Source of the DNA: Bilabrum cf. latius | Lineage: Eukaryota | Reading direction: 5' to 3' | DNA length: 64,000 nt | NCBI GenBank assembly: GCA_965178125.1 | Contig: OZ237767.1 | Span: 248,001 to 312,000 of the forward strand | Shown: positions 1 through 64,000 of the stretch, piece after piece | Numbering within the stretch: the first letter of the stretch is position 1 | How the letters are laid out: every line of letters starts with the position of its first letter | Notes under the pieces: generated by a model | Database searches by the model: none | What the model saw: only the letters and a program-made list of their open reading frames with translations | What the model was told of the DNA's origin: nothing | Made by a program: the position numbers and the translations under genes

Positions 1-469
1 CAGCTTGAGGCAGCTTGGGTTACCAAGAATGCCAATCTCGCTGCAATTTAAGAAAAGCTTGCAAGGGTGTCTTTCCACCTAAGTCAGCTAGGTCAAGCTG
101 TCAGTTGTTATCCTGCAATGAGATTGAGTCAAGGAGGAAAGTAAGTACAATCAAATGTTCATTTGCAAAGTCCTGCCACGGATGCCGTCGCTCAAGATGG
201 CTGGTCTGGATCGCCTGAATCGAAATGAGCTCAGATGGTTCGCTACGTAGCCTACATAGATCTACCCCTGATGAACGGTTCTGCGTTTCGCTGGCCACGT
301 CTGGCGAGACTAGAGTCTTGCGAAGGGCACAGTGACCGGTAGTATAGCAAAAGACACGATCAAAAATCAATGGGCAATTTCCTAAAATGTACATGTTGGC
401 GCAAGCGGATACTGTCCTGTGGACTGTCCTGGAGGTCAGCACAGATGAGCTTCACAGAATGTTCATGAA

Positions 470-3400
470 TCATGAGGTCGGCCGCTCCGTTCTCATCTCC
501 ATCCGGCTTATGTTGATGTACACCACGATGCCATCTTCTCTGACTTTTTCTTCCCACCCTGCTGGCAAGGGATCACCCCCGCTATCGTCCCCAGAAGCGG
601 AGCCCTGTCTGGCTCCCACTGTCGGCCGATCGTACTGCACACGGCTGTTGGGGCCTTCGTACACGACCCGACCAGGGCCAATAAGACTTGCCGTCCATCC
701 CTCGGGAAGGTCCTGCGCCTCCGGTAAAATCACATGACCTGCATGCATGGACACTTGCCCAGGAACCCACCTTTGGTCCCGAGGGCCGCTCCACTTCCAT
801 TCGCGACAGGCACTGGACACTGCGTCCGAGCCGCTTCCCCCCTCAGTCTTGGCCAAAGGTCCGGAACGATGCCCGAAGCAAGCGAGGGTTCTTGCTAGCG
901 ATGACATGCAGCTGCAAACAGTTTCGATCGCGTCGCCGCCTGAAAGCAGCTCCCGACGCAGGTGCCTATCCCACAGCGAGGCCTCCCCCTCCACCAGCGG
1001 ACGCACGCGGCCAAGCACGCCGTCCACAGCCCAGCCGTACATAGCACGCGTGCCAGCGCTCGGTGGCCGCAGTACGGCCATGGGCCCCGCTTGCACCACA
1101 GCCGCCTCGGCTGCCGCCTTGCCCTGCAGTACTCCTGCACCGATGGCACAATCCAACACACCGCCTGCGAATCCGTGAGTCCCGATAGTCCCAAATGACA
1201 TGCTCTTAGGGCATGCTACTAGCTCGCTGCGGTTCAAAGCTCCGATAGTAGACATGTCCTTATCTGGTTTTTCGGATAGGCTACTTGCTGCCTGCAAAAC
1301 GGCAGACTCCATCATTGAATCGGTAGCACAAGAAGCCGGCAAAGTGCTTGCCTCCGCTGTTGCGATATCGATGCCTGGGGGAACATCGGCACCAGCTCCG
1401 CTTGCTGGACCGCCTTCCGCTTGGGTCTGGCTAGAACCGGTGGTGTCTCCCTCTCCGCGATCCTCAGACTCGGGACCAACGAGAGCAGCTCTCGGTACGG
1501 CCTGCATGGCGTGCTCTGCCCGACTCAGCTGCACTATCTGCTGCTGGACCCACTGCGGCCAGTTTGCCTCCCCACCATCGCGAACGACACGCACAGCAGA
1601 GTGCGAGCCTGGTCCTTCGTGCCTGCTTGACTTTTCTGCAATTCTAGCTGGATCCGTGTCTGCTTCAGATACATGGCCTTCTTCAATGTGCGTGGGAGCA
1701 CCTGCAATGCTGTCCGCCGTGGTACCAGGGAGAGTTAGCGGTCCATAGAGAGCTCCAAGTAGCGCCTGCACCGCTTCTTCAGGAGGAAGCCGGTGCTCGG
1801 GCTTGGGCTGTAGCAGGCCTCGCAGCACTGCCTCAAGAGCGGATGGGCAGCCAGCACTAGCTGGGAGCTTGGGAATCTCCACCCCACTCTGGAGCTCGTG
1901 CTGCGCTTGTGCGTCACCCCCACGTGCCTTGTCCACGTGCTGACTTGGCTTCACCACGGAGTCTGGCAGAGTTACGAGGTTTGCATCTGATGCATTGGCC
2001 TGCTCCGCCAGCAGCTCCCACATCATCCGCCCTGCCGCCCACGCGTCGCTCCACGCGTACACCTGCGCAGCAGTGAGAACTTCCCGGCCCCATCCGTCGC
2101 GTATATCATGTAATCGGCTCTGTGACCCCAGCACTACCTCAGGAGCCCTTGTTGAGCCGGCACCACCAGCCCGTAGCATCTCAGTTGAAACACCTTCAGG
2201 GGCCGCTCCTCTGCCGCAACCACAGAACAGCGCAGTCACAGTCGGGAGTGGGTGTGTTGCGCTGCCCCCTACAACAGGTGGTGAGGTATGACATTCCAAT
2301 GCAGCGGATTTTGATTGGAGTGCATCGCTCTTGTGATCGAGGTGACTTCGAACAAATGCTGCTGGGTCGTCCTCGAAAGTCTGCGATTCGGCTTCACCCG
2401 AAGTGCTAGCAGCCGCAGCAGAGCCAGTGGTAGCCGTAGATCTATTAGCTCTCTCGGGCTCGATCTGCCGTTCTACCAGACCGATAAGTGTACGATCCAC
2501 ATGTACTCGAAGCCCTTCCACGTACAGCATCGCTCCAGCCCCCCAATCACCGAGGACAGCACGGCCATCTGCCGTCAGGAACACGTTGTCAGCCTTCACG
2601 TCGCGATGCACGACCCCACGGGACCTCGCGTGCTCCAGGCCCTGCAGTACCTACACTAGCCATAGGGCCGCCTATCGCCCGGTAACTTTCATTCCCACCT
2701 CCCAGGCTGCTCGAAATGCGCCGCGAAGCGTCGTGGGGAACCGCTCCGTAACTGTCCACGTGGTCTTGCGACGAAACGTCCCGGCTCTCTGGTTGGCCCA
2801 CGGCATCCAGGGAACAAGCAGCTATGAGGATCCCAAGAACGCGTGCTGGATCGCCAGCACGTTTGGATGGCCGGTCAAGTACACGGAACCGTCTGGGTGC
2901 CTGCGCTCTCCCATCACGGCTGGCAACAGCCAGTCCTACTGCTGCTGCCGCGCCACGGGCTCGTAGTACTGGCCTTGCGGTCCGATCGGCACCAAGCCCT
3001 TCAGCACACCACGCCAGCCTTCTGACCATTTCGCCTCTCCATCGTCCTCGGACTGCACGGCCTCAATTGCAAACACGATGCTGTTGCAACCGAGTCGTTC
3101 AGCCTGGGGAATAGCGCCAGGCGTTGTGTCGTCGGGTGGGTTCCAGTGCAAGGGCCTTGCCCTTCCCCGCTGTAGAGCTGTGAGCGTCTGGGCAACTAAC
3201 CGAACCCCATCCACCACTCGGATGCGACCATTGTCGAGCAATTCGAGGATGTCTGCAGAGCCAACGGAGCTTTCCTTGAGTTTCCCGCTCGGATCCCGTT
3301 CGAGCACAGGATGCTCCCGCGTCCAGTTACCCACAGCTGCAGCCCCTGCCGCCTAGCTTCTCGACAATCCTCGCAGCTGAACGGCTAGATTGTGCTTGTA

Positions 3401-5430
3401 GGCCAAGGCCTTCTGCTCCTTGACTGCCATTGAAGAGAGCAGATCTGCTTTCAGCCCAAGGCCGACGAGCAGCTTGTGCCCATCGTCGGATCCAAGCAGT
3501 CGGGCACTTGCTGCCTCAAAGTCCCCCAGTGCCTCGAATATTCCAGCGGACAAATCGGTGCCTGGGTCCTGCTAGCTAGCATCACTCGATCCAGCTGCAT
3601 GCGCTGCACATATTGTTGCCGCCTACAGTCGAGCAACGGCCTCACTTTGAGATTGAAACAGCATTAGCCCTGCTGATTGCATCTCTCTGCGGGTGGACAA
3701 AGCAGCCTCTTCCTTGCGCTTGAGGGCAACTATAGTCTGAGCATGGATTTCACGCCGTCGTTTTTCCTGCTCAAGCTCTGCCTTGGCTCGCTGCAGCTGA
3801 GCAAAGAGGCTGTCGGGATTTGGCGGGATGTCCTTCCCTTGGCCTGGAGGTGGCTCTTCGTCTGCAGAACCTTCCGCTTCTGCCCCACCGGTCGGGGCTG
3901 GGATGGGGGTGTCTCCTCCGAGCTCAATTTCGCGGAAGCAGTCCTTGATCTTGTGCTTGGGAGGTCCTCTGACGCTCCCGTCAGGAGTCAGAGCACTGTT
4001 TTGGAAGCCGGTCTGGCACTGTGTGTCAAGCCACTCCGTCGCCTTGGCTGCCATGGCCTTGCCCTGGGCTTCGTCAAGAGGAGCTGGAATGAACCATAGC
4101 CGTGGAACCTGTCCCGAACTTGTGCTTGTGCCATTGCTGCTACCGGAAGCATCTGCAAAGGCGAAATTGATGTCAACCACGGACTGCTTTTCTTTTCCTG
4201 ATCTTCCCATCCAACCGCTGCAATTGCCTGATCCATTCTTCATGTACTGAGTTAAGCAATAGTCTGTATCTGGCTTGAGAAGAACCGCTTGCTTGAGCGT
4301 TACTCGAAGCACGCCGTGATGCTTCATATCCGTGTACTCCGACTGACCTTCCGATAGCTGCACCATCGAGCTACTGCCATTACCTTCGTGGACAGCGCAC
4401 AATGGTTTATACGTGCTCGTTCCTTTGTCACCACCGTAGCAACCAACAGCAGTCAGAATGATCGGCTTGTCTACTCGAACAACAATGGCGTCACGGCTGG
4501 ATGGGCCCATACCCCAGCTACCAGAGGAGCTCGCTGCTCCATCATCATCGGGATTTAACCGATTCACGTAACATTCCAGACCTGGATAGGCCTACCTCGG
4601 GCCACCGGCAAGCCCATCTTGGTTGCACCTGATGACATACTTTTGCAGCTTAACCTTCTTGGCAATGTCAAGCGGAGAGTCACCATCCTGCTGATTTTGG
4701 CGCATAAATGAAAATATGTAGACTCTACACAGAAGCAAACATCGGATTGTGGCTATTTTTGCGTGGCTTCCAACCGTCGTGCTTCCACTGCAAGCCACCT
4801 AGCTGTTCTCAACAGTCTTACCTGGTTCTTGATCCAAAGGTTAGCACCGGCTTGTACCAATGCCAAAATGATTGCCTTGCGTCGATTGTAGGTAGCAATA
4901 TGCAGAGGCGAATTGCCGTCCTGCAAGAATTGGGCGGATCTGATGATCTTTCACGTGGGCCAAACGATTAAGATCCAACTAGTCGTAATACAGCGTTTGT
5001 CTCTATTAACGTCTTACTTTACTTTGCTTGTTCACTTGCGCTTTAGCGTTTACGAGCTCATCGACAACATCTTGCCGGCCTTCGAGTGCTGCCAAGAAAA
5101 GAGGTGTCCGCCCAGCCTACGGTTGGATTCATTAATAGCAGTGGTATGCAATAGCTGCCATCATCGTGATTATGTGCGACTTAACCTGTCCAGGATCCAG
5201 TCGAATATGAATCCTGGCAGCAAGGACCGTGCAGTCCCGGGTCCTGGTACACCCTCATATTTCATACGATGGCAAATACATACTTTTAAGGTCTCTCAAA
5301 CTGATACACATGCATTACGGAGGGGTTGTACTCACTTCATCCTCGCAATCTGGGATAGTTCCATCGGCAAGTTGCTGTCGCACCTTCTCGATACAGCCAC
5401 TTCTTGAAGCCTCAAGCAACTCCTACCTGC
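470..5430 (-). CDS. Multidomain protein: ankyrin repeats - PHR domain - coiled coil - PINK1-like Ser/Thr kinase - two WW domains (5' ankyrin exons spliced; first exon unresolved)
   Basis: ORFs 4592-4798, 3623-4567, 3353-3553, 2936-3334 and 470-2611 share one frame and are joined only by TAGs; ends TGA at 470-472. Ankyrin exons AGRTPLFLAALEGRQDVVDELV and DGNSPLHIATYNRRKAIILALVQAGAN have GT-AG borders. PHR motif SSNGTSTSSGQVPRLWF. Kinase HPNVLAIQHAF..LV*VLQGLEH..HRDVKADN..DWG..RAPEV..SDAWAAG. WW motifs LPEGW..RP and LPAGW..RP. Confidence 0.85.
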
Positions 5431-6349
5431 AATCAAAGGTAGTTGGAGGTTATCGCAATACAATCGATGCAGACTTCGTGGCAAGGCTGGACTTGCTTTG
5501 TCAGTAGACAGCCTAGGCCTATGCAGTTATGAAAGCATGATCCAGGATAAGATCCATGTTGCAATACGAGAGCACTGACATGATCGCAGTAGGTAAACCT
5601 ACAAGAAGCTGAACTCAAACGCTCTTGATTTGGTACAAGTAGGTCGGCACTAGTGTGGCGCCCGAACAGCTCTGCAAGTACCTGGCAAATGCCGAATTAT
5701 TGAAACGAACCTACGTTGAACGTTCGCCAAAAATGATCTGGATTTTCGAGTTGCGTGTTTTTGCACTGTCGCGGACAATCCACGGTGGATTACACCTTAA
5801 ACCAAGATTCCTAACCTTATTTGGCTGCCTGGGCAAGGATATGGAGGGAAGGAGGGTGCTGCCTGGGGCAGGCCTCCATGGTGCCCATGACTCGGCTAAA
5901 ATGTAAACTGCTACCAGCCCAGTTCATCGAGCTGTCGTCTTGCCAGCGGTGGAAACCATGCGAGGCCCCCAATAGATGTCAAGCTTGCATCAGCTTGCAC
6001 AAAGCTGGAATTGCAAGTTGCTGGCATGCCGATGGTAGGAAAGCCCTCCTCTGGGTATCGATCGAGTCCGGGGCTCCAGGAACTTTAGTTGCCCCACAAC
6101 CCCAATACCGCGGGGTATATGTGTTTCCAGACCATCCTGGGTGAGCTGAAAGGTCTCGATTAGTGCCGCAGAGGACTAGTCTTGGATGAGGGTCCAAGAC
6201 TAATTTTAAAAATAATGAACAAATAATGAAACCAACTGCAACCATTTGTGACTGTATAGGAGATTAGCGTGCTGTACATCTTCTGATATTTTGGCCTAGA
6301 GTGCTGCAAAAGTCAATCATGTACCATCTCAATGCGTAATTTCACATGG

Positions 6350-9300
6350 TCACCCCGCCCCCGGTGCTTCCAGTCCCAGCACGGTAGACTCGGGCTGGTG
6401 CCCCCTCGCTGCAACCACGACGCACCGAAGCACCTTGCAGAAAGCCCGCCGCGCATCCCCCGTCCCCTCCGCCCCAGCCCCACCGTCTCGCCTCCCAACG
6501 GAGAACAGCTTCAGCCAGCCCACCAGCACGCCCACCGCATACTCCCTCCCTTTTCCCGACAGGAAGCAAGACCCTGTTTTGCCACCTCCGCTCGGACCCA
6601 CTCCGACAGACGCCCCACCTGCCCCTCTTCCCCCGCCTGGCACATGACCGTCAATCAGCGCATCCCGTATCCCAGCGCCCACTGCAGGACCCGCCATTGC
6701 GCCCAGCTCCAGCAGTGCAGCCCCCGCTCGGTTCCAGAGCCCAGCAGGCAGCGAGTGCAGACAGGCCCGCATGATGGCGCTTGCAATACGCATTGCCTCT
6801 TTGCTGGCAACTGCCGTGACCACTGGTCGCAAGTGCTGCCGAATCGCCGCCATGACAGACGCAGGTGTCGCATGGCTCGCCTCCACCGCGCTCTCTCGCG
6901 GTCCGCCTGGCGCGCCCGATGATGTACCCGACGGCGACCGTTTCCCCATAACCAGTTGCGCCTGATGCACCGCTGATGGACTAGGATCAGTCGTGCTGGG
7001 CGCCCACAGCTGCACGAGAAAGCCCAGAGCCGCCTGCTGCACAGTGCTAAACCCGCAGCTAAGTGCCCGAATGGCGGCCTGCACGATACCGTGCTGCCTG
7101 GCAGGGTCCTCCATTACGATCCTCGGAGCCAGTGCTAGGAGCCTCGTGCTCTGGTCAAACAGGGACACGCCGAGTGCCTGCGGCCCTGCCGTGTGTTCCC
7201 CAGGCGTACGTCCCTCCGCATGGGCTCTCGTGTCACCGCCATCAGTGCCATCACTGCCACTACCAGCCGAAGGGCCGCCCATCGATTCGAGGCCAGATGC
7301 ACTAGCACGCTGCTGTGGTCTCCCAGCTCCCGCATCCAAAGCTGCGAGGAACGTCTTGCACGCTATCGATAGTGCCTCGCTGCCCTAGTCTACGAAGAGC
7401 CTCTGCGCCCGCTGGTCGGACACGTGGCCTAGCTCGCCAATGATGAAGACCGTGGCCTCCAGTGCCCCAGGGCTCCTCGTGGCTCGCAGCACCTGCACCA
7501 CCGCGGGTAGGACCCGAGGTAGCACAGGCAATGCCTCACTGCGCGCAGCTTCGATCGGAGCATGTAGGACGTCCACCAGGCCACGCACGGTGTCCTCTGG
7601 TGCCGCCGTGCCGCTGCCCACCACCTTCTTCGCCACAGCTTCTAGGGCGGGCCAGGATGCCTGCAGCAGCTGCACAGCCACAGGGGGCTTGCCCCTGTCT
7701 GCAGGCCCATTCGCTATTCCCCTGACACCCTGAATGAGGGCAGCAAGTAGCTCCAGTGACTGTGCAAGCGAGCTAAACGCACCAGCTGGAGAAGTGCCAA
7801 TGCCAGTGCCACTGCCTGACGATGCCGCAGCGGCGGACGGGCCTGCCCCCAGCAACGACGCCCCCGCTCTCGCACCACCGTGCGATGCATCCACGCCGCA
7901 GCCACGGAGCAGCTCATCGGCAAGGGGCGCGGCCAGCATTTTCATGTAGCGAAGCACCTGATCCGGGGGCGCCGACCCGCCCACCAGCCCCGCGGTTTTC
8001 AGTATCACGCTCAATCCATCGGTTGGGCAGCCAGACCTCCGCGCCGCCAGGAACGCATCTCGCAGCCTGGAGAGATGCGCGGGGGTGGCGAAAGCAGGCA
8101 ACTACCTGCCAACCAACGACCGCAGGGCGGTGGCGGCAAACTCTGCCGCCTGGGGAACAGATAGTGCTCGGCACAGAAACCCGAACAGCCCTTGCAGCAA
8201 GTCGGCCTTCGATGACAACACCTTGGAAAACTTCCAGCAGCAGAACGCTGCACCAGCCACCACGGCAGGATGGCTCACAAAAGGCGCCTTCTGCGCAGAG
8301 ATGCCTTGGAACACGCTGTTCAAGAACCCGCTTACCTTGGCGTGATCCTCTGGTCCCAACGCGAGCCCTGCCGCAGCCCCCGTTCCAGCCCCAGGCATGG
8401 CTCCAGGCGCCTTCAGCCCAGCTGGCACCGGTGCCGGGCCCTTTTCCCATGCTTTTTTCAGCGGGATGTGGCAGCAACGGATCGCGAACAGAACCACTTC
8501 CACAGACTACCACCCCGCCGAACCGTCCGCCGCGTGCCCCAGCAGCCCCCTCAGGTAGCCCAGGTACCCAACGGGGCCCAAATCCTCCATGCACGCTTCA
8601 AGGGCGGGTTGCACGCTGCCTTCTCGAAATCGATTGAACTCGTTCTCGTCACACGCAGTCCCGAAGTCGCCACCGTCGTCATCGGGAGGTTCGTACGAGT
8701 CCCAAGAAGAAAACCCGTCGGGGTAGGCAGATGCGCGCAGTAGCGACTCTACAACCTATTTCTAGAGCGGGAGATCGAGACCCGGTGCCCTGCTGGGCAG
8801 AGGCACTTCGTCCCGCAGCGTGGTCCATGCCTCAACGGCTATGCCAGCCACCTGCAGGTTGGGCGATGCAGTTGCGTCCGCGAGCAATCGCATCACGCCG
8901 AGCCCCACCCCCGGTCTCGGTGAGTCTGCCCCGGCAATCACGGCAGGCGAGGCGTCGAAGCATGCTAATGCCACATTGGTGAGCCGGCGGCATGTGCCGT
9001 GGTCTCTGGCGGCAACCGCCTGCCTAAAATTCTCGTACGCAACACCGAGCAGCTGTGCCATCTTCACGATTCCGGCCTTTGTCTGACTCGCGAGCTGCAT
9101 GGCCTGCTCGGCTGCCTTCTGTCTCTGAGCGGTGGAGTCCCCAGGGTCCGAAGGCGACTCGCCGCCGTCCACCGCGGCAAAACTGCCGCGGGATCGGCGC
9201 GTGCGGGTGGATACGGCGCTGCCCACGCTGCCGGCCGCGCCACCGTGCGATGCACCCGACAACCTGTGCCTTCGTCGCACGAGTCCGCTATCGAGCTGCC

Positions 9301-10785
9301 GGCTGCTGCTTCCAAGCCGGATTTTCTGCTGATCCAGCTGTTCCCCAGCGCCTCCCAAGAGCCCAAGCAAGGCGTCCATTGCCGCTTCCGCCGCGTGCGC
9401 GCGTTCCGGGCTCAACGGATACTTCACAAGGGATTGGGGTGCAGGCTCTGAGGCTGGGCCCGGGGCGTGCATGGCCCCTCCTACCAGCATTGCCGTCGCC
9501 TTGAGCAGCAGTACGGGCATGTTGGTCGCAAGTAGGGCGAGGGTAAGACCTGCCTGGGTCAGGGGCTGCAGAGCACGCATGGTGTCTGCTGCCAGGGGGC
9601 CAGCGGCGGAGCAATGGGGTCGGGTTGGCCGGATGGTGCCCAGCCCTGGTGCTGCCAGGGCAATAGGGCTGGTGTCACCCACGTCCACGGCGGCCGACAT
9701 GATCGTGACGAGTGCGGGTAGTCTGGGTGTGACGACAGCAAGCACATCGTCCTTGGCCCTATGGGGGCGGAGCAGAGTCTCTTGCCCGAGTGCCTGCGTT
9801 GCAGTGCAGTGCAGTGTATACAAAGGGTCTACACTAGGACATTCGATTTCTGGGCACCAATAGCGAACTGAGGTAGCAGTGTGGGCAGCAAGCGGCACAC
9901 AATTTGATAAGATGCTATCAACCCTATGCAACCTAGGCAAGGAACTATAGTGCCCCAGACACGTTGCCACGCTGTCTGGGCGCTGGCATGCGACTGCCTC
10001 GCTGCTGTGCCGTCTCACGCTCAGAACTCGAATGCCATGCTTCACGCGAGCGCATGTATCCGTAGAATCAGCGCGTTCTTTCGTGGCGATAGATTCCAGG
10101 CTCGCGCCTGTTCCCTTGCCTGCTAGTTCATGCCGTGGGTTCCTGGCCGAAACTGAGCATAGATGGGCAACGCGATCGAGCAACTGCCCAATGCGGTCGG
10201 CGCCCATCAGAGCCGAGCAATTAGCATACAGTAGGTACATACGAGCCAGCACTGGAGGATTGGCAGCGCCATTTTGCGCCATCTTGCTCAGGTGGTGCCA
10301 AGCAGCATCTTCGACTGCCACCCGCCTGTCCTAACTCAGTCCTTCCCAAGAGCGACGAACCTGCGGTACATGCACCTAGTAATATCATGCAAGCGTGCGT
10401 GCACAGCTTGGGCTATACTCTATGTTCTCCCCCACGAGATGGCTGTATCTCACCTTCGCCAGCAGCAAATTAATTCCGTAGAGCGCAACAGTCGGATCAG
10501 GGTGGCGCATTACCTCCAACGCAGCTTGCCATGCTTCAGAGCTCTCCTGAAAATTAACAAGCCATGCGTTGGCCCGCTCTTGACTCGGACCCTCCCTGCG
10601 ATACGAAACTCAAGACATGGTTGCGCCTAGTAATTGCTTGGCGTGCCAGATTGACCGTACAGTAGCAAAATCTACATGCACCGCACCTTGTTGCAGCTGT
10701 TATTGCTTTGGCCATCTATACTGCATGTTTCGATGGGCTTGGTCCCAACGACATTGATCGAATGAATGAATTGTTGAGCTTGCAT
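6350..10785 (-). CDS. Transportin-3/importin-13-like karyopherin-beta (introns in 5' part)
   Basis: N-terminal exon SQERANAWLVNFQESSEAWQAALE (IBN_N-like); YPDGF..EFNRFR and W*SVEVVLFAI motifs. ORFs 8762-10321, 8102-8503, 7385-8101 and 6350-7339 are collinear through TAGs (8762, 8756, 8507, 8102, 7385); ends TGA at 6350-6352. Confidence 0.8.
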
Positions 10786-10884
10786 TTTTCGCTCCGGACC
10801 AGATGCTGCGGCTCCGAGGCGGCACGTTTGGTTTGCCCATGCAGTTGCTAACATTGGAATATACATCTTAGTAAACGTATTCAA

Positions 10885-12359
10885 TCATGCTATTCGAGGC
10901 GCTGCAGCCCCAGCAGCAAGCGGACCGGTGGTCCACGCTCCTCCACGAGACCTGTTGGCCGCCGCCGCGTGCGCTGCAGACGGCCGCCTGCATGGTTCTC
11001 TTCGGGACTGCGGGCGAATAAGCGTCTTGCAAGTAGGGCAAGAGCCGCGCAGCTGTAGCCAGCCATCAATGCATGCCATATGGAACACGTGCTGGCCGGT
11101 TGGAGTGCAAGGAAGCCGTCGAACGAGCTGCCCCGCTCGCAGCGCCTGCTGACAGATGACGCAGCTTTCCTTTTCACCCCTCCGTGCTTCTCCCGGCCCA
11201 ACGGACGATTTCGTATGCGGACTTCCTGATCCATTGTAGCTACTGCAAGCCTAACCATGACAGCGTGTTGGGTTGCTCTACGTCTTCTCCATCCTTGGCC
11301 GGGCCGGAGCAGCTGGGGCTCGCCTTGTCGATTGCTGCGTCCCAGCCCGTGCCCATGCACATCGATGGTTCCGAGATCCTTGTTGAGCTAGGCATGGCAT
11401 CTGGTCCAACGAAAAAGAACGGCTTCTGGATGCTGTCGAGGGCGCAGTCGCGCCCCAAGCATGGATGCGGTGAATCTCTGCCAGTGGCGTGCTGCCGCTG
11501 CTGTGCACGCAGGGAAACGTCGCTCTTCGGACCTGCGATGCAGCTGCGCTGGCCTCTGCATTATAATGATGCTGTATCCTCACTGGATTGATGACTTGTA
11601 TGCTGCCAATATCATTGGAGCCACTATCTGTCCGGCTTGCTGTCAGCGGCTTGGGTGATAGAGTTGCCGTCTCGTTACCTCGCACCTCCTCCGCCTTGAC
11701 TCCGCCTAAGCCCGAGTCATTGGCGGTTTGGGGAGGCGCATGCCCTTCATATCGTACCACGGATAGTTGTTGCACTTCTGCAGGGCTCAGACCGCGCATT
11801 GCCTGCTGAATGGCGCCGTGCAGTCGCTGCGAATCATCAATGTGCATGCCTGCTTCCGCAGACTAGCACCCGAAACAGGCGCATACTTGGTACCGACACC
11901 TGTAGTGCCCTCCAATGAATATCATCGAGGGTCCAGCAAGCAGAGATAGCATCAATACGGCGCTAATGCCCATGATGGCTGCCAGTGTGCTGTTCGACCG
12001 ACTCGAATCGTTTGCAATGCAAATGAGGCCCACGGTGGCCCACAGCCACCCAGCGACCTTGCACAGCAGCGCATATGTTCCAAACCCACTCGGACATGAC
12101 TATTCTAGAGATTCAGTATTATCGCTGGCTCTTCCTGCCTGAAAGTCTTTCTGCACGGCGAAGATGGCGATCACTTGGGCCGCAAGCAGCTAATGCACCC
12201 CAATCCAGGACCACTCCCAAACCTGGTCTTCTAATGAATCTATGCTTTGCACTGCAGCAAGTGCGGCACATGCGAATAATTGAACAACATATGCAACCCA
12301 TAGTGTCGAGACCTGCGATGCTTTCACGGAACAGACGCCGGTTGAGGCTGCTATGTCAT
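10885..12359 (-). CDS. Transmembrane RING-H2 E3 ubiquitin ligase (spliced; start uncertain)
   Basis: VRRLPC..HVFHMACIDGWLQLRGSCPTCK RING-H2 C-terminal half; GLSPAEVQQLSVVRY (GLD-like motif); hydrophobic segments at ~11900-12080; TGA stop at 10885-10887. Confidence 0.7.
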
Positions 12360-13077
12360 GGCTTCGTTAAAAAGTGGGTGAATATGTCTCAAGGCGACTA
12401 CCCGACCAGCTCCTCTCCGAGCGAATATTTCACTCTGATTGAAGTGTCATAGGCTGCTATTACATTTGTTTGAATCACTTGGGGCTCTGGCCAACCTAAT
12501 ACACTCACAACAATCGGCTTCCACCCACGACCGCCGCAGGAAGCGCAGCTCTATTGTGTGCAAAGTTCTACAGCTATCCCCATCTAAACACCTGCGACAA
12601 TCAGTTAAATATGAGCAAAAAATTATTAAGTAGTCGCTCTGACGCCGATAAGTAAATTTTGCTTTCGGAAGTCAATGCAACAATTCGACGTTTTGGAACC
12701 GCTCATCTGACGCGCTATGGGTCGGTTGCCGCATCACAGCTCATTGAACCGGTATCTACTGCACATGATGGAAACATATTATCAAGAACTGGTAGTTTGC
12801 AGTATTCATGGACTCCTTACTCTGTGTAGTGCAATATATAATGGATGAATGGTAGGTCGGTGCACAGCCAGTTCCACCCATGTCGAATCTTTTAGAAACG
12901 ATAGTGCAGTGCACCCCGCAGCGGCATGCATCGCATTGTACAGCACGCCTCGCGAGAGACCAGCACTGATACATATTTCCTCTTGGTAGTTTCAACTCAA
13001 CCAAAGGCGCACCTGCACTTCAAGCGTAAACAATGAATTGAGACCCTAGCATTGACCAAAATTAGACTGGCGGGATC

Positions 13078-16000
13078 ATGGAGCACACACCGGTACAAAG
13101 CAATCGCTCACCAAGTGCTGTATCGTACGTGGGCCAAGGCCTTGGATACATTTGGTGGTGTAACTCTTTGGCATGCAATGTCTTGTTGCGCATTCTTTAT
13201 GCGGGCGTGGTGTGCGCAGTCTTAATCTGCTCATCGCTGGCCGCTGCAACGGCATGTTACGCAGTCGCGTATTACTTGACCGTTCCAAAGCTCTTGCATT
13301 AGTTTGAAGTGGAGCTACAAGCCATGCCAGACCTACATAATGAGGCGCAGGCATGCTCCGATGCCTCTTGGCTGTACCAGAGCACATTCGCCGCGGTTGC
13401 GAAATAGTCCCACAGCGAAGCCTTCATGGTGGGACTGGCTGCTCACGCAGCTAGTTCACCGTCCGATGATCTGGTGGCTATGGATAAAACCCCCAGCGGT
13501 AGTGAAACTTTGCACCGGTAGTTGCAAGAGCCCGGCAGCACGCTCGGCTCCATCGAGGCGGCCGCACTTGCTCGCATCGGTACAGGCGCGCCGTACGGAA
13601 ACCCGCCGAGTATGCTCCGGTCCGCAGTAGCACCGGCACTACCCAAGTGCCTTGCCATCGCGAGCAGAGAATCAGCCCGACGAGGCTTCGAGGCGGGCGT
13701 GGCCCGAGCCAAGGATCGATCCAGTAGCGAGTGGCAAAGGCACGGAGCAGGGAGGCTGCTGCACCCAAGGCGCTCGCAACACCAGCAACTGAATCAGCAG
13801 CAACTGAATCAGCAGCACCTAAATCAGCAGCGACTTGGCGAGTCGCGGACAGCTCCCGCCTTGGATACACGAACCTCAATGGTGGACAGGGGGCAGAGGC
13901 CACAGCCAACATCAGCATCTGCCGATGGCACGCCGGAGAAAAGAGAAGGAGAAGGGGCAGCGCCGCTGCGGCAAGAGGCCAGCCAAAGCATTGAAGCTTC
14001 GAAGCTGCAGCGCGGTCCGCCTCTTGGTATGGATTCGGCCGATATGACGCCTCAGACGCAGCTGCACGACACCGAAGGCTCAAGTGACAACCAGACGGAG
14101 GTATGGCGCTGTGGACCGGGGCCGTCAGTGTCCGCACAAACCTAGGGGTTGAGGACGGAGGCATGCCGATCCGAGAGGGCGATAGGATCCATGCAGGACC
14201 AACCTAGCGGTAGCGATGAAGGCCGCGCGGCAGATTCCGAGCAGGACAGCCATGCGCTTGGCGGTGAGGGCGATGAAGTTGAATCGGGTCGCACTGGTTT
14301 CAGTTGGAAAAAGCTGGGTCCGCGGGCAATGGATGCTGCAGCTGCCATAGGAGGAAGCATATGGCGGGCCCTAGCACAGCTGGCTACGGCATTAGGATGG
14401 GTCCTCACCGGAAGTGCGCACGTGCTGTGGGTCTTTGGCTCTTGGCTTTGGCACGCTCTGAGCTGGATGTTTCGGTGGATAGGCAGCGTCGCTGGGAGCC
14501 TCCTTGGGCTTGTGGTCCGCTGGAATGACAGCTACCCGCCCATGGACCTGGGACTCGACGAAGCTGCAGTGCACGGTGGTGCTGCAGGGGAGCACGCTGC
14601 CGCGGCCGGCCCCGCGGCATCGCCGGCTGTGAGCGGCGAGGAGGTCTTCGCGGCTGCTGCGCTCTTCGCACCCGCCGGCTCGCTGAGCGCTCTGGTTCCG
14701 CTAAGGCAGGGAGGCGCCGCGCATGGAGCTGGGTTTGAGCCGACACCGCTGATTGGCGGCGATGCAGCGCGATTCCGGGATGGCGTGCTGGTGGAGAACC
14801 AGCCGTACGACGTCAGTGTCGTCCTGTGGGTGCAGTCATACGATGCCGTGGAGGGGGGGGCCGACAGTACCATGGGCCATGCAGGGGGGTAGTACAACCA
14901 GTTTGGGGGCGGCGGAGTTTCGGCGGGTGGTGCGAGTGACGGACCGTCTCACTGGGGTGATTCAGGCGGGTATCATCCGCCAAGAGGCCAGTGGGGCGGA
15001 TACCAGGCGCATGGCGGGGGCTTCGTCGTGCAGGTGGAGCTGCTTGACACGAGAGGCAGGATCGTGGGTCGGTGTAGCCAGCGAGTGGTGGTCCCCAAGG
15101 AGTGGTTTCTGGTGAGGGTGGTCAAACAGGCCGTGCTGCTCGTCCCCATGGTGCTTGGCGTGGTGGAGGACAGCGGCAGGCGGATCGAGGTCAGCTGCAT
15201 GGAGAACGTGCAGGCGTCGGGGGGGAGTGGCGGGGGGGGTGCTGCCGCCGGGTATGCTCGTGTGAGCGTGTCCCGGCCAGACGTGGCCATTGTGGGCTCC
15301 TTTGTGGAAGCAAGGGCGAGGCTCTCTGGTCTGCAGTGGATGATGCACGAGTGGTTCGTTGCATCGTTCCTCTTCGGGGTGTTTCAGTTCGCGTCTTGCT
15401 TTGCTTGCGTGGGCTGCGTCGGGTGCGCGTATGCGCACGCAATTCTGGTGCCCATGGCGGGTCAGACATTCTTGCCTGATGAGCTTAGTCAGCTTGCGGG
15501 CGGGGATCCCGGGGGCTCTGGCGGGTTCAGTTTTGTTGGGGGAGGGGGTCGCTCCACAGATGGCGGGGGGTTTGCGGGTCGCTTACGGCGGGGCGGGGAC
15601 AGTGGCTCTGCTGGCGAACGTTCGGTGGGCCTACGTGATAGGCTGTTATCCGACTCAGGGTTGCACTGGGAGGCTGGCAGTGACTCAGGCGGAGAGGGGC
15701 AAGGTGCAGACGATGTTCCGTCAGGGAGCATGGGCAGGACCAGGGGCGGGGGCAGGGGGGGGAGGAGGGGGCGAGGTGGAGCGAGCAGTGGTAGTGATGC
15801 AGGGAGGGTGGATCCATGGGAGCTTCCGCCGGATGATGACGAAGCTGGGCTGATAGGCGAGGAAGATGACAAGGAAGGGGAAAGTGAAGAAGAAGAAGAA
15901 GAAGAAGAAGAAGAAGAAGAAGAAGAAGAAGAAAGGGGGGTGCGGGGCTGGAGTGGCGGGCAGCGGGCAAGCGGCGGTCGCACCACTGGCAGCGATGCAA

Positions 16001-16242
16001 TTTCCGGTGAAGGGACTGTGCGTTGGTCGGGTGCATCGCGTGGTGATGCTTCGGGTGCGGATCCGGGGGCTGATACCACTCGGGCTGAGCTGCCGGGCAC
16101 TGAGCTTCTGGTTGGGCTGTAGACGGTGGACGAGGACCGCGCGGCTGACCGCGGAGGGGTTGAAGGAGAAGGTTCCATGGTGCAAGATGACTCGGATGGA
16201 TCGGATAAGGAGCAGGACGAAGAGGCGGCATTAGGCGTGTGA
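13078..16242 (+). CDS. Seipin-family protein with long low-complexity insertions (~1054 aa)
   Basis: One frame from ATG 13078 to TGA 16240-16242 with 6 in-frame TAGs (13300, 13405, 13519, 14143, 14890, 16120). N-terminal TM LLRILYAGVVCAVLICSSLAAATACYAVAYYLTVP; seipin-like motifs QPYDVSVVLWV, FVVQVELLD, VPMVLGVVEDS, ARLSGLQWMMHEWFVASFLFG. Confidence 0.8.
15886..15933 (+). repeat. (GAA)16 coding microsatellite, poly-Glu in seipin tail
   Basis: Perfect GAA tandem seen directly. Confidence 0.95.
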
Positions 16243-16387
16243 AGCGATGCCGTTCTGTCCCCTTTCGAAAGCGGTTCCGGTCTTCAGACGACAAACAGTC
16301 CGCACCCGTTTGAGCGCAAAAGGAGTCGCTAGTTGGACAATGCGTGGCAACTGAATAGCTCAATTCGTTAGAAGATACATTGCTCCC

Positions 16388-19300
16388 ATGTCATAGCCGG
16401 CCGCTGGAGCCGGATCGCAGTCCGATGCTACGCCTGAGGGATTCCTTCGGCTCTGCCACGCCATTCAGACTGGTGGGCACGCTGAGGCGCAGGAAAGGTT
16501 GGCCGCCTTGTAGCTACATCCTGATGCAATGAAACTAGCTAGGGCGATTTTAGGTGAGATGGAGGTGACGCTTGTTGCTCCTAACCTGAACGTAGTTGTA
16601 GCATGGTTCCATCGATACAACGATGCATCGTCGCGCCTCCGCAGAGCGAAAATGTGACCCGAATGTGCACGTCATGGCGGCTGTACTGCTGCGAGAAGCT
16701 GCCCTCCGGCGGTGGTCGAGCCTGCCGGTGGCAGCCCACCAGGACCTCAGGTCGTGGGCGGTTCGAACGATCGCCACCAACCCCGCTGGCCTGGACCCCA
16801 AGAGCATCCGACAGGTCATCGGCGTGCTCGCACGCTTCTGGAAGCGCGCATGGCTCGCAGAATCGCCTGCTGCTCGCGCTGTCGTGTTTCAGCACGCAGG
16901 CAAGCTGCTCCGCGACGGGAGCGATCACAGGCAGCAGGCGGGCGCGCACCTGCTCGACTCTTTGCTCGGCGAATTTTCGAGCGCATCGGCGGGCGGCGGC
17001 GGCTCCGGCATGCCGTTTGAGTTCCACGCTAAGAGCGCGGCGGCGTTTGAGACGGACGGCCTGGGCCAGGCCTTTGATCTGGCTGTGGCGGCGCTGGCTG
17101 CTCTTGGCAAGCCACTCGCCGACCGCCTCAGGCCGCCCACCGGTTCCGCAGGCGCCGCGCATCGGGTCGGGTACCAGAGCAGGAGGGTCCCCGGCGGAGT
17201 GTCCCCGGCGTCGGTTGCAACCGTGTCGCTGCTGCTCCGATCGGTTGAGGCATGCCTCGACTGGAGGTTCGGATCCACGAGGCAGCACCTCGCCGCGGGC
17301 GGGGGCAGCGGAACCGGCGCCGCGATGGACGGGACGGACGAGTCGAGTCGTCTGCTGCGCCCCCCCACCGCCTGGAGGGACCGGATCACCGCCGCCGCGC
17401 TACCCCGCGTCCTCCTCGAGCTGCACTTCCGGTCTAGGCACGTCCTCGGTCTCGCCGTCCCGCGCATCGCACTGCGGTGCCTGACTCTGCTGTGCGGCCT
17501 CGCCGGTCCCTGCATCGAGGCACCCGCGGCCAGGGAACAGCACGCCAGGGGCTGCTGCACCGCCGTGCTGCGGCTGCTGCAAGACCCGCTGAGCCAGGCG
17601 GCGGAGCGGGAGGGCGGTGTGACGAGCGCGCAGCAGGTGTTTGGGGAGCCCTCCGTGGCCGAGTCCCACTGGTCCTATCGATCGGAGGCGTGCCTCGCGG
17701 CGGTGAAGCTGGTCGCAGGATCCGGAGCCGATGCGGTGCTCCGTACCGAGCAGGGGAGGGCGCTGCTTGCGACCATGGGTAAAGTATCAGTTGAACTGCA
17801 GGGGGAGCTGGTTGACTGCTCCAGGCACGCACTGGTGCTCGCATAGCGCCGGGCCATCCTCGAGAGTGGTGGTCGTGTTCCGCCTTTGGACACCCCCTCT
17901 AGAGCAGGCCTGCCCGCGTCCGGCAAAGACGAGGTGGCTTCCGTTGCGGACGCGGTGAAGCCCAGGGAGCTGCCCGCCAGTTTGACCACCCAAGCCTTGG
18001 TGGGAGGTGCCACCTCACCGAGTGCAGCCGCCTCCTCCTCCTCCTCCGGCGCATCCCCCGCCCCACTCGTCATACCCCCGGGCACGGACGAGGAACTCGC
18101 GGGCGACCTTCTCTAGCAATAGGCAGCCAACGCAAGGGAGTGCTCGGACAGGGCACTGCAGATGCTCGTCACATGCGTGGATCAGCACGCGGGGGCTGTA
18201 CGGGAGCGCATGTACGAAGAGTCCATGCGTGGCGGGGGCGGTGCAGGGGCCGTGTCCCGAACCCCGTTCGGTGGAGCGTCAAGCTGGGCAGGAGCATCAG
18301 CACCTGCACCGGCACCGGCTGGTCCGCCGTCCGAGCAGCAGGTGTGGGTGGCCGCCGTCAGAGATCCAGCCTTCACGGTGCTCGGCCAGGCTTCCGAGGC
18401 TCTGTGCGACGCCTACATGCGTGGCAAATTGCAGAGCTGCGCTTTGAACATGCGGGCGTCCATCGACGACAGCACGCCATATGAGGACCCCACAGAGGAG
18501 AGAGAGGAGCTCGAGAACTTCGCGGCGCTGGCCCGGGCGACCGCACCCGTCACCCTGCGGACATTGTGTTTCCTGATCGAGGCCGCGAGAGGGCGGCTGT
18601 AGCGGGCTGCCGGTGAGGCGGCCCGGGCGGCACAGAGCGGGTCTGGCGGCGCGGGTGCTGGTGCGGGAGCTGCCGGAGGGGGGAGCGGACCCACTGCAGA
18701 GGGCAGGGCGCGGGAGTCTCTGGAGCTGGACGTGGTGCACGAGAGCCTGTACTGGCTGCTGTCCATGGCGGGTCACGCTCTCGCTGACGACGACGGGCAC
18801 TCGTCATCATCGTTGTCGGCCGCTCGCGGGGAGGTCCCACCTCTGCTGAACGCACTGTCGAGTCAGGCGGCCAAGCGATGCAAGGCAGAGGCAAAGAGGA
18901 AGGCGGGGCAAGGGGCCCACCCGCGGTCCTACGGGCCGCAGGCCGAGAGAGACGCGGTTGCAACCGATCCGGTCGTGAGGCTGGTCGTGCTGTCCCTAGC
19001 GGTGACGTGTGACGAGTGCAAACGGGCGGGGCAGGGCGGTGCGGCGCAGGCGTTCGCGAGCCCCGTCCTTGCCGCCCGGTCGCTTTGGTTCTTGAGGCGT
19101 TGGTTCGGTGCGTACGCGTGCTCCGAGTCGGACGGGACGAGGCGTCGGTCCAGTCAGGAATCGAGCACGCTGCACGGTCTCTACGTTGCCGAGGAGCGGG
19201 AGGGTGAGGGGCCCCTGGGCACGCCTGCAGGAGCGAGGTCCGTGGTGTCATTCCTGGTGCGGGCCGCGGGCGTGGCTGCTTCGAGGTGGTGCGCGGAGGA

Positions 19301-20795
19301 AGAGGTGGTGGAGGAGGCAGTTGCTCTGCTCAAGTTGGTCGCAAGGGACGAGAGAGCCGGTGCGATCGCAGTGACTCGCCCGGAGTGGACCCAGCTCGTG
19401 CGGGCCACGTCAGCCATGGTGCGCGGCGGCATCGTCTCCGGTGGGGGCGCTGGCGGTGCACCAGGCGCCCCGCCGGCCGTCTTGAGCGGACTGCGAGGAC
19501 TGACACCAGAAGATCAGGGCGAGCTGCTCGCGGCAGTGGCCTCTGCGTCAGTCCACGTGGATCCGAGTCAGGCAGGCGCCTACCTCGGGCAGCTGCTGGG
19601 TCCGCTTGATGCGCAGATGAAGAAGGTCTGCAGCGAGGGTTACCTCAGGGGGGCCTTTGGGGGCGACGGGGGGCCGCTGGTCGAGCTGCACAGGGTGGTC
19701 AAACTGGCCATCGCGGTGGCGCGGGAGATCGGCGGGAAGCTCCGCAGCGAGCACTAGTCACACCTCGTGAACTGGGTGGGCGGGACGCTCGCTGTGATGA
19801 GAGCCAGCGCGGGGGCAGCTGCGGCGAGCTCGTATGATTCTGCGGATCTAGCTCTATCGTACTCTCACGAGTTGATCCGCACTGCGTTCGTGCCTATGGC
19901 GCCCGCCCTTGCCGTTCGTGCCGTTGGTGCGGTGGGGCAGGTCTTTGGGGAGTACGGGCGCGGGTTCCTCCAGCCGCTCGTGGGGTCGACGGGGGGTGCG
20001 GGGGGTCCCGGTGGCAGGCAGGCTGGATTGCTTGCGCGCAGGTTGCTCCGGCCCATGGGTCTTCTGGCTTGCATCGCCGAGCGAGAGGTGCTAGACCTCT
20101 CCTCCGAGGGGACTCCTTAGGAGCAGGAAGCCGCGGTGGAGGCAACCGGAGCGGCACTCCTTGGCGGACTGAGGCTGGTGCTTCCATGCATCGGTCCCAG
20201 TGTGTTGGAGGATGAGGCCACGAGGCAGGCTTTCCTGTCCATGGCGCAGCAGGCGGTAACCAATCACTCGGCGAAGCTGGTAGGCATGCCGCCGGCTGCG
20301 CTCGCCGCGCTCGTTGGAGCCATCGCATCGGCGCTTGCATCGCCGAGGACAGAGCTCGTGTCGAGCGCGATGTCAGCTCTGTACGACCTGGCTGAGTTTC
20401 ATGCGGGGGAGGTCAAGGGTGGTTCTGGGGAGGGTCCGCTTTCGTCACACCTGCGGGCCACGCCCGGGCTGCTGGGGCGACTGGTGGGCCCTGTGCTGGC
20501 TGCCGCCCTCCATCCAAGCCGTGCTACAGTGCTGGGCCCTAGGGCTTCCCAGCTGCTGCTGGCCATTGCTGTGTGCGACCCCGGGGGGTATCGCAAGGCG
20601 ATGGAGTTGGTCGCGCAGGGGTAGGGTTCGCCCACTCTGAGGGACCGTTTCATGCGCTCTGTGGGTAAGCTCATGAGCGGGGGCAGGCTTGGACTGGACA
20701 AGAAGAGCAGGGGAGAGTTCCGTGCTCGGTTCGAGCCGTTCTTGGCCGATGCGATGGGGTACGTGCGGCTGGAAGGAGGGCTTGCTAGGTACTGA
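16388..20795 (+). CDS. XPO4: Exportin-4-like karyopherin (short intron near 16554-16620)
   Basis: ORFs 16623, 17886, 18162, 18732, 19767 and 20136 are all in one frame joined by TAGs; TGA at 20793-20795. XPO4-like motifs ARFWKRAW, ESLYWLLSMAGHALADD, SPVLAARSLWFLRRWFGAY and C-terminal RGEFRARFEPFLADAMGYV. Confidence 0.85.
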
Positions 20796-20986
20796 AGTCG
20801 TAAGGCGCACGCATTCCCCGCTTCAAGCGAGCCTCAGCGCGATGACAAGCAAGCTGCAAGCGCACACTGCAGTTCATGTTCAACTGCACTGCACTGTAGC
20901 ACCCCTTCCGATCGAGATTCATGCCCTGCCACACACACGAAGTCATTACTGATAAGATGCGCATTGCGTCTATTTGATAAATATTG

Positions 20987-23900
20987 ATGGCAACCAAGTT
21001 CAAGTCAGCGCTGCGGGCCGGCAGCGCTTCCGCTGCTGTTGCATTTAGGAAACTACGACCAACGTGGCTACAAGTTGCGTTTGCGGCAGCGGAGCCGGCT
21101 GTTAATCCACAGTTTCTGAAAACGATTGTACAGTCTACTGTATTTCTGTGGCAAGATGTCTCGACAAGAGATGCCCCAGCGCGTCACCTCATGAATTCGA
21201 TCTTGCCGAGGAAGAACAGGCGCGAGCAGCGACCAGGTGAAGTACCTGCATGTAGAGCCTTCACTTACAGTGGGTCATTCACGGGATCAGAAGACGTGCG
21301 CGTTGGCGCGCGATCAGCGCTTGCTGCCCGGAAGCATTGCCGGACTGCTGAGGTGAAGCGAGCTGCAATCTCCATATTGGATCAAGTTGACTTGCCCACA
21401 TACGACCACATTGTTGATCTATGTTAGCTGAAAAGTAAATGCGTTTCTTGCGCGTGCAAAGCCCGCTCGTAGAAGCGCGCCCATTCGTGCGCGTACGCAT
21501 CTTTCGGGAGGTCGCAGCAGCTGCACTTTGCAAGGTCACTGCTGGCCCGGGGCCGATTGAAGCCTAATGCTAAAGGAGACAAGCTCGCTGTCCACACCAG
21601 AGACCAAAAGCGCCTGCTGCGTAATTTGGTCGAGTTTTTGCTGCGCGAGCAGCATGGCAGCTGGATCACGTCACAGATGGGTGAGCAGTCCATCCTCGAG
21701 CACTTGCTCCGGGCAGATCTTGTCAAAGAATCGGCCCAGTTCGTAAAATTCCGCGGCCAGAGCGCTCTAAACTCATACGCTCGAATACGGATCGCTGTCT
21801 TGCAGCAGGCACCCGGGAAAGTGTTTCGAGACGTGCGGCATCTGGTGGCAGCGCAGCGGCAGTTGCTGCTTGCTTCCCCTGCACATGACGAATCAAAACC
21901 AGCTGTAACGAAGATAGTGGCTCTTGGTACTGGATCGAACGCAAGCCAGAAAGAAACCGTACGAGCCTGGATGTAGGACGGCGACCATTATTTTTCTCCC
22001 ATTTCAGGCATGATGAATCAAGCGGAACCGCTCCAGTGCCCGTACTGGCTTCGAGCACAGGCAGCCGCAGCCCCGATGCGATACGCGAGCAGATTGGACT
22101 GCCCTGATCTTCTGATGACAAACTGTCTGCATATGGCTGAGACGATGGGCGGTAGTGGCCTCGTGCAGCAGTCGCCCTCGGAGCACCTGCTCGGGCCTTC
22201 TGACAGTGCTCACTCAAGGCTTCTGCTCGCATTCCTGAGCAGCCCATCGCTATGCACCTGCCAGCTCCAGTCCACGCACGGTGCTGGTGCTCGTCCTCCT
22301 GTAGACGATAGTGAGCATATAGAGGAATGCGCAGGAACCTGCCTGGGTGTCGGAGTTGGCTTGGTGCAGCATGGCAGCAGCGCACCCGCTTCCCCGGGTG
22401 GTGACCCGCCGCACGCAACTGTAGGCTCCTCTGACGAGTTACTACCCGCTGGTGACGATTGGCTGCTGCCAGCATTTGCTCGGAAGCGATACATGGAGGC
22501 TGGACTGCACCCGCTCCCGATCGAGTGCGGGCTGAGGGTGGCCGTGCGGCACGCCCTGGGGATGCTTGTGAGGGCTTTGGATGGAAGTCAGCCAGAGGGT
22601 GATTTCTGGGAGCGATGGAGCGGTGTTGTCGCGTCGGTGTCTTTGTCTGCATCTGCTGGTGTGACAAGTGAGGTAGGTGCCTCCTCTGGCTGTGGGATCA
22701 CAATGGCGTGGATGGCCAGCGGCGCCATTAGGGCCAAGCTACGATTCGTGGTGGAGAGCGGCTACACGATTGCTGGTGCCGATGGTGCCGATGGTGCTGC
22801 ACGATGTGGGGATGGTGACAGCATGGAGGAGGTGCTGACCGCTATTCTACGAGCGTATTTGCCAGCAACGCATCATGCAGCACGGTCGGATTCAAGCGCC
22901 AGCTCCCTTGATGTTCTAGAGCGCGATGCATTGGCATGGGAGCTCATGCAACTTGACAGGGAATACTCGGAAGAATATTGCAGGGAACATACTTCGGAAT
23001 TGAATCATCAGGATGTGCCCAGAGCTGCGCAGCTGGCTCATTTAAAGCGGGGTGCGGATCATTTAAAGGGGGGTGCGGATCAGCCCGGCCGTTGTGAACT
23101 GCCCGCAGTGGAATGGGTCTCAGGACCTGGGCCAGTCTCTCGGCTGGCAGCGTGGCTCGGCTCCGATCGGGTGAGACATCTACCGATCGGATTCGACGGT
23201 GAGTGGGCACCCAGGGGTGTGTTCCTCAGGCATGAGTGGTCGCACGAGGCCGGTCCTACTGCGCTCAGCGTGCTGTCCCTGGCTGTCGGCAGGAGGGTGT
23301 TCCTGGTCGATGTGGACAGCGTGGGGCGTCGGTTGGGAGCATGTGCGAGCGGCTCGTCTGGCGAGCAGGGCAGCAGCGAGCACCCGGTTGCAACCGACCT
23401 GCTCCTGTCCGTGTTCCACCCAGGTAGGCTCTGCTGCGTGGCTTTCTCGGCGGGGGGTGATTTGAGCGCGCTCAGGAAGGCTGTTCCCAAGGCCATCCGG
23501 GCCGTGGAAATCGGCGAGGGCGAGGACAAGCAGAGGCACAGGGGCGATTTGGATGATGATCCGAAATTGGCCGATGGTGATACGCAGCACACCGACACGC
23601 CGGTGCTAGCCGGCAGCCGTGGACTGCAGGACAGCACCACCAGAAAGTATCCTGCGGCATCCAAAGAAAGCATGGTTGGCCATGGCTTGGATGACGAGTG
23701 CGTCTAGGCCGCCGGCCGTCTGCTGGGGCCACAGGGCCGGCGCTGGAGGCTGGTGGACCTGGCGCCGCGCAGTTCGTTTGCGGAACCTGCTAGGAGTCGC
23801 TGGGCGGAGGCCGAGGGGCTGACCGAGCCTTCTGGCGTTAGCCAGGCCCGTGGGGCCCAGTCTCTTCGCGCGGTGGTGCATCGCGTGCTGGGCCGTGCGC

Positions 23901-24040
23901 TGGACAAGCATTGGACCTCGAGTGACTGGGCCAGGCGGCCGCTGCTGAGGGAGCAGGCCGAGTATGCCGCGATGGACTCGTGGGTGCTTCTGCAGCTGGT
24001 GGAGAGGGCATTTGGAGCAAAACATACGCCCAGTGAATGA
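20987..24040 (+). CDS. DEDDy 3'-5' exonuclease, EXD3/mut-7-like (possible 5' introns)
   Basis: IGFDGEW (ExoI), FSAGGDL (ExoII), SLRAVVHRVLGRALDKHWTSSDWARRPLLREQAEYAAMDSWVLL (ExoIII). The domain spans a TAG at 23705; stop TGA 24038-24040. Confidence 0.8.
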
Positions 24041-24099
24041 TGACTGCGACAGAACAACCAGATGGTGCGATCATTCGAATGATGTGTGCGGCAGCTGCA

Positions 24100-27000
24100 C
24101 TGCCTTGTAGCACGCCCTTGACCACGTCGGCAGTCAGTCTAGCCAGCATGCTAAGGAGCTCGATCACAAGATTGATTCGTCCCATCGCACGTACTTCGTT
24201 TAGGTAGCTGGCGACTGACACAAAGAAAGCGAGACCGAAAAGGTACGGACAGGCCTTGTACGAAGAGAAGGTTAGCAAAGGCTACAAGCGATTCCTGGTG
24301 CTATTCTATTTTACGTCGCCTATAGTTGCGGGCTACTTCGTCATGAAGTATAGTATGAATTTTGCGTAGTCAAAATACCAGTCTGGAATGGAGGACCTGA
24401 TTGAGAAAGCAGAACGTGAGGCGGAGGCCAGGGAGGCACTGAACGAGGTTTCGGGAAGGCGGGAACGAACAAACAGGATAACAGAATTCAGATAGGCAGT
24501 AACTGGTACGTAGGCGAACAGTGCCAGCGGCGACGACTTGCATCGATAGTGACAGTTTGTATCTGCTCGTGCATCCAACCAACATACGGCAAAGAGGCGC
24601 TGCTAAGCGTAGCATGCCTGGCAATAAGTCGCGCGTAAAAGCGTGCTCCAAGTTGGTTCATATTATTACCACGGGGCTCACGCGCCAGTTTCACCACTCT
24701 GGCAGAGGAATGCCACGCACCAGCCCGGCCAGTGCACCCTCCAAAGAGCTCTGCACCACGTACATGACTACAGCACCCGCCAGCCCGCCCGTCCCCCAGG
24801 CAGCCATCTGCCCGAGCGCAACGGTCATGAACGCCGCCACCCATGCACTCCCTTGGAACAGGGCCGGCCACCCGAGCGCGGCACTGGCAGCTGCCCCAGG
24901 CCACTCCCCTGCCCCAGCCGCCTCCCTCGAGAGCTGACGCCGTGACAGGCCCAGGTGCACCGCACTGCCGCTCTATCCCTCGATTTCTTCTCCATCTTCT
25001 GACACCCGCACCGGTCTGTACCCCAGCGAACATTCGCCGGAGGTTCCCTCGGCTAGCAGAGCCACGGCCAGAGACCGGACGGGTGCCAGCACCCCCACGA
25101 CTGACAGGAAAGCGATGGCAGCCCAGTCGGCAGCGCCAACTGGGGGCCGTACGGCCGGAAGGGGGCGTGTGACGAGTGGTCTTGTGCGGGTGGGCCGTGC
25201 GTTCGAACTTGCTGCAGCTCGCTTCGGCTGATCTACGCTCTCACGGCCACGGCCATGGTCACGCCGCTGCGTTGCCTATCCCGTCTCATCCTCATCCAAT
25301 GTATCCTCATCCTCATCCTCATCCTAGTCCTCCTGATCTTCTTCCTCTCCCGATTTCAGTTCCTCTTCTTCCCCCTCGGGGCCTTCCCCGCGCCCAATAG
25401 CCTGTCCATCACCCCGCGCCCTGCCCCCACCAGGACTCGCGCGCTTGCCCCCGGCAGTGAAGCTCACCTCGAGCGACTCCATCGTTGGTATGGGTGTGAC
25501 GAGCCAGCTCTGCACGCTCTGCACCGCACACCCGCAGACTGGCCGCAGAGGATACGCTGCTCGCGACATGCCGACGGTCCAACTCTCCGCAGCATTGGCA
25601 GTGCTATTATTTCCAGGCATGCCGCTCTCTGCCAGTGCGCCTCCGCCTCCACCCCCAGGCTACACACTGGGTCCCTGGCTGTTCCGCCTCCACGCGATCC
25701 ATCGTGCCAGCAAGGATTGGCCCCTGAGCGCGAGGCACTGGCCCTGCAAGCCGTGGATGCTGGTGGTGCTTACCGCCGAAGCACCGGAAGTACCCCCAGG
25801 GGCACGCACCACCCCTTCAATGGATGATGGCTCATTAACCCCAGCCAGGGAACACAGCGAGGACCAATGGTCGGCAGAGTCGGCCCCGACCTCGGCCCCG
25901 ACTGCCCCCCCCTCGGAGCCCAGGCAACACACCTGCCCGAGGGCACCCGCACTCGCCACACCAGTTTCTGCAAGCGGTAGATCAGCCCAATCGGTACTGT
26001 CGCTGTCCATGCCTGTCGAACTACCCGTAGCTGCAATGCCGTGCACCCTGTGACCGAAGCCACCGATGGAGCCCAGGATGTGAGCAGCCATGCCCCGCGC
26101 CCACACGAACCCCGGGCCGTGCATGCAATAGGCCGCAAGGAGCGCGACAACGAAGCCGAGCGCAACCCGGGCGCATCGCATTGCAATGCCGATGGATTCA
26201 CGGGGAGCCTTGGGTGACGATGACAAATCACTCGCACACGGATCACCTCCCCCCTGCTACTGCTGCTGCGCCCCACTGTCTCCCTGCCCGGGCTTATTGC
26301 TCTCCGCTCCTGCATCATCATCACCATGCGAGGCTGCATACCCATCATCACGCGAGGCTGCATACCCATCAGCTGATTCAGTCTGTGCGACCCCTGCCTC
26401 TGTGCCATTACCAGCCACTATTTTGCCAGCCCCTGCCCCGGTCCCCTTGCTCTTCTGCTTGCCCCTCCTGCCCCTCTTGCCACCGTGCTGCACCCTCCGC
26501 CTCCTCAAGTCCTGTGACGACGACGACAAAGACAATGGATTAGAAGAAGATCCCGCGCTGAGAGCCCCTGCTAGGAGCTCCTCTTTTGATGCCTCACGGT
26601 CCTTCTTGCAATTGGAGCTGCCGGTTGTCGGGGCTGCTCCTGCCCTTTCCCTTGCGCCCTTGCCCGACTCCTCCTCGCCACCTGGCTCTTCTGCCGGTGG
26701 CCCGGTCGCTGCAAAGGCGGCAGAGCCGCCAAGCCCTCCTAGCGTAGACTGCGGCAGGAGGCCGCGTGTCGCAAAGCGTGCGAGCACGGCAAGCAGACCG
26801 AGCGCGGCGCCTTTGGCGACTAGTGCAAGCACGCCTTCCAGCAGCTGCATGCTGGCAGCCTGCAGCCTTGTTCCTGCCGGCGGATGCACCCCCATTATGC
26901 GGGATAGCATGTATTGCACACCGAAATCGAAGGCGGGTGGCAGGGAGGCCAGCACCCCAATAGTCTGCTCGTCATTGCTGCCATCGATCCAAAGTCCCCT

Positions 27001-27396
27001 GCCTCCTGGCAGGATTCCATGTTGCGCAGCGGCAGATGAAAGACGTAATAATTCACTGCTGTGCTATGAATAGCCTGTTGAACCATATAATATGGCGAGA
27101 ACCAACGGAATTAAGCCAAATGAGGCGCAAAACAGGATAGCGATTGTCAATGTGGTACCCAAGCGATCTACTTGAAATCCTCCCGAATGATCTAAGAGCC
27201 GTGATACTACTACTAAGCTCGAAATCAGCATAGCAAACCCAACGGAACACACACATATGCGTGCTGCATCACCCAATGGCGAAGTTGTTTCTCCAATAAA
27301 TCCAACAGTCGCTCCAATACTAACTACCACGGGTGATATGCAAACGAGGCTCGTCCCGATTCCAAGTGGTGAAGCAAGGAAATCGTACGATACCAT
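24100..27396 (-). CDS. Hypothetical multi-pass membrane protein (spliced; boundaries approximate)
   Basis: ORFs 26257-26955, 25660-26226, 25324-25620 and 24691-24960 are in frame via TAGs. Several hydrophobic segments separated by acidic/low-complexity loops; no family recognised. Confidence 0.45.
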
Positions 27397-27473
27397 AATT
27401 CAATTGTCAGAAACTTTCGTGCGTGGACGAAGCACCAACTTTGATTCAGGAGTTTTTTTGTAACGTGCGAAAT

Positions 27474-30347
27474 ATGATTGCTGGCCACACAGCTCGCGGA
27501 CAGGACCACCAGTTCAAACGTACAGAGCGATTGTATCGCCCACCCCACCGCTCCGAAGCCAACGGGTATTTCGGATCGGAGAGTATCGTGCCAGGGGCTG
27601 GACTGATAGCCTGCTTGAATGGGAAACGCTTTAGTCTCAACGGAGACGGAAAGATTCAAGCAAGAGCCTGAAACTCTTGTGACAGGCTATTTTGTATACT
27701 TGGAGGTTTTCGTCCCCCGAGAAGACAAAGAGCATGTCGATCTGATCAAGCCTTAGATCGAGCACGAGTTTGAGGTCGAAGTAGACTGGTAGGTAAGTTG
27801 TTGTTGTGTGTAGTTGTGCTTGCATCGCGCGACGCGCATATTTAGCTTCGTTAGCTGACCAACAACTCTTCATATGGCTTGCAGGAGTAGCAAGATGATT
27901 CGCTGTGGAGAGGCGTGTCACTAAATGGCGAAGCCCACGCTGTGGAGCGGTCGTACGAGCTGCTGGCACACGCAGTGCAAGGTGAGTTTTTGTGGCAACT
28001 TGGCGCGGTCTAACCTGCTTGTTGATTGTGCATGAAGAAATATTCCATGCTGGCCCTAGCTGATTCGCAGAAGTTGAAGTTGTCGTGGCAAGCTACCCAG
28101 TGGAGAAGACGAGGCTGAACGTGCTGGCAGCGCATCGGCTGGATACCATCAAGAAAATTGGCGCTGACAGCGGCGCGCGCATCTTTATTCCAGCTCCGGG
28201 AGATGAAGATGCCTACATGACTGTGAGTCCGCTGCGCGACAAGCTGTTCACGCCAGCGGAGATCAATGTTGTTGTTGTAAATGTACGCACACTACCTTCC
28301 ATTGGAGCACTGATAGGCACGTTGCACTTGAAACCATTGGCTTTTATTGCAGCTGGAAGGAACGATGAACCAGGTCACGCTCGCCTACCGAGCCATCCAC
28401 GAGCACCTGCTCCGGTACGGCCGCAAATTCCACGTCGAAACAATCACGTTCGACCACGGCGCGGTCGGGCACATTTTGGGCGGCAAGCACGCGAACAGGC
28501 TGTGTCTAGAGGCTTCACTCCTGTGCTCCATCAGGGTGACCGACGTGAAGCAGAGGATCACGGATGGCGGCAACGCGGCGCCGCAGGCGGACGGACCCGC
28601 CAGTGGCGCCGCGCAAGGCGGAACCGGGGAGGGCGGCAAGCCCCTGGTTGGGGTCAAGACGCGCCTGGAGCAGGTGGGAAAGGCCGTCATCCGAGGGCCC
28701 CTGGATTGCACCCTGCTCGCCGCCCGCGCCATCGAGATCATGGCGGAGGGGCAGAGTCTCACCACGGCCGTGCAGATGGCCCAGGAGACGCTCAGGGAGG
28801 AAGGAGTGGGGGTCATGATGCCAGTGGGACAGGCCTTGTGGTACGACCCGGACACGGCTCCCAAGCCGCACGAGGCGGCACTCAGGTACAGGCAGAAGGG
28901 CGGTGGCGGTGTGACGAGTGCAGGTGGTGTGACGAGTGGGGACCGCAGCCCGGCGGGCCCTCGGGGCAGGCCTGGGACGGCAGTTCCGCCTCCTGCCCTT
29001 CCAGCCGGCCATGAGCACCAGCACCAGCACCAGCACCAGCACCAGCACCAGCAAGGCGGTCGAGGGAGAGGGGGGAGCGGCGGTGACGGGGGTGATGCTG
29101 GTAGAGGAAGGGGGAGAGGGAGAGGGGGAGGGGAGGGGGGTAGGCCACCGGGGATGGCGGCGGTTGCGAAGGGGCCGCATGGTACTGCGGGGTTTGGTGG
29201 CAGCCGGGGACGAGGCAGAGGAAGAGGCCGTGGGGGGGCTGGGGATGGTAGGGGCGGCGGCAGCATGGGTGCTGGCAGGGGCCGAGGGCAGCTCATCCCT
29301 TTTTCGAAGGCGCGTGTGAGAGCAGGAGAGGGTGGACCGGGAGGTCCCGTTGCGGGTGCGTCTGATGGGAAGGGTACCGATGGCGGCTGGCAAGGTGCTC
29401 TCGGTGGGCTGGATGCCTGGGACAGCAGGGAGAGGGAGGGCGGCTTTGTGAGCGCGCCATCTCGTGGCGGCGGTCGGGGCAGAGGCAGGGGCGCTGGGGG
29501 TCGAGGGGGCGGGAGGGGGAGGGGGTCGAGCTTCGGTGGTAGGCAAACGAGCTGGAGGCAGCAGGCGGCTGTCCCACTCGTCACAGAGGACGGTCAGCCC
29601 GTAAGGCAGCGGCCAGTGTTCCTACCGCACCATAGGGGCGGGACCTCGGGCGGGGAAGGCAACGAAGCGCCGAGCGCAGGGCCACGTGAAAGCGGCAGGC
29701 AGAGAACAAGCGCAGGGCGGTTCTTTGTGGACCGCGGTGAGCCGAGGTCAGATCGCAGGCGGCCATCCAGGGAACAAGGCCGCCACGACGGGCGCGGCGA
29801 CGGCAGTGGCAGCAGCAGAGGAGGTGACCGGGACCGGGGTAGGGGTAGGGGGCGGGGGCGGGAGGGGCCAAGGGAGGGGAGCAGGACTGGCGGTGCGCCT
29901 GCGGGTGGATCCTCGACGGGAGGTGCGGCTGCTCGTGCACGGGGAGGAGCGAGGACGGGTGCGAGGACGGGTGCGAGGGGCGGAAGCAGTCCCAAGGCGG
30001 GTGGTCGTGGTGGCGGTTAGGTGCGCAAGGGGGCTGGGGGTGAGCGTGAGCGTGAGGGGGGCAGAGCAGGGAAGGGTGCGGGCGCGGGTGCAGGGAACAA
30101 GGGACCGAAGGTGACCGGTGGTGCTGCCAGCAGGCAGGTCGGTCGCGGGGATGGTGGGGGTGGGGCTGGGGGCGGCAAGAGGCAGGGTGGTGGGCGGGGA
30201 AGCGGCAGAGGAGGAGGTGAAAAGGGCAAGGGCCGGGGCAAGGAGAGCAAGGGGGGCAAGGGCGGGGAGGCGACCGGGCGCAAGGAAACGGGTGGTGCGG
30301 CGGCTAGGGCGCGGGCGGCAGGAGCCAAGGCGAGTGGCAACTCATGA
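27474..30347 (+). CDS. KH-domain RNA-binding protein with very long RG/RGG-rich tail (spliced 5' part)
   Basis: KH-like segments IKKIGADSGARIFI and AVGHILGGKHANRLCLE..AVIRGPLD; many GRGRGG repeats. 28347-30020 reads through TAG 30018 into 30021-30347 (TGA). (CACCAG)n HQ tract at ~29016-29051. Confidence 0.65.
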
Positions 30348-31039
30348 GCAGCGAGCCCTACTCCCTTTGCCCTACAAGCGCTTGCCTGCCTGGACTACTC
30401 GATACTAGCAGTAAGCACTTCCGCAGAGTGATGACCCGCAAGAAAACGGTCGAACAGGGGATGTCTAGCATGCCAGTGTGCTAGTGCCCGCTGCAGTCGC
30501 TGGGAGTTCGGCAGCCATCTGGCGGCACGGGCACTGGAAGGAGGGAGGGACTGCCTGTGGTGCAACCATTGCGAGATTCGTGTTGTGCTCCATTTTGGGC
30601 TGCCTGCCTGTGCATGTGGCAGCATTAGAGTCTCGTTTTCAGGTCAGGCGGAGTGGTCTGGGCAGCACACGCTGTCCGTGCATTGCGGCTGCTCGCACGT
30701 GCAGAGCTACCCGTGGATGCGGAAGCTGACGCAGCAACCCAGCTCCGGACTGAACGAACCGAACACCGAAGTATCCACAATTAAATTTGTTCAGATCAAT
30801 TTTTAACATTTGCAAGAGGCATGCTATGATAGATCCGGATCTCCGGAGTCCGGGCCAGGATAGCTCCAGCTTGATCCTGTGTGCATGTGACCGCAAGCAA
30901 GCCCGCTTCAGTTGGCATGCCACGCAAGTCGCACTTGAGCTTTAGAGCGGCGTCCATACTTGATACTAGATATTCTACCGCACCTCCCCGCCGCACCGGC
31001 ACCTTGGCCCGACACTAAACTCGGAGCCAATCCACAGGA

Positions 31040-34000
31040 TCAAACCTGCACCTTGGCCACCATGCTGTCGGTCAGCACTCGTACCCTGTCGACGTGGGCT
31101 CTGTCTCGCGGCTTGAAACGGATGTGCCGTGTTCCAACGAGCAGGTACCGTGTCACCACCTGCGACTCCTCTTTCAGGACATGGAATCCGGCGCCGGTCG
31201 CCATGCCGTCCGCGGCGTCACCACCTTTCGAATAGTCCGACCCGTTGCTATTCTTGGGAATCAGCTCGCACAGAGCCATCAGGGCTATGTTTCCACTCTT
31301 GGTAGGGTGCTTGTCCGCATCCTGATACTTCTTCACGAATTCTGTCTCCCGTTTTTCGGCTTTGGGTCCCGTCGGGTCTGGCAGGGCTGGGCCCCCAGGC
31401 ACAGCGGTGTCAAGTTGCTAGGCGTATTCCTGTGGGGTGAATTGCAGCATGGATCGCGGCCAAGTGGTGCCCGCCACAGAATACCCTGCCGAGGTCCCGG
31501 CATCATTGGCGAAATAGATCCCGCTGCCATGCGCTGCTCCGGCAGACATGTACTTGGTGTGGCTCATGTTCTTTAGGCCAGTCTTGAGTATGACGTGCCA
31601 GTTGGCTACACTGCTCCCGTGAAATGCGAAGAAGGAACCCCTCGAATTTTTCATACCCTGGAAAGCAGCTTCCCGCTGAAGCTCTCCCGCCTTAAACACG
31701 AAGGTCCAGCAGGAATCGCAGCCAGGAAGGCCCTCGCCGCCGTGTCCGTCGAGGGTTAGGCCACGGATGTGCGCAGGCGTGTCCACCACTAGCATCCGCA
31801 GGATCGGAGCGATCAGCGGGTGCCTGTCATGCAAAACTGTGAGCAGACCAGCCAAGCCCTCCCGCTTGGCTACCATCTGCATGAAACCGACAGAGGGACA
31901 CGCGTTCAATGCTGCGATCAGCTGCAATGCAGCCTTGTCGAACCCAACTCTCCGAAGTACTGCCATGCGGTCTTTCCCGGCCTAAATCTCCGCTGCAATA
32001 GCTCCTGCACCGGGACTCGAGCCCGCGCTTCCATCATCTGCAGCAGCAGAAGACTTGGATGCCGCCCCGCCCGTGGCTGCGCCAGAGTCAGCGACCCCAT
32101 CGGCCTCCTCCTTCGCGTTCACGAGGATCTGCGCTATCACGTCTTTGTCCCACCTGAGCTCCTTACGTTTGCTGTGCTGCAAAAATGAATAGAACAGCGA
32201 AATCAACAGGTCCATTACCTGCGGCTGCTGCAACACCATGCTGTCCAGCGCCATGCCCAGCCCTAGCTCGGTGTACCGGTGGGAGCACAGAGCGCTGCCA
32301 CAGATGGACGGCTTCATGCCAGACATTGCAAGGGGTCTGCCGCAGCTCAGGCACGTCCGATGGGCGTTCTAGACCACAGCTTCCACGAAGAGATATATAG
32401 ACACCAGCGGGTTCCAAGTAGACAGGTATGGTTCCATCTGTGTGCGCACAAGCAGAGGATGCACCGATGGTCCTGCCGATCGCTCCGAAGATGCGCTCGG
32501 CTCGCGCACCAGTTTTTTGGGCTGTGCAGACGATCCTAAGAGAGCCGCTGCCGTCAGCATTGCGCCTCCCTCAGGTAAACTACCGGCCCCGGATGATGCG
32601 GGAGGTTGCGCGTACTTTCTAAAATCGAAGCTGCCGTCCATCACCTGGCTGGCAATGGCCTCTGCGGTCAAGGCTGCCGGGCCGCTCATCGCTGCTTTGA
32701 TCACCGAAAGTGACAGTTCTGGTGCCATTGCGCCGCATGTCTCCATCACGAACCTCGCCTACGAATCCATTTCTGCTGATGAAAGCACGGGCACGACTGA
32801 GTGATGGCCCCCTCCGGCAGCGGCGGCGGCAGCAGCGGCCTCAGCGGCTAGCTAGCTCGGCAGCTCGATTCCGTTCGCCGACGCAAGCATGCTGAGCGCA
32901 TGAGCATTGCCCAGCAGCTTCTCAGTAGCACCCCTGTTCCTGTCGCAGTTGTGCAGGGCAAGGGCTACGAGAGCTTTGGGGACGTGCTGGTGGGCCATGG
33001 CAAGCGACTCAATCAGCGGGTCACCGGCGCGTGCGGAACCTCGATGCGCAGCGCCGGCTCCCGGCTCCGGATCCCTCCTCATGGCCCAGTCGAGGCTGCG
33101 TGCCTCCTAACCCGGCGACGGAATTATGGCGAACCCGTGCGAAGGTTCGTCATCGGCAGACGACTCCTGCCTCGCCAAGTCAGGCCTCGCCATGCCTCCC
33201 TTCTGCTCCTTGATGTGTTCCCTGGATAGTCCGAGTGCCATTGCCCGTGGGATGGCTGCATACGAAAAGCCCACCTAATCTGCGTCTGACGCCAGCTGCG
33301 TGGCTAGATCGTCGGTGATGTCGTCGGGAGTGGCGTGTTCCGGCGCCCGGCTTCGCTTCACGGGCCACAGGAGCTCCGCGTGATTGCATCCCGGGAGCAG
33401 CGTACTGAGGTCGCCCTCGAAGCCCCCGACGGTGGACCGGTGCAGATCCTCCACGGGCGACTTGCTGCCAGATGCCGGGCTCGCGCTGGAGCCCCCAGCT
33501 GCGCCACCGTGCGATGCACTCGAAGACCTCCACTCTCCCGCGGCCGGTGCGCGACCGGAGACTCTTGGCCGGCCGAAACCGAACAGCAGGTCGACCCAAG
33601 ACACATGCTTGTTGCGTTGCATGAGCTCTCGGCTCGCCGGTGCTTCGGCTGCATCTCGCAAGCGCCCGCTCAAGAACAGCGAGAGCCTGTGTGAAATCAG
33701 GCCGGCCAGGCCGCACCTGCAGTGGTTTTCATCCTGTTTTAGCTCGGATGATAGTTTGGTTGGGTCTTTGACCTGTATAACTGCGTCCGGCTGGACCATC
33801 GGGCGGGCATCAGAGTGTCGCTCGGCATCATAGCCACCCCTGAACATGATTCGGAAGGCAATCCATGGAAATGCTGGGTTTAAGCCAAGAGCCATCGCCT
33901 ACTCGCTTCCTAGACGGAGTCGCTTGAATGAAATACATAACCAGACCGATCGCTATGAGGCAGATAGCTTCAACACTCGGGCCTCGACGCCTGGAATGTG

Positions 34001-34180
34001 CCTGGATACAGACACACAATCTGCGTCAACCTGGTCTCCAGGTACCGGCATTGAATCGCTGTCGTCCGAATCGTCACCAATCATATGAGCATAGTCGTCG
34101 TCCATGCCCCCCCCTTCATATGAACCTCCCTCGTACGATCCTTCATAATCACCCACATAGGAACCGTCTCCGTCGTCCAT
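31040..34180 (-). CDS. PARP6/PARP8-like mono-ADP-ribosyltransferase with UBA-like segment
   Basis: FAFHGSSVANWHVILKTGLKNMSHTKYMSAGAAHGSGIYF..SAGYS, LMALCELI, VVTRYLLV; Cys-rich CLSC..MKPSICGSALC..MDLLISL. Seven ORF pieces in one frame joined by TAGs; TGA at 31040-31042. Confidence 0.85.
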
Positions 34181-34392
34181 GACCAAATCGGATTGTCTGG
34201 AGCTTTCCAGTCGTACCGCTCGCCTGCAATATTCCTCTCTAGAAGCCTGAATATAAAATAAATTGAATGGTGCGGGTCGATGTATCCGGAGTATGGCTAC
34301 AACTAGGCCTACTGTGGGTGTGTATCCAAAATCCGGAGTCTGGATCGAAATACAGATCCTACGAGTCGGAAATGCTCGTTACTAGATTTTGA

Positions 34393-36291
34393 GAATTTCC
34401 TCTACGCGACTTCAACCTGCCACACCTGCAGGTGGCGCTCAACCAGTGGGACCCGGCGGAGGAGGTCGGGGAAGGTGCGGCGGCAGGTGCCGGGGAGGCA
34501 CCCCCTCTGCTGAACCCACTGCGAGGGCGCACCGCGCGCCTGAACTCCCTTGTGGACACTGTGATGACCGCAATCTCGAAGTACGGGAGACTCGTACAAG
34601 AGGGGAAGCAAGACAATTTCGGGATGGCTGGTTTCCCGAGTCCGTTGCTTCCACTTGTTCCGGAGGCTGACGTCCCCCCACGCTATGGTATGGTGTGGGA
34701 CACAGCCCGCACTTCGGAACTCCTGGGCAGCCCAGCCGAGAAGGCAGCCCGTATGGAGCTGTGCGGTGGGGCCACTGAACCCTGGCGCCTGGAGGTGAAG
34801 GACCTTCGGGCATGGGTGACGAGGCAGCTGGCTGGGGAGCAGCCGGCACCCACCGCATCGCAGGCGGTTATTCGTTTTCTCGAAGGTGCCGCAGGAGGGC
34901 ACAACCAGAGCCATGTGACGGCACTGGCTGAGCGAGTGCAGGTGGAGAGGCTCCTCTGGGATGCCTCATCTCCGCTTGCGCACGACAGACTCGCTCCAGT
35001 CGATGCAGTCACCAGAGAGTACGCAGGAGTGGCGCGAGCCACAATCCGCGCCGCCAGGTCCCAAGGAGCCGGGTCTTGGCTGCATGCGCCGCTCTCTGTC
35101 CTGAGCCGAGTCCAGCCTGAAGATGCCCGGGGCATGTTCTGCCAACGTCTCGCCATCCCATAGCCGTGCAGCTGTCCCCCACAACCTCTTGGGGCAACGC
35201 ACGGTGCATGTGGGGAGGCGTGGCGCGTCACGCAGATCTGCCCGGGGTGCCGGAAGCAGGGCAAGGTAGTCGAACTGATCTAGTCAGTTCGCCACGGTGC
35301 CACGTGCAAGGACAAGCGTGTCTGCGGAGGCCTTCCAGGCCGCAGGCACTTCCGTGTGCTCAACGTGCTCGAGCAGGTGGTCCGCGAGGCCACGGGCAGA
35401 CGCCCTATCCGGGAGCCAGAGGGCCAAGTGGCCCGGCTGCCGGGTCGGCGCGGTCCGCTCGTGCCACGAGGCGACCTGTTCTTTGAGCACGAGGGGACGG
35501 CTTATCTCATCGATGTCACGGTGGTTGATTCCACTGCGGCAACTTACCGGTGGGACCGCTCGTCGTGGAGGATTGGCAGCGACTGGCAAGAGGGGTCTGC
35601 TTTGCGGGCCGCGCATGCCACGAAGCTGGCCAGCTACGGCAGGCCCGTCGACCTCGGAGCGCTCGGCGTCCGGATCGGAGGAGAAGACAAGTGGTGTCCT
35701 GGGACCGTGAGGACGCAGAAAGGGGCGGTACGCAGTGGCGTGCGGGTCGTACCTTTTGTGGTGGACGTGTTGGGGGGAATCGGGGAGAAGTCGGTCGAGT
35801 TCCTGCAGGTGCTCGACAAGTTGCGGAAGAAGAGGTAGGAGGACAAAGGGCGGCGGGTTTCGACTCGTCCGGCCAACGCACGCCTCTCGTGGTCTTCTGT
35901 GGCAAAGGCTCGCCTCTCCGTTGCCGCCTAGCACCAGCACGTGCGCGGGGAGCAGCGTGTGTACCACACTATGTACTCACGGGTCATGCAGGACCACTCA
36001 AGGATCCTCGATTTTGTCTCGAAGGGATCGAGGAGGGCTGCAGCGAAGGCCAAACGGGCGCTCGCAAGGGCGGTCCGGGAGGACTTTGCCAGCCTGGCTG
36101 TAGGGGCAGCCGAAAACAACAACCTCGCCGTGGCGATCGCCAACGTCAAGGCAGGGTTGGCTCAGAACGGGCAGCAGGACGGGGTGCCGGCAGCGGGCGC
36201 CGGAGGGAACGTGAACGCTGACGCTCCCCAGGGGGAAATGGGTCCCCAGGGTGGAGCTTAGGTGGTTTAGGCCATTGCAGCTGAAGCGTGA
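34393..36291 (+). mobile_element. 5'-truncated non-LTR retrotransposon with restriction-like endonuclease (CRE/R2-group-like), RT domain absent
   Basis: One frame with TAGs at 35161, 35281, 35836, 35929, 36259 and 36268; TGA at 36289. Motifs GAGSWLHAP..RLAIP, zinc knuckle CPGC..HGATC, RRH, PRGDL..IDVTVVD, AAHATKLASY, VVPFVVDVLGGIG..FL. Confidence 0.75.
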
Positions 36292-36424
36292 AGTCTGGTA
36301 GGTCCCGGGCCCTCGTTCCAGATGTTTCTTCGTGATAGCGTGCGCTTTTGAGTTGAGTCCACAAAATATCAGATCCCCCCCCCAATTTCCTCTTGGTCCG
36401 GTCATTTACCACGTACATTCCAGC

Positions 36425-38373
36425 ATGAAGAGATCCCGTGATTATGATCAAACCAATTTGGAGCAGCCCGCCTCTCAAAAGCCCCGGGTCGATCAACTCC
36501 CCCAACTGGATGCCGAGGCTCGGTAGGTCCGGCTGAGCAAGCTCCAGCGGTAGATTGCCCACGAATTTAAAGCAGACTTTGGTAAAAAAGCTCGCGAAGC
36601 ACTAAGTGAAACGATGGATCAGCAAAAACTAGCGGAAGCTTCTCTTGATACGGCTGTGAAGCGGCAGCAGCAGGGCATGCCAGCAGACGTTGAGTAGGCC
36701 AAGAGGACCCTAGAGGAAGCCAAAGCAATGCACGAGCGATATCGATAGTTTGCAGAACAAGCTGAGCTGACGGATTTACATGAGATGATGGACAAGGTCC
36801 GTCTGCTCCGAGGCGTGTCTGTGATTGGAGCTCTGCGAGCCGGCGAAGAACGCGCAGTCAGAACCACCGGTGAGACCAAACGCACAGAGAATTGCACGCT
36901 TTAGCTCACAGCCATATTGTTCTTGACATTCTCCCGCCGAAAATCGCCGTCAAACCGCCCACAGATAGAGACACAATGCGGTGCTTCTCGTGCGGCAATG
37001 AGGACCAGGGCTGCTTCCGCACTCGTCACGAAACGGGCGACACAGTGTGCACAAAGTGCGGCGTGGTGCAGTCACAGCGGAACGCGTTCGACGGGGACTG
37101 GACCCGGAGCTTTGAGGGGGACGATGACAAGTCACAGACGGGCGCCGCCCCCTCCCACCTGCACTCGGCCTCGTACAACCTCCGCACCAGCCTGGGCGGG
37201 ACCGAGGGGGTGAGCAACGAAGTTCTAAAAACGCTGCAGAGGGTGCAGAAAACGATCGATGATGACTACACCCACGGGGCCGTGAAGGGCGAGCGAAGGA
37301 CGAAAGACTCGACCAAGGACCGACAGAAGGAGCGAGCCTTCGACAGCATCAAGCAGGTCGCTGACAAGCTGGCACTGCCCGAGCGAGTGGTTGCAACCGC
37401 ATGCAACCTGTTCGCACAGTTCAGGGACAACCGAGAGAACCTTCACGCCTACGAAAACGTGCTGACGGCTTGCCTCTCCGCTGCACTCGAGGACATGCAG
37501 CAGGCGTACACCAGGCAGCAGCAGGCGGTGGTTGAGCTCAAGGCTCCTGCGGGTGGGGCTGGCGCGGGTACATCGGGGGGTGCAGGGGGTTATACGGGGG
37601 GCGGACTCATTGCGTCTAGTTCTGGCAGCAGTGCTAGTGCTAGTGCTAGTGCTAGTGCTAGTGGTGCCTCGGGCTAGCAAGGACCGGGGGATGGGGCTGT
37701 TGCTGCTGCTGCTGCTAGCTCAGCTCCGTCAAGCAACAGCGAAAATGCAGATGACGAATTTGTGGTATCTGTGGAGGGCGGGGCCCAGGATGGGGCGGCA
37801 TAGAGCCCCGTAGGCCCCGTGGGAAGCAATGCGATTCAGTCGCAGATGCTTCCACGCAGTACCGGGGTGGTGTCATCTCAGCATGTGGCAGGAGAGACAT
37901 CTCCATCTTCATCTGCAGCTTCGGTCACTGCCACTGCCCCTGCGCCTTCCCGCCACATAGTAGTAATCCGGTCCGAGGCGGGACCGAAATCGGAGGCGGA
38001 GCGTGCGCAGCTAGAATTAAAGCGGAGGCGGTTCGAGGCGGACCTGAGGCGACGGACGGCTGCCGTGGCAAAGACGACGTTCGTGTCGATCGGTACTGCC
38101 CTCGGTGCTGGTAGTAGTCGCACGGGTAGGGGCGTGGGCCTAGGGCGTGGCAGGGGCAGGGGCAGGGGCAGTGCAGGCAGGTCCATGCCTGGGAAATCGC
38201 TATCCCGAGGCCTGGGTGGTGTGACAGGTCAGTACGGTTTGATAGGGTCTAGCAGACGAGCCGCAGTCGGAGCAAGCAGCAGCAGCAGCAGCAGCAGGAG
38301 CGCTGGATCTAAAGCTAGCAAAGGGACTGTTGCTAGTGGTAGTAAGGCAGGCAAGCAAGACGGAAAAGAGTGA
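36425..38373 (+). CDS. TFIIB-related factor (N-terminal helical extension, Zn ribbon, single cyclin repeat, low-complexity tail; intron ~36869-36964)
   Basis: CFSC..GDTVCTKCGVV..WTRSF Zn ribbon/B-reader; RAFDSIKQVADKLALPERVVATACNLF cyclin fold. First exon from ATG 36425 is open only with TAG read-through (4 TAGs); TGA at 38371. Confidence 0.75.
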
Positions 38374-38437
38374 TTTGTCACAAACATGCATCCAAATGCC
38401 ATCACCAAAATCTTGCTTCAAATCACGTGCATCTGCA

Positions 38438-39481
38438 TCAAATCATGGGCAAAAACACACCGTGCAGCAGACCGAGCATCTGCAGCTCGGTAAGCCGGAA
38501 GTGCCTCCGCAGGCTCTCCACCCCGTCCACGAACTCCGCCGCGCTGATCCTGGCGTCCTCGTCCGAATCGAGCACTTTGAACCACTCCGTTGTGGCCTCT
38601 TCCGGTGCTGTGCCCCGCTTGTACAGCACAGGCACCAGACACAGGCGAACCAGCCGGTCCAGCTCGGTGACGTCGAGCCAGCCGTTGCTGTCCTTGTCAA
38701 GCTTCGCGAAGGTTCTCTTTCGAACGTTCACGTAGGTTCGATCGATCAGTGCATCATCCGGGTAGATGCACCCGCTGGTGCTGCCTGTGCTGCACTCCCT
38801 CAGTAGGAGCACGCTGGCAGCAGAGGAGGTGGCTCGCAGGGAAGGGCCGTCAGAAGGGGACAATTGGTGGGAAGGGGGGGCATCTTTCACGGAGACTTCG
38901 GATGGATCTTTGACTGCGCCTTCCTTGGATGTCTTGGGATCATCAAGTGTGCCGCTGGCAGCGAATTCGGCGGCGGGATCACTGCCTGTGGCTGCTGTTG
39001 GGTGCTCGCCGGCGGCTTCAGAGGCCCCTGCTGCCCCGCCGGCCGTTGGACTAGCGATGTCTGCCTTCTTTGCCTCCTCTTCCAGTGCTTGCAGGGCATC
39101 TCCCATGACTTCGAACAGGATCACACGACGCTGCGCGTCATCTGCCGGCAGCGAGACCGGCACGTTGAGCGCTGCGAAGCGGATCATGGTACCGATGAAC
39201 TCGTCCCTGCTCAAAGAGGCGTTCCGGTCCTCGTCTGCCATATCAATAGCGGCTGCTGCAACTTTTAGGGCGGCCTCAAATGGGGGCATCATCGGTTCCG
39301 ATGTACCTCGCTTCGTCTCGTCTCGCAAGAACATGCCGAAGAATATTGCACTCTCCGCTAACTCGATCGAGCCATTGCCGTCCGCGTCAAACGCATCAAA
39401 TACGGCCCCAATACGCTCCACGAGGATGCCCAGAAGCTCCTTGCCAGATATCTCAGGAACGGTAGGACCAGCTGATGCCAT
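38438..39481 (-). CDS. EF-hand calcium-binding protein (4 EF loops)
   Basis: DADGNGSIELAE, DEDRNASLSRDE, DKDSNGWLDVTE, DSDEDARISAAE; ATG to TGA intact. Confidence 0.9.
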   Translation of the reverse strand: MASAGPTVPEISGKELLGILVERIGAVFDAFDADGNGSIELAESAIFFGMFLRDETKRGTSEPMMPPFEAALKVAAAAIDMADEDRNASLSRDEFIGTMIRFAALNVPVSLPADDAQRRVILFEVMGDALQALEEEAKKADIASPTAGGAAGASEAAGEHPTAATGSDPAAEFAASGTLDDPKTSKEGAVKDPSEVSVKDAPPSHQLSPSDGPSLRATSSAASVLLLRECSTGSTSGCIYPDDALIDRTYVNVRKRTFAKLDKDSNGWLDVTELDRLVRLCLVPVLYKRGTAPEEATTEWFKVLDSDEDARISAAEFVDGVESLRRHFRLTELQMLGLLHGVFLPMI

Positions 39482-39741
39482 TTGACAGAATCGGCCTACC
39501 GACTCGTCGAGAGTTGTTTGGCAGAGTCACCAACGGGGCATCACTATAGCAAGATCCGACAAGAAATATTTATAAAAGGGTCTAGTGTGGATGGTTCGGC
39601 AGCGGACAGAAGCAGAATCGGAGTAAGTTTGTCGTACCTGTCCGTTCAAGTCTATCGTGTTCCGGTTCCGGCTTGCCCGCCAGCGCAACTCCGGCAAACA
39701 AACCAACGGCAACGCAAACTTCATCATCGAGAAAAGCTCGT

Positions 39742-42700
39742 TCACCGAGCAAAGGAGCAAACGACCCTGCTTGCCACGGCAGGCCCCAGGCCTTCCACGA
39801 ACTCCTCGAGTAGCCCTTGCAGCTGCTCCTGCCCCGCCTAGGTCAGCTGGTGCAGAAACACCATTTCCGAGTCGGACTTGCGCCCGATCTGCAGCGGCAG
39901 TCGCGGGACGATCGATCGTGCTATCGCTTGCGCCCTTTTTTGCTGCTATTCCATTGTTTCGGAGGCGGCGTCGGGATTCTCCACCAGCGAATACGGGCAG
40001 TCGGCACTGCTGCTGGAAGCAGCCGAACCAACTGATGATGTTCCTTCAATCCCGCCTGCAGCGATACCCGCAACCACAACCGCGTGTTTGCTCGTTGAAG
40101 TGATGTCTTCATGCGATGCACCTGCATGCCCTGCACCTGCTCCGCTCGCAGCCTCCGCGGCCCCATCAGCCCCAGCCCCAGCCCCTGCCGCTGACTTTGA
40201 CTCACCGCTGACCTCTGCGCGCCACTCCTCTCGCGCAGCAAGTGCTCCCGTTGGAGCGAGTACAGCAGACTTATCTTCTTCCAGCATGGGAATAGCCACG
40301 GAAGCAGGCACCCAACGCTTCCGAGTCGAGCAAAGCAGGTCGCTCGGCTGGTAGTCCGCCTTGTACTTCATCTTCGTGCAGCTGTGGATGTAGAAACCAG
40401 CGTACCAGTACCGCAGCCTGGGCGACACCAGGCGGCACACCGTCTGCACCCATTGGATCTCCCTTAACGCGGTGTACCTGCCCAGCTCCAGCTTGTTCCT
40501 CTCCGGGGCGTAGAACACGTACACGCTCGACAAGCACTGCGGCAGGATATCAACCACGCCGACAGCCACGAGGTCTCCCCTGTACCGGTATTTCATGTGG
40601 AATGACCCATACCCCAGCTCCAGAGACGTGCCGCCGTCGTCTTTGCCCGGCCCCAAACTGCACGCCACTGCGTTCTTGCCGATTCCGCTGAGTAGACTCC
40701 GCGCATCTGACTCTGAATGGCTGGGTGCCACAGGCTTCGAGGAATGGCTGCTGCTGCTGCTACTGCTAGACGACACAAAGGATGCAGCAGATCTGCTTGA
40801 CAATGTGACCGACCTCTCAGCGCCTGCCCCGGCTCCCCCAATTCCGGCATTGGTCTTCTTGCACAGCAGACGGAGGCCGAGCCCAGCCCCTTCTCCGTCG
40901 GCCCATGCCCTCTACATAGCGTGCTAGCCCAGCCCGGAGGCTTCCTCCAACCCGCTGCCCTTGCCCTCGCTGCTGATCCTGCCAGCAATCTGCTGTCCAA
41001 CCTGCTCCAATAGCTATATCTAGCCTTGAGCACCAGCACCACCACCACTCCCATTACCTGGGAGCAGCAGCAGCACTCGCGCCGCCTCATTCAGGTTGCC
41101 CTTGCTCATGGCAATTGCCCCTGCGCATGCAAGCATTGACTGCTTGCCAGCCAGCACTCTGTGAAGAGCACCCACCATATTCAACACGTTCCCGTCTGCA
41201 CCTTCAGGCTTGCCGGAGCCGGACGCCTCCACTGCGGCTCGCAGCAAAGCCTCCGGGTCCTGAGGCTCTGCAGTGCTGGCAGCAGCATCTTTCGGCGCTT
41301 GATCGTAGTGAGCAAGGATGTCTCCGTAATCATACACCCGTGGTACCACAGGCGCACTGCCCAGCCCGGGCGATGTCCCTTTGAACGATCCTGCATGCGA
41401 TGCAAGCTGTTTGGCTCCCGCACAACCAGTGCCCGAGCCGCCCACCGCTGCTGCTGCTTCCTAAGCCGCTGCTGCTTCTGTTTCCTTACCTGGTGCTTCA
41501 GGCACTTGGACAGAACTGATTGGGCGCGTGGATGGCAGCAACCACCCATCCTCCACCCTTCTCTCTCTACCCATCGCCCGCTCGCTCATGCTCGGGGCAT
41601 GCAGCGGTCCGCCCTTTGGCTCTGGGATGAGCGGGCTGTCGCATAGAAACCTGGTGTAGCCTTTTCTTGTTACCTCATCTGGTTTGTCTCCATGCACGGC
41701 GATCTGATACCTCTTGTAAAGCTGGAACGATTCCTCCTCGAAGCTGGAGGGCACCATCTCCACCTTCCAGTCTGCCAAGCCAGGTAAGCTCGCGGCCGTT
41801 GCTCGGTGGCCAGCGGCACCATCTTCACTCGGCCTAGATTTTTCCGATCTATTTCCACGCGCACCTTCAGCCGCACTAGCTACCACTCCTTCAGTCATTG
41901 CATCGTCTCGGCTACCGCCAACTGTGCTTTCTTTCCCTCCCTCTGCCCCTGCCCCTGCCCCTCCCTTGCTCTTGCCACTGCCACTGCCACTGCCACTGCC
42001 ACTGCCACTGCCACTGCCACTGCCACTGCCACTGCCACTGCCACTGCCACTGCCACTGCCACTACCACTGCCACTGCCACTGCCACTGCCACTGCCACTG
42101 CCCTCAGCCTCGCTTGTGCCCTCCGTTGGGTGCTCGCGCGTGGTCGCTGCCACCAGTGAGGCCTGTATGCGAGAGTGTAGGTCTGTCCCGGGGACAGGGC
42201 CGAGCAGAAGCACGCCCCCAGGCCCCGGCCGTGCCATCATCGCCGGAGCATCGCTTGCACCCGCCCAGGCATGGATCCCAGCGGCGATGCTGTGGGCGGC
42301 TGCGCGGCGCTTCCCCTGCTGCTCCTGTTTGGCTCGCTTCCGGGCTGCCTTCTCTTCCTTGGATAGTGGAGCGGATACTCCAGCAGGTATTGATGTCTTG
42401 ATGGCTGTGCTATCTTGCAGCAGTGTTGCCGCTAGCTTCATGGGGTACTGGGCGGCCCAAGGCAACGACTCGCTGTCTGCTGCATCGGGCTTTCCCGACT
42501 GCGCTGCAGCACCAGCTCCGGTTCGACGCTTCTTGCAACCGTGCTGCAACGCACGGTTCATCACCAGCGAAATGCTCTGGGCGAGTTCTTTCGCCAGTCT
42601 GCCAGTACCGTCATCTTTGGCCGCCGGAGCGCCGGGCATTCCCGCATCCACCCAGGACCGAAGAAACTCGCGGCACAAAACATTTGCGTCCGGCGGGATG

Positions 42701-43080
42701 TGCAATTCTCGGGAGCGTTTAGGGGCTGACGGGCTGTGCTTGGTCGGCTTCGATGCAGCACCAGATCCAGGCTACTCAACTGTTCCAAGAGCTACCTTCC
42801 GAAGCAGCCGATTTTGCTATTTGGTTGCCTTGAATCGGAGAGAATCCAGCCGAATCGTTATATTGGGGCAGCAGTGCTTCTTGTTGTTCGGAAGGTACAG
42901 ATAGGTCCCGCTCCTTCTCCAGCCCCGGTCGATCATTGCCTGATAATCCTGGCAAGATAACTGGTCCGCATTGGCCCCGAACGACTCGTACTCGGACCCG
43001 CGCGATCCATGACAGTATCCGCAACTGCCATTATATGCACCGTGCGGGCGCAGGACGCTTAAGCCATCGAAACCAGCCAT
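39742..43080 (-). CDS. ATE1: Arginyl-tRNA--protein transferase 1
   Basis: [119 protein letters not shown]. Pieces joined by TAGs (e.g. 42817, 41461, 41020, 39946); TGA at 39742-39744. Confidence 0.92.
41973..42101. repeat. (TGCCAC)~21 hexamer tandem encoding a (Gly-Ser)n tract inside ATE1
   Basis: Near-perfect tandem with one variant unit at ~42063. Confidence 0.95.
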
Positions 43081-43209
43081 GATGCTGAGTGAGTTGCAGC
43101 CGCCGGTCTGTATTTGTCCTTTAGTTGCGTGGATCTTCGCAGGAACCCTGGACTGCGTCGTGGCACGCATCGACTCGTGTGGCACGCACAACATTATTTA
43201 TTTTTAAGT

Positions 43210-46200
43210 ATGAGTGCGTTTGATGACGCGTTCGCGGGATTAAGTGAGATAGCTGCCTCATCCTACCACTCCTGTTGCAGGTCGTTCGTGCACTGAATGG
43301 CATTCCTACAGAACAACGCTTCAATCTGTTGGAGTCATACTGTACCGCAGATGATTCTGCGGGCAAGCCATCGCAGCGACCCGTAATGCGTGGTGTCGTG
43401 CAGCAAGCTCCAGCTGCCGCCGAGCAGCAGAAGCCAAGCATCGCTGGGCGAGATCCACTGCCAATCGAGATTCCTTCAATGTCGGCTAAAGAAATCAAGG
43501 CGTACCTGCGGAGGAAGAAAGTTGATTTCTCACAATGCTTGGAGAAGAAGGAATTCGTGGATTTGGCCGTGAAGGTCGCCACGGGCTCGCTCGGGCTGTC
43601 AGGATCTCTTCTCGCCGGAGGCACGTCGTCCACCGGCGCGGCCTCCAGCGCCGTTGCAGACGCACTCGCCGCAGTGGACGAATTCGAAATCGCGGGCATC
43701 AAGTCAAAGCCCGGCGAGAAAGGCGCAGCCGCAGCGGAGAGCGACCACGTCCGCCAGTTCGCGATCGGAGCACGCTCCGGGCCCAAGCTCGCCCAGTACA
43801 AGGCAGCGCAGGCGGCCACCTCCCTCTCCACCACCGCGGTGCCCCCCGCCCCTCCAAAACACCTCGGCTGCCCCATCCCCGCCGCGGCTCTCGCTCCTTG
43901 CCTGAGGGAAGTGCCCTTCCCGTACCTGAGCGCCTGCCACACGGAAGTGGCCCAGACTGCAGCGGAGATGCAGGCACGGGCGAGTGCTCGCGCGCAGCAG
44001 ACCGCGGCCGCACTTGCGGCAGCCACCTCCCACGCAGTTGCGCGCGCAGTGGCCGCAGCGGAGGCACAGACCGCGCACGAGGCCAAAGAGGCTGTCGAGC
44101 TCAGGCGCTCCCTCCTTCCCTACCGCAAATACCCCAAGGGCAGGGTCGGCCACCGCCGGGTGTTTGAGCTGAGGTTGCGACCGGACGTGGGTGCTGTGGA
44201 TGCACTCAACTCGATGGAGATGTCGGGTCGGGCCGCTGGATTCCGGGCGGTGCACGCCACCCGCCGATCTGTGCTGATGCAGCAGGTGGTGCAAGTGCCG
44301 GCAGCCACTCTTCGGGAGTACGTTGCTTTGGCTGAGAAAGAAGCTGCGGAGGCGAAGCTGGACGCAGAAAACGCAGCCAAGTAGACGGGCGATGGGGGAT
44401 CGTCTGGTGCGGAACATGCAGGACCGAAGCTTGCCACGGGTGCGGCGCCGGTTCCGCACAACCCGGTGCGGTTCACGGAAGCGGTGCAGTCGGTGGCCGA
44501 CAGGCTGGCAGACCGGCTCGGCGGCAGCGGAACCGGCGCCGCGCAATCATCCTACGTGAACTCGGTGACGGCGATGCTCGGCACGGATCCCGAGGGTCGC
44601 CGGTGCTGTTTCCTGCTGGCCGCGGCCTACACGGTGGACAAACCGGTTGACCTGCCGCAAGGCGTGCCGGTGGTGCGCAGGGCCAGACCCGGCGGCAAGA
44701 TGCTCAGAGTGTTCGATGACTGGGAGACAATGCAGGCCAAGGATGGCAGCGGAACCGGTACCGGCGCCGCGCAATCCGCCGGTGGGTCCGGCAGTGGGGC
44801 GGGCGGTGGTGATGGAGATGGTGATGATGACGACGACGACGACGCCGATTTTTCCGCGCTGCTCGGGTCGGAGGGGGGGGTGGCCATCGGGCCAAAGACA
44901 GCGGGGCAGACTGAGTGCTGCCTCGCTCCCGAGCTGCGCGGATTCGGAATCGCGTGCGACGTTGTTCCCCCGGAATCGGAGTCACTGGCGCGGGCCTCCC
45001 TGCCCAAGGTGAAGCCTGTGTTCCCTGAGAGCGTGCCAGGGGGCGCGCTGCCGCCGTGGGCTTGTCTCCGAGTGTCGGTCCTTCGGGCAACGGGGCTCGG
45101 CTCGGGGACTGCCGGATCGTCAGTCGGCGGGGTAGAGGATGAAATCGCGTCTCTCGGGTCGGGAGTGGCCAAAGGCGACGGATCCACGTCTGGATCTCCG
45201 GCCATGTACCGCCGGTTCAGGCTGGAGCGATGCTCCGACGAGCTCGTGCAGCAATGCTGCGCGATCGCAGCTGCCGCCCGATCGAGGAGGGGACCCCAGC
45301 GAGCGGCGGAGGGAAGCAGACAGGCACCTCTGGCGGGCGGATCATCGGGGCTCCGGGTCCTTGCTGAGGGTGCCTGGGCAGACGCGCTAGAGGTGGCCAA
45401 AGAGGAGGAGATGGGGCGGAGGGGTGAAACAGCCGGCCTCGCGTCGTCGTCTCCGGGTGCATCGCACGGTGGTGCGGGCTGGACACGCGGCGAGGTGGGT
45501 GATTTCCAGCTGCACGAGGAGTTTGAAGAGGACCTGGCCTCCCACACGCGAGCCAGGATGCAGAGGAGGCTGTATCGGCAGGCCACCGGCCCCGAGGCGC
45601 AGGCACGGCTGGACGAGTGGAGGGCGACGCAGGTCCGTTCTGCCCTTGCCGAGGCGGCCGGGGCATGCATGGTGACGCTAGAGGCAGACCAGCAGGTACC
45701 CACGCTGCAGGAGTATGCCCAAGCGGAGGAGGGGGCGAATGCAAGCGGTCCGGCTGGAGTCGCGGGGGTCCCAGGTTCGATTCCCAGCGTGGGCGAATTG
45801 GTACCCCCGGCGGAGGCCCGCCCAGAGAGCGAGTCGCGTCTCACGGCCGGGGAACAACTTGCGACCAAGGTGCTGCTGGATGCGTTCGCGCGTTGTGCTC
45901 GGCTCCAGGCCCAGGAGCGGGTCGCGCTGGTGACGCCGGCCCGCGCAGCCGACGAGGAGGAGTCCAAGCGGGCGGCGAGGCAGCGAAGGCACGTGAGCCT
46001 GAGGCGATCTGCAGCATTCCGTGCCTCTGTGGAGCGCGTTCGTGCGATGCAGCAGGTGGCAGCACCCAGGCAGTCCAACCTGCACGGATACCCCATGGCA
46101 AAACTAGCCGTTGAGTAGTTCGAGGTGCAGGACACTGCAGTGCTGTTCGGAACCACGGCCTCCGTGTCGGTGGCCTCCAGCGGGCACCTGCTGGTTACAA

Positions 46201-47489
46201 CCACCGAGGTTCTGCTGGCGTACTCTGCGCTGGGACTGGGCTTTGGCGGCATGAACAAGATTCGATTCCGGATCACGGACCTCTGCGGTGCGTTCCGCGC
46301 GCCATCGCAGGGTGAGCACGGAGTGGCCTTGGTGTACGTGGCAAGGGAGGGCCAGCGGTTCTCGGATGGGCCGGTTCCGCAGACCGTCCGCGGCGCCGCG
46401 CCAGCCGTGCAGCTGGGGTGGGCCGCGCTGGAGGATGAGGAGCGAGCCAGGCTGGCTGGGCTGGGCGGCATATCCGCCCTTGATGTTCTCTAGCTGAGCC
46501 TGGGAGGGAAGGCGGGCCAGCTGCTGCTTCTCCTCGCCCTGCTGCGGCAGGGGCTCAAAACACCGAGGACTGCCCTCCTTCCAGACAGCGACGAGGGGAG
46601 GCGGGCAAAGCTGCAGCAAGATGTGGCCAGACTGGTGGACGCAGAACGGGAGGAAGAAAATCGAAATCCAAGGTCGACCCAGGCGGCGGGCGAACCCGGT
46701 GCCAACGAGGGAAGGAAGGAGGAAGAGGAAGAGGAAGAGGACCTCTTTGCCGCGGCACCCGCAACCGGCTCCGCTGGACAATCGGCGGCGGTCGAGGCGG
46801 TACTATCCGCGGGTATGACGAGTGGGGGTGCGGCCGAGGACGGCCCACGCGCCGGAGAAGAACAAATCGACCTGTTCGGCCTGCTGGCCGCGAGCGAGAC
46901 CCGGCGAAGGGCAGCCGCATCGGGTGTCGGTGCTCGGGGGCAGCGCGCGGGGAGCAGCGGAACCGGCGCCGCGCAGAGCGGGCTCGATGAGGATGCGGAC
47001 GAGCTGGAGGACATTTTCAGCGGGATGCAGGCGCAGGCCGAAGCGCGCGGCGCCGGTTCCGCAGCCCCAGGTCTAGAGACAGGCGATGCTGAGGCCCCCC
47101 CAGCTCAGAGCGGAAGCGAATCGCGACCAGGACTCAGTGCTGAGGTACAAGAGAAGCTGGATGGCGGGATGTCGGTGTCGGCCATGCGGAAGGTACTCCG
47201 CTCGGCTGGCGTTGATGCCTCACGGAGGGGCGTGACAGAGAAGTCGGAGATGGTGTCGCTCGTGAGGTCGGTCCTCGCCGGTGAGGGCGAATTCGCGGGG
47301 TAGCAGCAGGCCAGGGCGGAAGCAGAGCTCCTGGGAAAGCCTGCCCCCCTCACGGGGTACAGTGGGGAGGGCCCCGGGACTATTTCCCGTGGAGGCAGCG
47401 GCGCTTCGTTGCGCAGCGACAGGGCAAGCTCTGCCAGCATGGCGCAGCAACCGCGTCCGGCCTCTGACGATCCGTTCGCGGGGTTGTAA
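43210..47489 (+). CDS. Large hypothetical protein with two MSxKEL..EKxE helical motifs, possible GRAM/PH-like segment and terminal DD(A/P)FAGL motifs
   Basis: ORFs 43275, 44466, 46125 and 46623 are in frame via TAGs; ends DDPFAGL-TAA at 47487-47489. First exon MSAFDDAFAGL. Motifs MSAKEIKAYL..CLEKKEFVDL and MSVSAMRKVL..TEKSEMVSL. Confidence 0.6.
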
Positions 47490-47728
47490 TGCATGATACT
47501 ATCAGGAAACTGAACGGGGAAATATCAGAGGGCTTGTTTGTTGTGTTTGCACATCATTGCGACCATTACCCGCCGCAGTGCTACAGTGCGACCCTTGTGG
47601 GCTCTAAGACTATTTTTGCTAGGAGGTCTATTTGGCAATTTGCTATCCCTATGTATGAATAATGGAGCCAGATGTCTCGCGGCACATCGAAAGATCATAC
47701 TCTGGGCACGATTGAAGGGCTAAAGTTG

Positions 47729-48550
47729 CCCCCCCCGCTACGGTAATAAATAAATTTATTCCCTTCGGTTAAGGATGATTAACATCATCAATAGTTCCAG
47801 TCCATCAGAGCTAAAGCTCTTCAGTCCGTTTCACTCCTTTTGTCGCTAGTCGCTCCAAAAGTCAAGGTAATCTCTATAAAAGATATAGTACAAAAAATGC
47901 TATTTATATAGTATATTATAACATTTCTTGTACCGGGGCTTTTGTTAGAAGGTCAAATGGGACTTTTGGTGTTTTAGTATAAAATAGTCCCTTCATTTTA
48001 GAAGGGTGATTATTTGACCTTCTAAAGTTCAATGTAAATTTATAAAATTAATTCAAGTTCAATCATTAATGAAGGTAAAGCAATAAAATTATATATTTAG
48101 AATGATTATCTAAGGGGTACCCCTTGAAATGGTAATTTAGGGCTAAATAGAATATTAAATATGATAATAATGGGTCATAATAGTATTTAATTTAAAAGAA
48201 TATATTGATAAATAATAAATATATGATATGAATGTATAAATATTAAAAAAAAAATGAAAATGAATATTGAAGTTGAAGTTCAGTATATCTTAGGAAATGT
48301 TGGTCTTTAAAAGTATATGTATAAATAAAAATGAATGTGAATATTCAAGTTCAGTATTAATTCTCATTACGTGGATCTCTCAAGTTTGTGAAGGTGTTAT
48401 GGGACTCTAGCCATTTTCTAGCCAAAAGTTCCATCACTTTATGGGACTCCATTATTCAACCTTCTAAACTACCTTCATTATACCCCCTTATCCTCGCTTA
48501 TACCTTCACAAATGGAACAAACGCGCTTTTATTTTTAAATTGTTATAGAG
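47729..48550. repeat. Non-coding terminal region of the virophage, probable left terminal inverted repeat
   Basis: ~820 bp without ORFs at the element edge; internal inverted repeats 47945-47958/48012-48025 and 48385-48395/48502-48512; palindrome 48112-48125. The partner TIR is not in the window. Confidence 0.5.
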
Positions 48551-48596
48551 CGTTTAAATTGACTTAAAAAATATATTTATTATAGGTATATACAGA

Positions 48597-49394
48597 ATGG
48601 AAGAATTCAAATGGGAAAATGGAACCTTGAAAGCTACACAACCAAAAGAATATTATGAACGAAATGGATTTTAGGTTAATTTTGAAGGGAAAACCTATCA
48701 TATAGCAATGGATAAAGATTATATAAGATGGTTTTTGAAGGACTATAAACCTTATGAAATAATAACAACATTCATAACAGATATGAGTGAAGTATTCAAT
48801 GGATAGGATAAATTTAATGAACCTTTGAATACTTGGGATGTTTCAAATGTTAAGGATATGAGTTTAATGTTTCAAAGTTGTAGAAGCTTTAATCAACCAT
48901 TGAGCAATTGGGATGTTTCTAAGGTTGAAAAAATGTCGTCTATGTTCTATTTTTGTTCTAAATTCAATCAATCATTGAACGATTGGAATGTTAGTAATGT
49001 TAGGGATATGAGTGGTATGTTTGGTTCTTGTTCAAGATTCAATCAACCATTGGGTAATTGGGATGTTTCTAACGTTGAATATATATCCTCTATGTTTAAT
49101 GGATGTTAGAACTTCAATCAACCATTGGATAATTGGGATGTTTCCAATGTCTAGAGTAAGTTTTAGATGTTAAAAGATTGTGAAAGTTTCAATCATTTAG
49201 AGAACGGTATTAAGGGTATAAGAATTGATTATTCTACAACATTGATACCGTTGTTAGAAAGACGAAAACATAAAACCATTAAAAAAACAAAGAAATATAG
49301 AGAGGAATTAATTGCTAAAGCGTGGCACCCTTCAAGATTAGATTGGGTATTGGATAACGAGGAGCGAGACGAGATAGAGGATAATTTTAATTAA
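48597..49394 (+). CDS. DUF285/BspA-type repeat protein, copy 1 (265 aa)
   Basis: FNQPLxNWDVSNVxxMxxMF repeats continue through TAGs at 48672, 48804, 49107, 49152 and 49164; TAA stop; C-terminal EELIAKAWHPSRL. Confidence 0.9.
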
Positions 49395-49483
49395 TAGAAT
49401 TTTAATAATATTAATGATTATTTAATATTATAGTGTGAGTTTAAAAAGGCTTAAATAATATATTTATTATAGGTATATACAGA

Positions 49484-50281
49484 ATGGAAGTTTTAAAATG
49501 GGAAAATGGAACCTTGAAAGCTACAAAACCAAAAGAATATTATTTTAGAAAAGATAATTATATTGTGAAATTTGAAGGTAAAACATATTACGTAGCTAAA
49601 GATACAGATTTTCTTCTTCACGCATTGTAGTTTTTGAAACCTGAATTATTAGTAACAACATTTATTACGAATATGTTAAACCTATTTGATAATATGATAA
49701 TTGAATCACCAATAAATTCATGGGATGTTTCAAATGTTAAAGATATGACCGATATGTTTTATGGGTGTCATTCGTTTAATCAACCTTTAAATAACTGGGA
49801 TGTTTCAAATGTTGAAGATATGGGCGGTATGTTTAATGAGTGTCATTCGTTTAACCAACCATTGAATAATTGGAATGTTTCAAATGTTGAAGATATGAGT
49901 GAAATGTTTAATGATTGCCATTCATTTAACCAACCATTGAATAATTGGAACGTTTCAAATGTTAAAGATATGTGCGGAATGTTTTATGATTGCCATTCAC
50001 TAAATCAACCTTTAAATAACTGGGATGTTTCAAATGTTGTAGATATGGAATGTATGTTTTCTAATTGTTTTAGTTTTAATCATTTGGAGAATGGAATTAA
50101 GGATGAACGAATTGATTATTCCACGACATTAATCCCATCATTAGAAGAGCGGAAAGATGAAACAATTGAACAAACTAAAAAAATCAAAGAAGAATTAATT
50201 TCTAGAGCGTGGCACCCTTCAAGATTAGATTGGGTATTGGATAACGAGGAGCGAGACGAGATAGAGGATAATTTTAATTAA
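49484..50281 (+). CDS. DUF285/BspA-type repeat protein, copy 2 (265 aa)
   Basis: Same repeats; N-terminus paralogous to copy 1 (MEVLKWENGTLKATKPKEYY); one TAG at 49628; TAA stop. Confidence 0.9.
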
Positions 50282-50322
50282 GTTTTATTATAATAATTAT
50301 TTTATTTTTAATTATTATAGAT

Positions 50323-50670
50323 ATGGTTTATATTGTATCATTAGCGTGGGGTAGTGAATGTTATCATACACACTGGGTTAAAAAGTTTAATAATAAGGAA
50401 GAAGCACAAAAGCTTTATACTGACACTTTAAAAGACCAAGCGAAGAGAGTTGTATGGAGTGATAATTGGAAAGAAGAATATAAAAAGGAAGCAGAAGGTC
50501 AAGTTGAAAGTTTTAATGATGACAACGGAACCGATTTCAAACTATTGAAAGAAGAAGAAATTGATAACCTTACTAATAGTGAATTAGAAGAGTATATAGA
50601 ATTATCGTTGATGTATGCTGAAGAATATGATGATTCAAATGAATGGTTTGATATTGAGTTTTTAGAATAA
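50323..50670 (+). CDS. Acidic hypothetical viral protein (115 aa)
   Basis: Clean ATG-TAA ORF with AT-rich upstream region. Confidence 0.75.
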   Translation: MVYIVSLAWGSECYHTHWVKKFNNKEEAQKLYTDTLKDQAKRVVWSDNWKEEYKKEAEGQVESFNDDNGTDFKLLKEEEIDNLTNSELEEYIELSLMYAEEYDDSNEWFDIEFLE

Positions 50671-50896
50671 ATTTTTGAATTTTAATAATACTATTATTAT
50701 TATTATTAATATATAGTTTAATCCTTGGGTAAGATAAAGTCATCTATAGCCTTTTTGATGATGTCATCCTTCTATTTCTTTATTGATTTCTCAATGGCTT
50801 CCTTCTCTTTTTTAACCAATAAATCTATGGCTACGGTATCATTTAAGTCTTCACTTAGGTATTCAACATTTTCTTCATTTAGCTTATGTATTATTC

Positions 50897-52515
50897 TGAT
50901 CCTAACGCCGGATGGGGTTCGGTGTTGATGCCAGAGTGGGAGCGCGTGAACGTCTCGTTGGGTTCCGATGGCGGTTGCGACCGGGAAGGTGCGACCAAGC
51001 CAACGGATTGCTTGCGATGACGCGCATACCCTCTCTGTGTTCAGGAGAGGGGCGGAGATTGGGTAATTTTTGCGCTCTCGAGATTCGCAGTCTTCTTAGG
51101 GGAATGTTCGCCTCTCAGTGGCGGCACCATCGCTACATACACCAGAAATGCCTAGCGAGTCGTCATCGAGTCCACAGGAGCGTGCGGCGTCCCACGGTCA
51201 CGCTAGCTCGACAGCATCCTCCGGTACTACCACAAAGCATCGCCATCGGCGCACCCGTTGCGTCGATCTTCAGCCCCACTCCGCGCAATCCGACGGTGTT
51301 TCTCGACAGCCGGTTGCAGCACAACAGAGTAGGCTGCTCGGACAGCTGTCTGTCTCTGCTTCTGTGGGGGCCTCCGGCTGGGAGAGCTCGTCGGTGCGTC
51401 CAGACGACAAGCCGGCCTCCAATGGCAGCAAGTGCAGTTCATCACGCGAGACGGACGCATCCATGGTGTTGCCATCCGCCTGGGCCTCCACAAAGCCGAC
51501 GGCCCAGCCAAGTTCTCCATCCCAGCCGCAGAGCCCATCGCAGTCCATTGCAGAGCCGGACGATGGGCAGTCACAGGCAGCAGGTTCTGCGGCGTGCGAG
51601 CCTTCGTGGCGTGGGCAGCAGCGAGCCACGCCCCAACTGCAGGCGCAGACGAAGACTACGCCCGGTAGCTGGCGCTCAGCTGCCCCACGTCAGGGCCAGT
51701 CTTCGTGGCGAACACGAAGCCGATCGTCAAGGCGCAGGTAGTACGGGCGCTCCGCAGCTTCTGCTCACGAGAAGTTGCAGGAGCGGTGCACGGACATTCC
51801 ATCCGCATCGCGGCAGTGATGTGTTTGGACCGTGCTGGGGTCGCCTTCGAGGTCATTAGGCGATTTGGCAGATGGAAGTCGGCATCTGCATGCGAGGTGT
51901 ACTTGCGGGGCGTCAGGGAAGGCTTGCCTCCTCTGGAGCTCGGCGGCAGGAGCCTCGATTTGAACAGGCCAGTGTGGGTGCTGGCCAGCGCGCTGCGGCT
52001 GAACTTGGAGTGAGCCACACAGCCGCAGCGTACAAGACATGGCGGTAAGATTTGGCGGAGTAGTGCACGTGCTCTTCCCAGCCCCGGTCAGTCCGGTCAA
52101 GGGTCGCGCACAGGCACAGCTTTGTCAGGTCTTGCCATGTCTGATTGTTAACGAGACTAGGTTGCGCGTACACTCTGGCATCATGATCCTAACGCCGGAT
52201 GGGGTTCGGTGTTGATGCCAGAGTGGGAGCGCGTGAACGTCTCGTTGGGTTCCGATGGCGGTTGCGACCGGGAAGGTGCGACCAAGCCAACGGATTGCTT
52301 GCGATGACGCGCATACCCTCTCTGTGTTCAGGAGAGGGGCGGAGATTGGGTAATTTTTGCCCACCCTCCCAACCCCCTCCTCCTCGGCGGAGTAGTGCAC
52401 GTGCTCTTCCCAGCCCCGGTCAGTCCGGTCAAGGGTCGCGCACAGGCACAGCTTTGTCAGGTCTTGCCATGTCTGATTGTTAACGAGACTAGGTTGCGCG
52501 TACACTCTGGCATCA
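50897..52515 (+). mobile_element. Internally deleted Ngaro-type tyrosine-recombinase retrotransposon with split direct repeats A1-[YR]-B1-A2-B2
   Basis: GC-rich island. A1 50897-51073 = A2 52184-52360 (177 bp); B1 52054-52183 = B2 52386-52515 (130 bp); YR ORF in between; no target-site duplication. Confidence 0.92.
51063..52013 (+). CDS. Tyrosine recombinase of the Ngaro element (5'-truncated, no in-frame ATG)
   Basis: With TAG read-through (51153, 51204, 51330, 51666): RFAVFL..LSGGTIATY, FCGGLRLGEL (Arg I), LHKAD (Lys), GHSIRIAA (HxxR), FGRWKS (Trp), EVYLR (Tyr); TGA at 52011-52013. Confidence 0.88.
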
Positions 52516-52854
52516 TAAATGGTTGAACGAAATATGATATATAGTCAATTTCTTCAAATTCACTTAATACTCTTTTTTTAAGTCGTTCATTACAATCTGG
52601 AGGGACACGAAGGTCATCAAGTTGAAAATGCTTTAACATTGATGGTTTGTGCTTCTCAACATAAATATATACGATTGACATAAAAGTGGAGATGCTTTTA
52701 TTCTTGAGTACCTTTTTAACGTTGACACTTGATAACAGGAACTTAACGAACATATTATAATGTAGCCCAATATTTTATTTTGATTTATTAAACCCGTTTT
52801 ATAAAATTCTATAGTTTAAAAAAAATATAAAAAATATCTAGTAATTATATATAA

Positions 52855-53226
52855 ATGGATAAATTACAAAAAGTGATTAATACCCGCTCAAAGTTAAAGA
52901 ATGAATTTCTTGATATTGTAGAAGACTTTAAGAAGACCAATCGTGAATTAGAACAAAAGTTAAAGCAACTAAAAATAAAAGAGACAGAATTAAAAAATAA
53001 AGTGAATAGTAAATTAACCGCTCTTAATGTGGAATATAAAGAGGTGAGCAAAAAGAAAGCAGAAGCTATAGCCCCTTATATGAAAACTTTAAAAGCATTA
53101 AAAGGAAGGATGACTGGATTGACAAAGAAAGACAAGGACAAGCTGATTGACGTTCATCAAGAGATAAGGAAAATTAAAGAATAGATTAAAGTAAATGAAG
53201 CTATTAATAGGCTTTTTAATTCGTGA
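52855..53226 (+). CDS. Lys-rich coiled-coil viral protein (123 aa)
   Basis: ATG 52855, one TAG at 53182, TGA at 53224-53226; heptad-like K/E/L pattern. Confidence 0.75.
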
Positions 53227-53266
53227 ATAATTAATTTATAAATATTAAAATCAATTAATATACATA

Positions 53267-54424
53267 ATGAGTAAGAGAGGAAAGAAAAAAGATAATGATA
53301 TTAATGAGTCAAGTTTTGGATTTAATACGAAGTCTATCACGAACGATTTAATGAAGCCGATAAAGAAACCGAAAGGATTGAATTATGTTAAATATTATAA
53401 ACCTACTAAAGAGGGGCTTATCCAATAGGCTGATTTATTGTATCTCCCTTACGCTACCAAGAACGATTCAAAATATTTATTAGTTGTGATAGATACGAGC
53501 GGGTTAGCGTTAGATTTTGAAGAGTTAAAGGATAGAGGGGCGGAGGATGTGATAAAAGCTTTTCAAAAAATCTATAAAAGAAATTATTTAATGAAACCTA
53601 AAATGATACGAACAGATAAAGGGGGAGAATTTGATAATGAATTATTTAAAGAATATCTAAAGAAGAATAAGATAGAGCATATATTTTCAAGAGTGAAGCG
53701 TAAATCGTAGATGGCTTTAGTGGAGAGATTGAATGAGGAAATAGGGAGAGCTATATTTTATTATTTGAATTCATAGGAGATAAGAACGGGGACAACTATC
53801 ACGAACTGGAGACATTTAATACCAAAATTGAGGGAGATATTAAACGAGCGTTATAAAACAAGATAGGAAATGTTGAATAAGAAAAGGGAGAATCTACCAT
53901 ATATACCGCCTAGATGTTAGGGTGAAGTATGTGATGTATTAAATGAGGGTGAAATGGTAAGAATAGGATTAGATTATCCTAGAAGTATAGAAGGGATAAA
54001 GGAAACCGGAGCATTTAGGGCGGGAGATATTAAATATAGCGTAAAGCCTTATAAAATTGAAAGAGTAATAATAAAACCAGATAACCCCCCATTATATAAA
54101 ATTGAGGGCATACCCTATACATACTTTAATAGAGATTAGTTGTTATTAGCATCTAAACCATACGAGAATAAAGCACAAGATATATTTATAATTGAAAAAT
54201 TGATAAGAAAGAATAAAAATAATACATACAGGGTTAAATGGAAAGATTCATATGTTGATGAGGCTACTAAAAGAAAATATTAGAATGATATAGGTAAAAT
54301 AATAAAGAGAAGAAAGAATCAAGAGGGACAAGATGAATATTTAATTCAATGGAAGATAACAACGGAGCCGGCTAAAAATATATCAAAAACTCTAAAGGAT
54401 AATTTTAATAATAAGACTAAATAA
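53267..54424 (+). CDS. Retroviral-type (rve, DDE) integrase with C-terminal chromodomain (385 aa)
   Basis: Q*ADL (D1), YLLVVID, RTDKGGEF (D2), *MALVERLN (E); FRAGDIKYS..PDNPPLY; chromo-like FIIEKLI..YRVKWK..YLIQWK..TEPAKNI. 7 in-frame TAGs; TAA at 54422-54424. Confidence 0.93.
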
Positions 54425-54453
54425 ATATTATTAATTTATATTTTAATAATATT
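54424..54453. terminator. AT-rich hairpin between convergent viral genes (candidate 3'-end signal)
   Basis: Perfect 11-bp inverted repeat AATATTATTAA (54424-54434) / TTAATAATATT (54443-54453). Confidence 0.5.
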
Positions 54454-54460
54454 CAAATAA

Positions 54461-55078
54461 TTACACTCTGTAGGTCATATTATAGACTGACATAACCATC
54501 TATGAAAGCCCTTCAAACGTATTATACACGCTATACTCATTAGGGTTAAAACTTTTCAAAAATTCAGCTCGTGAATGTCTTGCTACATCCTTATCTTCAT
54601 TATCTAAATCTTTATGGATTTTGCTATACAGTTTATCGCTGGGTATAGCTACGCATATGCTGGATTTTTTGAATATTTCTTGTGCTAGTTCAAAATCACT
54701 TGTTAAAAAGACTGCTCTATGTTCTGCTTTCTATAACCAATTTTTCTTTACAGACTCAATACTTTTTTTCATAAGTTCAAATTTTAATAATTTAGCCGTT
54801 GATAAGTCCCCTCTTCGTTCTGCTTCGTTTAGGTATAAAACCTGTTTGGTGTCAGCATTAACTTTAAGGACTTCATCTAAATCAACTAATAGAATATTCG
54901 GGTCTATAGACGTTAAACTTTTGTTAAGTGAACTTTTACCTCCTTTTCGTGGAAGGACTAAACACAATTTTTTACGATTCGCAAGTGAGGAACATAAGTT
55001 CCAAAGGAAGCATCCCGCATATCCTAGAGGAACCAACACCCCACCAACCGTGCTTGCTGTTGCTACTAACTCTGCCAT
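54461..55078 (-). CDS. Small P-loop NTPase/kinase-like viral protein (205 aa)
   Basis: LCLVLPRKGGKSSL (atypical Walker A), ILLVDLDE; 2 in-frame TAGs; TAA at 54461-54463. Confidence 0.65.
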
Positions 55079-55123
55079 TATATATATCTATACAAAACAA
55101 AATATTATTATCCTATAGACTAA

Positions 55124-57193
55124 TTATTTTAATAATCTTAGTTTTTCAAAGTGTTGATATAAGATTTGTTTTACCTTGTCCTTCACATTATGATTACCTT
55201 TACCACCGGCTACATTAAAATATTCTTGTTCAATTTGTCCTCCTTTATGCTTGCCACATCCACAACTACCGCCCCTGTTCTATGTTTTTATTTTCTAATC
55301 AATAATTAAATTAATAGCTTTCATTAACATATTATAAGGGTCTTTATTTCCGAAACCTTGAGCTGGTGGTGAATATGTCCATATAGGTATTCCATCCATT
55401 TGATAACCGTTATCAGTAAGAATACTTTTTGCTTGTCTACTAACTGCTCTTGTATCTCTTCCTTCTGTATTTGCTCTGGCTACTAAATCAGCGATTCTCT
55501 CAGGTGGTAGATTAGGTTGTAATACTCCGGCTTTAAGCCTTCGTACAATATATTTTAATGTAGTTGCGGTTTTTGATTCTACTGGATTTATTCCAGCTTT
55601 TTGTAATTGTGATAATATCTATTCCTTAGTTGAACCTGTTTTTACATTTATTGATTGTCCTATTGATTTGGCTATTTCATCATCTGTTTTCTGTGGTTCT
55701 TCTGGTTCTTGTGGTTCTGCTGGTTCTGCTGGTTGTGCTTGTTCTACGGCTTCTCCATCTCTTGGTTCTTCATCTGGGGCTCCCCTCCGTTCTCTAGCTT
55801 GTCTTTCTTTTTCTTCTTGTTGTCTTTGTGCTTCATCTCGTTCTGCCTGTGCTTGTCTTTGTCTGAATTGAACTTCTGTAAGTTGTCTTCCAAATTCATC
55901 TGTAATAGGTTCTCCATCTTCATCTACTGCCATCGCTTCACCTTTTCCTCTGTCTTGACCTGCGGGGGGTGCTTGTGGTTGTGAGCCTGTTTTTCCTGTT
56001 AAATAACTGATACCATCCATAACCGATTGTCCTAAAGAACCAAATGTGCTTTGTTGTTGTTCTGGTGATTGTCCTTGTTCTTGTTCTGGTGATTGTCCTT
56101 GTGGTGCTGGTGATGCTTGTAAGAATCCACTAGGTGGAACTGGTGCGGGTGATACTTTTGAAAACTAGCCTGATAAATTTCTACTGGCGTTCTCCCCTTC
56201 TTCTTCTTGTCCTGATGATTGTGATGCCTCTTGTTCTTGTGCTTTTTGTTTAAGTTCTGATAATTTCTTCTAAGCACTTTTTATAAAATCAACTTTAGAC
56301 CGTCCTTTTACACCTTTAACATTTGACTATCTAAGTATTGATGCTAGTTCGGTTTTCTTTGGTGCTTTTCTACTACTTGAAGGATTGGCGTTTGCTACTC
56401 TTTCAAGTGCTTCAATTTGTTCTTGTAGTTCTGGGCTTAATGCTTCTTGTGGTGTTGGAGGGGGTTTTGGTCTTGGTTCTGGTGGCGGTTGCGGGTTATC
56501 TGGTTCAGGTCTATCAGGTTGCGGGTCATCTCTTTGCTATTGTTGAACGGCTTCAGGAGGATTTAAAACATCCTATAAAGCATTAACAGCGTCATCAACT
56601 TTTGTTAATTGTGAAACATTCTATCCTTGGGGGGTTTTCGTGATTCCAGCTTGTCGTAAAGCGTTTCGTATTTGAACTGCTTTTAATCCTCTCATATCGC
56701 TTGGTAATTGTTCTAATACTGCGTCCCGTTGTGCTTTGGTGGTTGTGAATAATCTCATATTAATATTTTTAATTCCATCAAATACCTTTTTCTTATCGCT
56801 TGCTGGTCCTACTACCTACCTTACATTAATATTATTAATGGTATCTACAACCTATCTTTTTAATTTATCCGGTAAATCTGGATTTCTATTTATAAATGAT
56901 TGTAAATTTTCTATTTGATAAATTGGTAATTCTTTTTTAGCGTTCATAGTCTTAATATTTTTAATAATATTTTCAATTCCTTGTTGTTGTTGTTGTCTTT
57001 CAATTCTAACATCAATAGGAACATAATTAGCACGAAGAAAAGCATCATCTTTTAGGGTTTTTCTTCTGGCTTCTGCTTCATCTTCTTCTTGCTATATCAT
57101 TAATCTAACTTGTGGGTCATTTTGTATCCTAAGTTGATTAGACCGTTTCTACATAATACCCTTCAGTAAATCATTAATTGTATTGTTTGACAT
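55124..57193 (-). CDS. Large Gln/Pro/Glu-rich viral protein (689 aa), possible core/structural precursor
   Basis: Continuous frame from ATG 57193 to TAA 55124-55126 with >10 TAGs and no TAA/TGA; includes track ORF 55619-56020; C-terminal GG motifs (RGG, KGG, AGG). Confidence 0.8.
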
Positions 57194-57270
57194 TGTATAT
57201 ATATATTATTAATGATATAATTAATAATTTATAAACTTAAGAGATAATATGTCAATTGGTAGGCTGTCTT

Positions 57271-57639
57271 TTAAAATGAAATATCCTTATTCATAAGGTC
57301 GTGTTTCTTTATAAAAGCATTGCTGGCTTTCATAGTCATTCCCTTTTGACGGCACCATTTCATTAATTTATCCCTCTTTAACTATTTAGCACTACGGGGC
57401 TTTTTTGTTTTAGGGGCTTTCTTTGAACCCTTCTTTTTTCCTCCAGCGAGAACGTTCGGCTATCCACCAAGAAAGTTTACAGCTCCCCCTGTTGTCTTTC
57501 CTTTTGTGGTTGCGTTTAATATTTGGTTTGCGGTATCTTCAACCATTTTATCAATTTCTTTTTTATAATCATTTCTGTTTATTCCAAGATGATGAAGGCT
57601 TTTATTTGTCATATCATTTATGCTCTATTTAACGCTCAT
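57271..57639 (-). CDS. Small basic viral protein (122 aa), putative DNA-binding core protein
   Basis: ATG 57639 to TAA 57271 with 3 TAGs. TGG/LGG/AGG motifs precede KKKGSKKAPKTKKPRSAK and RDKLMKWCRQKGMTMKASNAFIKKHDL. Absent from the ORF track. Confidence 0.75.
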
Positions 57640-57696
57640 ATTATTGTATATATTGGGTATATATAATTTGTTATTTATCCATACTTATAATATATA

Positions 57697-58512
57697 ATGA
57701 AAATTAATGAATTGACACAAGCTTATTTTAATGAATACGAGAACGATATATTTGATGAGGTGAATTTTAAGAAGGGGGCTAATTTATTTTTAAATGGTTC
57801 GTATGCTATTCCTTATTATTCCTTGTTTGCTAGTGATATAGATTTATATTAGAGGGTAGAGCCTGAATTTATAAATAGTTTAATAAGATTTGTAAAGGTT
57901 TTTATAAGTTAGGTTAATTTTATTGAGGTTAAAGCTGGTAATAAAAAATACAAGACCATAAAAGCATTCATATCTACACCCGTTAAAACCATTTATAAAT
58001 AGATATTTAGCGGAGATAAACCATACTTAAAAATTGATTTTTGGGCTTTTGATGGAAAATTTATTGATGAAATAAGCATAATTTATCATATAAGTGATTA
58101 TGAAATAGATTAGGACGAGGTAAAAGATGGATTAATAAGAGATGTAGATAAATATTTTGGTTCTAATAATTTTAAAGTATTAAAACGATTGAAGGATTTA
58201 TTTAAATTAAGAGGTGAGAAGAGGAATGAAAAAAGAGTCAATGATTTAATTGATAGGGAAGCATTAGGATATTTATATTCCATAAGAATGCGATTAGAAA
58301 GTATGCTAAGAATAAAAGGACATCAAAGAGAGAAGTCAAAATCATTTCAAAGCCTAAAAGGACTAATGAGAAAAGCATTAGGAAATGTGGAAATAATAAA
58401 ACAATTTTCAAAGTATTCTAAAGCAAATATTAATAAGATAATATCGTGGATTGACCAATACATAAATAGGAAAACACGGGCGGAAATTAAAAATATAATT
58501 ATGTCTCTATAA
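57697..58512 (+). CDS. Pol-beta-superfamily nucleotidyltransferase-like protein (271 aa)
   Basis: LNGSY..FASDIDL (hGS..DxD) and later YLKIDF; frame open through several TAGs into ORF 58189-58512; TAA stop. Confidence 0.7.
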
Positions 58513-58604
58513 CTTTTTTTGTGAGGAAGGATAGAAGAAGGAACCAACTTAATATTTTAAACCCGTATAAATGAATGGTTTATTTTATTTTATTATTATA
58601 TATA

Positions 58605-59675
58605 ATGCTATCTTTACAATATACGGAAAATAGCCATATTGTAGCTATTCAAAAATATAAAAAAACACAATAGAACCGGTTTATTTATTACGACCCGAAC
58701 GCTAAAGATATTCAACACGTCAAAGCGGAAGAGATAACAGATGATGTTTTAAAATCTTATTACGGAGAAAGCCGAGTAAGATATAACGTTGATAAGGACA
58801 AGAAAAGGGAACAATTACATAAACTATTACAAGATGAATATATACGGTCAGTTTAGGAATTTGCGATTAAAGATAATAGTCAATATTTACCTTTTCCTAT
58901 GCTCTTTCCATAGGGGCGTGAATATGTGCGATTATTTGGTAAGAGTGGAAGCGGGAAAAGTCATTTAGCTTTACATTATATAAGGATGTATAGAGGATTA
59001 AAATATAAAAATATGTATGTTATATCACCAATTCAAGACCCTAAATATAAAAGAGAAGGCGCGACCTTCATTGATATAGATGATTTGGTTAAAGAGAATG
59101 AAAACACTTTATATAAGGAAAAAATGGCTTATTATAAAAAAATGAAATTAGAATTTAAATATAAAAAATCTTCTTTGATGAAATCTAAACCTTTAGATGT
59201 TGTTATTGAAGCTGAAAGAAAGATAGAGGATTTGAAACCTGAGAAAGATTTAATAGAAAAAGGTTTTAAATTAAATGTTGAGTTTTTTAAAAAATTGACC
59301 GCTGAACCTAATTTATTTATTCTGGATGATTACGAAGGCTTTAAAAAAAGGAACCAGAAAGCAAAGGCTTATTTTTTATTGGAAATCCTAGCAACTACAG
59401 GAAGGCACACAGCAAGTAGCGTTTTAGACATCACCCACAAAATAAGCGACGGTATGAAGACACGAACCATTATGAACGAAATTACAACCCATATCATTTA
59501 TAAAACAATTACAGCTAAAAGTTTAAAATATATTTTAGAAACAGTCTTAAGTTTTGACGCTCCTACTAGAAAACGAATTAAAAAAACCCTTCATTCTCTC
59601 CCTCTCTTTGGTTATGTTGCTATTAATGTTGATAATAATTATGTAGTTAGCACAAAAAAAATATTTCTCTATTGA
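58605..59675 (+). CDS. FtsK/HerA-type virion DNA-packaging ATPase (356 aa)
   Basis: Walker A GKSGSGKS, Walker B LFILDD, TGRH motif; N-terminal 107 codons (MLSLQY..) contain 3 TAGs; TGA stop. Confidence 0.92.
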
Positions 59676-59683
59676 ATATATAA

Positions 59684-60259
59684 ATGAACATAAACGACTT
59701 AAATAGACTAGTCCAAACACCGTTATCTCCTTTAGAAATTCAAAAATTAGGTGTAGCACATTTGAATTACAAACCTAGAATAGTTATTTACGATGATATT
59801 ATTAAATAGACCTCATCTATTGAACATATTTTTGATGGTTATGACGGCGTAATTATTTATTATCCTAATAAAAAGACGGGACTAAATAGCACATACGGTC
59901 ATTTCATTTCATTGACCAGAAAACCATCAAGCAAAATAATATACTTCTTTGATAGCTATGGAGAAAAACCCGACCAATAGAAACCATTTATTAATAGAGA
60001 CCAATTGTATCAAGGAGAAGGAGAAGAAAATACGCTGGTAAAGTATTTAATTGATTAGAAAATGGAAGGTTGGAAAATTGATTATAATCATAAACCGATT
60101 TAGAGTTATGCTAACAACAGCGCTACGTGTGGAAGATGGGCTCTATTAAGAAACGCTTTTTCTTTCTTATCAAATGATTAGTTTGTAAATGAAATGTTTA
60201 GAATATCCAAAATTATGGCTCTTAGTCCTGATTAGTTAGTGGCGTTGCTTCTACATTGA
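59684..60259 (+). CDS. Adenain/Ulp1-like virion maturation cysteine protease (191 aa)
   Basis: YGHF (His), YFFDSYG (Asp), YNHKPI*S (Gln position = TAG 60101), ATCGRW (Cys). 6 TAGs; TGA at 60257-60259. Absent from the ORF track. Confidence 0.93.
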
Positions 60260-60595
60260 ATACTCCGACCATCTAATAAAAGGGCTAGAATAAAATAATA
60301 AAATATGATTATCTCTAAAATAAAATCCATACGATGGCTATATCCACAAATTGCGTATATATTATAGTGTTTTCTAGCAAAACGTGGATGTAGGGCCTCT
60401 TGTGAAGGTGAAATGAAGATATAAGCCCTTTTATTTAGAAAAGTTCCATCGTTTTAGAAGGGCAATTTTTCATCCATCTAAATTCAATCAAACTTTTAAA
60501 TATATTGGTAAAAGTGAAGGGTAAAAATCAAGATGAAATATTAGATAAGGTTTATTAATAAATATTTATTTGTATAGCTTTAATATATAAATAAA

Positions 60596-61549
60596 ATGAG
60601 TTATAGCGATGAATTTGTAAGATTGAATTTAGTTAGTTCATCTGTCCCCCACAATTAGACGAGATAGGCGGTAGTGAATGAAACCCGTGAAGGCTTAATA
60701 TTAAAACAAAGTGAAAATTATTTAACGGCTGTTGAAGAGATGGATTTAAATAAATTTATGCTACCGGTGTTTAAACCTGAATATTAGGATGACAGCGGTA
60801 AAACCTATTTAAAATTTACTCTTGAGAATAAAACATCAGGAGCCAGAGCAGGCGATTATATAGTTCTAGGTAAAAAAGCTAAATTTTATTATTCATATTA
60901 GGATATTGTAAATGAATTTAATGAAGAGTTAAGCCGAATTTGTGATTTGGTAAGCCTTCCAAGTGGTGATAAACCAGTCTTTAAATTTGAAAATAATAAA
61001 TGGAGTTTATCAACAACTGAAGATTTTAGAGATAATTATTATTTATTTGTTAATTTTGAAGCTTTTGCTTTATTTGATAAATTTGAATATGAAGGAATAA
61101 CAACCACACCGAGTGATTTATTTGCTAAACTTTCATATAATAATTCCCCTGCTAGTGGTGATTATGTTTTTATGGCTAGATAGACGAATTTAAATTCTTG
61201 GTGCCCTGTTAAATCTATTATCGTAGAAAGTGATATTCCAGTGAATAAAGAATTGGTGACCACAAAATCATCTACTGGTGGCTCTATAGCCGTCAATAAA
61301 TCCCCTATATTAACCAGCTACCCGTATAATCCTAATGACAGCTCACCAATAGAAAATATATTATATGTTTCTAATCCTTACCGCTGGTATTCAATGATGA
61401 AGGATAGAAGCTTTAAGAGCGTGTCAATGGCGTTCTACTGGGTTGATAAACAAAATGAAAAGTATCCCGTAATGAATTTTAACGGGGGTGAAGCTCACAT
61501 TAAACAAGTATTTAAAAAACAAACCGATAATTTAAGTTTAGATTTTTAA
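60596..61549 (+). CDS. Minor capsid (penton) protein (317 aa)
   Basis: NETREGLIL..YLTAV..LPVFKP, WCPVKSIIVESDIPV, YRWYSM..FYWVDK..KQVFKK resemble virophage pentons; located between protease and MCP; joined via TAGs; TAA stop. Confidence 0.85.
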
Positions 61550-61620
61550 ATAAATTATAGAAGATTATAAAATATGTTTAGATATTAAAAAATTTATATC
61601 TATAGTGTATATATAAAAAA

Positions 61621-63510
61621 ATGGCTCAACAAATGGTTCAGAATTTACCAGTAAGCATTAAGGCTCCTAAAAGCCTTCAAATGATAACCCCTGAAGATGC
61701 TAGTTTAGGAACAGAACTAGGTGTTCAAAAATATACCCGCCGAGAAATTAGACCATCATCTAATCAATCTAATTCTCTTCTTCCCCTTTCTTTCCCCGTT
61801 AATCCTACTAGTAAAACCGTATCAAGGTTTATTCGTCTTCGTCATCGTATGACAGTTAGGCTACAACTAGAGCAAGCAGTACCAGCTCAAACTGCGGGAG
61901 GTGATGCTATTACCGCTCAATCTTATCTTAAATCTAGGTTTGGAACTAATTCATTACCTACCTTTAAAATGCTTCAAGGTGGTGTTTTAACAATTAATGG
62001 ATAGCCTTTTACAGTAAAAGTTTATGAATGGGCTGAACCTACTGAAGTTATGAACAGTGAAGAAACCTTATCCACAATCTCACCCGTTGGACGCCCTGAC
62101 ACTGTTGGTGATTATCGTGAAGTAAGTGATACCCTTAAAAATCCTTTAGCTTGGGGTTAGGATGTTGGATATAGTGCCGGTGATAGCTTTAGTTATCGTG
62201 GAGCATATGGGAATGCTTTTACGACTGTAAGTGCTGATTTCGTTGCGGGTAATAGAGACCAAATTGATTGGACTATTGATTTTCAAGAAGCTATACCACT
62301 AAAAGGAGCAGATGTTGATGTGAATGCTAAGTATTTTACCGGTGTAAGAAGCCTTCAAGTTGATTTAGATTATCACGTAAATGCTATTCAAAGACTGTGT
62401 AAGGCTAGTCTTACAAAAGATAACGGAGATATTAATAAAATAACGGCTTAGTCAATTATAGGAGAAACAAATACGACCCTTCTTGTTGATGAAGTTGAAT
62501 TTTAGAGTGGATACGCCCCCCCGACTCGTTGTATGTATAATATGCCTACAATTAAATTTTAGTCTTAGGCTCCTATCCCTGTAGCTAAATCCGCGACTGA
62601 AAATTCTTTAACTTCTTTTGATTATCAATTATCCCGTGAGAATGGTATCCCTAGTGCTATTATGGTATGTGCCCGCCTTGTTGGTTGTGATGATAACCCT
62701 AACTGGGCTAATAGAACTTTACCAATTAGAAGAATAGGTTTCTCACTCAATGGAAGTGCTGAGGAATTAGGGGCTGTAGATAATCCACACGAATTATATA
62801 GAATTAGTAGAAAGAACGGATATGCTCTTCCTCCTTCATCCTTTTATGGTTCATCAATTGATGGAAGTGATGGAAACCGCGGTACTGGTTGCTATATGAT
62901 TTTAAAACCTTCAGATGTTGCTACACTTGCTGGTGTTCAATCTAATGTAAATACTGGATTTAATCTTAAAGTTAATCTTCAGTGCTTCAACCCTTATAAT
63001 AAATATGCGGATGGTGCGAATGAGGATAAATACGAGATAAAAGTATGGATGTTTTATGATAATGTTCTTGTGAATGATAACGGTGTCTATACTGAGGCTG
63101 GTGCCCTTATTGAGCCTTCCAAAGTGCTTTCTGAACTTGCTAAACGTGGTGATGCTGAAAGTGGTTCTAAAGGTTTCTAGCCTGTATTTGAGGATTTAGA
63201 TAATTATGCTAATGTTATGGGTGGAAAAGGTCGTTTCTGGTCTAAGATTGGACGAGCCTTTAAACACGGATGGAACAAGGTTAAAGATTGGGCAAAAAGT
63301 GATTAGGCTAAAAACCTAGCTAAACAAATTAGGAATATAGGACCACTCAAAAGTCTAACAGGAAACAATACCGCTCTTGGCAAAGCGGCGGCACATTATG
63401 GATATGGAAATAGTGGAGGAGAATTGAATAAGCTTGGTGGAAAACTTACGATGCGTGGTGGCTAGGCTATGCGTGGAGAAGATCTCGAGGCCCTTTTAAG
63501 CACATCTTAA
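61621..63510 (+). CDS. Major capsid protein (629 aa) with cleavable C-terminal extension
   Basis: Frame open from ATG 61621 to TAA 63508-63510 with 9 TAGs. LTING, IPSAIMV, LPIRRIGFSLNG..ELYRISRKNG..YMILKPSD motifs; VMGG followed by amphipathic tail. Confidence 0.9.
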
Positions 63511-63557
63511 ACGTTTAAAATGACTTAAATATATATTAACTAACTAATATATATCAA

Positions 63558-63848
63558 ATGGAAAAGTTAAATAAAATTATTGAGAATCTACCGCCTACAC
63601 ACGATGTCTATATCCAGACAGAAATTGATGGAGTTTTGACCGTAATTTTTACAAATAGTGATTAGGTAAAAGAAATCACCAATCAATTAAAAAAAGACAG
63701 TAGAGAGGAGCTATTATATCTCAAATATTCAACCTATAAATGTATTATATAGACGAGGAATAAGTATAGAGATGATGACATTTTACTTCATTATTTGGCT
63801 GTTTGTCTATTAGAAAAGAAACCCATTCAATTACATAAGGCAAGATAA
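63558..63848 (+). CDS. Hypothetical viral protein (96 aa)
   Basis: ATG after TATATA motif; 2 TAGs; TAA stop. Confidence 0.65.
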
Positions 63849-63900
63849 TCATTTTATTATTTATTTATACATATTAAATAAATATATGACCTGTGAATGA

Positions 63901-64000
63901 TACTTTCCGAAGTTGGTTCACACTTTCCGAAGTTGGTTCACACTTTTCAAAGTAGGTTCACACTTTCCGAAGTTGGTTCATACTTTTCAAAGTAGGTTCA
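63901..64000. repeat. 20-bp tandem repeat array (at least 5 units, truncated by window end)
   Basis: Units YACTTTCCGAAGTTGGTTCA and YACTTTTCAAAGTAGGTTCA in the order A-A-B-A-B. Confidence 0.95.

Follow-up and report, generated by a model that had tools for sequence, protein, structure and literature searches.

Evidence that UAG encodes glutamine and UGA is the usual stop in a GC-rich host genome carrying an integrated virophage

We analysed a 64-kb stretch of DNA (hereafter the window) in which a run of host genes (470-47489, ~60% GC) lies next to an AT-rich endogenous virophage. Cytoplasmic translation in the host very probably follows a variant genetic code, with UAG specifying glutamine and termination taking place only at UGA (the usual stop) and UAA; this corresponds to NCBI table 15. 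Judged from the sequence, glutamine is the most likely residue at TAG, and TAG is the third, minor glutamine codon of both host and virophage. The same assignment had been proposed in a sequence-only reading of this DNA, and it was upheld by the frame statistics, by contigs derived from RNA, by an orthologue from a close relative, by a conserved position in a protein kinase and by the exchange of TAG and CAG among copies of a repeat. Codes of this type have been described before, in Iotanema and in a small number of ciliates. New here are the use of TGA as the main stop and the adjacent AT-rich endogenous virophage in which TAG is a sense codon. The sample was drawn from this one stretch and comprised 14 genes of the host plus 14 ORFs of the virophage.

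When TAG was read through, the host part of the window yielded 13 stop-to-stop frames of 493-1456 amino acids, which together contained 78 in-frame TAG, no internal TAA and no internal TGA. The two alternative frames of the same stretches contained 97 and 93 TAG, 37 and 40 TAA, and 198 and 254 TGA (235 and 294 for TAA and TGA combined). Thirteen of the 14 host genes thus carry in-frame TAG, and 12 of these 13 close with TGA and one with TAA; over all 14 genes the ends are 13 TGA, one TAA and no TAG. The coordinates and stop codons that the sequence-only reading had given for the host genes were the same in the recomputed frames, and the glutamine-run contexts it had pointed out, QQQ(TAG), LL(TAG)Q(TAG) and ME(TAG)QQ, were located in the sequence. 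The host genes are as follows.

470-4840, minus strand: PHR-domain / protein-kinase gene (Pfam); 9 in-frame TAG (8 past the first ATG); TGA end at 470-472
2651-2653, minus strand: kinase helix-E TAG at a conserved Gln, LV(TAG)VLQGLEH...HRDVK (PDB alignments)
6350-10384, minus strand: large gene of no established family; 7 in-frame TAG (5 past the first ATG), including 8507-8509; TGA end
10885-12366, minus strand: RING-H2 finger protein gene (Pfam); 5 in-frame TAG; TGA end
13042-16242, plus strand: seipin-domain protein gene (Pfam); 7 in-frame TAG; TGA end
16590-20795, plus strand: 1401-aa frame, no Pfam family; 9 in-frame TAG; TGA end
20981-24040, plus strand: gene with a C-terminal 3'-5' exonuclease domain (Pfam); 4 in-frame TAG; TGA end
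24691-27399, minus strand: 902-aa frame, no Pfam family; 6 in-frame TAG; TGA end
28332-30347, plus strand: Arg/Gly-rich protein frame; 1 in-frame TAG; TGA end
31040-34378, minus strand: PARP-catalytic-domain gene (Pfam); 9 in-frame TAG; TGA end
34393-36291, plus strand: ORF of a high-copy repeat family; 6 in-frame TAG; TGA end
36874-38373, plus strand: gene matching the TFIIB zinc ribbon below threshold (19.7 bits, Pfam cut-off 29); 2 in-frame TAG; TGA end
36869-36963: GT..AG intron in the leader of gene 36874-38373 (spliced contigs)
38438-39526, minus strand: EF-hand protein gene; no TAG; TGA end
39742-43197, minus strand: ATE1 (arginyl-tRNA-protein transferase) gene with long insertions (Pfam ATE_N and ATE_C); 9 in-frame TAG; TGA end
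43248-47489, plus strand: ~1367-aa frame from the first ATG; 4 in-frame TAG; TAA end at 47487-47489, the sole TAA among the host genes
43244-43350: GT..AG intron in the leader of gene 43248-47489 (spliced contigs)

The gene at 6350-10384 had been taken for importin-13, and its W(TAG)SVEVVLF context (TAG at 8509-8507, minus strand) for an example of TAG at a conserved glutamine. This identity was not borne out: neither the whole protein nor a 391-aa piece of it matched any PDB entry, and the only Pfam hit was PF24140 (TNPO3/IPO13) with an E-value of 0.23, far under the cut-off. The context is hence not supported as an instance of TAG at a glutamine position. A tRNA scan of the 64-kb window gave no tRNA gene, and Rfam gave no match to rRNA or other RNA.

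The remainder of the window is occupied by the virophage, with the following features.

47600-64000: AT-rich integrated virophage, ~30% GC, continuing past the end of the window
48597-50281: two DUF285 genes
50897-52516: GC-rich insert in the virophage, with split direct repeats A1-[~1 kb]-B1-A2-B2
53267-54424: rve integrase (PF00665, 43 bits, cut-off 32.6), with a weak chromodomain
58575-59675: ATPase-like ORF with a GKSGSGKS P-loop, in the expected place; no Pfam match
59684-60259: protease-like ORF in the expected place; no Pfam match and no meaningful PDB match
60596-61549: penton (minor capsid) protein (PF21507, Sputnik V18/19, 29.2 bits, cut-off 27)
61621-63510: major capsid protein (MCP), best solved-structure match mavirus MCP 6g45 (E 5e-8)

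The capsid proteins together with the rve integrase suggest that the element is a mavirus-like integrating virophage; the Pfam V20 C-domain scored 17.6 bits with the MCP, under its cut-off. By its repeat structure the GC-rich insert appears to be Ngaro/DIRS-like and, at ~1.6 kb, is too short to be autonomous. The MCP, ATPase and DUF285 proteins had no close relative in IMG/VR, and the MCP had no match in a set of 5.8 billion proteins. An AT-rich stretch lies directly ahead of the virophage start codons.

In the virophage we counted 59 in-frame TAG across 12 ORFs, and its 14 ORFs end with TAA (11) or TGA (3) and never with TAG, so that every one of the 28 ORFs of host and virophage closes with TGA or TAA. 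Among 12,721 codons of the host and 3,731 of the virophage there was no internal TAA or TGA. With each host gene taken to begin at its first ATG, 70 TAG fall among these 12,721 codons, and the order of the glutamine-type codons is CAG (402) > CAA (102) > TAG (70) in the host and CAA (129) > TAG (59) > CAG (6) in the virophage, TAG making up ~12% and ~30% of them, respectively. This GC-dependent shift between host and virophage is as expected if CAA, CAG and TAG are synonyms. Were TAA a glutamine codon as well, ~18 TAA would be expected in the host genes, given their 70 TAG and a CAA:CAG ratio of 102:402, and the CAA-rich virophage should contain many; none was seen in either, indicating that TAA is not a glutamine codon. 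The neighbours of TAG also resemble those of glutamine, as 10 of 70 TAG (14.3%) have CAA or CAG as a neighbour, a rate second only to that of glutamine itself (17.7%).

Could the TAG codons nevertheless be absent from the translated message, as assembly errors, as marks of pseudogenes, or through splicing or U-to-C editing? The sequence-only reading had named splicing, editing and assembly errors as outcomes that would speak against its claim, and sequencing runs from several studies bear on them. Contigs of runs X5, X6 and X7 carry the GT..AG joint 36868>36964, and contigs of X5 and X6 also carry the joint 43243>43351, while both joints are absent from the DNA-like run X1. The RNA nature of X5, a run classified as 'probably DNA', is indicated by these spliced contigs, and that of X6 and X7 by spliced contigs and a highly uneven depth; none of the runs containing the sequence is recorded as RNA. 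The GT..AG joints were located solely in gene leaders and none of them at a TAG. All 24 TAG of the genes at 31040-34378, 36874-38373, 39742-43197 and 43248-47489 were spanned by contigs of X5-X7 without a difference at any TAG, and an X5 contig covering 30900-34301, at the PARP gene, did not differ from the window at a single position; the comparison was made on assembled contigs. Because contigs with spliced joints keep TAG unchanged, TAG is neither spliced out nor edited. Moreover, X1 and X5-X7, which come from three studies, match the window at each TAG outside the repeat family, which argues against assembly errors, and the complete absence of in-frame TAA and TGA is unlike what decayed genes would show. 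Gene predictions from a close relative are broken at the same sites, as described below. Nothing was found in favour of untranslated TAG, and we regard the chance of it as close to negligible.

With TAG read as a sense codon, the residue at TAG can be examined in homologues. One of these was the PARP-gene orthologue of the close relative (fragments P0006, P0001 and P0003), which is 82-84% identical to the host protein. It has Q at TAG sites 76, 302, 358 and 604 and E at site 443, i.e. Q at four of five sites, in line with the overall identity, and its fragments P0006 and P0001 stop exactly ahead of TAG sites 94 and 474. A more distant PARP fragment (57% identity by HMMER, 53% by BLASTP) has R at one TAG site. 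In the kinase gene, the helix-E TAG (2653-2651) that had been described as lying at a conserved glutamine was indeed found in that context, and it pairs with Q in all five listed alignments (NEK1, NEK7 twice, a PKR-NEK7 chimera and EGFR; five of 217 PDB matches). The repeat family at 34393-36291, whose depth reaches ~5760 compared to ~35 elsewhere, provided a comparison among copies: they exchange TAG and CAG at 35161, 35806 and 35836, these being all three of the variants that touch a TAG among the 33 analysed, and 20 of the 33 are synonymous when TAG is read as glutamine.

Recoded eukaryotes of other kinds read such codons as different amino acids, and TAG might here stand for, e.g., Glu, Tyr, Lys or Leu. 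This would be favoured by the E at one site of the close relative, by an ATE1 alignment in which site 1119 stands opposite E, E and P, and by two virophage DUF285 paralogues that set TAG opposite Y and K, and also M, within divergent stretches. Q was not found at ATE1 site 126 in 30 distant homologues (D in 20, S in 3, A in 2, and E, K, R, G and T in one each), at the same site in the alignment just mentioned (A, D, S, S and S) or at PARP site 604 in nine (L, M, H, Y, L, K, A, K and L). However, the TAG columns are variable among distant homologues and so speak neither for nor against glutamine, and the virophage MCP, with TAG opposite K, T, V and G of the mavirus MCP, is too distant for the residue to be read. 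Against another amino acid stand the four of five glutamines in the close relative, the conserved kinase position and the repeat copies, in which CAG was the partner codon in each change at a TAG and most of the variants were synonymous. We consider it highly improbable that TAG encodes a residue other than glutamine. A metagenome scan with the ATE1 C-domain gave 15 loci with a best identity of 59%, all of which fit the standard code and none of which belongs to a close relative.

It is also conceivable that TAG, while read as glutamine in most genes, still terminates translation in some. The gene at 34393-36291 has its final two TAG only 10 and 7 codons ahead of TGA, so that termination at TAG is possible there. 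Five more host genes have 32-94 codons between their last TAG and the stop, and over such a distance a downstream TGA or TAA could plausibly occur by chance. Common use of TAG as a terminal stop, which the sequence-only reading had listed as evidence that would count against it, was not what we observed: none of the 28 ORFs needs a TAG end, although this sample is too small to weigh against rare use, and the host TAG positions cover all ten gene-length deciles evenly. In ATE1, furthermore, the 31 C-terminal residues past the last TAG align with homologue ends, and the protein finishes directly before TGA, level with homologues P0188, P0190 and P0191, which indicates that TGA is the true end. 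Termination at TAG in some genes thus seems improbable.

If UAG is read as glutamine in this host, the decoding apparatus should have changed in ways that can be predicted from other UAG-only codes (PMC5304391). A single mutation in tRNA-Gln(CUG) would give a tRNA-Gln whose anticodon, CUA, pairs with UAG but not UAA; glutaminyl-tRNA synthetase would accept this tRNA-Gln(CUA); and the N-domain of eRF1 would have lost recognition of UAG while retaining that of UAA and UGA. Virophage genes would be translated by the same host ribosomes and hence in the same code.

It was long believed that UAG could not change its meaning unless UAA did so too, and few eukaryotes are on record as exceptions (PMC5304391, PMC11687900): Iotanema and three ciliate lineages (Gln), one rhizarian (Leu) and Scotinosphaera (Ser). 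The rarity of UAG-only glutamine codes stated in the sequence-only reading, with Iotanema and phyllopharyngean ciliates as examples, agrees with these sources. Like the host, Iotanema spirale (Fornicata) has a non-ciliate nuclear code with UAG as glutamine and UAA and UGA as stops; its main terminator, however, is UAA, whereas 13 of 14 genes here end with TGA, so that the host is unlikely to be Iotanema. That case was described from a transcriptome only (PMC5304391), while the present one comprises genomic DNA of ~60% GC in which a virophage is integrated. The phyllopharyngean ciliates Hartmannula sinica and Trochilia petrani, and Protocruzia tuzeti, also read UAG but not UAA as glutamine, and their TAG codons are distributed along genes like other glutamine codons; in contrast to the GC-rich, TGA-dominated host genome, 93.5-100% of their aligned protein ends are at UAA (PMC11687900). 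More commonly, UAA and UAG are both glutamine codons (table 6), as reported for many ciliates, hexamitid diplomonads, Streblomastix, Ulvophyceae and Amoeboaphelidium protococcarum (PMC11687900, PMC5304391, PMC6299283). The host shares with these systems a stop-to-glutamine reassignment, presumably via a mutated tRNA-Gln, but differs in that TAA is a stop, with no internal and 12 terminal occurrences in host and virophage together. Amoeboaphelidium, in which TAA is reported as glutamine as well, also has a lower GC content (~40%, as given in PMC10608142) than the ~60% found here, and an aphelid host of this genus was rejected on both grounds.

The AT-rich rve-integrase virophage inside a GC-rich, flagellate-like genome resembles the EMALEs of Cafeteria burkhardae, and its insert resembles their Ngaro inserts, which are GC-rich with A1-[..]-B1A2B2 split direct repeats (PMC8547959). 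Unlike the Cafeteria EMALEs, the virophage has TAG among its sense codons, and its insert is only ~1.6 kb. The host's GC content of ~60% lies below the ~70% stated for Cafeteria (10.1101/751586) and above the 47% of Halocafeteria, which was rejected as the host; a variant code is not mentioned in the Halocafeteria preprint. The Cafeteria-like bicosoecid host suggested in the sequence-only reading was not supported: no named Cafeteria protein was among the ATE1 hits (of six of similar length, one had a name, that of a spider, and nine PARP hits had none), and the likeness of the host to Cafeteria is circumstantial only, consisting in a mavirus-like virophage with a Ngaro-like insert. The literature searched holds no account of UAG as glutamine in bicosoecids or in any other flagellate with a GC-rich genome, and none of a recoded virophage.

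The host is apparently a further, independent case of UAG-only reassignment, and its GC-rich genome with UGA as the main stop widens the conditions known to permit this change. As DNA and RNA runs of several studies contain the sequence, the organism may be in culture, in which case the predicted tRNA-Gln(CUA) and eRF1 changes could be tested directly. As the virophage shows, parasites of such a cell take up the host code, and by analogy the helper giant virus should do likewise. For some giant-virus metagenome-assembled genomes, an alternative code gives the best annotation (GVMAGs V2, PMC13524828). A viral genome with TAG as glutamine implies a host with the same code; these giant viruses have no known host, whereas here the code is seen in cellular DNA and the virus is a virophage, and no sequence link between the two was found. 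All confirmed giant-virus isolates derive, according to PMC13524828, from standard-code hosts, so that a host with UAG as glutamine is the missing piece for the recoded metagenomic giant viruses. It is possible, though we lean somewhat against it, that at least two species (82-84% protein identity) share the code, that cell, giant virus and virophage all read UAG as glutamine, and that this is the first recoded virophage. If so, the helper giant virus would avoid TAG stops or read TAG as glutamine, and giant-virus genomes with TAG as glutamine would gain a concrete, possibly culturable, kind of host. Finally, standard-code gene callers shatter genes of this type, as is seen in the fragments of the relative in public protein sets.

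The first ~47,600 bases of the window have a GC content of ~60% and contain eukaryotic genes, and from about 47,800 to 64,000 the GC content is ~30%, interrupted by an island of high GC at about 50.9-52.5 kb; this AT-rich part is an integrated virophage. Pfam matches in the GC-rich genes were PHR plus protein kinase, RING-H2 finger, seipin, 3'-5' exonuclease, PARP catalytic, ATE_N plus ATE_C (arginyl-tRNA-protein transferase, ATE1) and EF-hands, and a TFIIB zinc ribbon matched below the cut-off (19.7 bits vs 29). The standard code splits the host genes into pieces, while reading through TAG gives 13 frames of 493-1456 aa. These frames contain 78 in-frame TAG, have neither TAA nor TGA internally, and stop at TGA (twelve frames) or TAA (one). 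The two alternative frames of the same DNA contained 37 and 40 TAA, 198 and 254 TGA, and 97 and 93 TAG. Therefore TAG is about equally common in and out of frame, and TAA and TGA are strictly excluded in frame. When counting starts at the first ATG, the 12,721 host codons include 70 TAG, and every decile of gene length is occupied. When a 14th host gene (EF-hand, no TAG, TGA stop) is included, the terminators are TGA in 13 genes and TAA in one. In the sample for TAG termination (28 ORFs), one gene had TAGs 7 and 10 codons upstream of its TGA. The C-terminus of ATE1 is level with those of three homologues, with the TGA directly following, and the stretch of 31 residues past its last TAG aligns to the C-terminal segment of these homologues. 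If TAA also encoded Gln, the CAA:CAG ratios would predict ~18 TAA in the host genes and many more would be expected in the AT-rich virophage than in the host; internal TAA were absent from both. UAA and UGA thus stay stops, as the sequence-only reading had it, and all of its coordinates and peptide contexts were found in the sequence.

With the PARP-like protein (31040-34378, minus strand) as query, a full HMMER search yielded public protein fragments of a close relative:

Query residues 1-93: close-relative fragment P0006, identity 82-84%
Query residues 128-473: close-relative fragment P0001, identity 82-84%
Query residues 582-690: close-relative fragment P0003, identity 82-84%

The relative has Q at TAG sites 76, 302, 358 and 604 and E at 443, and TAG sites 94 and 474 directly follow the ends of P0006 and P0001. 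Fragment ends of this kind are expected from a standard-code gene caller where the relative, too, has TAG; the 82-84% identical relative therefore shares the TAG code. P0002, which is more distant (57% identity by HMMER, 53% by BLASTP), has R at site 921. In the kinase gene (470-4840, minus strand), the helix-E TAG at 2651-2653 lies opposite Q in every one of the 5 alignments displayed (to NEK1, to NEK7 twice, to a PKR-NEK7 chimera and to EGFR), out of 217 PDB matches. Distant homologues had no Q at the TAG columns, which are variable: ATE1 site 126 showed D in 20 of 30 sequences, S in 3, A in 2 and E, K, R, G and T in 1 each (the column after it is a nearly invariant Q), ATE1 site 1119 showed E, E and P, and nine distant homologues at PARP site 604 showed L, M, H, Y, L, K, A, K and L. 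Divergence is too great for residues at TAG to be read in the mavirus MCP and in the DUF285 paralogues. The use of CAG, CAA and TAG tracks GC content, as for synonyms (402, 102 and 70 in the host; 6, 129 and 59 in the virophage). A CAA/CAG neighbour was present at 10/70 TAG (14.3%), compared to 17.7% for Gln itself and 12% for the next residue, and TAG ranks second. The fragments P0001, P0003 and P0006 come from public assemblies, where the relative's gene predictions break at these TAG positions; genes of this lineage are therefore shattered in public protein sets.

The ORF at 34393-36291 (plus strand), without a Pfam family, is a member of a repeat family with very high copy number, in which contig depth reaches about 5760 (vs about 35 elsewhere). 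We analyzed the 33 variants between repeat copies that lie within the ORF, of 38 listed; the others lie past the stop of the ORF (3) or within other genes (2). Each of the three variants touching TAG is a TAG/CAG exchange (35161, 35806, 35836), and 20 of the 33 are synonymous with TAG = Gln. Together with Q at four of the five close-relative sites and at the kinase site, these exchanges uphold the assignment of UAG to Gln. Variation between copies is mostly synonymous in the first 1.4 kb of the ORF, suggesting a recently active, protein-coding mobile element.

A 9.5-kb test stretch was present at least in part in nineteen sequencing runs, among the runs listed. We compared contigs of four runs (X1, X5, X6 and X7) with window positions 30900-47600; X5, X6 and X7 come from two studies other than that of X1. 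X1 had a flat, DNA-like depth and 0 differences from the window outside one repeat family. GT..AG joints absent from X1 were found at 36868>36964 in contigs of X5, X6 and X7 and at 43243>43351 in contigs of X5 and X6, defining two introns:

36869-36963: intron, 95 nt, GT..AG, gene leader, upstream of the first ATG (X5-X7 only)
43244-43350: intron, 107 nt, GT..AG, gene leader, upstream of the first ATG (X5 and X6)

Given these joints and a depth very uneven from gene to gene in X6 and X7, the X5-X7 contigs are taken to be RNA-derived; no run is recorded as RNA, and X5 was rated 'probably DNA' by the tool. No introns inside coding sequence were seen over the 16.7 kb. The PARP-like, TFIIB-ribbon (36874-38373, plus strand), ATE1 (39742-43197, minus strand) and last (43248-47489, plus strand) host genes have 24 TAG between them; the X5-X7 contigs covered every one, without a listed difference at TAG. 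Thus, as far as contigs can show, the unchanged TAGs exclude splicing, editing and assembly error as their origin, and the check proposed with the sequence-only reading, whether TAGs are exonic and unedited, came out in its favor. Low-complexity and UBA-like insertions, also present in relative P0185, make ATE1 about twice as long as usual. It also contains a long in-frame (GS)n repeat (41930-42112), at which contigs of all four runs break.

The tRNA scan found no tRNA gene in the window. Panek et al. argued that reading UAG but not UAA requires a tRNA with anticodon CUA (PMC5304391). By analogy, such a tRNA, most simply a mutated tRNA-Gln(CUG), would decode UAG but not UAA here, charged by GlnRS and acting beside an eRF1 that would not recognize UAG. 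The code belongs to the already known table 15 type, reported in Iotanema (PMC5304391) and in Hartmannula, Trochilia and Protocruzia (PMC11687900). While the host genes are ~60% GC, Cafeteria is given as about 70% (10.1101/751586) and Halocafeteria is 47%. Amoeboaphelidium has about 40% GC (PMC10608142) and TAA is reported as Gln too, whereas TAA is a stop in the window; in Iotanema UAA is described as the main stop (PMC5304391), whereas TGA is the main stop of the host genes. The host thus matches none of these four. New are a table 15 type code in a GC-rich genome whose dominant stop is TGA, and a code common to at least two related species.

An endogenous virophage obeying the TAG = Gln code is also new. 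Its genes include an rve integrase, a Sputnik V18/19-type penton, an MCP and two DUF285 repeat proteins (Pfam/PDB matches), and the best solved relative of the MCP is that of mavirus (6g45, E 5e-8). Twelve virophage ORFs contain 59 in-frame TAG (1-13 apiece) and no internal TAA or TGA, while alternative frames contain up to 46 TAA; virophage ORFs terminate at TAA (11) or TGA (3). TAGs are crossed by the rve, penton and DUF285 Pfam matches and by the mavirus MCP alignment. As host ribosomes translate the virophage, it independently confirms that TAG is a sense codon in this cell, and these data show that the virophage is adapted to the variant code. We found no case of a virophage with a variant code in the literature, and a giant-virus catalogue (PMC13524828) gives standard-code hosts for its confirmed isolates in every case. 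IMG/VR held no close relatives of the three virophage proteins tried, and a large protein set none of the MCP.

The virophage is interrupted at 50897-52516 by a GC-rich 1.6-kb insert with exact split direct repeats in the order A1-[..]-B1A2B2:

50897-51073: A1, split direct repeat
52054-52184: B1, split direct repeat
52184-52360: A2, split direct repeat
52386-52516: B2, split direct repeat

RT and recombinase domains were not recognizable in the insert. Its repeats have the Ngaro/DIRS layout, and it resembles the Ngaro elements described as invading Cafeteria virophages, with split direct repeats in the same order (PMC8547959). The DUF285 (BspA-like repeat) paralogues form a tandem pair at 48597-50281 (265 aa each, with 5 TAG in one and 1 in the other) and have a common promoter-proximal sequence (48534-48656 vs 49421-49543, 87% identical). 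Past the last virophage ORF, the window closes with an array of 20-nt tandem units (ACTTTCCGAAGTTGGTTCAC and variants, 63882-63981).

What the first reader, a model, noticed from the sequence alone, without database searches (positions are those of the whole stretch)
47729..64000. Intact-looking endogenous virophage recoded to the host's UAG=Gln code
Seen: integrase (7 TAG), ATPase (3), protease (6), penton, MCP (9) and all accessory genes except the one split by Ngaro become full-length, frameshift-free ORFs ending in TAA/TGA once TAG is sense. With the standard code they look like debris and several vanish from the ORF track. Established: the gene order ATPase-PRO-penton-MCP plus rve integrase is that of mavirus and its endogenous relatives in Cafeteria burkhardae; virophages are translated by host ribosomes and depend on a giant virus. 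Inference: this is a eukaryotic dsDNA virus lineage locked to a recoded host. It could not express its genes in a standard-code cell, and its helper giant virus must also tolerate UAG=Gln, making a host-virophage-giant virus system with a genetic-code host-range barrier that standard pipelines would miss.
Basis: partly seen in the sequence, partly recalled or inferred. Interest (0 to 1): 0.95.

Follow-up and report, generated by a model that had tools for sequence, protein, structure and literature searches.

The report
Endogenous virophage written in UAG-glutamine code
A mavirus-like virophage sits in the chromosome of a protist that reads the stop codon UAG as an amino acid, and the virus's own genes are full of in-frame UAG, so it could make its proteins only in a host with this altered genetic code.

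Summary
From about 47.7 kb to the window end, a 30% GC island sits in 60% GC eukaryotic DNA. Read with TAG as sense, it gives 14 uninterrupted ORFs: 61 in-frame TAG, 0 TAA, 0 TGA in 4039 codons. All 14 end in TAA or TGA.

Penton and major capsid protein (MCP) are firmly virophage-type. The penton matches the mavirus penton 6G41 (E 6.5e-24). The MCP model matches mavirus MCP 6G45 (Foldseek E 7.7e-34). An rve integrase is present. The ATPase and protease calls rest on motifs and position only.

Host genes in the same window also carry in-frame TAG, and two of these in a kinase align with conserved Gln. A 1.6 kb GC-rich insert with Ngaro-type A1-B1A2B2 repeats, but no reverse transcriptase or recombinase, splits one accessory gene. 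Removing it restores the frame.

Unresolved:
- The right end, terminal repeats and any replication genes lie outside the window.
- Giant-virus dependence and a recoded helper virus are inference.

Precedents exist: Streblomastix elements that use the host's TAA/TAG=Gln table, and giant-virus MAGs with alternative codes. A public protein collection already holds the integrase read with TAG=Gln. I rate this a new variant of a known kind, of high but not extreme interest.

The parts
47729..48596 (.). Left terminal non-coding region of the AT-rich element (candidate terminal repeat). The host/element boundary lies within about 47.5-47.9 kb.
   Evidence: GC drops from 0.63 to 0.28 across 47.25-48.15 kb. 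No ORF of 60 aa or more lies within 47729-48596 with TAG=Q; the longest are 42 and 56 aa. No partner arm could be sought because the right end is outside the window.
48597..49394 (+). DUF285 repeat protein, copy a (265 aa, 5 TAG)
   Evidence: Pfam PF03382 E 4.1e-56; TAG count.
49484..50281 (+). DUF285 repeat protein, copy b (265 aa, 1 TAG), tandem paralogue of copy a
   Evidence: Direct repeats D1, D2 and D5 link it to copy a, including 123 nt that span the upstream region and the start (87% identity). Not scanned against Pfam.
50323..50670 (+). ORF of 115 aa with no TAG; unknown function
50718..50896 (-). 3' part of an accessory ORF split by the GC-rich insert
   Evidence: Joining it to 52516-52753 in a script gives one 138-aa ORF with 1 TAG that ends in a stop.
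50897..52515 (+). GC-rich (about 0.6) insert of 1619 bp with Ngaro/DIRS-type split direct repeats. A1 is 50897-51073, B1 52054-52184, A2 52184-52360, B2 52386-52516. Both repeat pairs are 100% identical. The boundary is ambiguous by 1 nt.
   Evidence: No Pfam family at E up to 0.01 in its two long ORFs.
52516..52753 (-). 5' part of the split accessory ORF
52855..53226 (+). ORF of 123 aa (1 TAG), coiled-coil-like; unknown function
53267..54424 (+). rve-family integrase with a chromodomain-like C-terminus (385 aa, 7 TAG)
   Evidence: PF00665 E 5.8e-11, 43 bits against a cut-off of 32.6. Chromo scored 21.8 bits, below its cut-off of 25.1. PDB integrase cores matched at E 0.002-0.04. TAG54 aligns with Gln two residues before the first catalytic Asp of the HTLV-2 integrase core. 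The exact product is in a public collection.
54461..55078 (-). ORF of 205 aa (2 TAG); unknown function
   Evidence: no Pfam family.
55124..57193 (-). ORF of 689 aa (13 TAG, 65 CAA), rich in Gln, Pro and Glu, low-complexity; unknown function
57271..57639 (-). ORF of 122 aa (3 TAG), basic; unknown function
57697..58512 (+). ORF of 271 aa (4 TAG) directly upstream of the ATPase, the position that MV14 holds in mavirus and EMALEs
   Evidence: Position only. Hackl 2021 states that the ATPase is always preceded by MV14. No Pfam family. The single-sequence AlphaFold model was unusable, pLDDT 42.5.
58575..59675 (+). Putative packaging ATPase (366 aa, 3 TAG)
   Evidence: Only P-loop-level Pfam hits, E 0.014-0.05, around residues 116-144. 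A Walker A-like motif is visible in the translation. It lies before the protease, penton and MCP genes. Homology to FtsK/HerA-type ATPases was not shown.
59684..60259 (+). Putative maturation cysteine protease (191 aa, 6 TAG)
   Evidence: No Pfam family at E up to 0.1 and no meaningful PDB sequence match at E up to 1. His73, Asp90 and Cys149 are visible in the translation. Assigned by position between the ATPase and the penton.
60596..61549 (+). Penton (minor capsid) protein (317 aa, 5 TAG)
   Evidence: Mavirus minor capsid protein 6G41: E 6.5e-24, residues 22-294 against 29-291 of 307. PF21507 E 5.3e-7, 29.2 bits against a cut-off of 27.
61621..63510 (+). Major capsid protein, double jelly-roll (629 aa, 9 TAG)
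   Evidence: Mavirus MCP 6G45, E 9.8e-8 by sequence. 55 relatives at E up to 1e-3, with full-length alignments such as 5-597 against 1-580 of 599. AlphaFold model pLDDT 75, pTM 0.74. Foldseek: 6G45 E 7.7e-34, TM 0.79 by target; Sputnik 3J26 E 2.2e-26. Top BFVD hits are virophage MCPs.
63558..63848 (+). ORF of 96 aa (2 TAG); unknown function
63902..64000 (.). Tandem array of a 20-nt unit, 4.9 copies, cut by the window end

Best explanation
Window 47.7-64.0 kb is the left and central part of a mavirus-like virophage integrated in the nuclear genome of a GC-rich, intron-poor eukaryote. That host reads UAG as a sense codon, most likely Gln, and keeps UAA and UGA as stops.

The virophage genes are written in the same code. 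UAG supplies about 30% of their Gln codons (61 of 201), and no gene ends in UAG. The lineage has therefore evolved for a long time on ribosomes that read UAG as sense.

Shown: a virophage-type MCP and penton, an rve integrase, sense use of TAG in element and host, and a host-like Ngaro-type insert inside the element.

Inferred by analogy with mavirus and the EMALEs of Cafeteria:
- The rve integrase inserted the element.
- The element stays silent until a giant virus infects the cell.
- Short AT-rich promoters next to each start codon are then read by the giant virus's transcription machinery.
- Host ribosomes translate the mRNAs, UAG included.
- ATPase, protease, penton and MCP build virions that lower the giant virus's yield.

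Consequence: in a standard-code cell, 13 of the 14 intact ORFs would be truncated, so the code acts as a host-range barrier.
For: Gene identity:
- Penton against mavirus 6G41, E 6.5e-24, near full length; PF21507 above its cut-off.
- MCP against mavirus 6G45 by sequence and by fold, E 7.7e-34, ahead of Sputnik at E 2.2e-26. Top BFVD hits are virophage MCPs. 55 relatives were found, several aligned end to end.
- rve integrase, 43 bits against a cut-off of 32.6.

Code in the element:
- 61 TAG, 0 TAA, 0 TGA in frame in 4039 codons; stops TAA x11 and TGA x3; CAG only 7 against CAA 133.
- Only the TAG reassignment opens the frames, far beyond shuffles.
- The family-wide C-terminal MCP motif lies downstream of TAG615 and in frame with it, so that codon must be read through.
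- Integrase TAG54 aligns with the Gln two residues before the catalytic Asp in the HTLV-2 integrase core.

Code in the host:
- Eight stop-to-stop ORFs of 902-1456 aa carry 60 TAG.
- ATE_N and ATE_C domains sit in one frame with six TAG between them. PHR plus kinase, seipin, PARP and exonuclease domains were also found.
- Kinase TAG723 and TAG730 both align with Gln in NEK1. TAG730 also aligns with the conserved Gln in EGFR and in a PKR/Nek7 chimera chain (6npy_B).

Residence in the genome:
- A sharp GC step lies next to a host ORF that ends at 47489.
- A host-like GC-rich insert with 100% identical A and B repeats splits one virophage ORF. Removing it in a script restores a 138-aa frame.
- Six of 7 listed sequencing runs, from 2 studies, hold 85-89% of the sampled words of 54-64 kb. 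One of these may be the source of the assembly.
Against: - No primase/helicase or DNA polymerase was found among the 13 intact island ORFs scanned against Pfam (the second DUF285 copy and the split ORF were not scanned). In low-GC EMALEs these genes accompany the integrase near one end.
- The right end, the terminal inverted repeats and the target-site duplication are outside the window, so completeness and a bona fide integration footprint are not shown.
- ATPase and protease have no significant family or structure match.
- The identity of the residue at virophage TAG sites is only weakly supported by MCP homologues. Gln is 5.5% at the 9 TAG columns against 3.4% background, and His and Lys are more enriched. 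Integrase TAG148 aligns with Ser in PFV integrase. Host ATE1 TAG127 aligns with Ser or Glu.
- The CroV/mavirus late-promoter motif TCTA lies upstream of only 4 of 15 starts.
- No close relative was found in IMG/VR or JGI metagenomes.
- There are no expression data and no giant-virus sequence.
Confidence: 0.85

Rival explanations
1. The element is a self-sufficient Maverick/Polinton-like endogenous virus or transposon with a virophage-type capsid module. It does not need a giant virus, so no recoded helper virus need exist.
For: No giant-virus sequence and no CroV-type TCTA promoter enrichment (4 of 15 starts). Mavirus-type virophages share ancestry and the rve integrase with Maverick/Polintons (Hackl 2021, passages). 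Lifestyle cannot be read from the capsid genes.
Against: Penton and MCP match mavirus and other virophages best, not adintovirus or polinton capsids. A short AT-rich motif, TATATA, lies within 30 nt of 11 of 15 starts against 5% of random island windows, as expected for cytoplasmic virus-type promoters with very short leaders. No protein-primed polymerase, the Maverick/Polinton hallmark, is in the window.
Confidence: 0.15
2. TAG is sense but encodes a residue other than Gln, or is ambiguous (sense or stop depending on context).
For: At the MCP TAG columns, homologues show Lys and His more enriched than Gln. Three inspected sites align with Ser or Glu. No tRNA gene in the window and no genome held.
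Against: Host kinase TAG723 and TAG730 align with conserved Gln, and integrase TAG54 aligns with the Gln before the catalytic Asp. Host TAGs sit inside Gln runs, and one virophage TAG lies within a run of four Gln in the 689-aa ORF. CAG is nearly absent from the virophage (7) while TAG is common (61). That pattern fits TAG replacing CAG under AT pressure by a single transition (interpretation mine). None of the 14 ORFs needs TAG as its stop.
Confidence: 0.08
3. The element is a decayed virophage relic in a standard-code host, and the TAGs are nonsense mutations.
For: With the standard code the genes look fragmented. One gene is disrupted by a retroelement-like insert.
Against: 61 TAG against 0 TAA and 0 TGA in frame, although TAA and TGA are commoner off-frame. 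No frameshifts. Conserved sequence continues in frame after the TAGs. Host genes show the same pattern.
Confidence: 0.01
4. The window is an assembly chimera: a free virophage genome from the culture wrongly joined to a host contig.
For: Only one junction is visible.
Against: A GC-rich, host-like insert with Ngaro-type repeats lies inside the AT-rich element. Such retroelements insert into chromosomal EMALEs in Cafeteria (Hackl 2021, passages). The element uses the host's rare code.
Confidence: 0.03

Closest known systems
Mavirus and the endogenous mavirus-like elements (EMALEs) of Cafeteria burkhardae (Hackl et al. 2021, eLife, PMC8547959; passages read)
   Same: An AT-rich element in a GC-rich flagellate-like genome. 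It has a virophage MCP preceded by the penton, an rve integrase with a chromodomain-like tail, and ORFs in the positions of MV14, ATPase and protease before penton and MCP. It carries a GC-rich insert with A1-[..]-B1A2B2 repeats. About 87% of it is coding, and the ORFs show no sign of introns.
   Different: All but one of its genes carry in-frame TAG. No primase/helicase or pPolB lies next to the integrase. The TCTA promoter motif is not enriched, and TATATA lies next to the starts instead. The insert is 1.6 kb without ORFs, against about 6 kb with RT and YR. MCP identity to the mavirus structure is only about 18% in the fold alignment.
Endogenous polinton-like/Maverick elements of Streblomastix strix that use the host's TAA/TAG=Gln table (Bellas et al. 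2023, PNAS, PMC10120064; passages read)
   Same: An integrated double jelly-roll capsid virus whose genes are read with the host's reassigned stop codon, taken as a sign of long association.
   Different: There the capsids belong to a Metamonada polinton-like group and both TAA and TAG are reassigned. Here the capsid module is virophage-type and only TAG is reassigned.
Giant-virus metagenome-assembled genomes better annotated with alternative codes (Nat Microbiol 2026, PMC13524828; passages read)
   Same: They raise the idea that viruses of protists follow non-standard host codes. Code 15 was among the tables tested.
   Different: These are giant viruses, not virophages, and their hosts are unknown. 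The paper has no occurrence of the word virophage. It states that all confirmed giant-virus isolates come from standard-code hosts.
Ngaro retrotransposons (DIRS order)
   Same: Split direct repeats in A1-internal-B1A2B2 arrangement; GC-rich; inserted in a virophage element.
   Different: The internal part is only about 980 bp, with no RT, RNaseH or tyrosine recombinase match. It is best read as a non-autonomous or internally deleted derivative.

Membership tests
Mavirus-type virophage / EMALE | Double jelly-roll major capsid protein related to virophage MCPs | tested here: met
   6G45 E 9.8e-8 by sequence. Foldseek 6G45 E 7.7e-34, 3J26 E 2.2e-26. BFVD virophage MCPs rank on top. The Pfam MCP_V20_C match is below its cut-off (17.6 against 27 bits).
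Mavirus-type virophage / EMALE | Penton (minor capsid) protein encoded directly upstream of the MCP | tested here: met
   6G41 E 6.5e-24. PF21507, 29.2 bits against a cut-off of 27. The gene ends at 61549 and the MCP starts at 61621.
Mavirus-type virophage / EMALE | FtsK/HerA-type DNA packaging ATPase | tested here: inconclusive
   Only generic P-loop hits at E 0.014-0.05.
Mavirus-type virophage / EMALE | Maturation cysteine protease | tested here: inconclusive
   No Pfam or PDB sequence match. His73, Asp90 and Cys149 are visible. The 17-residue His-Asp spacing is as I recall for adenain/Ulp1-type proteases (recalled, untested).
Mavirus-type virophage / EMALE | rve-family integrase (with CHROMO domain) | tested here: met
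   PF00665, 43 bits against a cut-off of 32.6. Chromo scored 21.8 bits, below its cut-off of 25.1, so the chromodomain is only suggested.
Mavirus-type virophage / EMALE | Replication genes: primase/helicase and/or protein-primed PolB | tested here: not met
   No such family among the 13 intact island ORFs scanned (the second DUF285 copy and the split ORF were not scanned). The island is 87% filled by the listed ORFs. These genes may lie beyond 64000.
Mavirus-type virophage / EMALE | Terminal inverted repeats and a short target-site duplication | not testable with these tools
   The right end is outside the window. No genome is held. Related contigs could not be fetched.
Mavirus-type virophage / EMALE | Replication depends on a giant virus; reactivated on infection | not testable with these tools
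   Needs an infection experiment. No RNA data could be examined.
Ngaro (DIRS-order) retrotransposon | Split direct repeats A1-[internal]-B1A2B2 | tested here: met
   A copies of 177 nt and B copies of 131 nt, each pair 100% identical, with B1 abutting A2.
Ngaro (DIRS-order) retrotransposon | ORFs for reverse transcriptase/RNaseH and tyrosine recombinase | tested here: not met
   No Pfam family at E up to 0.01 in the two long internal ORFs. The whole insert is 1619 bp, against about 6 kb for Ngaro in Cafeteria.
Nuclear code with TAG=Gln and TAA/TGA as stops (NCBI table 15 pattern) | TAG in frame within conserved genes, while TAA and TGA never are | tested here: met
   Virophage: 61, 0 and 0. 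Host: 60 TAG in eight long ORFs with Pfam domains on both sides of the TAGs.
Nuclear code with TAG=Gln and TAA/TGA as stops (NCBI table 15 pattern) | TAG positions correspond to Gln in homologues | tested here: inconclusive
   Gln at 3 of 5 individually inspected sites: kinase 723 and 730, integrase 54. Ser or Glu at integrase 148 and ATE1 127. The 9 MCP columns are weakly enriched for Gln. This leans to Gln, but the sample is small.
Nuclear code with TAG=Gln and TAA/TGA as stops (NCBI table 15 pattern) | Suppressor tRNA (anticodon CUA) and altered release factor | not testable with these tools
   0 tRNA genes in the window. No genome held.

The most novel reading that the evidence does not exclude
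This provirophage is a live partner in a three-way system: a protist that reads UAG as Gln, a virophage written in that code, and an undiscovered giant virus that also functions under it. The genetic code itself would then fence off a whole virus community. The organism, present in sequencing runs from two studies, could be the first culturable entry point to giant viruses of non-standard-code hosts.
Probability: 0.35. Interest if true: 0.9.

Novelty: new variant of a known kind. Interest (0 to 1): 0.72.

Why it matters
Endogenous virophages are thought to act as inducible defence against giant viruses. Whether alternative genetic codes limit virus host range is an old, mostly theoretical question.

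Here a virophage-type element shows deep adaptation to a UAG-sense code: 30% of its Gln codons are TAG and none of its stops is. The barrier is asymmetric. This element cannot be expressed in standard-code cells. A standard-code virus entering this host would only suffer read-through at its TAG stops.

The finding gives a concrete system to test two things: whether giant viruses exist for such hosts, and how they handle UAG.

Practically, searches for virophages, polinton-like viruses and giant viruses in protist genomes and metagenomes should be run with TAG-sense translation as well.

Tried and rejected
- Own genome: none held.
- Close relatives of the MCP: the word-indexed protein search found none among proteins of similar length. 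IMG/VR peptide-pattern scan: none. JGI metagenome scans with P0002 and with alignment A2: pattern matches, but none confirmed. Alignment A1 was too divergent for the tool.
- Sister copies: P0001 (97% identical to MCP 305-629) and P0056 (identical) exist in ENA-derived contigs. Their DNA could not be fetched. The same collection holds the integrase read with TAG=Gln, so the Gln at their TAG sites may come from the gene caller.
- Sequencing runs: no RNA holder listed.
I then sent these two proteins to no other search tool, so their families stay unverified.
- MCP TAG-column statistics across 47 homologues were too weak at 20-30% identity. The ATE1 site was uninformative.
- TCTA promoter motif: 4 of 15 starts, not enriched.
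- tRNA scan of the window: 0 genes.
- AlphaFold of ORF 57697-58512 without an alignment gave pLDDT 42.5 and was not searched.
- Literature: 'mavirus' + 'UAG' gave 0 papers. For 'virophage' + 'alternative genetic code' (10 papers, 9 listed), none described a recoded virophage in the listing or in the passages I read of two of them. Supplementary tables of Bellas 2023 and Hackl 2021 were not seen and could list further cases.

Full report
The window is about 60% GC up to 47.5 kb, then drops to 0.28 within 400 bp. It stays AT-rich to position 64000, apart from a 0.6 GC block at 50.9-52.5 kb. Read with TAG as a sense codon, the island gives 14 ATG-initiated ORFs of 96-689 aa.
- These ORFs hold 61 in-frame TAG, no TAA and no TGA in 4039 codons. 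They end in TAA (11) or TGA (3), and 13 of the 14 carry TAG.
- In the off-frames of the same ORFs, TAA (447) and TGA (301) outnumber TAG (183). Decay cannot explain an all-TAG pattern; from those counts the probability is about 1e-43 (my arithmetic).
- Only the TAG reassignment opens the frames. ORFs of 100 aa or more sum to 4349 aa with TAG as sense, 1475 aa under the standard code and 1598 aa with TGA as sense. With TAA as sense the sum is 2749 aa, but shuffles alone give 1345 aa there. TAG-sense shuffles reach at most 389 aa.
- Under the standard code, integrase, protease, penton and two further ORFs have no ORF of 80 aa or more.

**What the genes are.**
- The penton aligns almost end to end with the mavirus minor capsid protein 6G41, E 6.5e-24. 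It passes the Pfam Sputnik V18/19 cut-off.
- The MCP hits mavirus MCP 6G45 by sequence, E 9.8e-8. It has 55 relatives in a 1.84-billion-protein library, several aligned from N- to C-terminus.
- Folded with a 44-sequence alignment (pLDDT 75, pTM 0.74), the MCP matches 6G45 best (Foldseek E 7.7e-34, TM 0.79 by target), then Sputnik 3J26. Iridovirus and PBCV capsids follow far behind. In BFVD the top hits are the Qinghai Lake, Sissi and mavirus virophage MCPs.
- The integrase is rve-family, 43 bits against a cut-off of 32.6. It has a chromodomain-like tail that scores below its cut-off.
- Two tandem DUF285 repeat proteins open the element.
- The ATPase and protease assignments are weaker. The ATPase has only generic P-loop hits (E 0.014-0.05). 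The protease has no family or PDB match. Both sit where mavirus and EMALE types 4-7 have ATPase and protease, before penton and MCP. The ORF upstream of the ATPase occupies the MV14 position (Hackl 2021, passages).

**TAG is read through, and probably as Gln.**
- In the MCP, the C-terminal motif shared by the 43 aligned homologues lies downstream of TAG615 and in frame with it.
- Integrase TAG54 aligns with the Gln two residues before the first catalytic Asp in the HTLV-2 integrase core.
- At the nine MCP TAG columns, homologues at 20-30% identity show Gln only slightly above background (5.5% against 3.4%), with Lys and His more enriched. Integrase TAG148 aligns with Ser.
- The host gives the better evidence. 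Eight stop-to-stop ORFs of 902-1456 aa carry 60 TAG. They contain eukaryotic domains: PHR plus kinase, seipin, PARP, a 3'-5' exonuclease, and ATE_N and ATE_C in one frame with six TAG between them.
- In the kinase, TAG723 and TAG730 both align with Gln in NEK1. TAG730 also aligns with the conserved helix Gln in EGFR and in a PKR/Nek7 chimera chain (6npy_B). ATE1 TAG127 falls at a variable site. Several host TAGs lie inside Gln runs.
- TAG makes up 15% of host Gln codons (60 of 409) and 30% of virophage Gln codons (61 of 201). CAG is almost absent from the virophage. I read this as long-term evolution of an AT-rich virus under a TAG=Gln code (inference).

**Residence in the genome.** The 1619-bp GC-rich block at 50897-52515 has the A1-[internal]-B1A2B2 split repeats that define Ngaro elements (Hackl 2021). 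Both repeat pairs are 100% identical. It has no RT, RNaseH or recombinase match and is about a quarter of the usual length. It splits a minus-strand accessory ORF. Removing it in a script, with a 1-nt boundary ambiguity, restores a 138-aa frame with one TAG. Six of 7 listed runs from 2 studies hold 85-89% of sampled words of 54-64 kb.

**What is missing.**
- No primase/helicase or polymerase was found in the 14.6 kb seen (the second DUF285 copy and the split ORF were not scanned against Pfam), and coding density (87%) leaves no room for one.
- The window ends in a 20-nt tandem array. Terminal repeats, target-site duplication and completeness are therefore unknown.
- TCTA, the CroV/mavirus late-promoter motif, precedes only 4 of 15 starts. 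TATATA lies within 30 nt of 11 of 15 starts, against 5% of random island windows. It is a candidate promoter for a different helper virus (inference).

**Comparison and novelty.**
- The element is closest to mavirus and the EMALEs of Cafeteria. It differs in its code, its promoter motif, the absence of adjacent replication genes and the short Ngaro-like insert.
- Precedents for the principle exist. Streblomastix strix polinton-like elements use the host's TAA/TAG=Gln table (Bellas 2023, passages). Giant-virus MAGs improve under alternative codes, and all isolates so far come from standard-code hosts (Nat Microbiol 2026, passages).
- My searches found no report of a virophage with reassigned stops. 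Supplements were not seen.
- A public collection already contains the exact integrase read with TAG=Gln, and MCP residues 305-629. At least one pipeline therefore does decode it.

**Verdict.** This is a real and well-supported finding, a new variant of a known kind. The host-range barrier and the recoded helper virus are reasonable inferences, but they were not tested here.

Noticed in passing
window 63902-64000: A tandem array of a 20-nt unit (4.9 copies, 87% matches) runs into the window end, just after the last small ORF. It could be part of a terminal repeat or an origin-like array. No inverted copy lies at the left end.
   Followed up: partly
window 48567-63620 (30 nt upstream of each of the 15 virophage start codons): TATATA lies within 30 nt upstream of 11 of 15 starts, against 5% of random 30-nt island windows. 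The CroV/mavirus TCTA motif precedes only 4 of 15. This may point to a helper virus with a different late promoter.
   Followed up: partly
window 473-43197 (host genes): The host itself appears to use TAG as Gln with TAA and TGA as stops. Its genes are long, intron-poor ORFs with large low-complexity inserts, for example a Gly-Ser repeat tract inside the ATE1 homologue. This rare nuclear code deserves its own genome-wide check.
   Followed up: partly
window 43121-47489: Two ORFs of more than 1300 aa overlap on opposite strands, with no Pfam family in either. At least one is probably an artefact of GC-rich, stop-poor sequence, so ORF length alone is unreliable in the host part.
   Followed up: no
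window 48534-48656 and 49421-49543: The two DUF285 genes share 123 nt at 87% identity covering the upstream region and the first codons. This indicates a tandem duplication that included the promoter.
   Followed up: no
public protein collection (P0001, P0056, P0063): Public ENA-derived contigs of 8.4-12.8 kb carry the exact integrase, an identical MCP C-terminal part and a 97% identical variant. At least two variants of this virophage therefore exist in public assemblies. The MCP fragments start at Met305, which suggests contigs that begin inside the gene and extend rightwards beyond this window (inference).
   Followed up: partly
sequencing run X7: One run from the same study and organism label as a holder has next to none of the sampled words of 54-64 kb.
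   Followed up: no

Follow-up and report, generated by a model that had tools for sequence, protein, structure and literature searches.

Virophage-borne retrotransposons have so far been described from one protist, Cafeteria burkhardae, as coding elements of ~6 kb. The initial annotation of the present locus stated that Ngaro elements reside in the endogenous virophages (EMALEs) of that organism, and the published description, including its supplementary file 1 (PMC8547959), contains exactly such elements. It comprises 80 entries, mostly 4.3-6.9 kb long with gag, reverse transcriptase/RNase H (RT/RH) and tyrosine recombinase (YR) genes, arranged as A1-[ORFs]-B1A2B2 and inserted both within and between virophage genes. 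Supplementary file 1 also has truncated entries of 1,362, 1,996, 2,659, 2,844 and 3,488 bp, and the short Ngaro entries described within EMALEs are a 437-bp solo AB, formed by recombination between 5′ and 3′ repeats with no interior left, and a truncation at a contig end (PMC8547959). The same split-repeat layout is given for PAT-like and VIPER-like elements in PMC6681497. According to that source, the YR of VIPER lies upstream of its RT, a short unique stretch of ~30 bp (termed 'exclusive') separates the A2 and B2 parts of VIPER and SIRE, and SIRE of Trypanosoma cruzi, a non-autonomous form of ~435 bp consisting of A2-linker-B2 only, may be either a trans-mobilised element or no more than a remnant.

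The locus studied here lies in a 64-kb window, which is the whole stretch of DNA analysed, and contains a recent, non-autonomous, internally deleted Ngaro-like (DIRS-order) copy, where 'Ngaro-like' is an assignment by repeat layout and gene order and may denote either a Ngaro-like or a PAT-like parent. A Ngaro is further marked by the lack of a methyltransferase domain and by an RT/RH that groups with Ngaro and not with PAT- or DIRS-like elements, and this copy has no RT region. In common with the Cafeteria elements, it is a GC-rich insert in AT-rich virophage DNA with the split repeats and a YR bearing HxxR and Y motifs, and it is one that lies within an ORF; compared by published description (PMC8547959), it differs in being a unit of 1,619 bp with complete termini and only a remnant of the YR, and in having a host, virophage and element that are all TAG-sense. 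Like the Cafeteria solo AB it is a degenerate Ngaro product inside a virophage, and like SIRE it is a short A/B-derived form with a short unique linker; unlike either, it has two A repeats, two B repeats and a 980-bp interior, adding A1, B1 and 940 bp of YR sequence to what SIRE retains (PMC8547959, PMC6681497). Its YR is the last ORF, in contrast to that of VIPER.

The literature found on non-autonomous DIRS and Ngaro forms held no complete-ended mini derivative inside a virophage, though one may still exist; Halocafeteria was rejected as the setting, as the available text of a preprint on it (10.64898/2026.07.28.741278) gives a host GC content of 47% and reports no Ngaro. What is new is a complete-ended 1.6-kb derivative in the virophage of a TAG-sense host, while deletion derivatives as such are ordinary. 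Among LTR retrotransposons, LARD and TRIM elements are internally deleted forms that keep their terminal cis sequences, lose their coding capacity and obtain enzymes from an autonomous relative; they have LTRs, a DDE integrase and target-site duplications, whereas the present element has split repeats, a joining apparently of recombinase type and no duplication. Taken by itself, the element is a rather ordinary defective mobile element, unusual in where it sits and in its host.

Anatomy of the insert and its virophage target

The window consists of host DNA with a GC content of ~0.5-0.7 up to ~47.9 kb and is then AT-rich, at ~0.29, through the window end. Under table 11, the AT-rich part holds short ORFs only; with TAG as sense, its ORFs reach 689 aa (13 TAG), 629 aa (9), 385 aa (7), 366 aa (3) and 317 aa (5). 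Their products include a major capsid protein (MCP) that matches the mavirus MCP 6g45 (E 5.3e-8), a penton-like protein (PF21507 at 24.7 bits, under its cut-off), an rve integrase with a weak chromodomain match and a packaging ATPase (PHROG terminase-like, E 1.4e-6). The virophage protease had no PDB match, and a pattern search of IMG/VR returned no MCP relatives. From this gene content, the AT-rich part is recognised as an integrated mavirus-like virophage that runs off the window end, which agrees with the earlier placement of the element inside a virophage.

Within this DNA, the inserted unit occupies 1,619 bp on the plus strand (50897-52515), as delimited by its GC island, by the excision that restores an ORF and by the junction in an uninterrupted allele. 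A composition scan shows the GC content rising from 0.29 to 0.63 at 50897 and dropping back at 52516, so that the insert is an island of ~60% GC within virophage DNA of ~29% GC. In particular, it begins with repeat A1 (177 nt, 50897-51073), which leads into a 5′-truncated YR remnant (313 codons plus TGA, 51072-52013) and a spacer of 40 nt (52014-52053) that separates B1 from the YR stop; these are followed by repeat B1 (131 nt, 52054-52184), whose last T is the first base of repeat A2 (177 nt, 52184-52360), by a C/T-rich linker of 25 nt (52361-52385) that parallels the 'exclusive' stretch of VIPER and SIRE, and by repeat B2 (131 nt, 52386-52516), all on the plus strand. The order is A1-[internal]-B1A2B2 with the single T as the only B1/A2 overlap, and another T, at 50897/52516, is common to element and target. 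By direct sequence comparison, A1 and A2 are identical at 177 of 177 positions and B1 and B2 at 131 of 131, counting the T common to B1 and A2, and repeat identity ends to the base at all four ends. The initial annotation had proposed identical repeat pairs in the layout A1..B1-A2-B2 and a unit of ~1.6 kb, both of which are borne out; its 130 bp for B becomes 131 nt with the shared T, the identity itself holding. A self-comparison of the 64-kb window returned self matches only, and thus no further copy of any part of the element.

An imperfect palindrome spans the B1/A2 junction (52150-52246), with 34-nt arms that are 74% complementary and a 29-nt spacer. It is made of the end of B and of bases 30-63 of A, and the B|A joint falls in its spacer, at the edge of the B arm; one arm therefore recurs at each integrated end of the element (50926-50959 and 52482-52515). 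As single-strand DNA, the palindrome folds at -30.9 kcal/mol with a z of -6.2, a value that none of 200 shuffles equalled. It could be a recombinase site or a replication structure. Rfam returned no matches at E<=1 in 50700-52700, and the words covering the B|A and A1|YR junctions were not found in IMG/VR. A role of the 25-nt linker as a polypurine tract was considered and rejected, its coding strand being pyrimidine-rich.

The insert interrupts a minus-strand virophage ORF, whose 5′ part lies at 52517-52753 and whose 3′ part, with one in-frame TAG, lies at 50718-50896; it matches no Pfam or PHROG family. Cutting out 1,619 bp, in either register of the shared T, rejoins this ORF, while cutting out 1,620 bp fails to do so. 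A search with the 5′ part found a single protein (P0157, 114 aa, on an 8.4-kb contig), which is the uninterrupted allele and reads across the joint as ...YFVQPF-R-IIHKLNEEN..., differing from the window by one residue (Y/C) and having Q at the window's TAG. Because this protein runs through the predicted joint, the ORF has an uninterrupted allele and the insertion, which is precise, made no target-site duplication. Such YR retrotransposons reportedly insert without target-site duplication, as Wicker et al. 2007 are said to have stated. The interrupted ORF as called (P0158) has no exact counterpart in the protein collection. To judge from the allele comparison, the insertion is younger than the small divergence between the window's virophage and the P0157 copy. 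Moreover, under the model cited in PMC6681497, in which the repeat pairs are identical at insertion, the absence of any difference in 308 paired repeat bases indicates a recent insertion, as had been proposed.

The tyrosine-recombinase remnant and its relatives

The YR frame (51021-52013, plus strand) is open for 330 codons with TAG read-through and contains no TAA or TGA; its in-frame TAGs are at 51153, 51204, 51330 and 51666, and its stop TGA is at 52011. It lacks an ATG, and a TGA at 51018 closes it on the upstream side. YR homology spans 313 codons, starting at 51072 with the codon that straddles the last base of A1 (51073), and between A1 and the YR sequence there is neither room nor an ORF for gag. 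In tblastn, residues 65-362 of the homologue P0002 align ungapped (298 residues, 63% identity), and neither residues 1-64 of P0002 nor residues 1-125 of P0004 have a match in the element or its flanks. The missing part includes a motif, RPF..G..GLSGLRTA..F, that is conserved in P0002, P0004, P0009 and P0013, and at least 64 conserved N-terminal residues are lost. Mapped onto an AlphaFold model of P0002 (pLDDT 80), the remnant begins at residue 65, in the middle of the N-domain helix 56-76, and the truncation also takes helix 19-39, so that ~1.5 of the four main N-domain helices are gone. The C-terminus and TGA stop, by contrast with the lost N-terminus, are natural and retained: homologues end at the same residue. 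Because the YR sequence is 5′-truncated at the A1 boundary, has no ATG and has lost at least 64 residues, it is, as read from the DNA, a non-working remnant and not a gene.

The catalytic motifs are nevertheless in place. HxxR, W and Y align with the catalytic C-terminus of Cre in a profile alignment, and the catalytic R (GGLRLGE) and K (LGLHK) stand in conserved columns of the YR alignments. In a structure search, the P0002 model matches Cre over its full length (E 2e-6) and resembles Cre/Tre, IntI, XerA/XerH and lambda Int across both domains; against Cre-type recombinases (PDB 3crx, 5u91), it aligns over both domains at 13-15% identity, the window's own copy differing from Cre in lacking the first ~1.5 N-domain helices. 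Pfam PF00589 scores 22.5 bits on the window's YR, under its cut-off of 27.1, and a relative (P0012) passes at 29.4; the ESM Atlas, queried with P0002, gave unnamed clusters and one that has PF00589 in 12% of its members. None of the other seven frames of the element has a Pfam match at E<=0.01, and RT, RNase H and gag are absent; YR sequence takes up the 980-bp interior.

These results support the earlier statements that A1 runs straight into the YR (homology starts at 51072, A1 ends at 51073), that gag, RT and RNase H are missing and that the element is non-autonomous, having a YR remnant and no RT, RNase H or gag. Of the YR frame of ~315 codons put forward in the initial annotation, the homology, the R, K, HxxR, W and Y motifs and the four TAGs stand, and the length becomes 313 codons from 51072. 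Its assertion that the element retains a tyrosine recombinase does not hold, as what is left is a start-less, 5′-truncated remnant. The figure of ~315 codons probably came from an uninterrupted ATG ORF of that length (50912-51859), which spans the A1|YR junction in a different frame; it was rejected as a gene, as it has no family match and the homology is confined to the other frame.

The immediate YR clade is small. A collection of 5.8 billion proteins contains four close homologues (P0002-P0005; E 1e-114 to 9e-69, 50-82% identity), and a profile search of 1.84 billion representatives returned 321 at E<=1e-3, seven of them at E<=1e-30; IMG/VR returned no YR relatives. Further, 11 metagenome loci encode distant YR relatives of 24-39% identity. 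Among the four loci whose ORFs were scanned, three (L002, L003 and L004) have an RVT_1 domain upstream on the same strand and one (L001) has none, so that linkage of the YR to RT is established at the level of relatives of 24-39% identity. B-x-B direct repeats lie downstream of the YR in L002 and L008, among four loci scanned for repeats. The position of the window's YR as last ORF, with its stop (52011-52013) 40 nt before B1, fits the order gag-RT/RH-YR.

TAG as a sense codon

The host part of the window contains intron-less ORFs of 1,000-1,450 codons that are open only with TAG read-through, with 4-9 TAG each and with kinase/PHR, seipin, PARP, ATE1 and exonuclease domains. One TAG of the host kinase aligns with a conserved Q of PINK1 and NEK1, and two further kinase TAGs fall at variable alignment positions. 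The residue is uninformative for the MCP TAGs (against mavirus 6g45) and for one ATE1 TAG (against human and yeast), which are at variable positions as well. In the virophage, P0157 has Q at the window's TAG, an observation whose weight depends on the code used by that record's gene caller. Within the YR, P0003 (82% identical) and P0002 have Q opposite TAG216, and P0002, P0004 and P0009 have it opposite TAG62; TAG45 and TAG104 fall in variable columns.

The protein records bear on the same question. P0010 is the window's own YR C-terminal fragment, which a standard-code gene caller separated at TAG216, and P0156, which is 98% identical to it, starts at the same residue; the in-frame stop is therefore common to a diverged copy. 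Moreover, since the repeat pairs have no differences, four nonsense mutations since insertion are excluded and the TAGs were present at insertion. The 64-kb window contains no tRNA genes, and hence no suppressor tRNA is seen there. In the literature found on UAG, glutamine and the genetic code, virophages were not mentioned; an ochre tRNA is noted for some virophages in PMC6905037. By these alignments and reading frames, TAG is a sense codon in host, virophage and YR, and its residue is probably Gln. The suggestion of a variant code in a third replicon is upheld to the extent that the element's TAGs behave as sense, like those of host and virophage.

Origin of the deleted copy and its significance

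The proposed parent is a Ngaro-like (DIRS-order) tyrosine-recombinase retrotransposon of which the present copy would be an internal deletion. The copy lacks gag, RT/RNase H and at least the first 64 recombinase codons and retains all the cis parts: A1, the palindrome-bearing B1A2 junction, and B2, with the left breakpoint falling precisely on the 3′ end of A1. Because the breakpoint coincides with the A1 end and none of the cis repeats is damaged, a deletion linked to replication is favoured over a random later one; it may have arisen by template switching where A ends, during reverse transcription, or by copying the RNA of an existing mini-element. An already deleted cDNA would then have integrated into the virophage ORF as a mini-element, through a conservative joining of recombinase type that added 1,619 bp with one shared T and no target-site duplication. 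Since the remnant lacks an ATG and part of its N-domain, any movement would have depended on a full-length relative for RT and YR. We hold with moderate confidence that the copy integrated as an already deleted unit, with its enzymes supplied in trans. The argument from the breakpoint depends on the extent of A. A is probably complete, because VIPER/SIRE too has a short unique linker between A2 and B2 (PMC6681497); if the 25-nt linker instead formed the last part of a longer A, the breakpoint would be arbitrary inside A1 and the replication-linked argument would fall.

The element could also have inserted as a full-length Ngaro-like element of ~6 kb and been cut down later in place, leaving a unique dead remnant. 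In favour of such a history, the junction is known from one copy, the YR remnant clearly cannot function, and truncated Cafeteria Ngaros of 1,362-3,488 bp exist (PMC8547959); it requires, however, that the deletion fell within the short span that left 308 paired repeat bases unchanged, and that it began precisely on the final base of A1 and left all the cis repeats untouched. Cutting down in place is therefore less likely than integration as an already deleted unit, and we regard it as an unlikely but serious alternative. Somewhat more doubtful is the full reading of the initial annotation, an actively propagating family of 1.6-kb non-autonomous mini-elements that targets virophages and is able to ride in their particles. 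This reading has in its favour that the cis repeats and the junction palindrome all remain intact and identical, that another contig, of 15.9 kb, carries a 102-aa YR C-terminal fragment of identical sequence, and that a 98% identical variant occurs on a contig of 2.6 kb. The 15.9-kb contig may be another locus, because the protein collection lacks exact sequences for three neighbouring virophage ORFs from the window. Neither fragment, however, includes the deletion junction, and both would be carried by a full-length parent equally well, and the element breaks a virophage ORF, which may impair the virophage that carries it. No second A1|YR junction, full-length parent or circular junction was seen in the window or in the searches of the protein collection and IMG/VR; a search for shorter proteins as N-terminal YR fragments of the parent gave only P0010, and the exact sequences of the junction-spanning 315-aa ORF and of the A2-linker-B2 ORF are absent from the protein collection. 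Sequencing runs from four studies, one of which may be the window's source, contain half or more of the words sampled from the element, and none of these runs is RNA.

Two further readings are improbable. An assembly artefact, in which a full-length element was collapsed or mis-joined, deserves mention as repeats within and between elements are hard to assemble and as Hackl et al. describe difficulties of this sort with the virophage elements of Cafeteria (PMC8547959). A collapse needs shared sequence on both sides of the joint, however, and A1/A2 identity stops at the junction, the bases that follow it being in-frame YR sequence; both outer junctions also fit the independent uninterrupted allele to the base, and we consider an artefact very improbable. 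More improbable still is a Crypton-like DNA transposon that had a YR only and was never associated with RT. The YR is indeed the sole coding sequence and there is no target-site duplication, but in place of the intact YR without split repeats that defines a Crypton, this YR is truncated, with neither a start nor the conserved N-terminus, and the A1..B1A2B2 arrangement marks Ngaro-, PAT- and VIPER-like retroelements (PMC8547959, PMC6681497); its distant relatives, too, sit downstream of RT.

With an internally deleted Ngaro-like copy as the preferred reading, the locus offers a base-exact pair of states before and after a recombinase-type integration, namely the uninterrupted allele and the insertion, and a candidate minimal cis set made up of the A and B repeats, the palindrome at B|A and the linker of 25 nt. 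If the copy is a one-off deletion, it represents ordinary decay; if the mini-element is mobile, it would help to show how YR retroelements select virophage DNA and whether the two spread together. In its most extended and rather doubtful form, the element would be a live mini-Ngaro: transcription would run from A1, the RT and recombinase of a full-length relative would copy the product and circularise it by way of the B|A palindrome, and the element would be aimed at virophage DNA. Its small size would let it pass from cell to cell in virophage particles. Were this true, it would be a retroelement that parasitises a parasite of viruses and has a horizontal route of its own, with three layers in which TAG encodes glutamine. 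Overall, the common TAG-sense code ties both the virophage and the element to hosts that use that code.

The host–virophage boundary

The host DNA next to the virophage includes a GC-rich region (43121-47489) where more than 1,300 codons are open on either strand, each with 4 TAG codons; neither open strand has a Pfam match. A host ORF of 1,413 codons occupies 43248-47489, and between its TAA stop and the AT-rich virophage lies a zone of intermediate GC content (0.39-0.50) from 47490 to 47900. The right end of the virophage is located beyond the window.

Repeat proteins and tandem arrays

At its left end, the virophage carries a tandem pair of paralogous DUF285 (PF03382) repeat proteins, both on the plus strand (48597-49394, E = 7e-56; 49484-50281, E = 3e-55), and the second gene contains four 75-nt tandem units (49708-50082). 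Further right, a minus-strand ORF of 689 aa with 13 TAG codons (55124-57193) has a low-complexity core rich in P, Q and E, a local rise in GC content (0.36-0.38) and no family match.

In metagenomic retroelements that are distant relatives by their tyrosine recombinase (YR), tandem arrays of ~76-77-nt units lie directly 3′ of the YR gene, ahead of the B-x-B direct repeats (L002, 3130-3779; L009, 7133-7696; L010, 1692-2255; and L008, 2662-3119).

TAG as a sense codon

The window contains no tRNA genes and its host genes appear to lack introns. In the parts of the literature available to us, we found no paper connecting virophages with UAG reassignment. Both the host nuclear genes (1-47489) and the virophage genes (47900-64000) require TAG as a sense codon, with 4-13 TAG codons per long ORF, and the terminators are exclusively TGA or TAA in all 19 ORFs checked. 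Within the virophage, CAG is nearly missing and TAG makes up 16-56% of the TAG, CAG and CAA codons combined.

Follow-up and report, generated by a model that had tools for sequence, protein, structure and literature searches.

TAG at the predicted oxyanion-hole glutamine of the protease of an integrated Sputnik-like virophage

The putative viral maturation protease gene in the window (the whole stretch of 64,000 nucleotides analysed here) raises a question of decoding. Its reading frame is crossed by TAG six times, and one of these codons lies shortly before the predicted catalytic Cys, where the oxyanion-hole Gln of such proteases would be expected. Which amino acid is specified by TAG in this gene, and is TAG read in the same way by the genome around it? 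Our reading, to which we assign a probability of about 0.9, is that the gene encodes a clan CE maturation protease of the working type, that it belongs to an integrated Sputnik-like virophage, and that in the host UAG is read as Gln, with UAA and UGA retained as stop codons. The coordinates of the features are collected in Table 1.

With TAG translated as Gln, the protease frame yielded a protein of 191 residues (P0001), which starts with the ATG at 59684, eight bases after the stop codon of the upstream gene, and ends with the TGA at 60257–60259. When the frame was read by table 11, it was interrupted by six TAG codons (codons 42, 99, 125, 140, 166 and 184), and neither TAA nor TGA was found in frame. 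The protein carries the motifs G72-H73-F74, F89-D90-S-Y-G and YNHKPI-TAG-SYANNSAT-C149-GRW. The position of the frame, these motifs and the TAG at 60101–60103, which is codon 140, were all present as the initial annotation had described them, and its count of the Gln codons of this gene (six TAG, five CAA and no CAG) was exact. It had also regarded TAG as a preferred Gln codon. This was true of the protease gene (TAG is 6/11 of its Gln codons), but not of the AT-rich element in which the gene lies, where 56 TAG stand against 123 CAA and 5 CAG.

Table 1. Positions of the protease gene, its TAG and predicted catalytic codons, and the neighbouring genes in the window
Feature	Position	Strand	Remarks
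Virophage maturation cysteine protease gene, predicted clan CE, Sputnik-V9-like	59684..60259	+	191 codons, 6 TAG, TGA stop
TAG codon 140, near-invariant Gln column, predicted oxyanion-hole Gln	60101..60103	+	nine residues N-terminal of the predicted catalytic Cys
CAT, predicted catalytic His73	59900..59902	+	H in 126/126 homologs
GAT, predicted catalytic Asp90	59951..59953	+	D in 122/126; pairs with adenain Glu71
TGT, predicted nucleophile Cys149	60128..60130	+	C in 126/126; pairs with adenain Cys122
TAG codon 42	59807..59809	+	column gappy, variable
TAG codon 99	59978..59980	+	column E 44, Q 25 (n=126)
TAG codon 125	60056..60058	+	variable column
TAG codon 166	60179..60181	+	column E 50, Q 32 (n=126)
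TAG codon 184	60233..60235	+	column E 56, D 18, K 10, Q 8 (n=126)
AT-rich (~30% GC) integrated virophage-like element beside 60% GC host DNA	47750..64000	.	left border approximate; window ends within element
Packaging ATPase gene directly 5' of protease	58575..59675	+	GKSGSGKS Walker A; 3 TAG; TGA stop
Penton (minor capsid) gene	60596..61549	+	Pfam V18-19 of Sputnik match; 5 TAG
Major capsid protein (MCP) gene	61621..63510	+	9 TAG; weak match to Sputnik major capsid C-terminal domain
rve-type integrase gene, chromodomain-like C-terminus	53267..54424	+	7 TAG; 3 on Gln columns
DUF285 (BspA-like repeat) genes, tandem paralogs, left end of element	48597-49394 and 49484-50281		

A HMMER scan of 1.84 billion representative proteins with the protease gave 1174 matches with E ≤ 1e-3, of which 141 reached E ≤ 1e-10. 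Alignment A1 (128 rows) was composed of the query, its relative P0002 (85% identical) and 126 of the best 150 of the 1174 matches; the other 24 rows were omitted by length (≤167 or ≥213 residues) before any column was inspected. Column counts were taken over the 126 homologs, with the query and P0002 excluded. In the column of TAG140, Q was found in 124 homologs, H in one and E in one; some database homologs may themselves be coded with TAG and automatically translated as Q, P0002 being a candidate. Among the 24 omitted rows, 20 reach the site of codon 140 and all have Q there, and four stop short of it. The columns of His73 and Cys149 in A1 were invariant and that of Asp90 nearly so, 109 of the 128 rows had a spacing of nine residues from Gln to Cys, and the consensus was ...GHW...FFDSYG..PD...GY.I.YN....Q.....IATCGRW.... 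The order His73, Asp90, Gln140, Cys149 with TAG on a conserved Gln column, as proposed in the initial annotation, was thus borne out by the counts.

Searched against PDB sequences, the A1 profile gave weak matches only (E 0.009 to 0.05), to clan CE proteins. In the weak match to adenain of human adenovirus 2 (1avp, E = 0.021), H73, D90, Q140 and C149 were paired with His54, Glu71, Gln115 and Cys122, the adenain residue numbers being counted along the printed profile alignment. A review of adenovirus maturation places Cys122, His54 and Glu71 of the adenovirus protease at the positions of papain Cys25, His159 and Asn175, and aligns Gln115 with papain Gln19, a presumed participant in the oxyanion hole (PMC4246237). 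Because the column of codon 140 aligns to adenain Gln115, which corresponds to papain Gln19, the oxyanion-Gln reading of TAG140 is supported. The initial annotation had allowed that an alignment might place the oxyanion Gln at another position or give another consensus at the TAG column; the column was Q in nearly all homologs and was the one that paired with Gln115. By this homology at the level of sequence, residue 140 is probably the oxyanion-hole Gln. The Gln of codon 140 would form the oxyanion hole together with the backbone amide of Cys149, and His73 and Asp90 would complete the catalytic set. The protease and adenain have the same order of His, acidic residue, Gln and Cys. They differ in the third catalytic residue, which is Asp here and Glu in adenain, and in the spacing from Gln to Cys, which is nine here and seven in adenain; the similarity between the two sequences is weak, with 14% identity in the structural alignment.

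The AlphaFold2 model of the protease built from A1 had a mean pLDDT of 95.3. In the Foldseek search of BFVD, Sputnik V9 (B4YNE9) was at rank 2 (E = 8.1e-13, TM 0.82/0.89, rmsd 1.9 Å) with 27% identity over 189 columns. The initial annotation had proposed modelling of the active site; the model of the protein predicted a clan CE fold close to that of V9. In the PDB, Foldseek gave 47 matches with E ≤ 1e-3; OtDUB, SENP5, adenain and Ulp1 headed the list, and the ASFV pS273R and monkeypox I7L proteases were also among the leading matches. By VIA-align, the model was matched to OtDUB (6ups, Z 12.2, rmsd 3.3, 147 aligned), the adenovirus 8 protease (4wx4, Z 11.6, rmsd 3.3, 146 aligned), ASFV pS273R (6ljb, Z 11.2, rmsd 3.5, 140 aligned) and the adenovirus 2 protease (1nln, Z 11.0, rmsd 3.3, 145 aligned), and all 50 of the matches listed were clan CE-type enzymes. 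The clan CE fold is common to adenain, Ulp1 and ASFV pS273R.

The Pfam scan of the protease gave no family match, Peptidase_C5 included, and among the 128 members of the family there were weak matches to Peptidase_C5 (7), C48 (5) and C57 (6). Because the Pfam families do not match, the protease was placed at the level of the clan, in a virophage-specific family that Pfam does not model. In a phmmer search of PDB sequences with the protease, the only matches were to an amidohydrolase and to lysostaphin; their E values (0.09 to 0.65) are at chance level, and these candidates were dropped. By its modelled fold, the protein is predicted to be a Sputnik-V9-like clan CE cysteine protease. Within the clan CE proteases of virophages it is unremarkable, and it adds one more member to a family already known. 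Sputnik V9, among its closest structural matches, has 175 residues compared with 191 here. Unlike V9, the gene in the window uses TAG for most of its Gln codons, including that of the active site, and under the standard code it would stop at codon 42.

The GC content of the window is ∼60% from position 1 to ∼47,700 and falls to ∼30% from ∼47,750 onwards. The genes of this AT-rich part are, from left to right, two DUF285 genes, the integrase, a 689-residue protein on the other strand, the ATPase, the protease, the penton and the MCP. A study of the mavirus protease MVP describes a four-gene morphogenesis module of virophages, consisting of MCP, penton, clan CE protease and FtsK/HerA ATPase (Born et al. 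2018, PMC6048507). The same module occurs in the window in the order ATPase, protease, penton, MCP, and the order protease, penton, MCP was also found in IMG/VR relatives when the window proteins were compared by tblastn with eleven protease-homolog loci. We read the element as a Sputnik-like virophage that has integrated into the genome of a GC-rich eukaryote; besides the protease model, the neighbouring penton matches Sputnik V18-19. A word search for homologs of the MCP and a tblastn search of a phage collection with the protease each gave no match.

TAG behaved as a sense codon throughout the element. In ten element ORFs, TAG was found 56 times in frame, and TAA and TGA not once. In the two off-frames of the same ORFs, TAA was counted 147 and 242 times, TGA 73 and 180 times, and TAG 84 and 70 times. 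Decay or sequencing error cannot give this pattern of in-frame and off-frame stops. TAA terminates eight of the ten genes and TGA the other two, TAG terminates none, and TAG makes up 30% (56/184) of the Gln codons. The integrase offered further columns: it had 17 database relatives, 14 of which were aligned; the entry for the window itself and a relative at 75% were excluded from the counts. TAG54 (53426–53428) corresponded to Q in 13/14 homologs, TAG148 (53708–53710) in 12/14 and TAG291 (54137–54139) in 14/14. The initial annotation had taken TAG140 as the most direct assignment of TAG in the window; this has to be withdrawn, the three integrase codons being equally direct. Because four columns are near-invariant for Gln (protease 140; integrase 54, 148 and 291), the assignment of TAG to Gln is clear, and Gln is presumably inserted at TAG in vivo. 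The DUF285 repeats were uninformative as an internal test, all eight conserved glutamines of their FNQPL motif being CAA and all six TAG lying at variable positions.

The GC-rich host part of the window was consistent with the same code. Nine long host ORFs contained 61 TAG, 82 CAA and 330 CAG and no in-frame TAA or TGA, and ended in TGA (8) or TAA (1) and never in TAG. The tabulation of viral against host Gln codons that had been called for in the initial annotation thus gave a TAG share of 13% (61/473) in the host compared with 30% in the element; CAG is plentiful in the host ORFs and nearly absent from the AT-rich element. In neither set did TAG serve as a terminator, TAA and TGA being the sole terminators in this small sample of ten element and nine host ORFs. 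The host ORF for an arginyl-tRNA-protein transferase was aligned with human ATE1 over three segments, which are colinear and share one frame (residues 57–135, 482–530 and 859–975), the first of which crosses TAG126; six further TAG lie between the segments. Because this ORF aligns through TAG126, the host very probably reads TAG as sense. Because host genes also carry in-frame TAG, the element conforms to the code of its host, in which UAG is Gln and the stops are UAA and UGA. No tRNA gene was found by ARAGORN in the 64-kb window, and decoding of TAG would rely on a host tRNA. A host ORF with a PARP domain had no match among PDB sequences, so that no host TAG column was obtained from it. In the GC-rich part, the frames 43121–47014 (−) and 43275–47489 (+) are both open for more than 1200 codons with TAG as Gln. 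With antisense strands open in this way, ORF length alone is weak evidence of coding in GC-rich host DNA.

Relatives of the protease were looked for in sequence databases and public runs. A word-based homolog search with the protease gave only two close relatives. Two database relatives, P0003 and P0004, stop immediately short of codon 99, which is TAG in the window. P0003 is of metagenomic origin and is 70% identical over residues 2–98; in it, the N-terminus of the protease is in frame with the end of a domain of the undecaprenyl-pyrophosphate-synthase type (PF01255). P0003 may therefore have another gene upstream and derive from a gene call under the standard code that was cut at TAG. Neither IMG/VR nor the JGI metagenomes yielded a close relative. 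A search with a 12-row protease alignment identified eleven virophage-like IMG/VR loci, in all of which the standard code leaves the protease gene open and the codon-140 column is CAA or CAG; this illustrates the usage of standard-code relatives and is not an independent count, because CAA or CAG was required there by the search pattern. Four of these eleven protease genes end in TAG. Another DNA pattern of fixed spacing (DY, 5 codons, TAG, 7 codons, TCGR) was found in six stretches of IMG/VR, all of them in closed frames, and these were discarded as chance matches.

In public runs, contigs from two organisms shared with the 4.9-kb module a fraction of 0.86 to 0.88 of its sampled words, and contigs from a lake-water metagenome were ∼88% alike to it. 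In the ATPase and MCP frames, 27 of the 40 listed differences from public-run contigs were at third codon positions (423 further differences stand beside those listed). The concentration of differences on third positions points to purifying selection on the encoded proteins. The listed public runs with the module include no RNA run on record.

Three other explanations of the TAG codons were weighed. TAG might be a sense codon for a different amino acid, most plausibly Glu, with Leu, Tyr and Lys as further candidates. UAR is known to encode Glu in peritrich ciliates and Blastocrithidia, and at columns 99, 166 and 184 of the protease, which are variable, the homologs have Glu more often than Gln; Lys is found at codon 42 in P0003 and P0004, and Glu at codon 166 in P0002. 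Gln/Glu interchange is common at exposed variable sites, so these variable columns do not separate Gln from Glu. With Glu exceeding Gln there, the Gln assignment rests on the near-invariant columns of the protease and the integrase, which speak against any other amino acid and make such a code very unlikely. UAG might also be incompletely reassigned, with context-dependent readthrough or a suppressor tRNA of a helper giant virus, and full translation would then occur only in co-infection. In its favour, giant viruses often encode tRNAs, the window contains no tRNA gene, and no helper virus was encountered. The 61 TAG of the nine host ORFs, the alignment of the host ATE1 ORF to its human homolog through TAG126 and the absence of a terminal TAG from all 19 ORFs argue against it. 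In-frame TAG in host ORFs and no TAG stops fit a constitutive reassignment at the level of the host, and partial reassignment is very unlikely.

Alternatively, the element might be a decayed relic, in which the TAGs are premature stops that arose, for example, by C-to-T decay of CAG in methylated DNA. TAG is indeed common in the element where CAG is almost absent (5/184 Gln codons), and the GC-rich insertion of 1.6 kb inside the element suggests a long residence in the genome. Against this stand the ten ORFs with not one in-frame TAA or TGA, compared with 147 to 242 off-frame TAA, the full length of every ORF, the high confidence of the protease model (pLDDT 95), the bias of differences towards third codon positions, and the host genes, which are rich in CAG and nevertheless contain in-frame TAG. 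A relic was judged to be extremely unlikely. The reading retained is that of a functional-type virophage protease gene in a genome that decodes UAG as Gln.

Viral elements in a non-standard nuclear code have a precedent. In Streblomastix strix, according to Bellas et al. (2023, PMC10120064), endogenous viral elements of the polinton-like type are written in the code of their host, in which TAA and TAG are Gln. As far as these elements are described there, they have in common with the present one that DNA viruses of the virophage and polinton-like realm are integrated in a host with a non-standard code. They differ in that only TAG is reassigned here, TAA ending 8 of the 10 element genes, and in that the present element is a Sputnik-like virophage with penton, MCP and protease, compared with a polinton-like virus of the Metamonada group in Streblomastix strix. 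In the literature searched, no virophage with a reassigned stop codon was found apart from the polinton-like elements of Streblomastix, and supplements may list more. The code with UAG as Gln and UAA kept as stop was first described in Iotanema spirale, according to Panek et al. (2017, PMC5304391). As in the code described for that species, TAG is here a sense codon on Gln columns and TAA and TGA are the sole terminators (19 ORFs); the present host has 60% GC. We take the Iotanema spirale code to be the same reading as NCBI table 15.

By homology, the protease would be made late in infection and would process capsid proteins. Its activity and substrates may be approached through the mavirus protease, for which cleavage of the C-terminal domain of the MCP at GG/X and GX/G (the slash marks the cut) is described in the relevant sections of PMC6048507. 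In the 629-residue MCP encoded next to the present protease, GG is found at 534, 599, 606 and 613 and GYG at 594; four of the six Gly-Gly pairs of the protein, and the GYG, thus sit in its last 96 residues. The tail therefore contains motifs of the GG/X and GYG types, as read from its sequence only, and by analogy with mavirus these are likely cleavage sites. In the proposed scheme, the protease would trim the C-terminal tail of the MCP at the Gly-Gly sites during maturation of the particle. Codon 615 of the MCP (63463–63465), directly after the last Gly-Gly (RGG/Q), is TAG.

A TAG at the oxyanion-hole Gln would be a clean marker, based on mechanism, that the element and by extension its host read UAG as Gln. 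Together with the three integrase columns, TAG140 allowed the codon to be assigned without a transcriptome. The noteworthy part is the context, namely a Sputnik-like virophage whose genes, even at the catalytic residues, are written in a code with UAG = Gln and UAA/UGA = stop that the host shares. Gene callers that apply the standard code cut the protease at codon 42 or 99. Because such callers truncate genes, as in the two relatives ending before codon 99, public catalogues probably under-annotate virophages whose hosts use other codes.

The position of the TAG codons also bears on where the element can be expressed. With TAG at catalytic and near-invariant sites of the protease and the integrase, no expression is expected in a cell with the standard code, in which the protease would stop at codon 42, and the element offers a case from nature in which the genetic code restricts the cells that can express a mobile virus. 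A further step, to which we give slightly less than an even chance, is that host, giant virus and virophage form a three-way system wholly in the UAG = Gln code, in which the code acts as a firewall that confines the virophage and the helper giant virus is yet to be discovered. If so, the virophage lineage would have used TAG long enough for it to occupy catalytic and near-invariant positions. If the element is active, a giant virus replicating in a UAG = Gln host should exist. According to the passages of a 2026 catalogue that deal with host codes, confirmed giant-virus isolates all come from standard-code hosts and none from hosts with a non-standard code, and one metagenomic giant-virus genome is annotated better under code 6 (PMC13524828).

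Several other features of the element were observed. A block of ∼1.6 kb at ∼60% GC (50897–52516) lies inside the 30% GC element. It contains exact direct repeats of 177 nt (50897–51073 and 52184–52360) and 131 nt (52054–52184 and 52386–52516) as well as 34-nt inverted repeats, and its 378-codon ORF (50912–52048) had no Pfam match. In appearance, the block is a repeat or transposon of host type that has entered the virophage DNA. The 689-residue protein (55124–57193, −) is of low complexity and has a high content of Gln, Pro and Glu; its gene contains 65 CAA, 13 TAG and 2 CAG codons, and the protein gave no family match except a sub-threshold one to PASTA. About 370 nt 3' of the MCP stop, at 63882–63981, the 20-nt unit ACTTTCCGAAGTTGGTTCAC is repeated in four to five tandem copies, and this array could represent the element's terminal region. 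A 54-nt intergenic motif, with copies 72% alike, occurs at the left edge of the element (47973–48026) and in the gap between protease and penton (60429–60482), and a similar stretch was seen at ∼48380–48470; this motif could be a promoter or a regulatory repeat.
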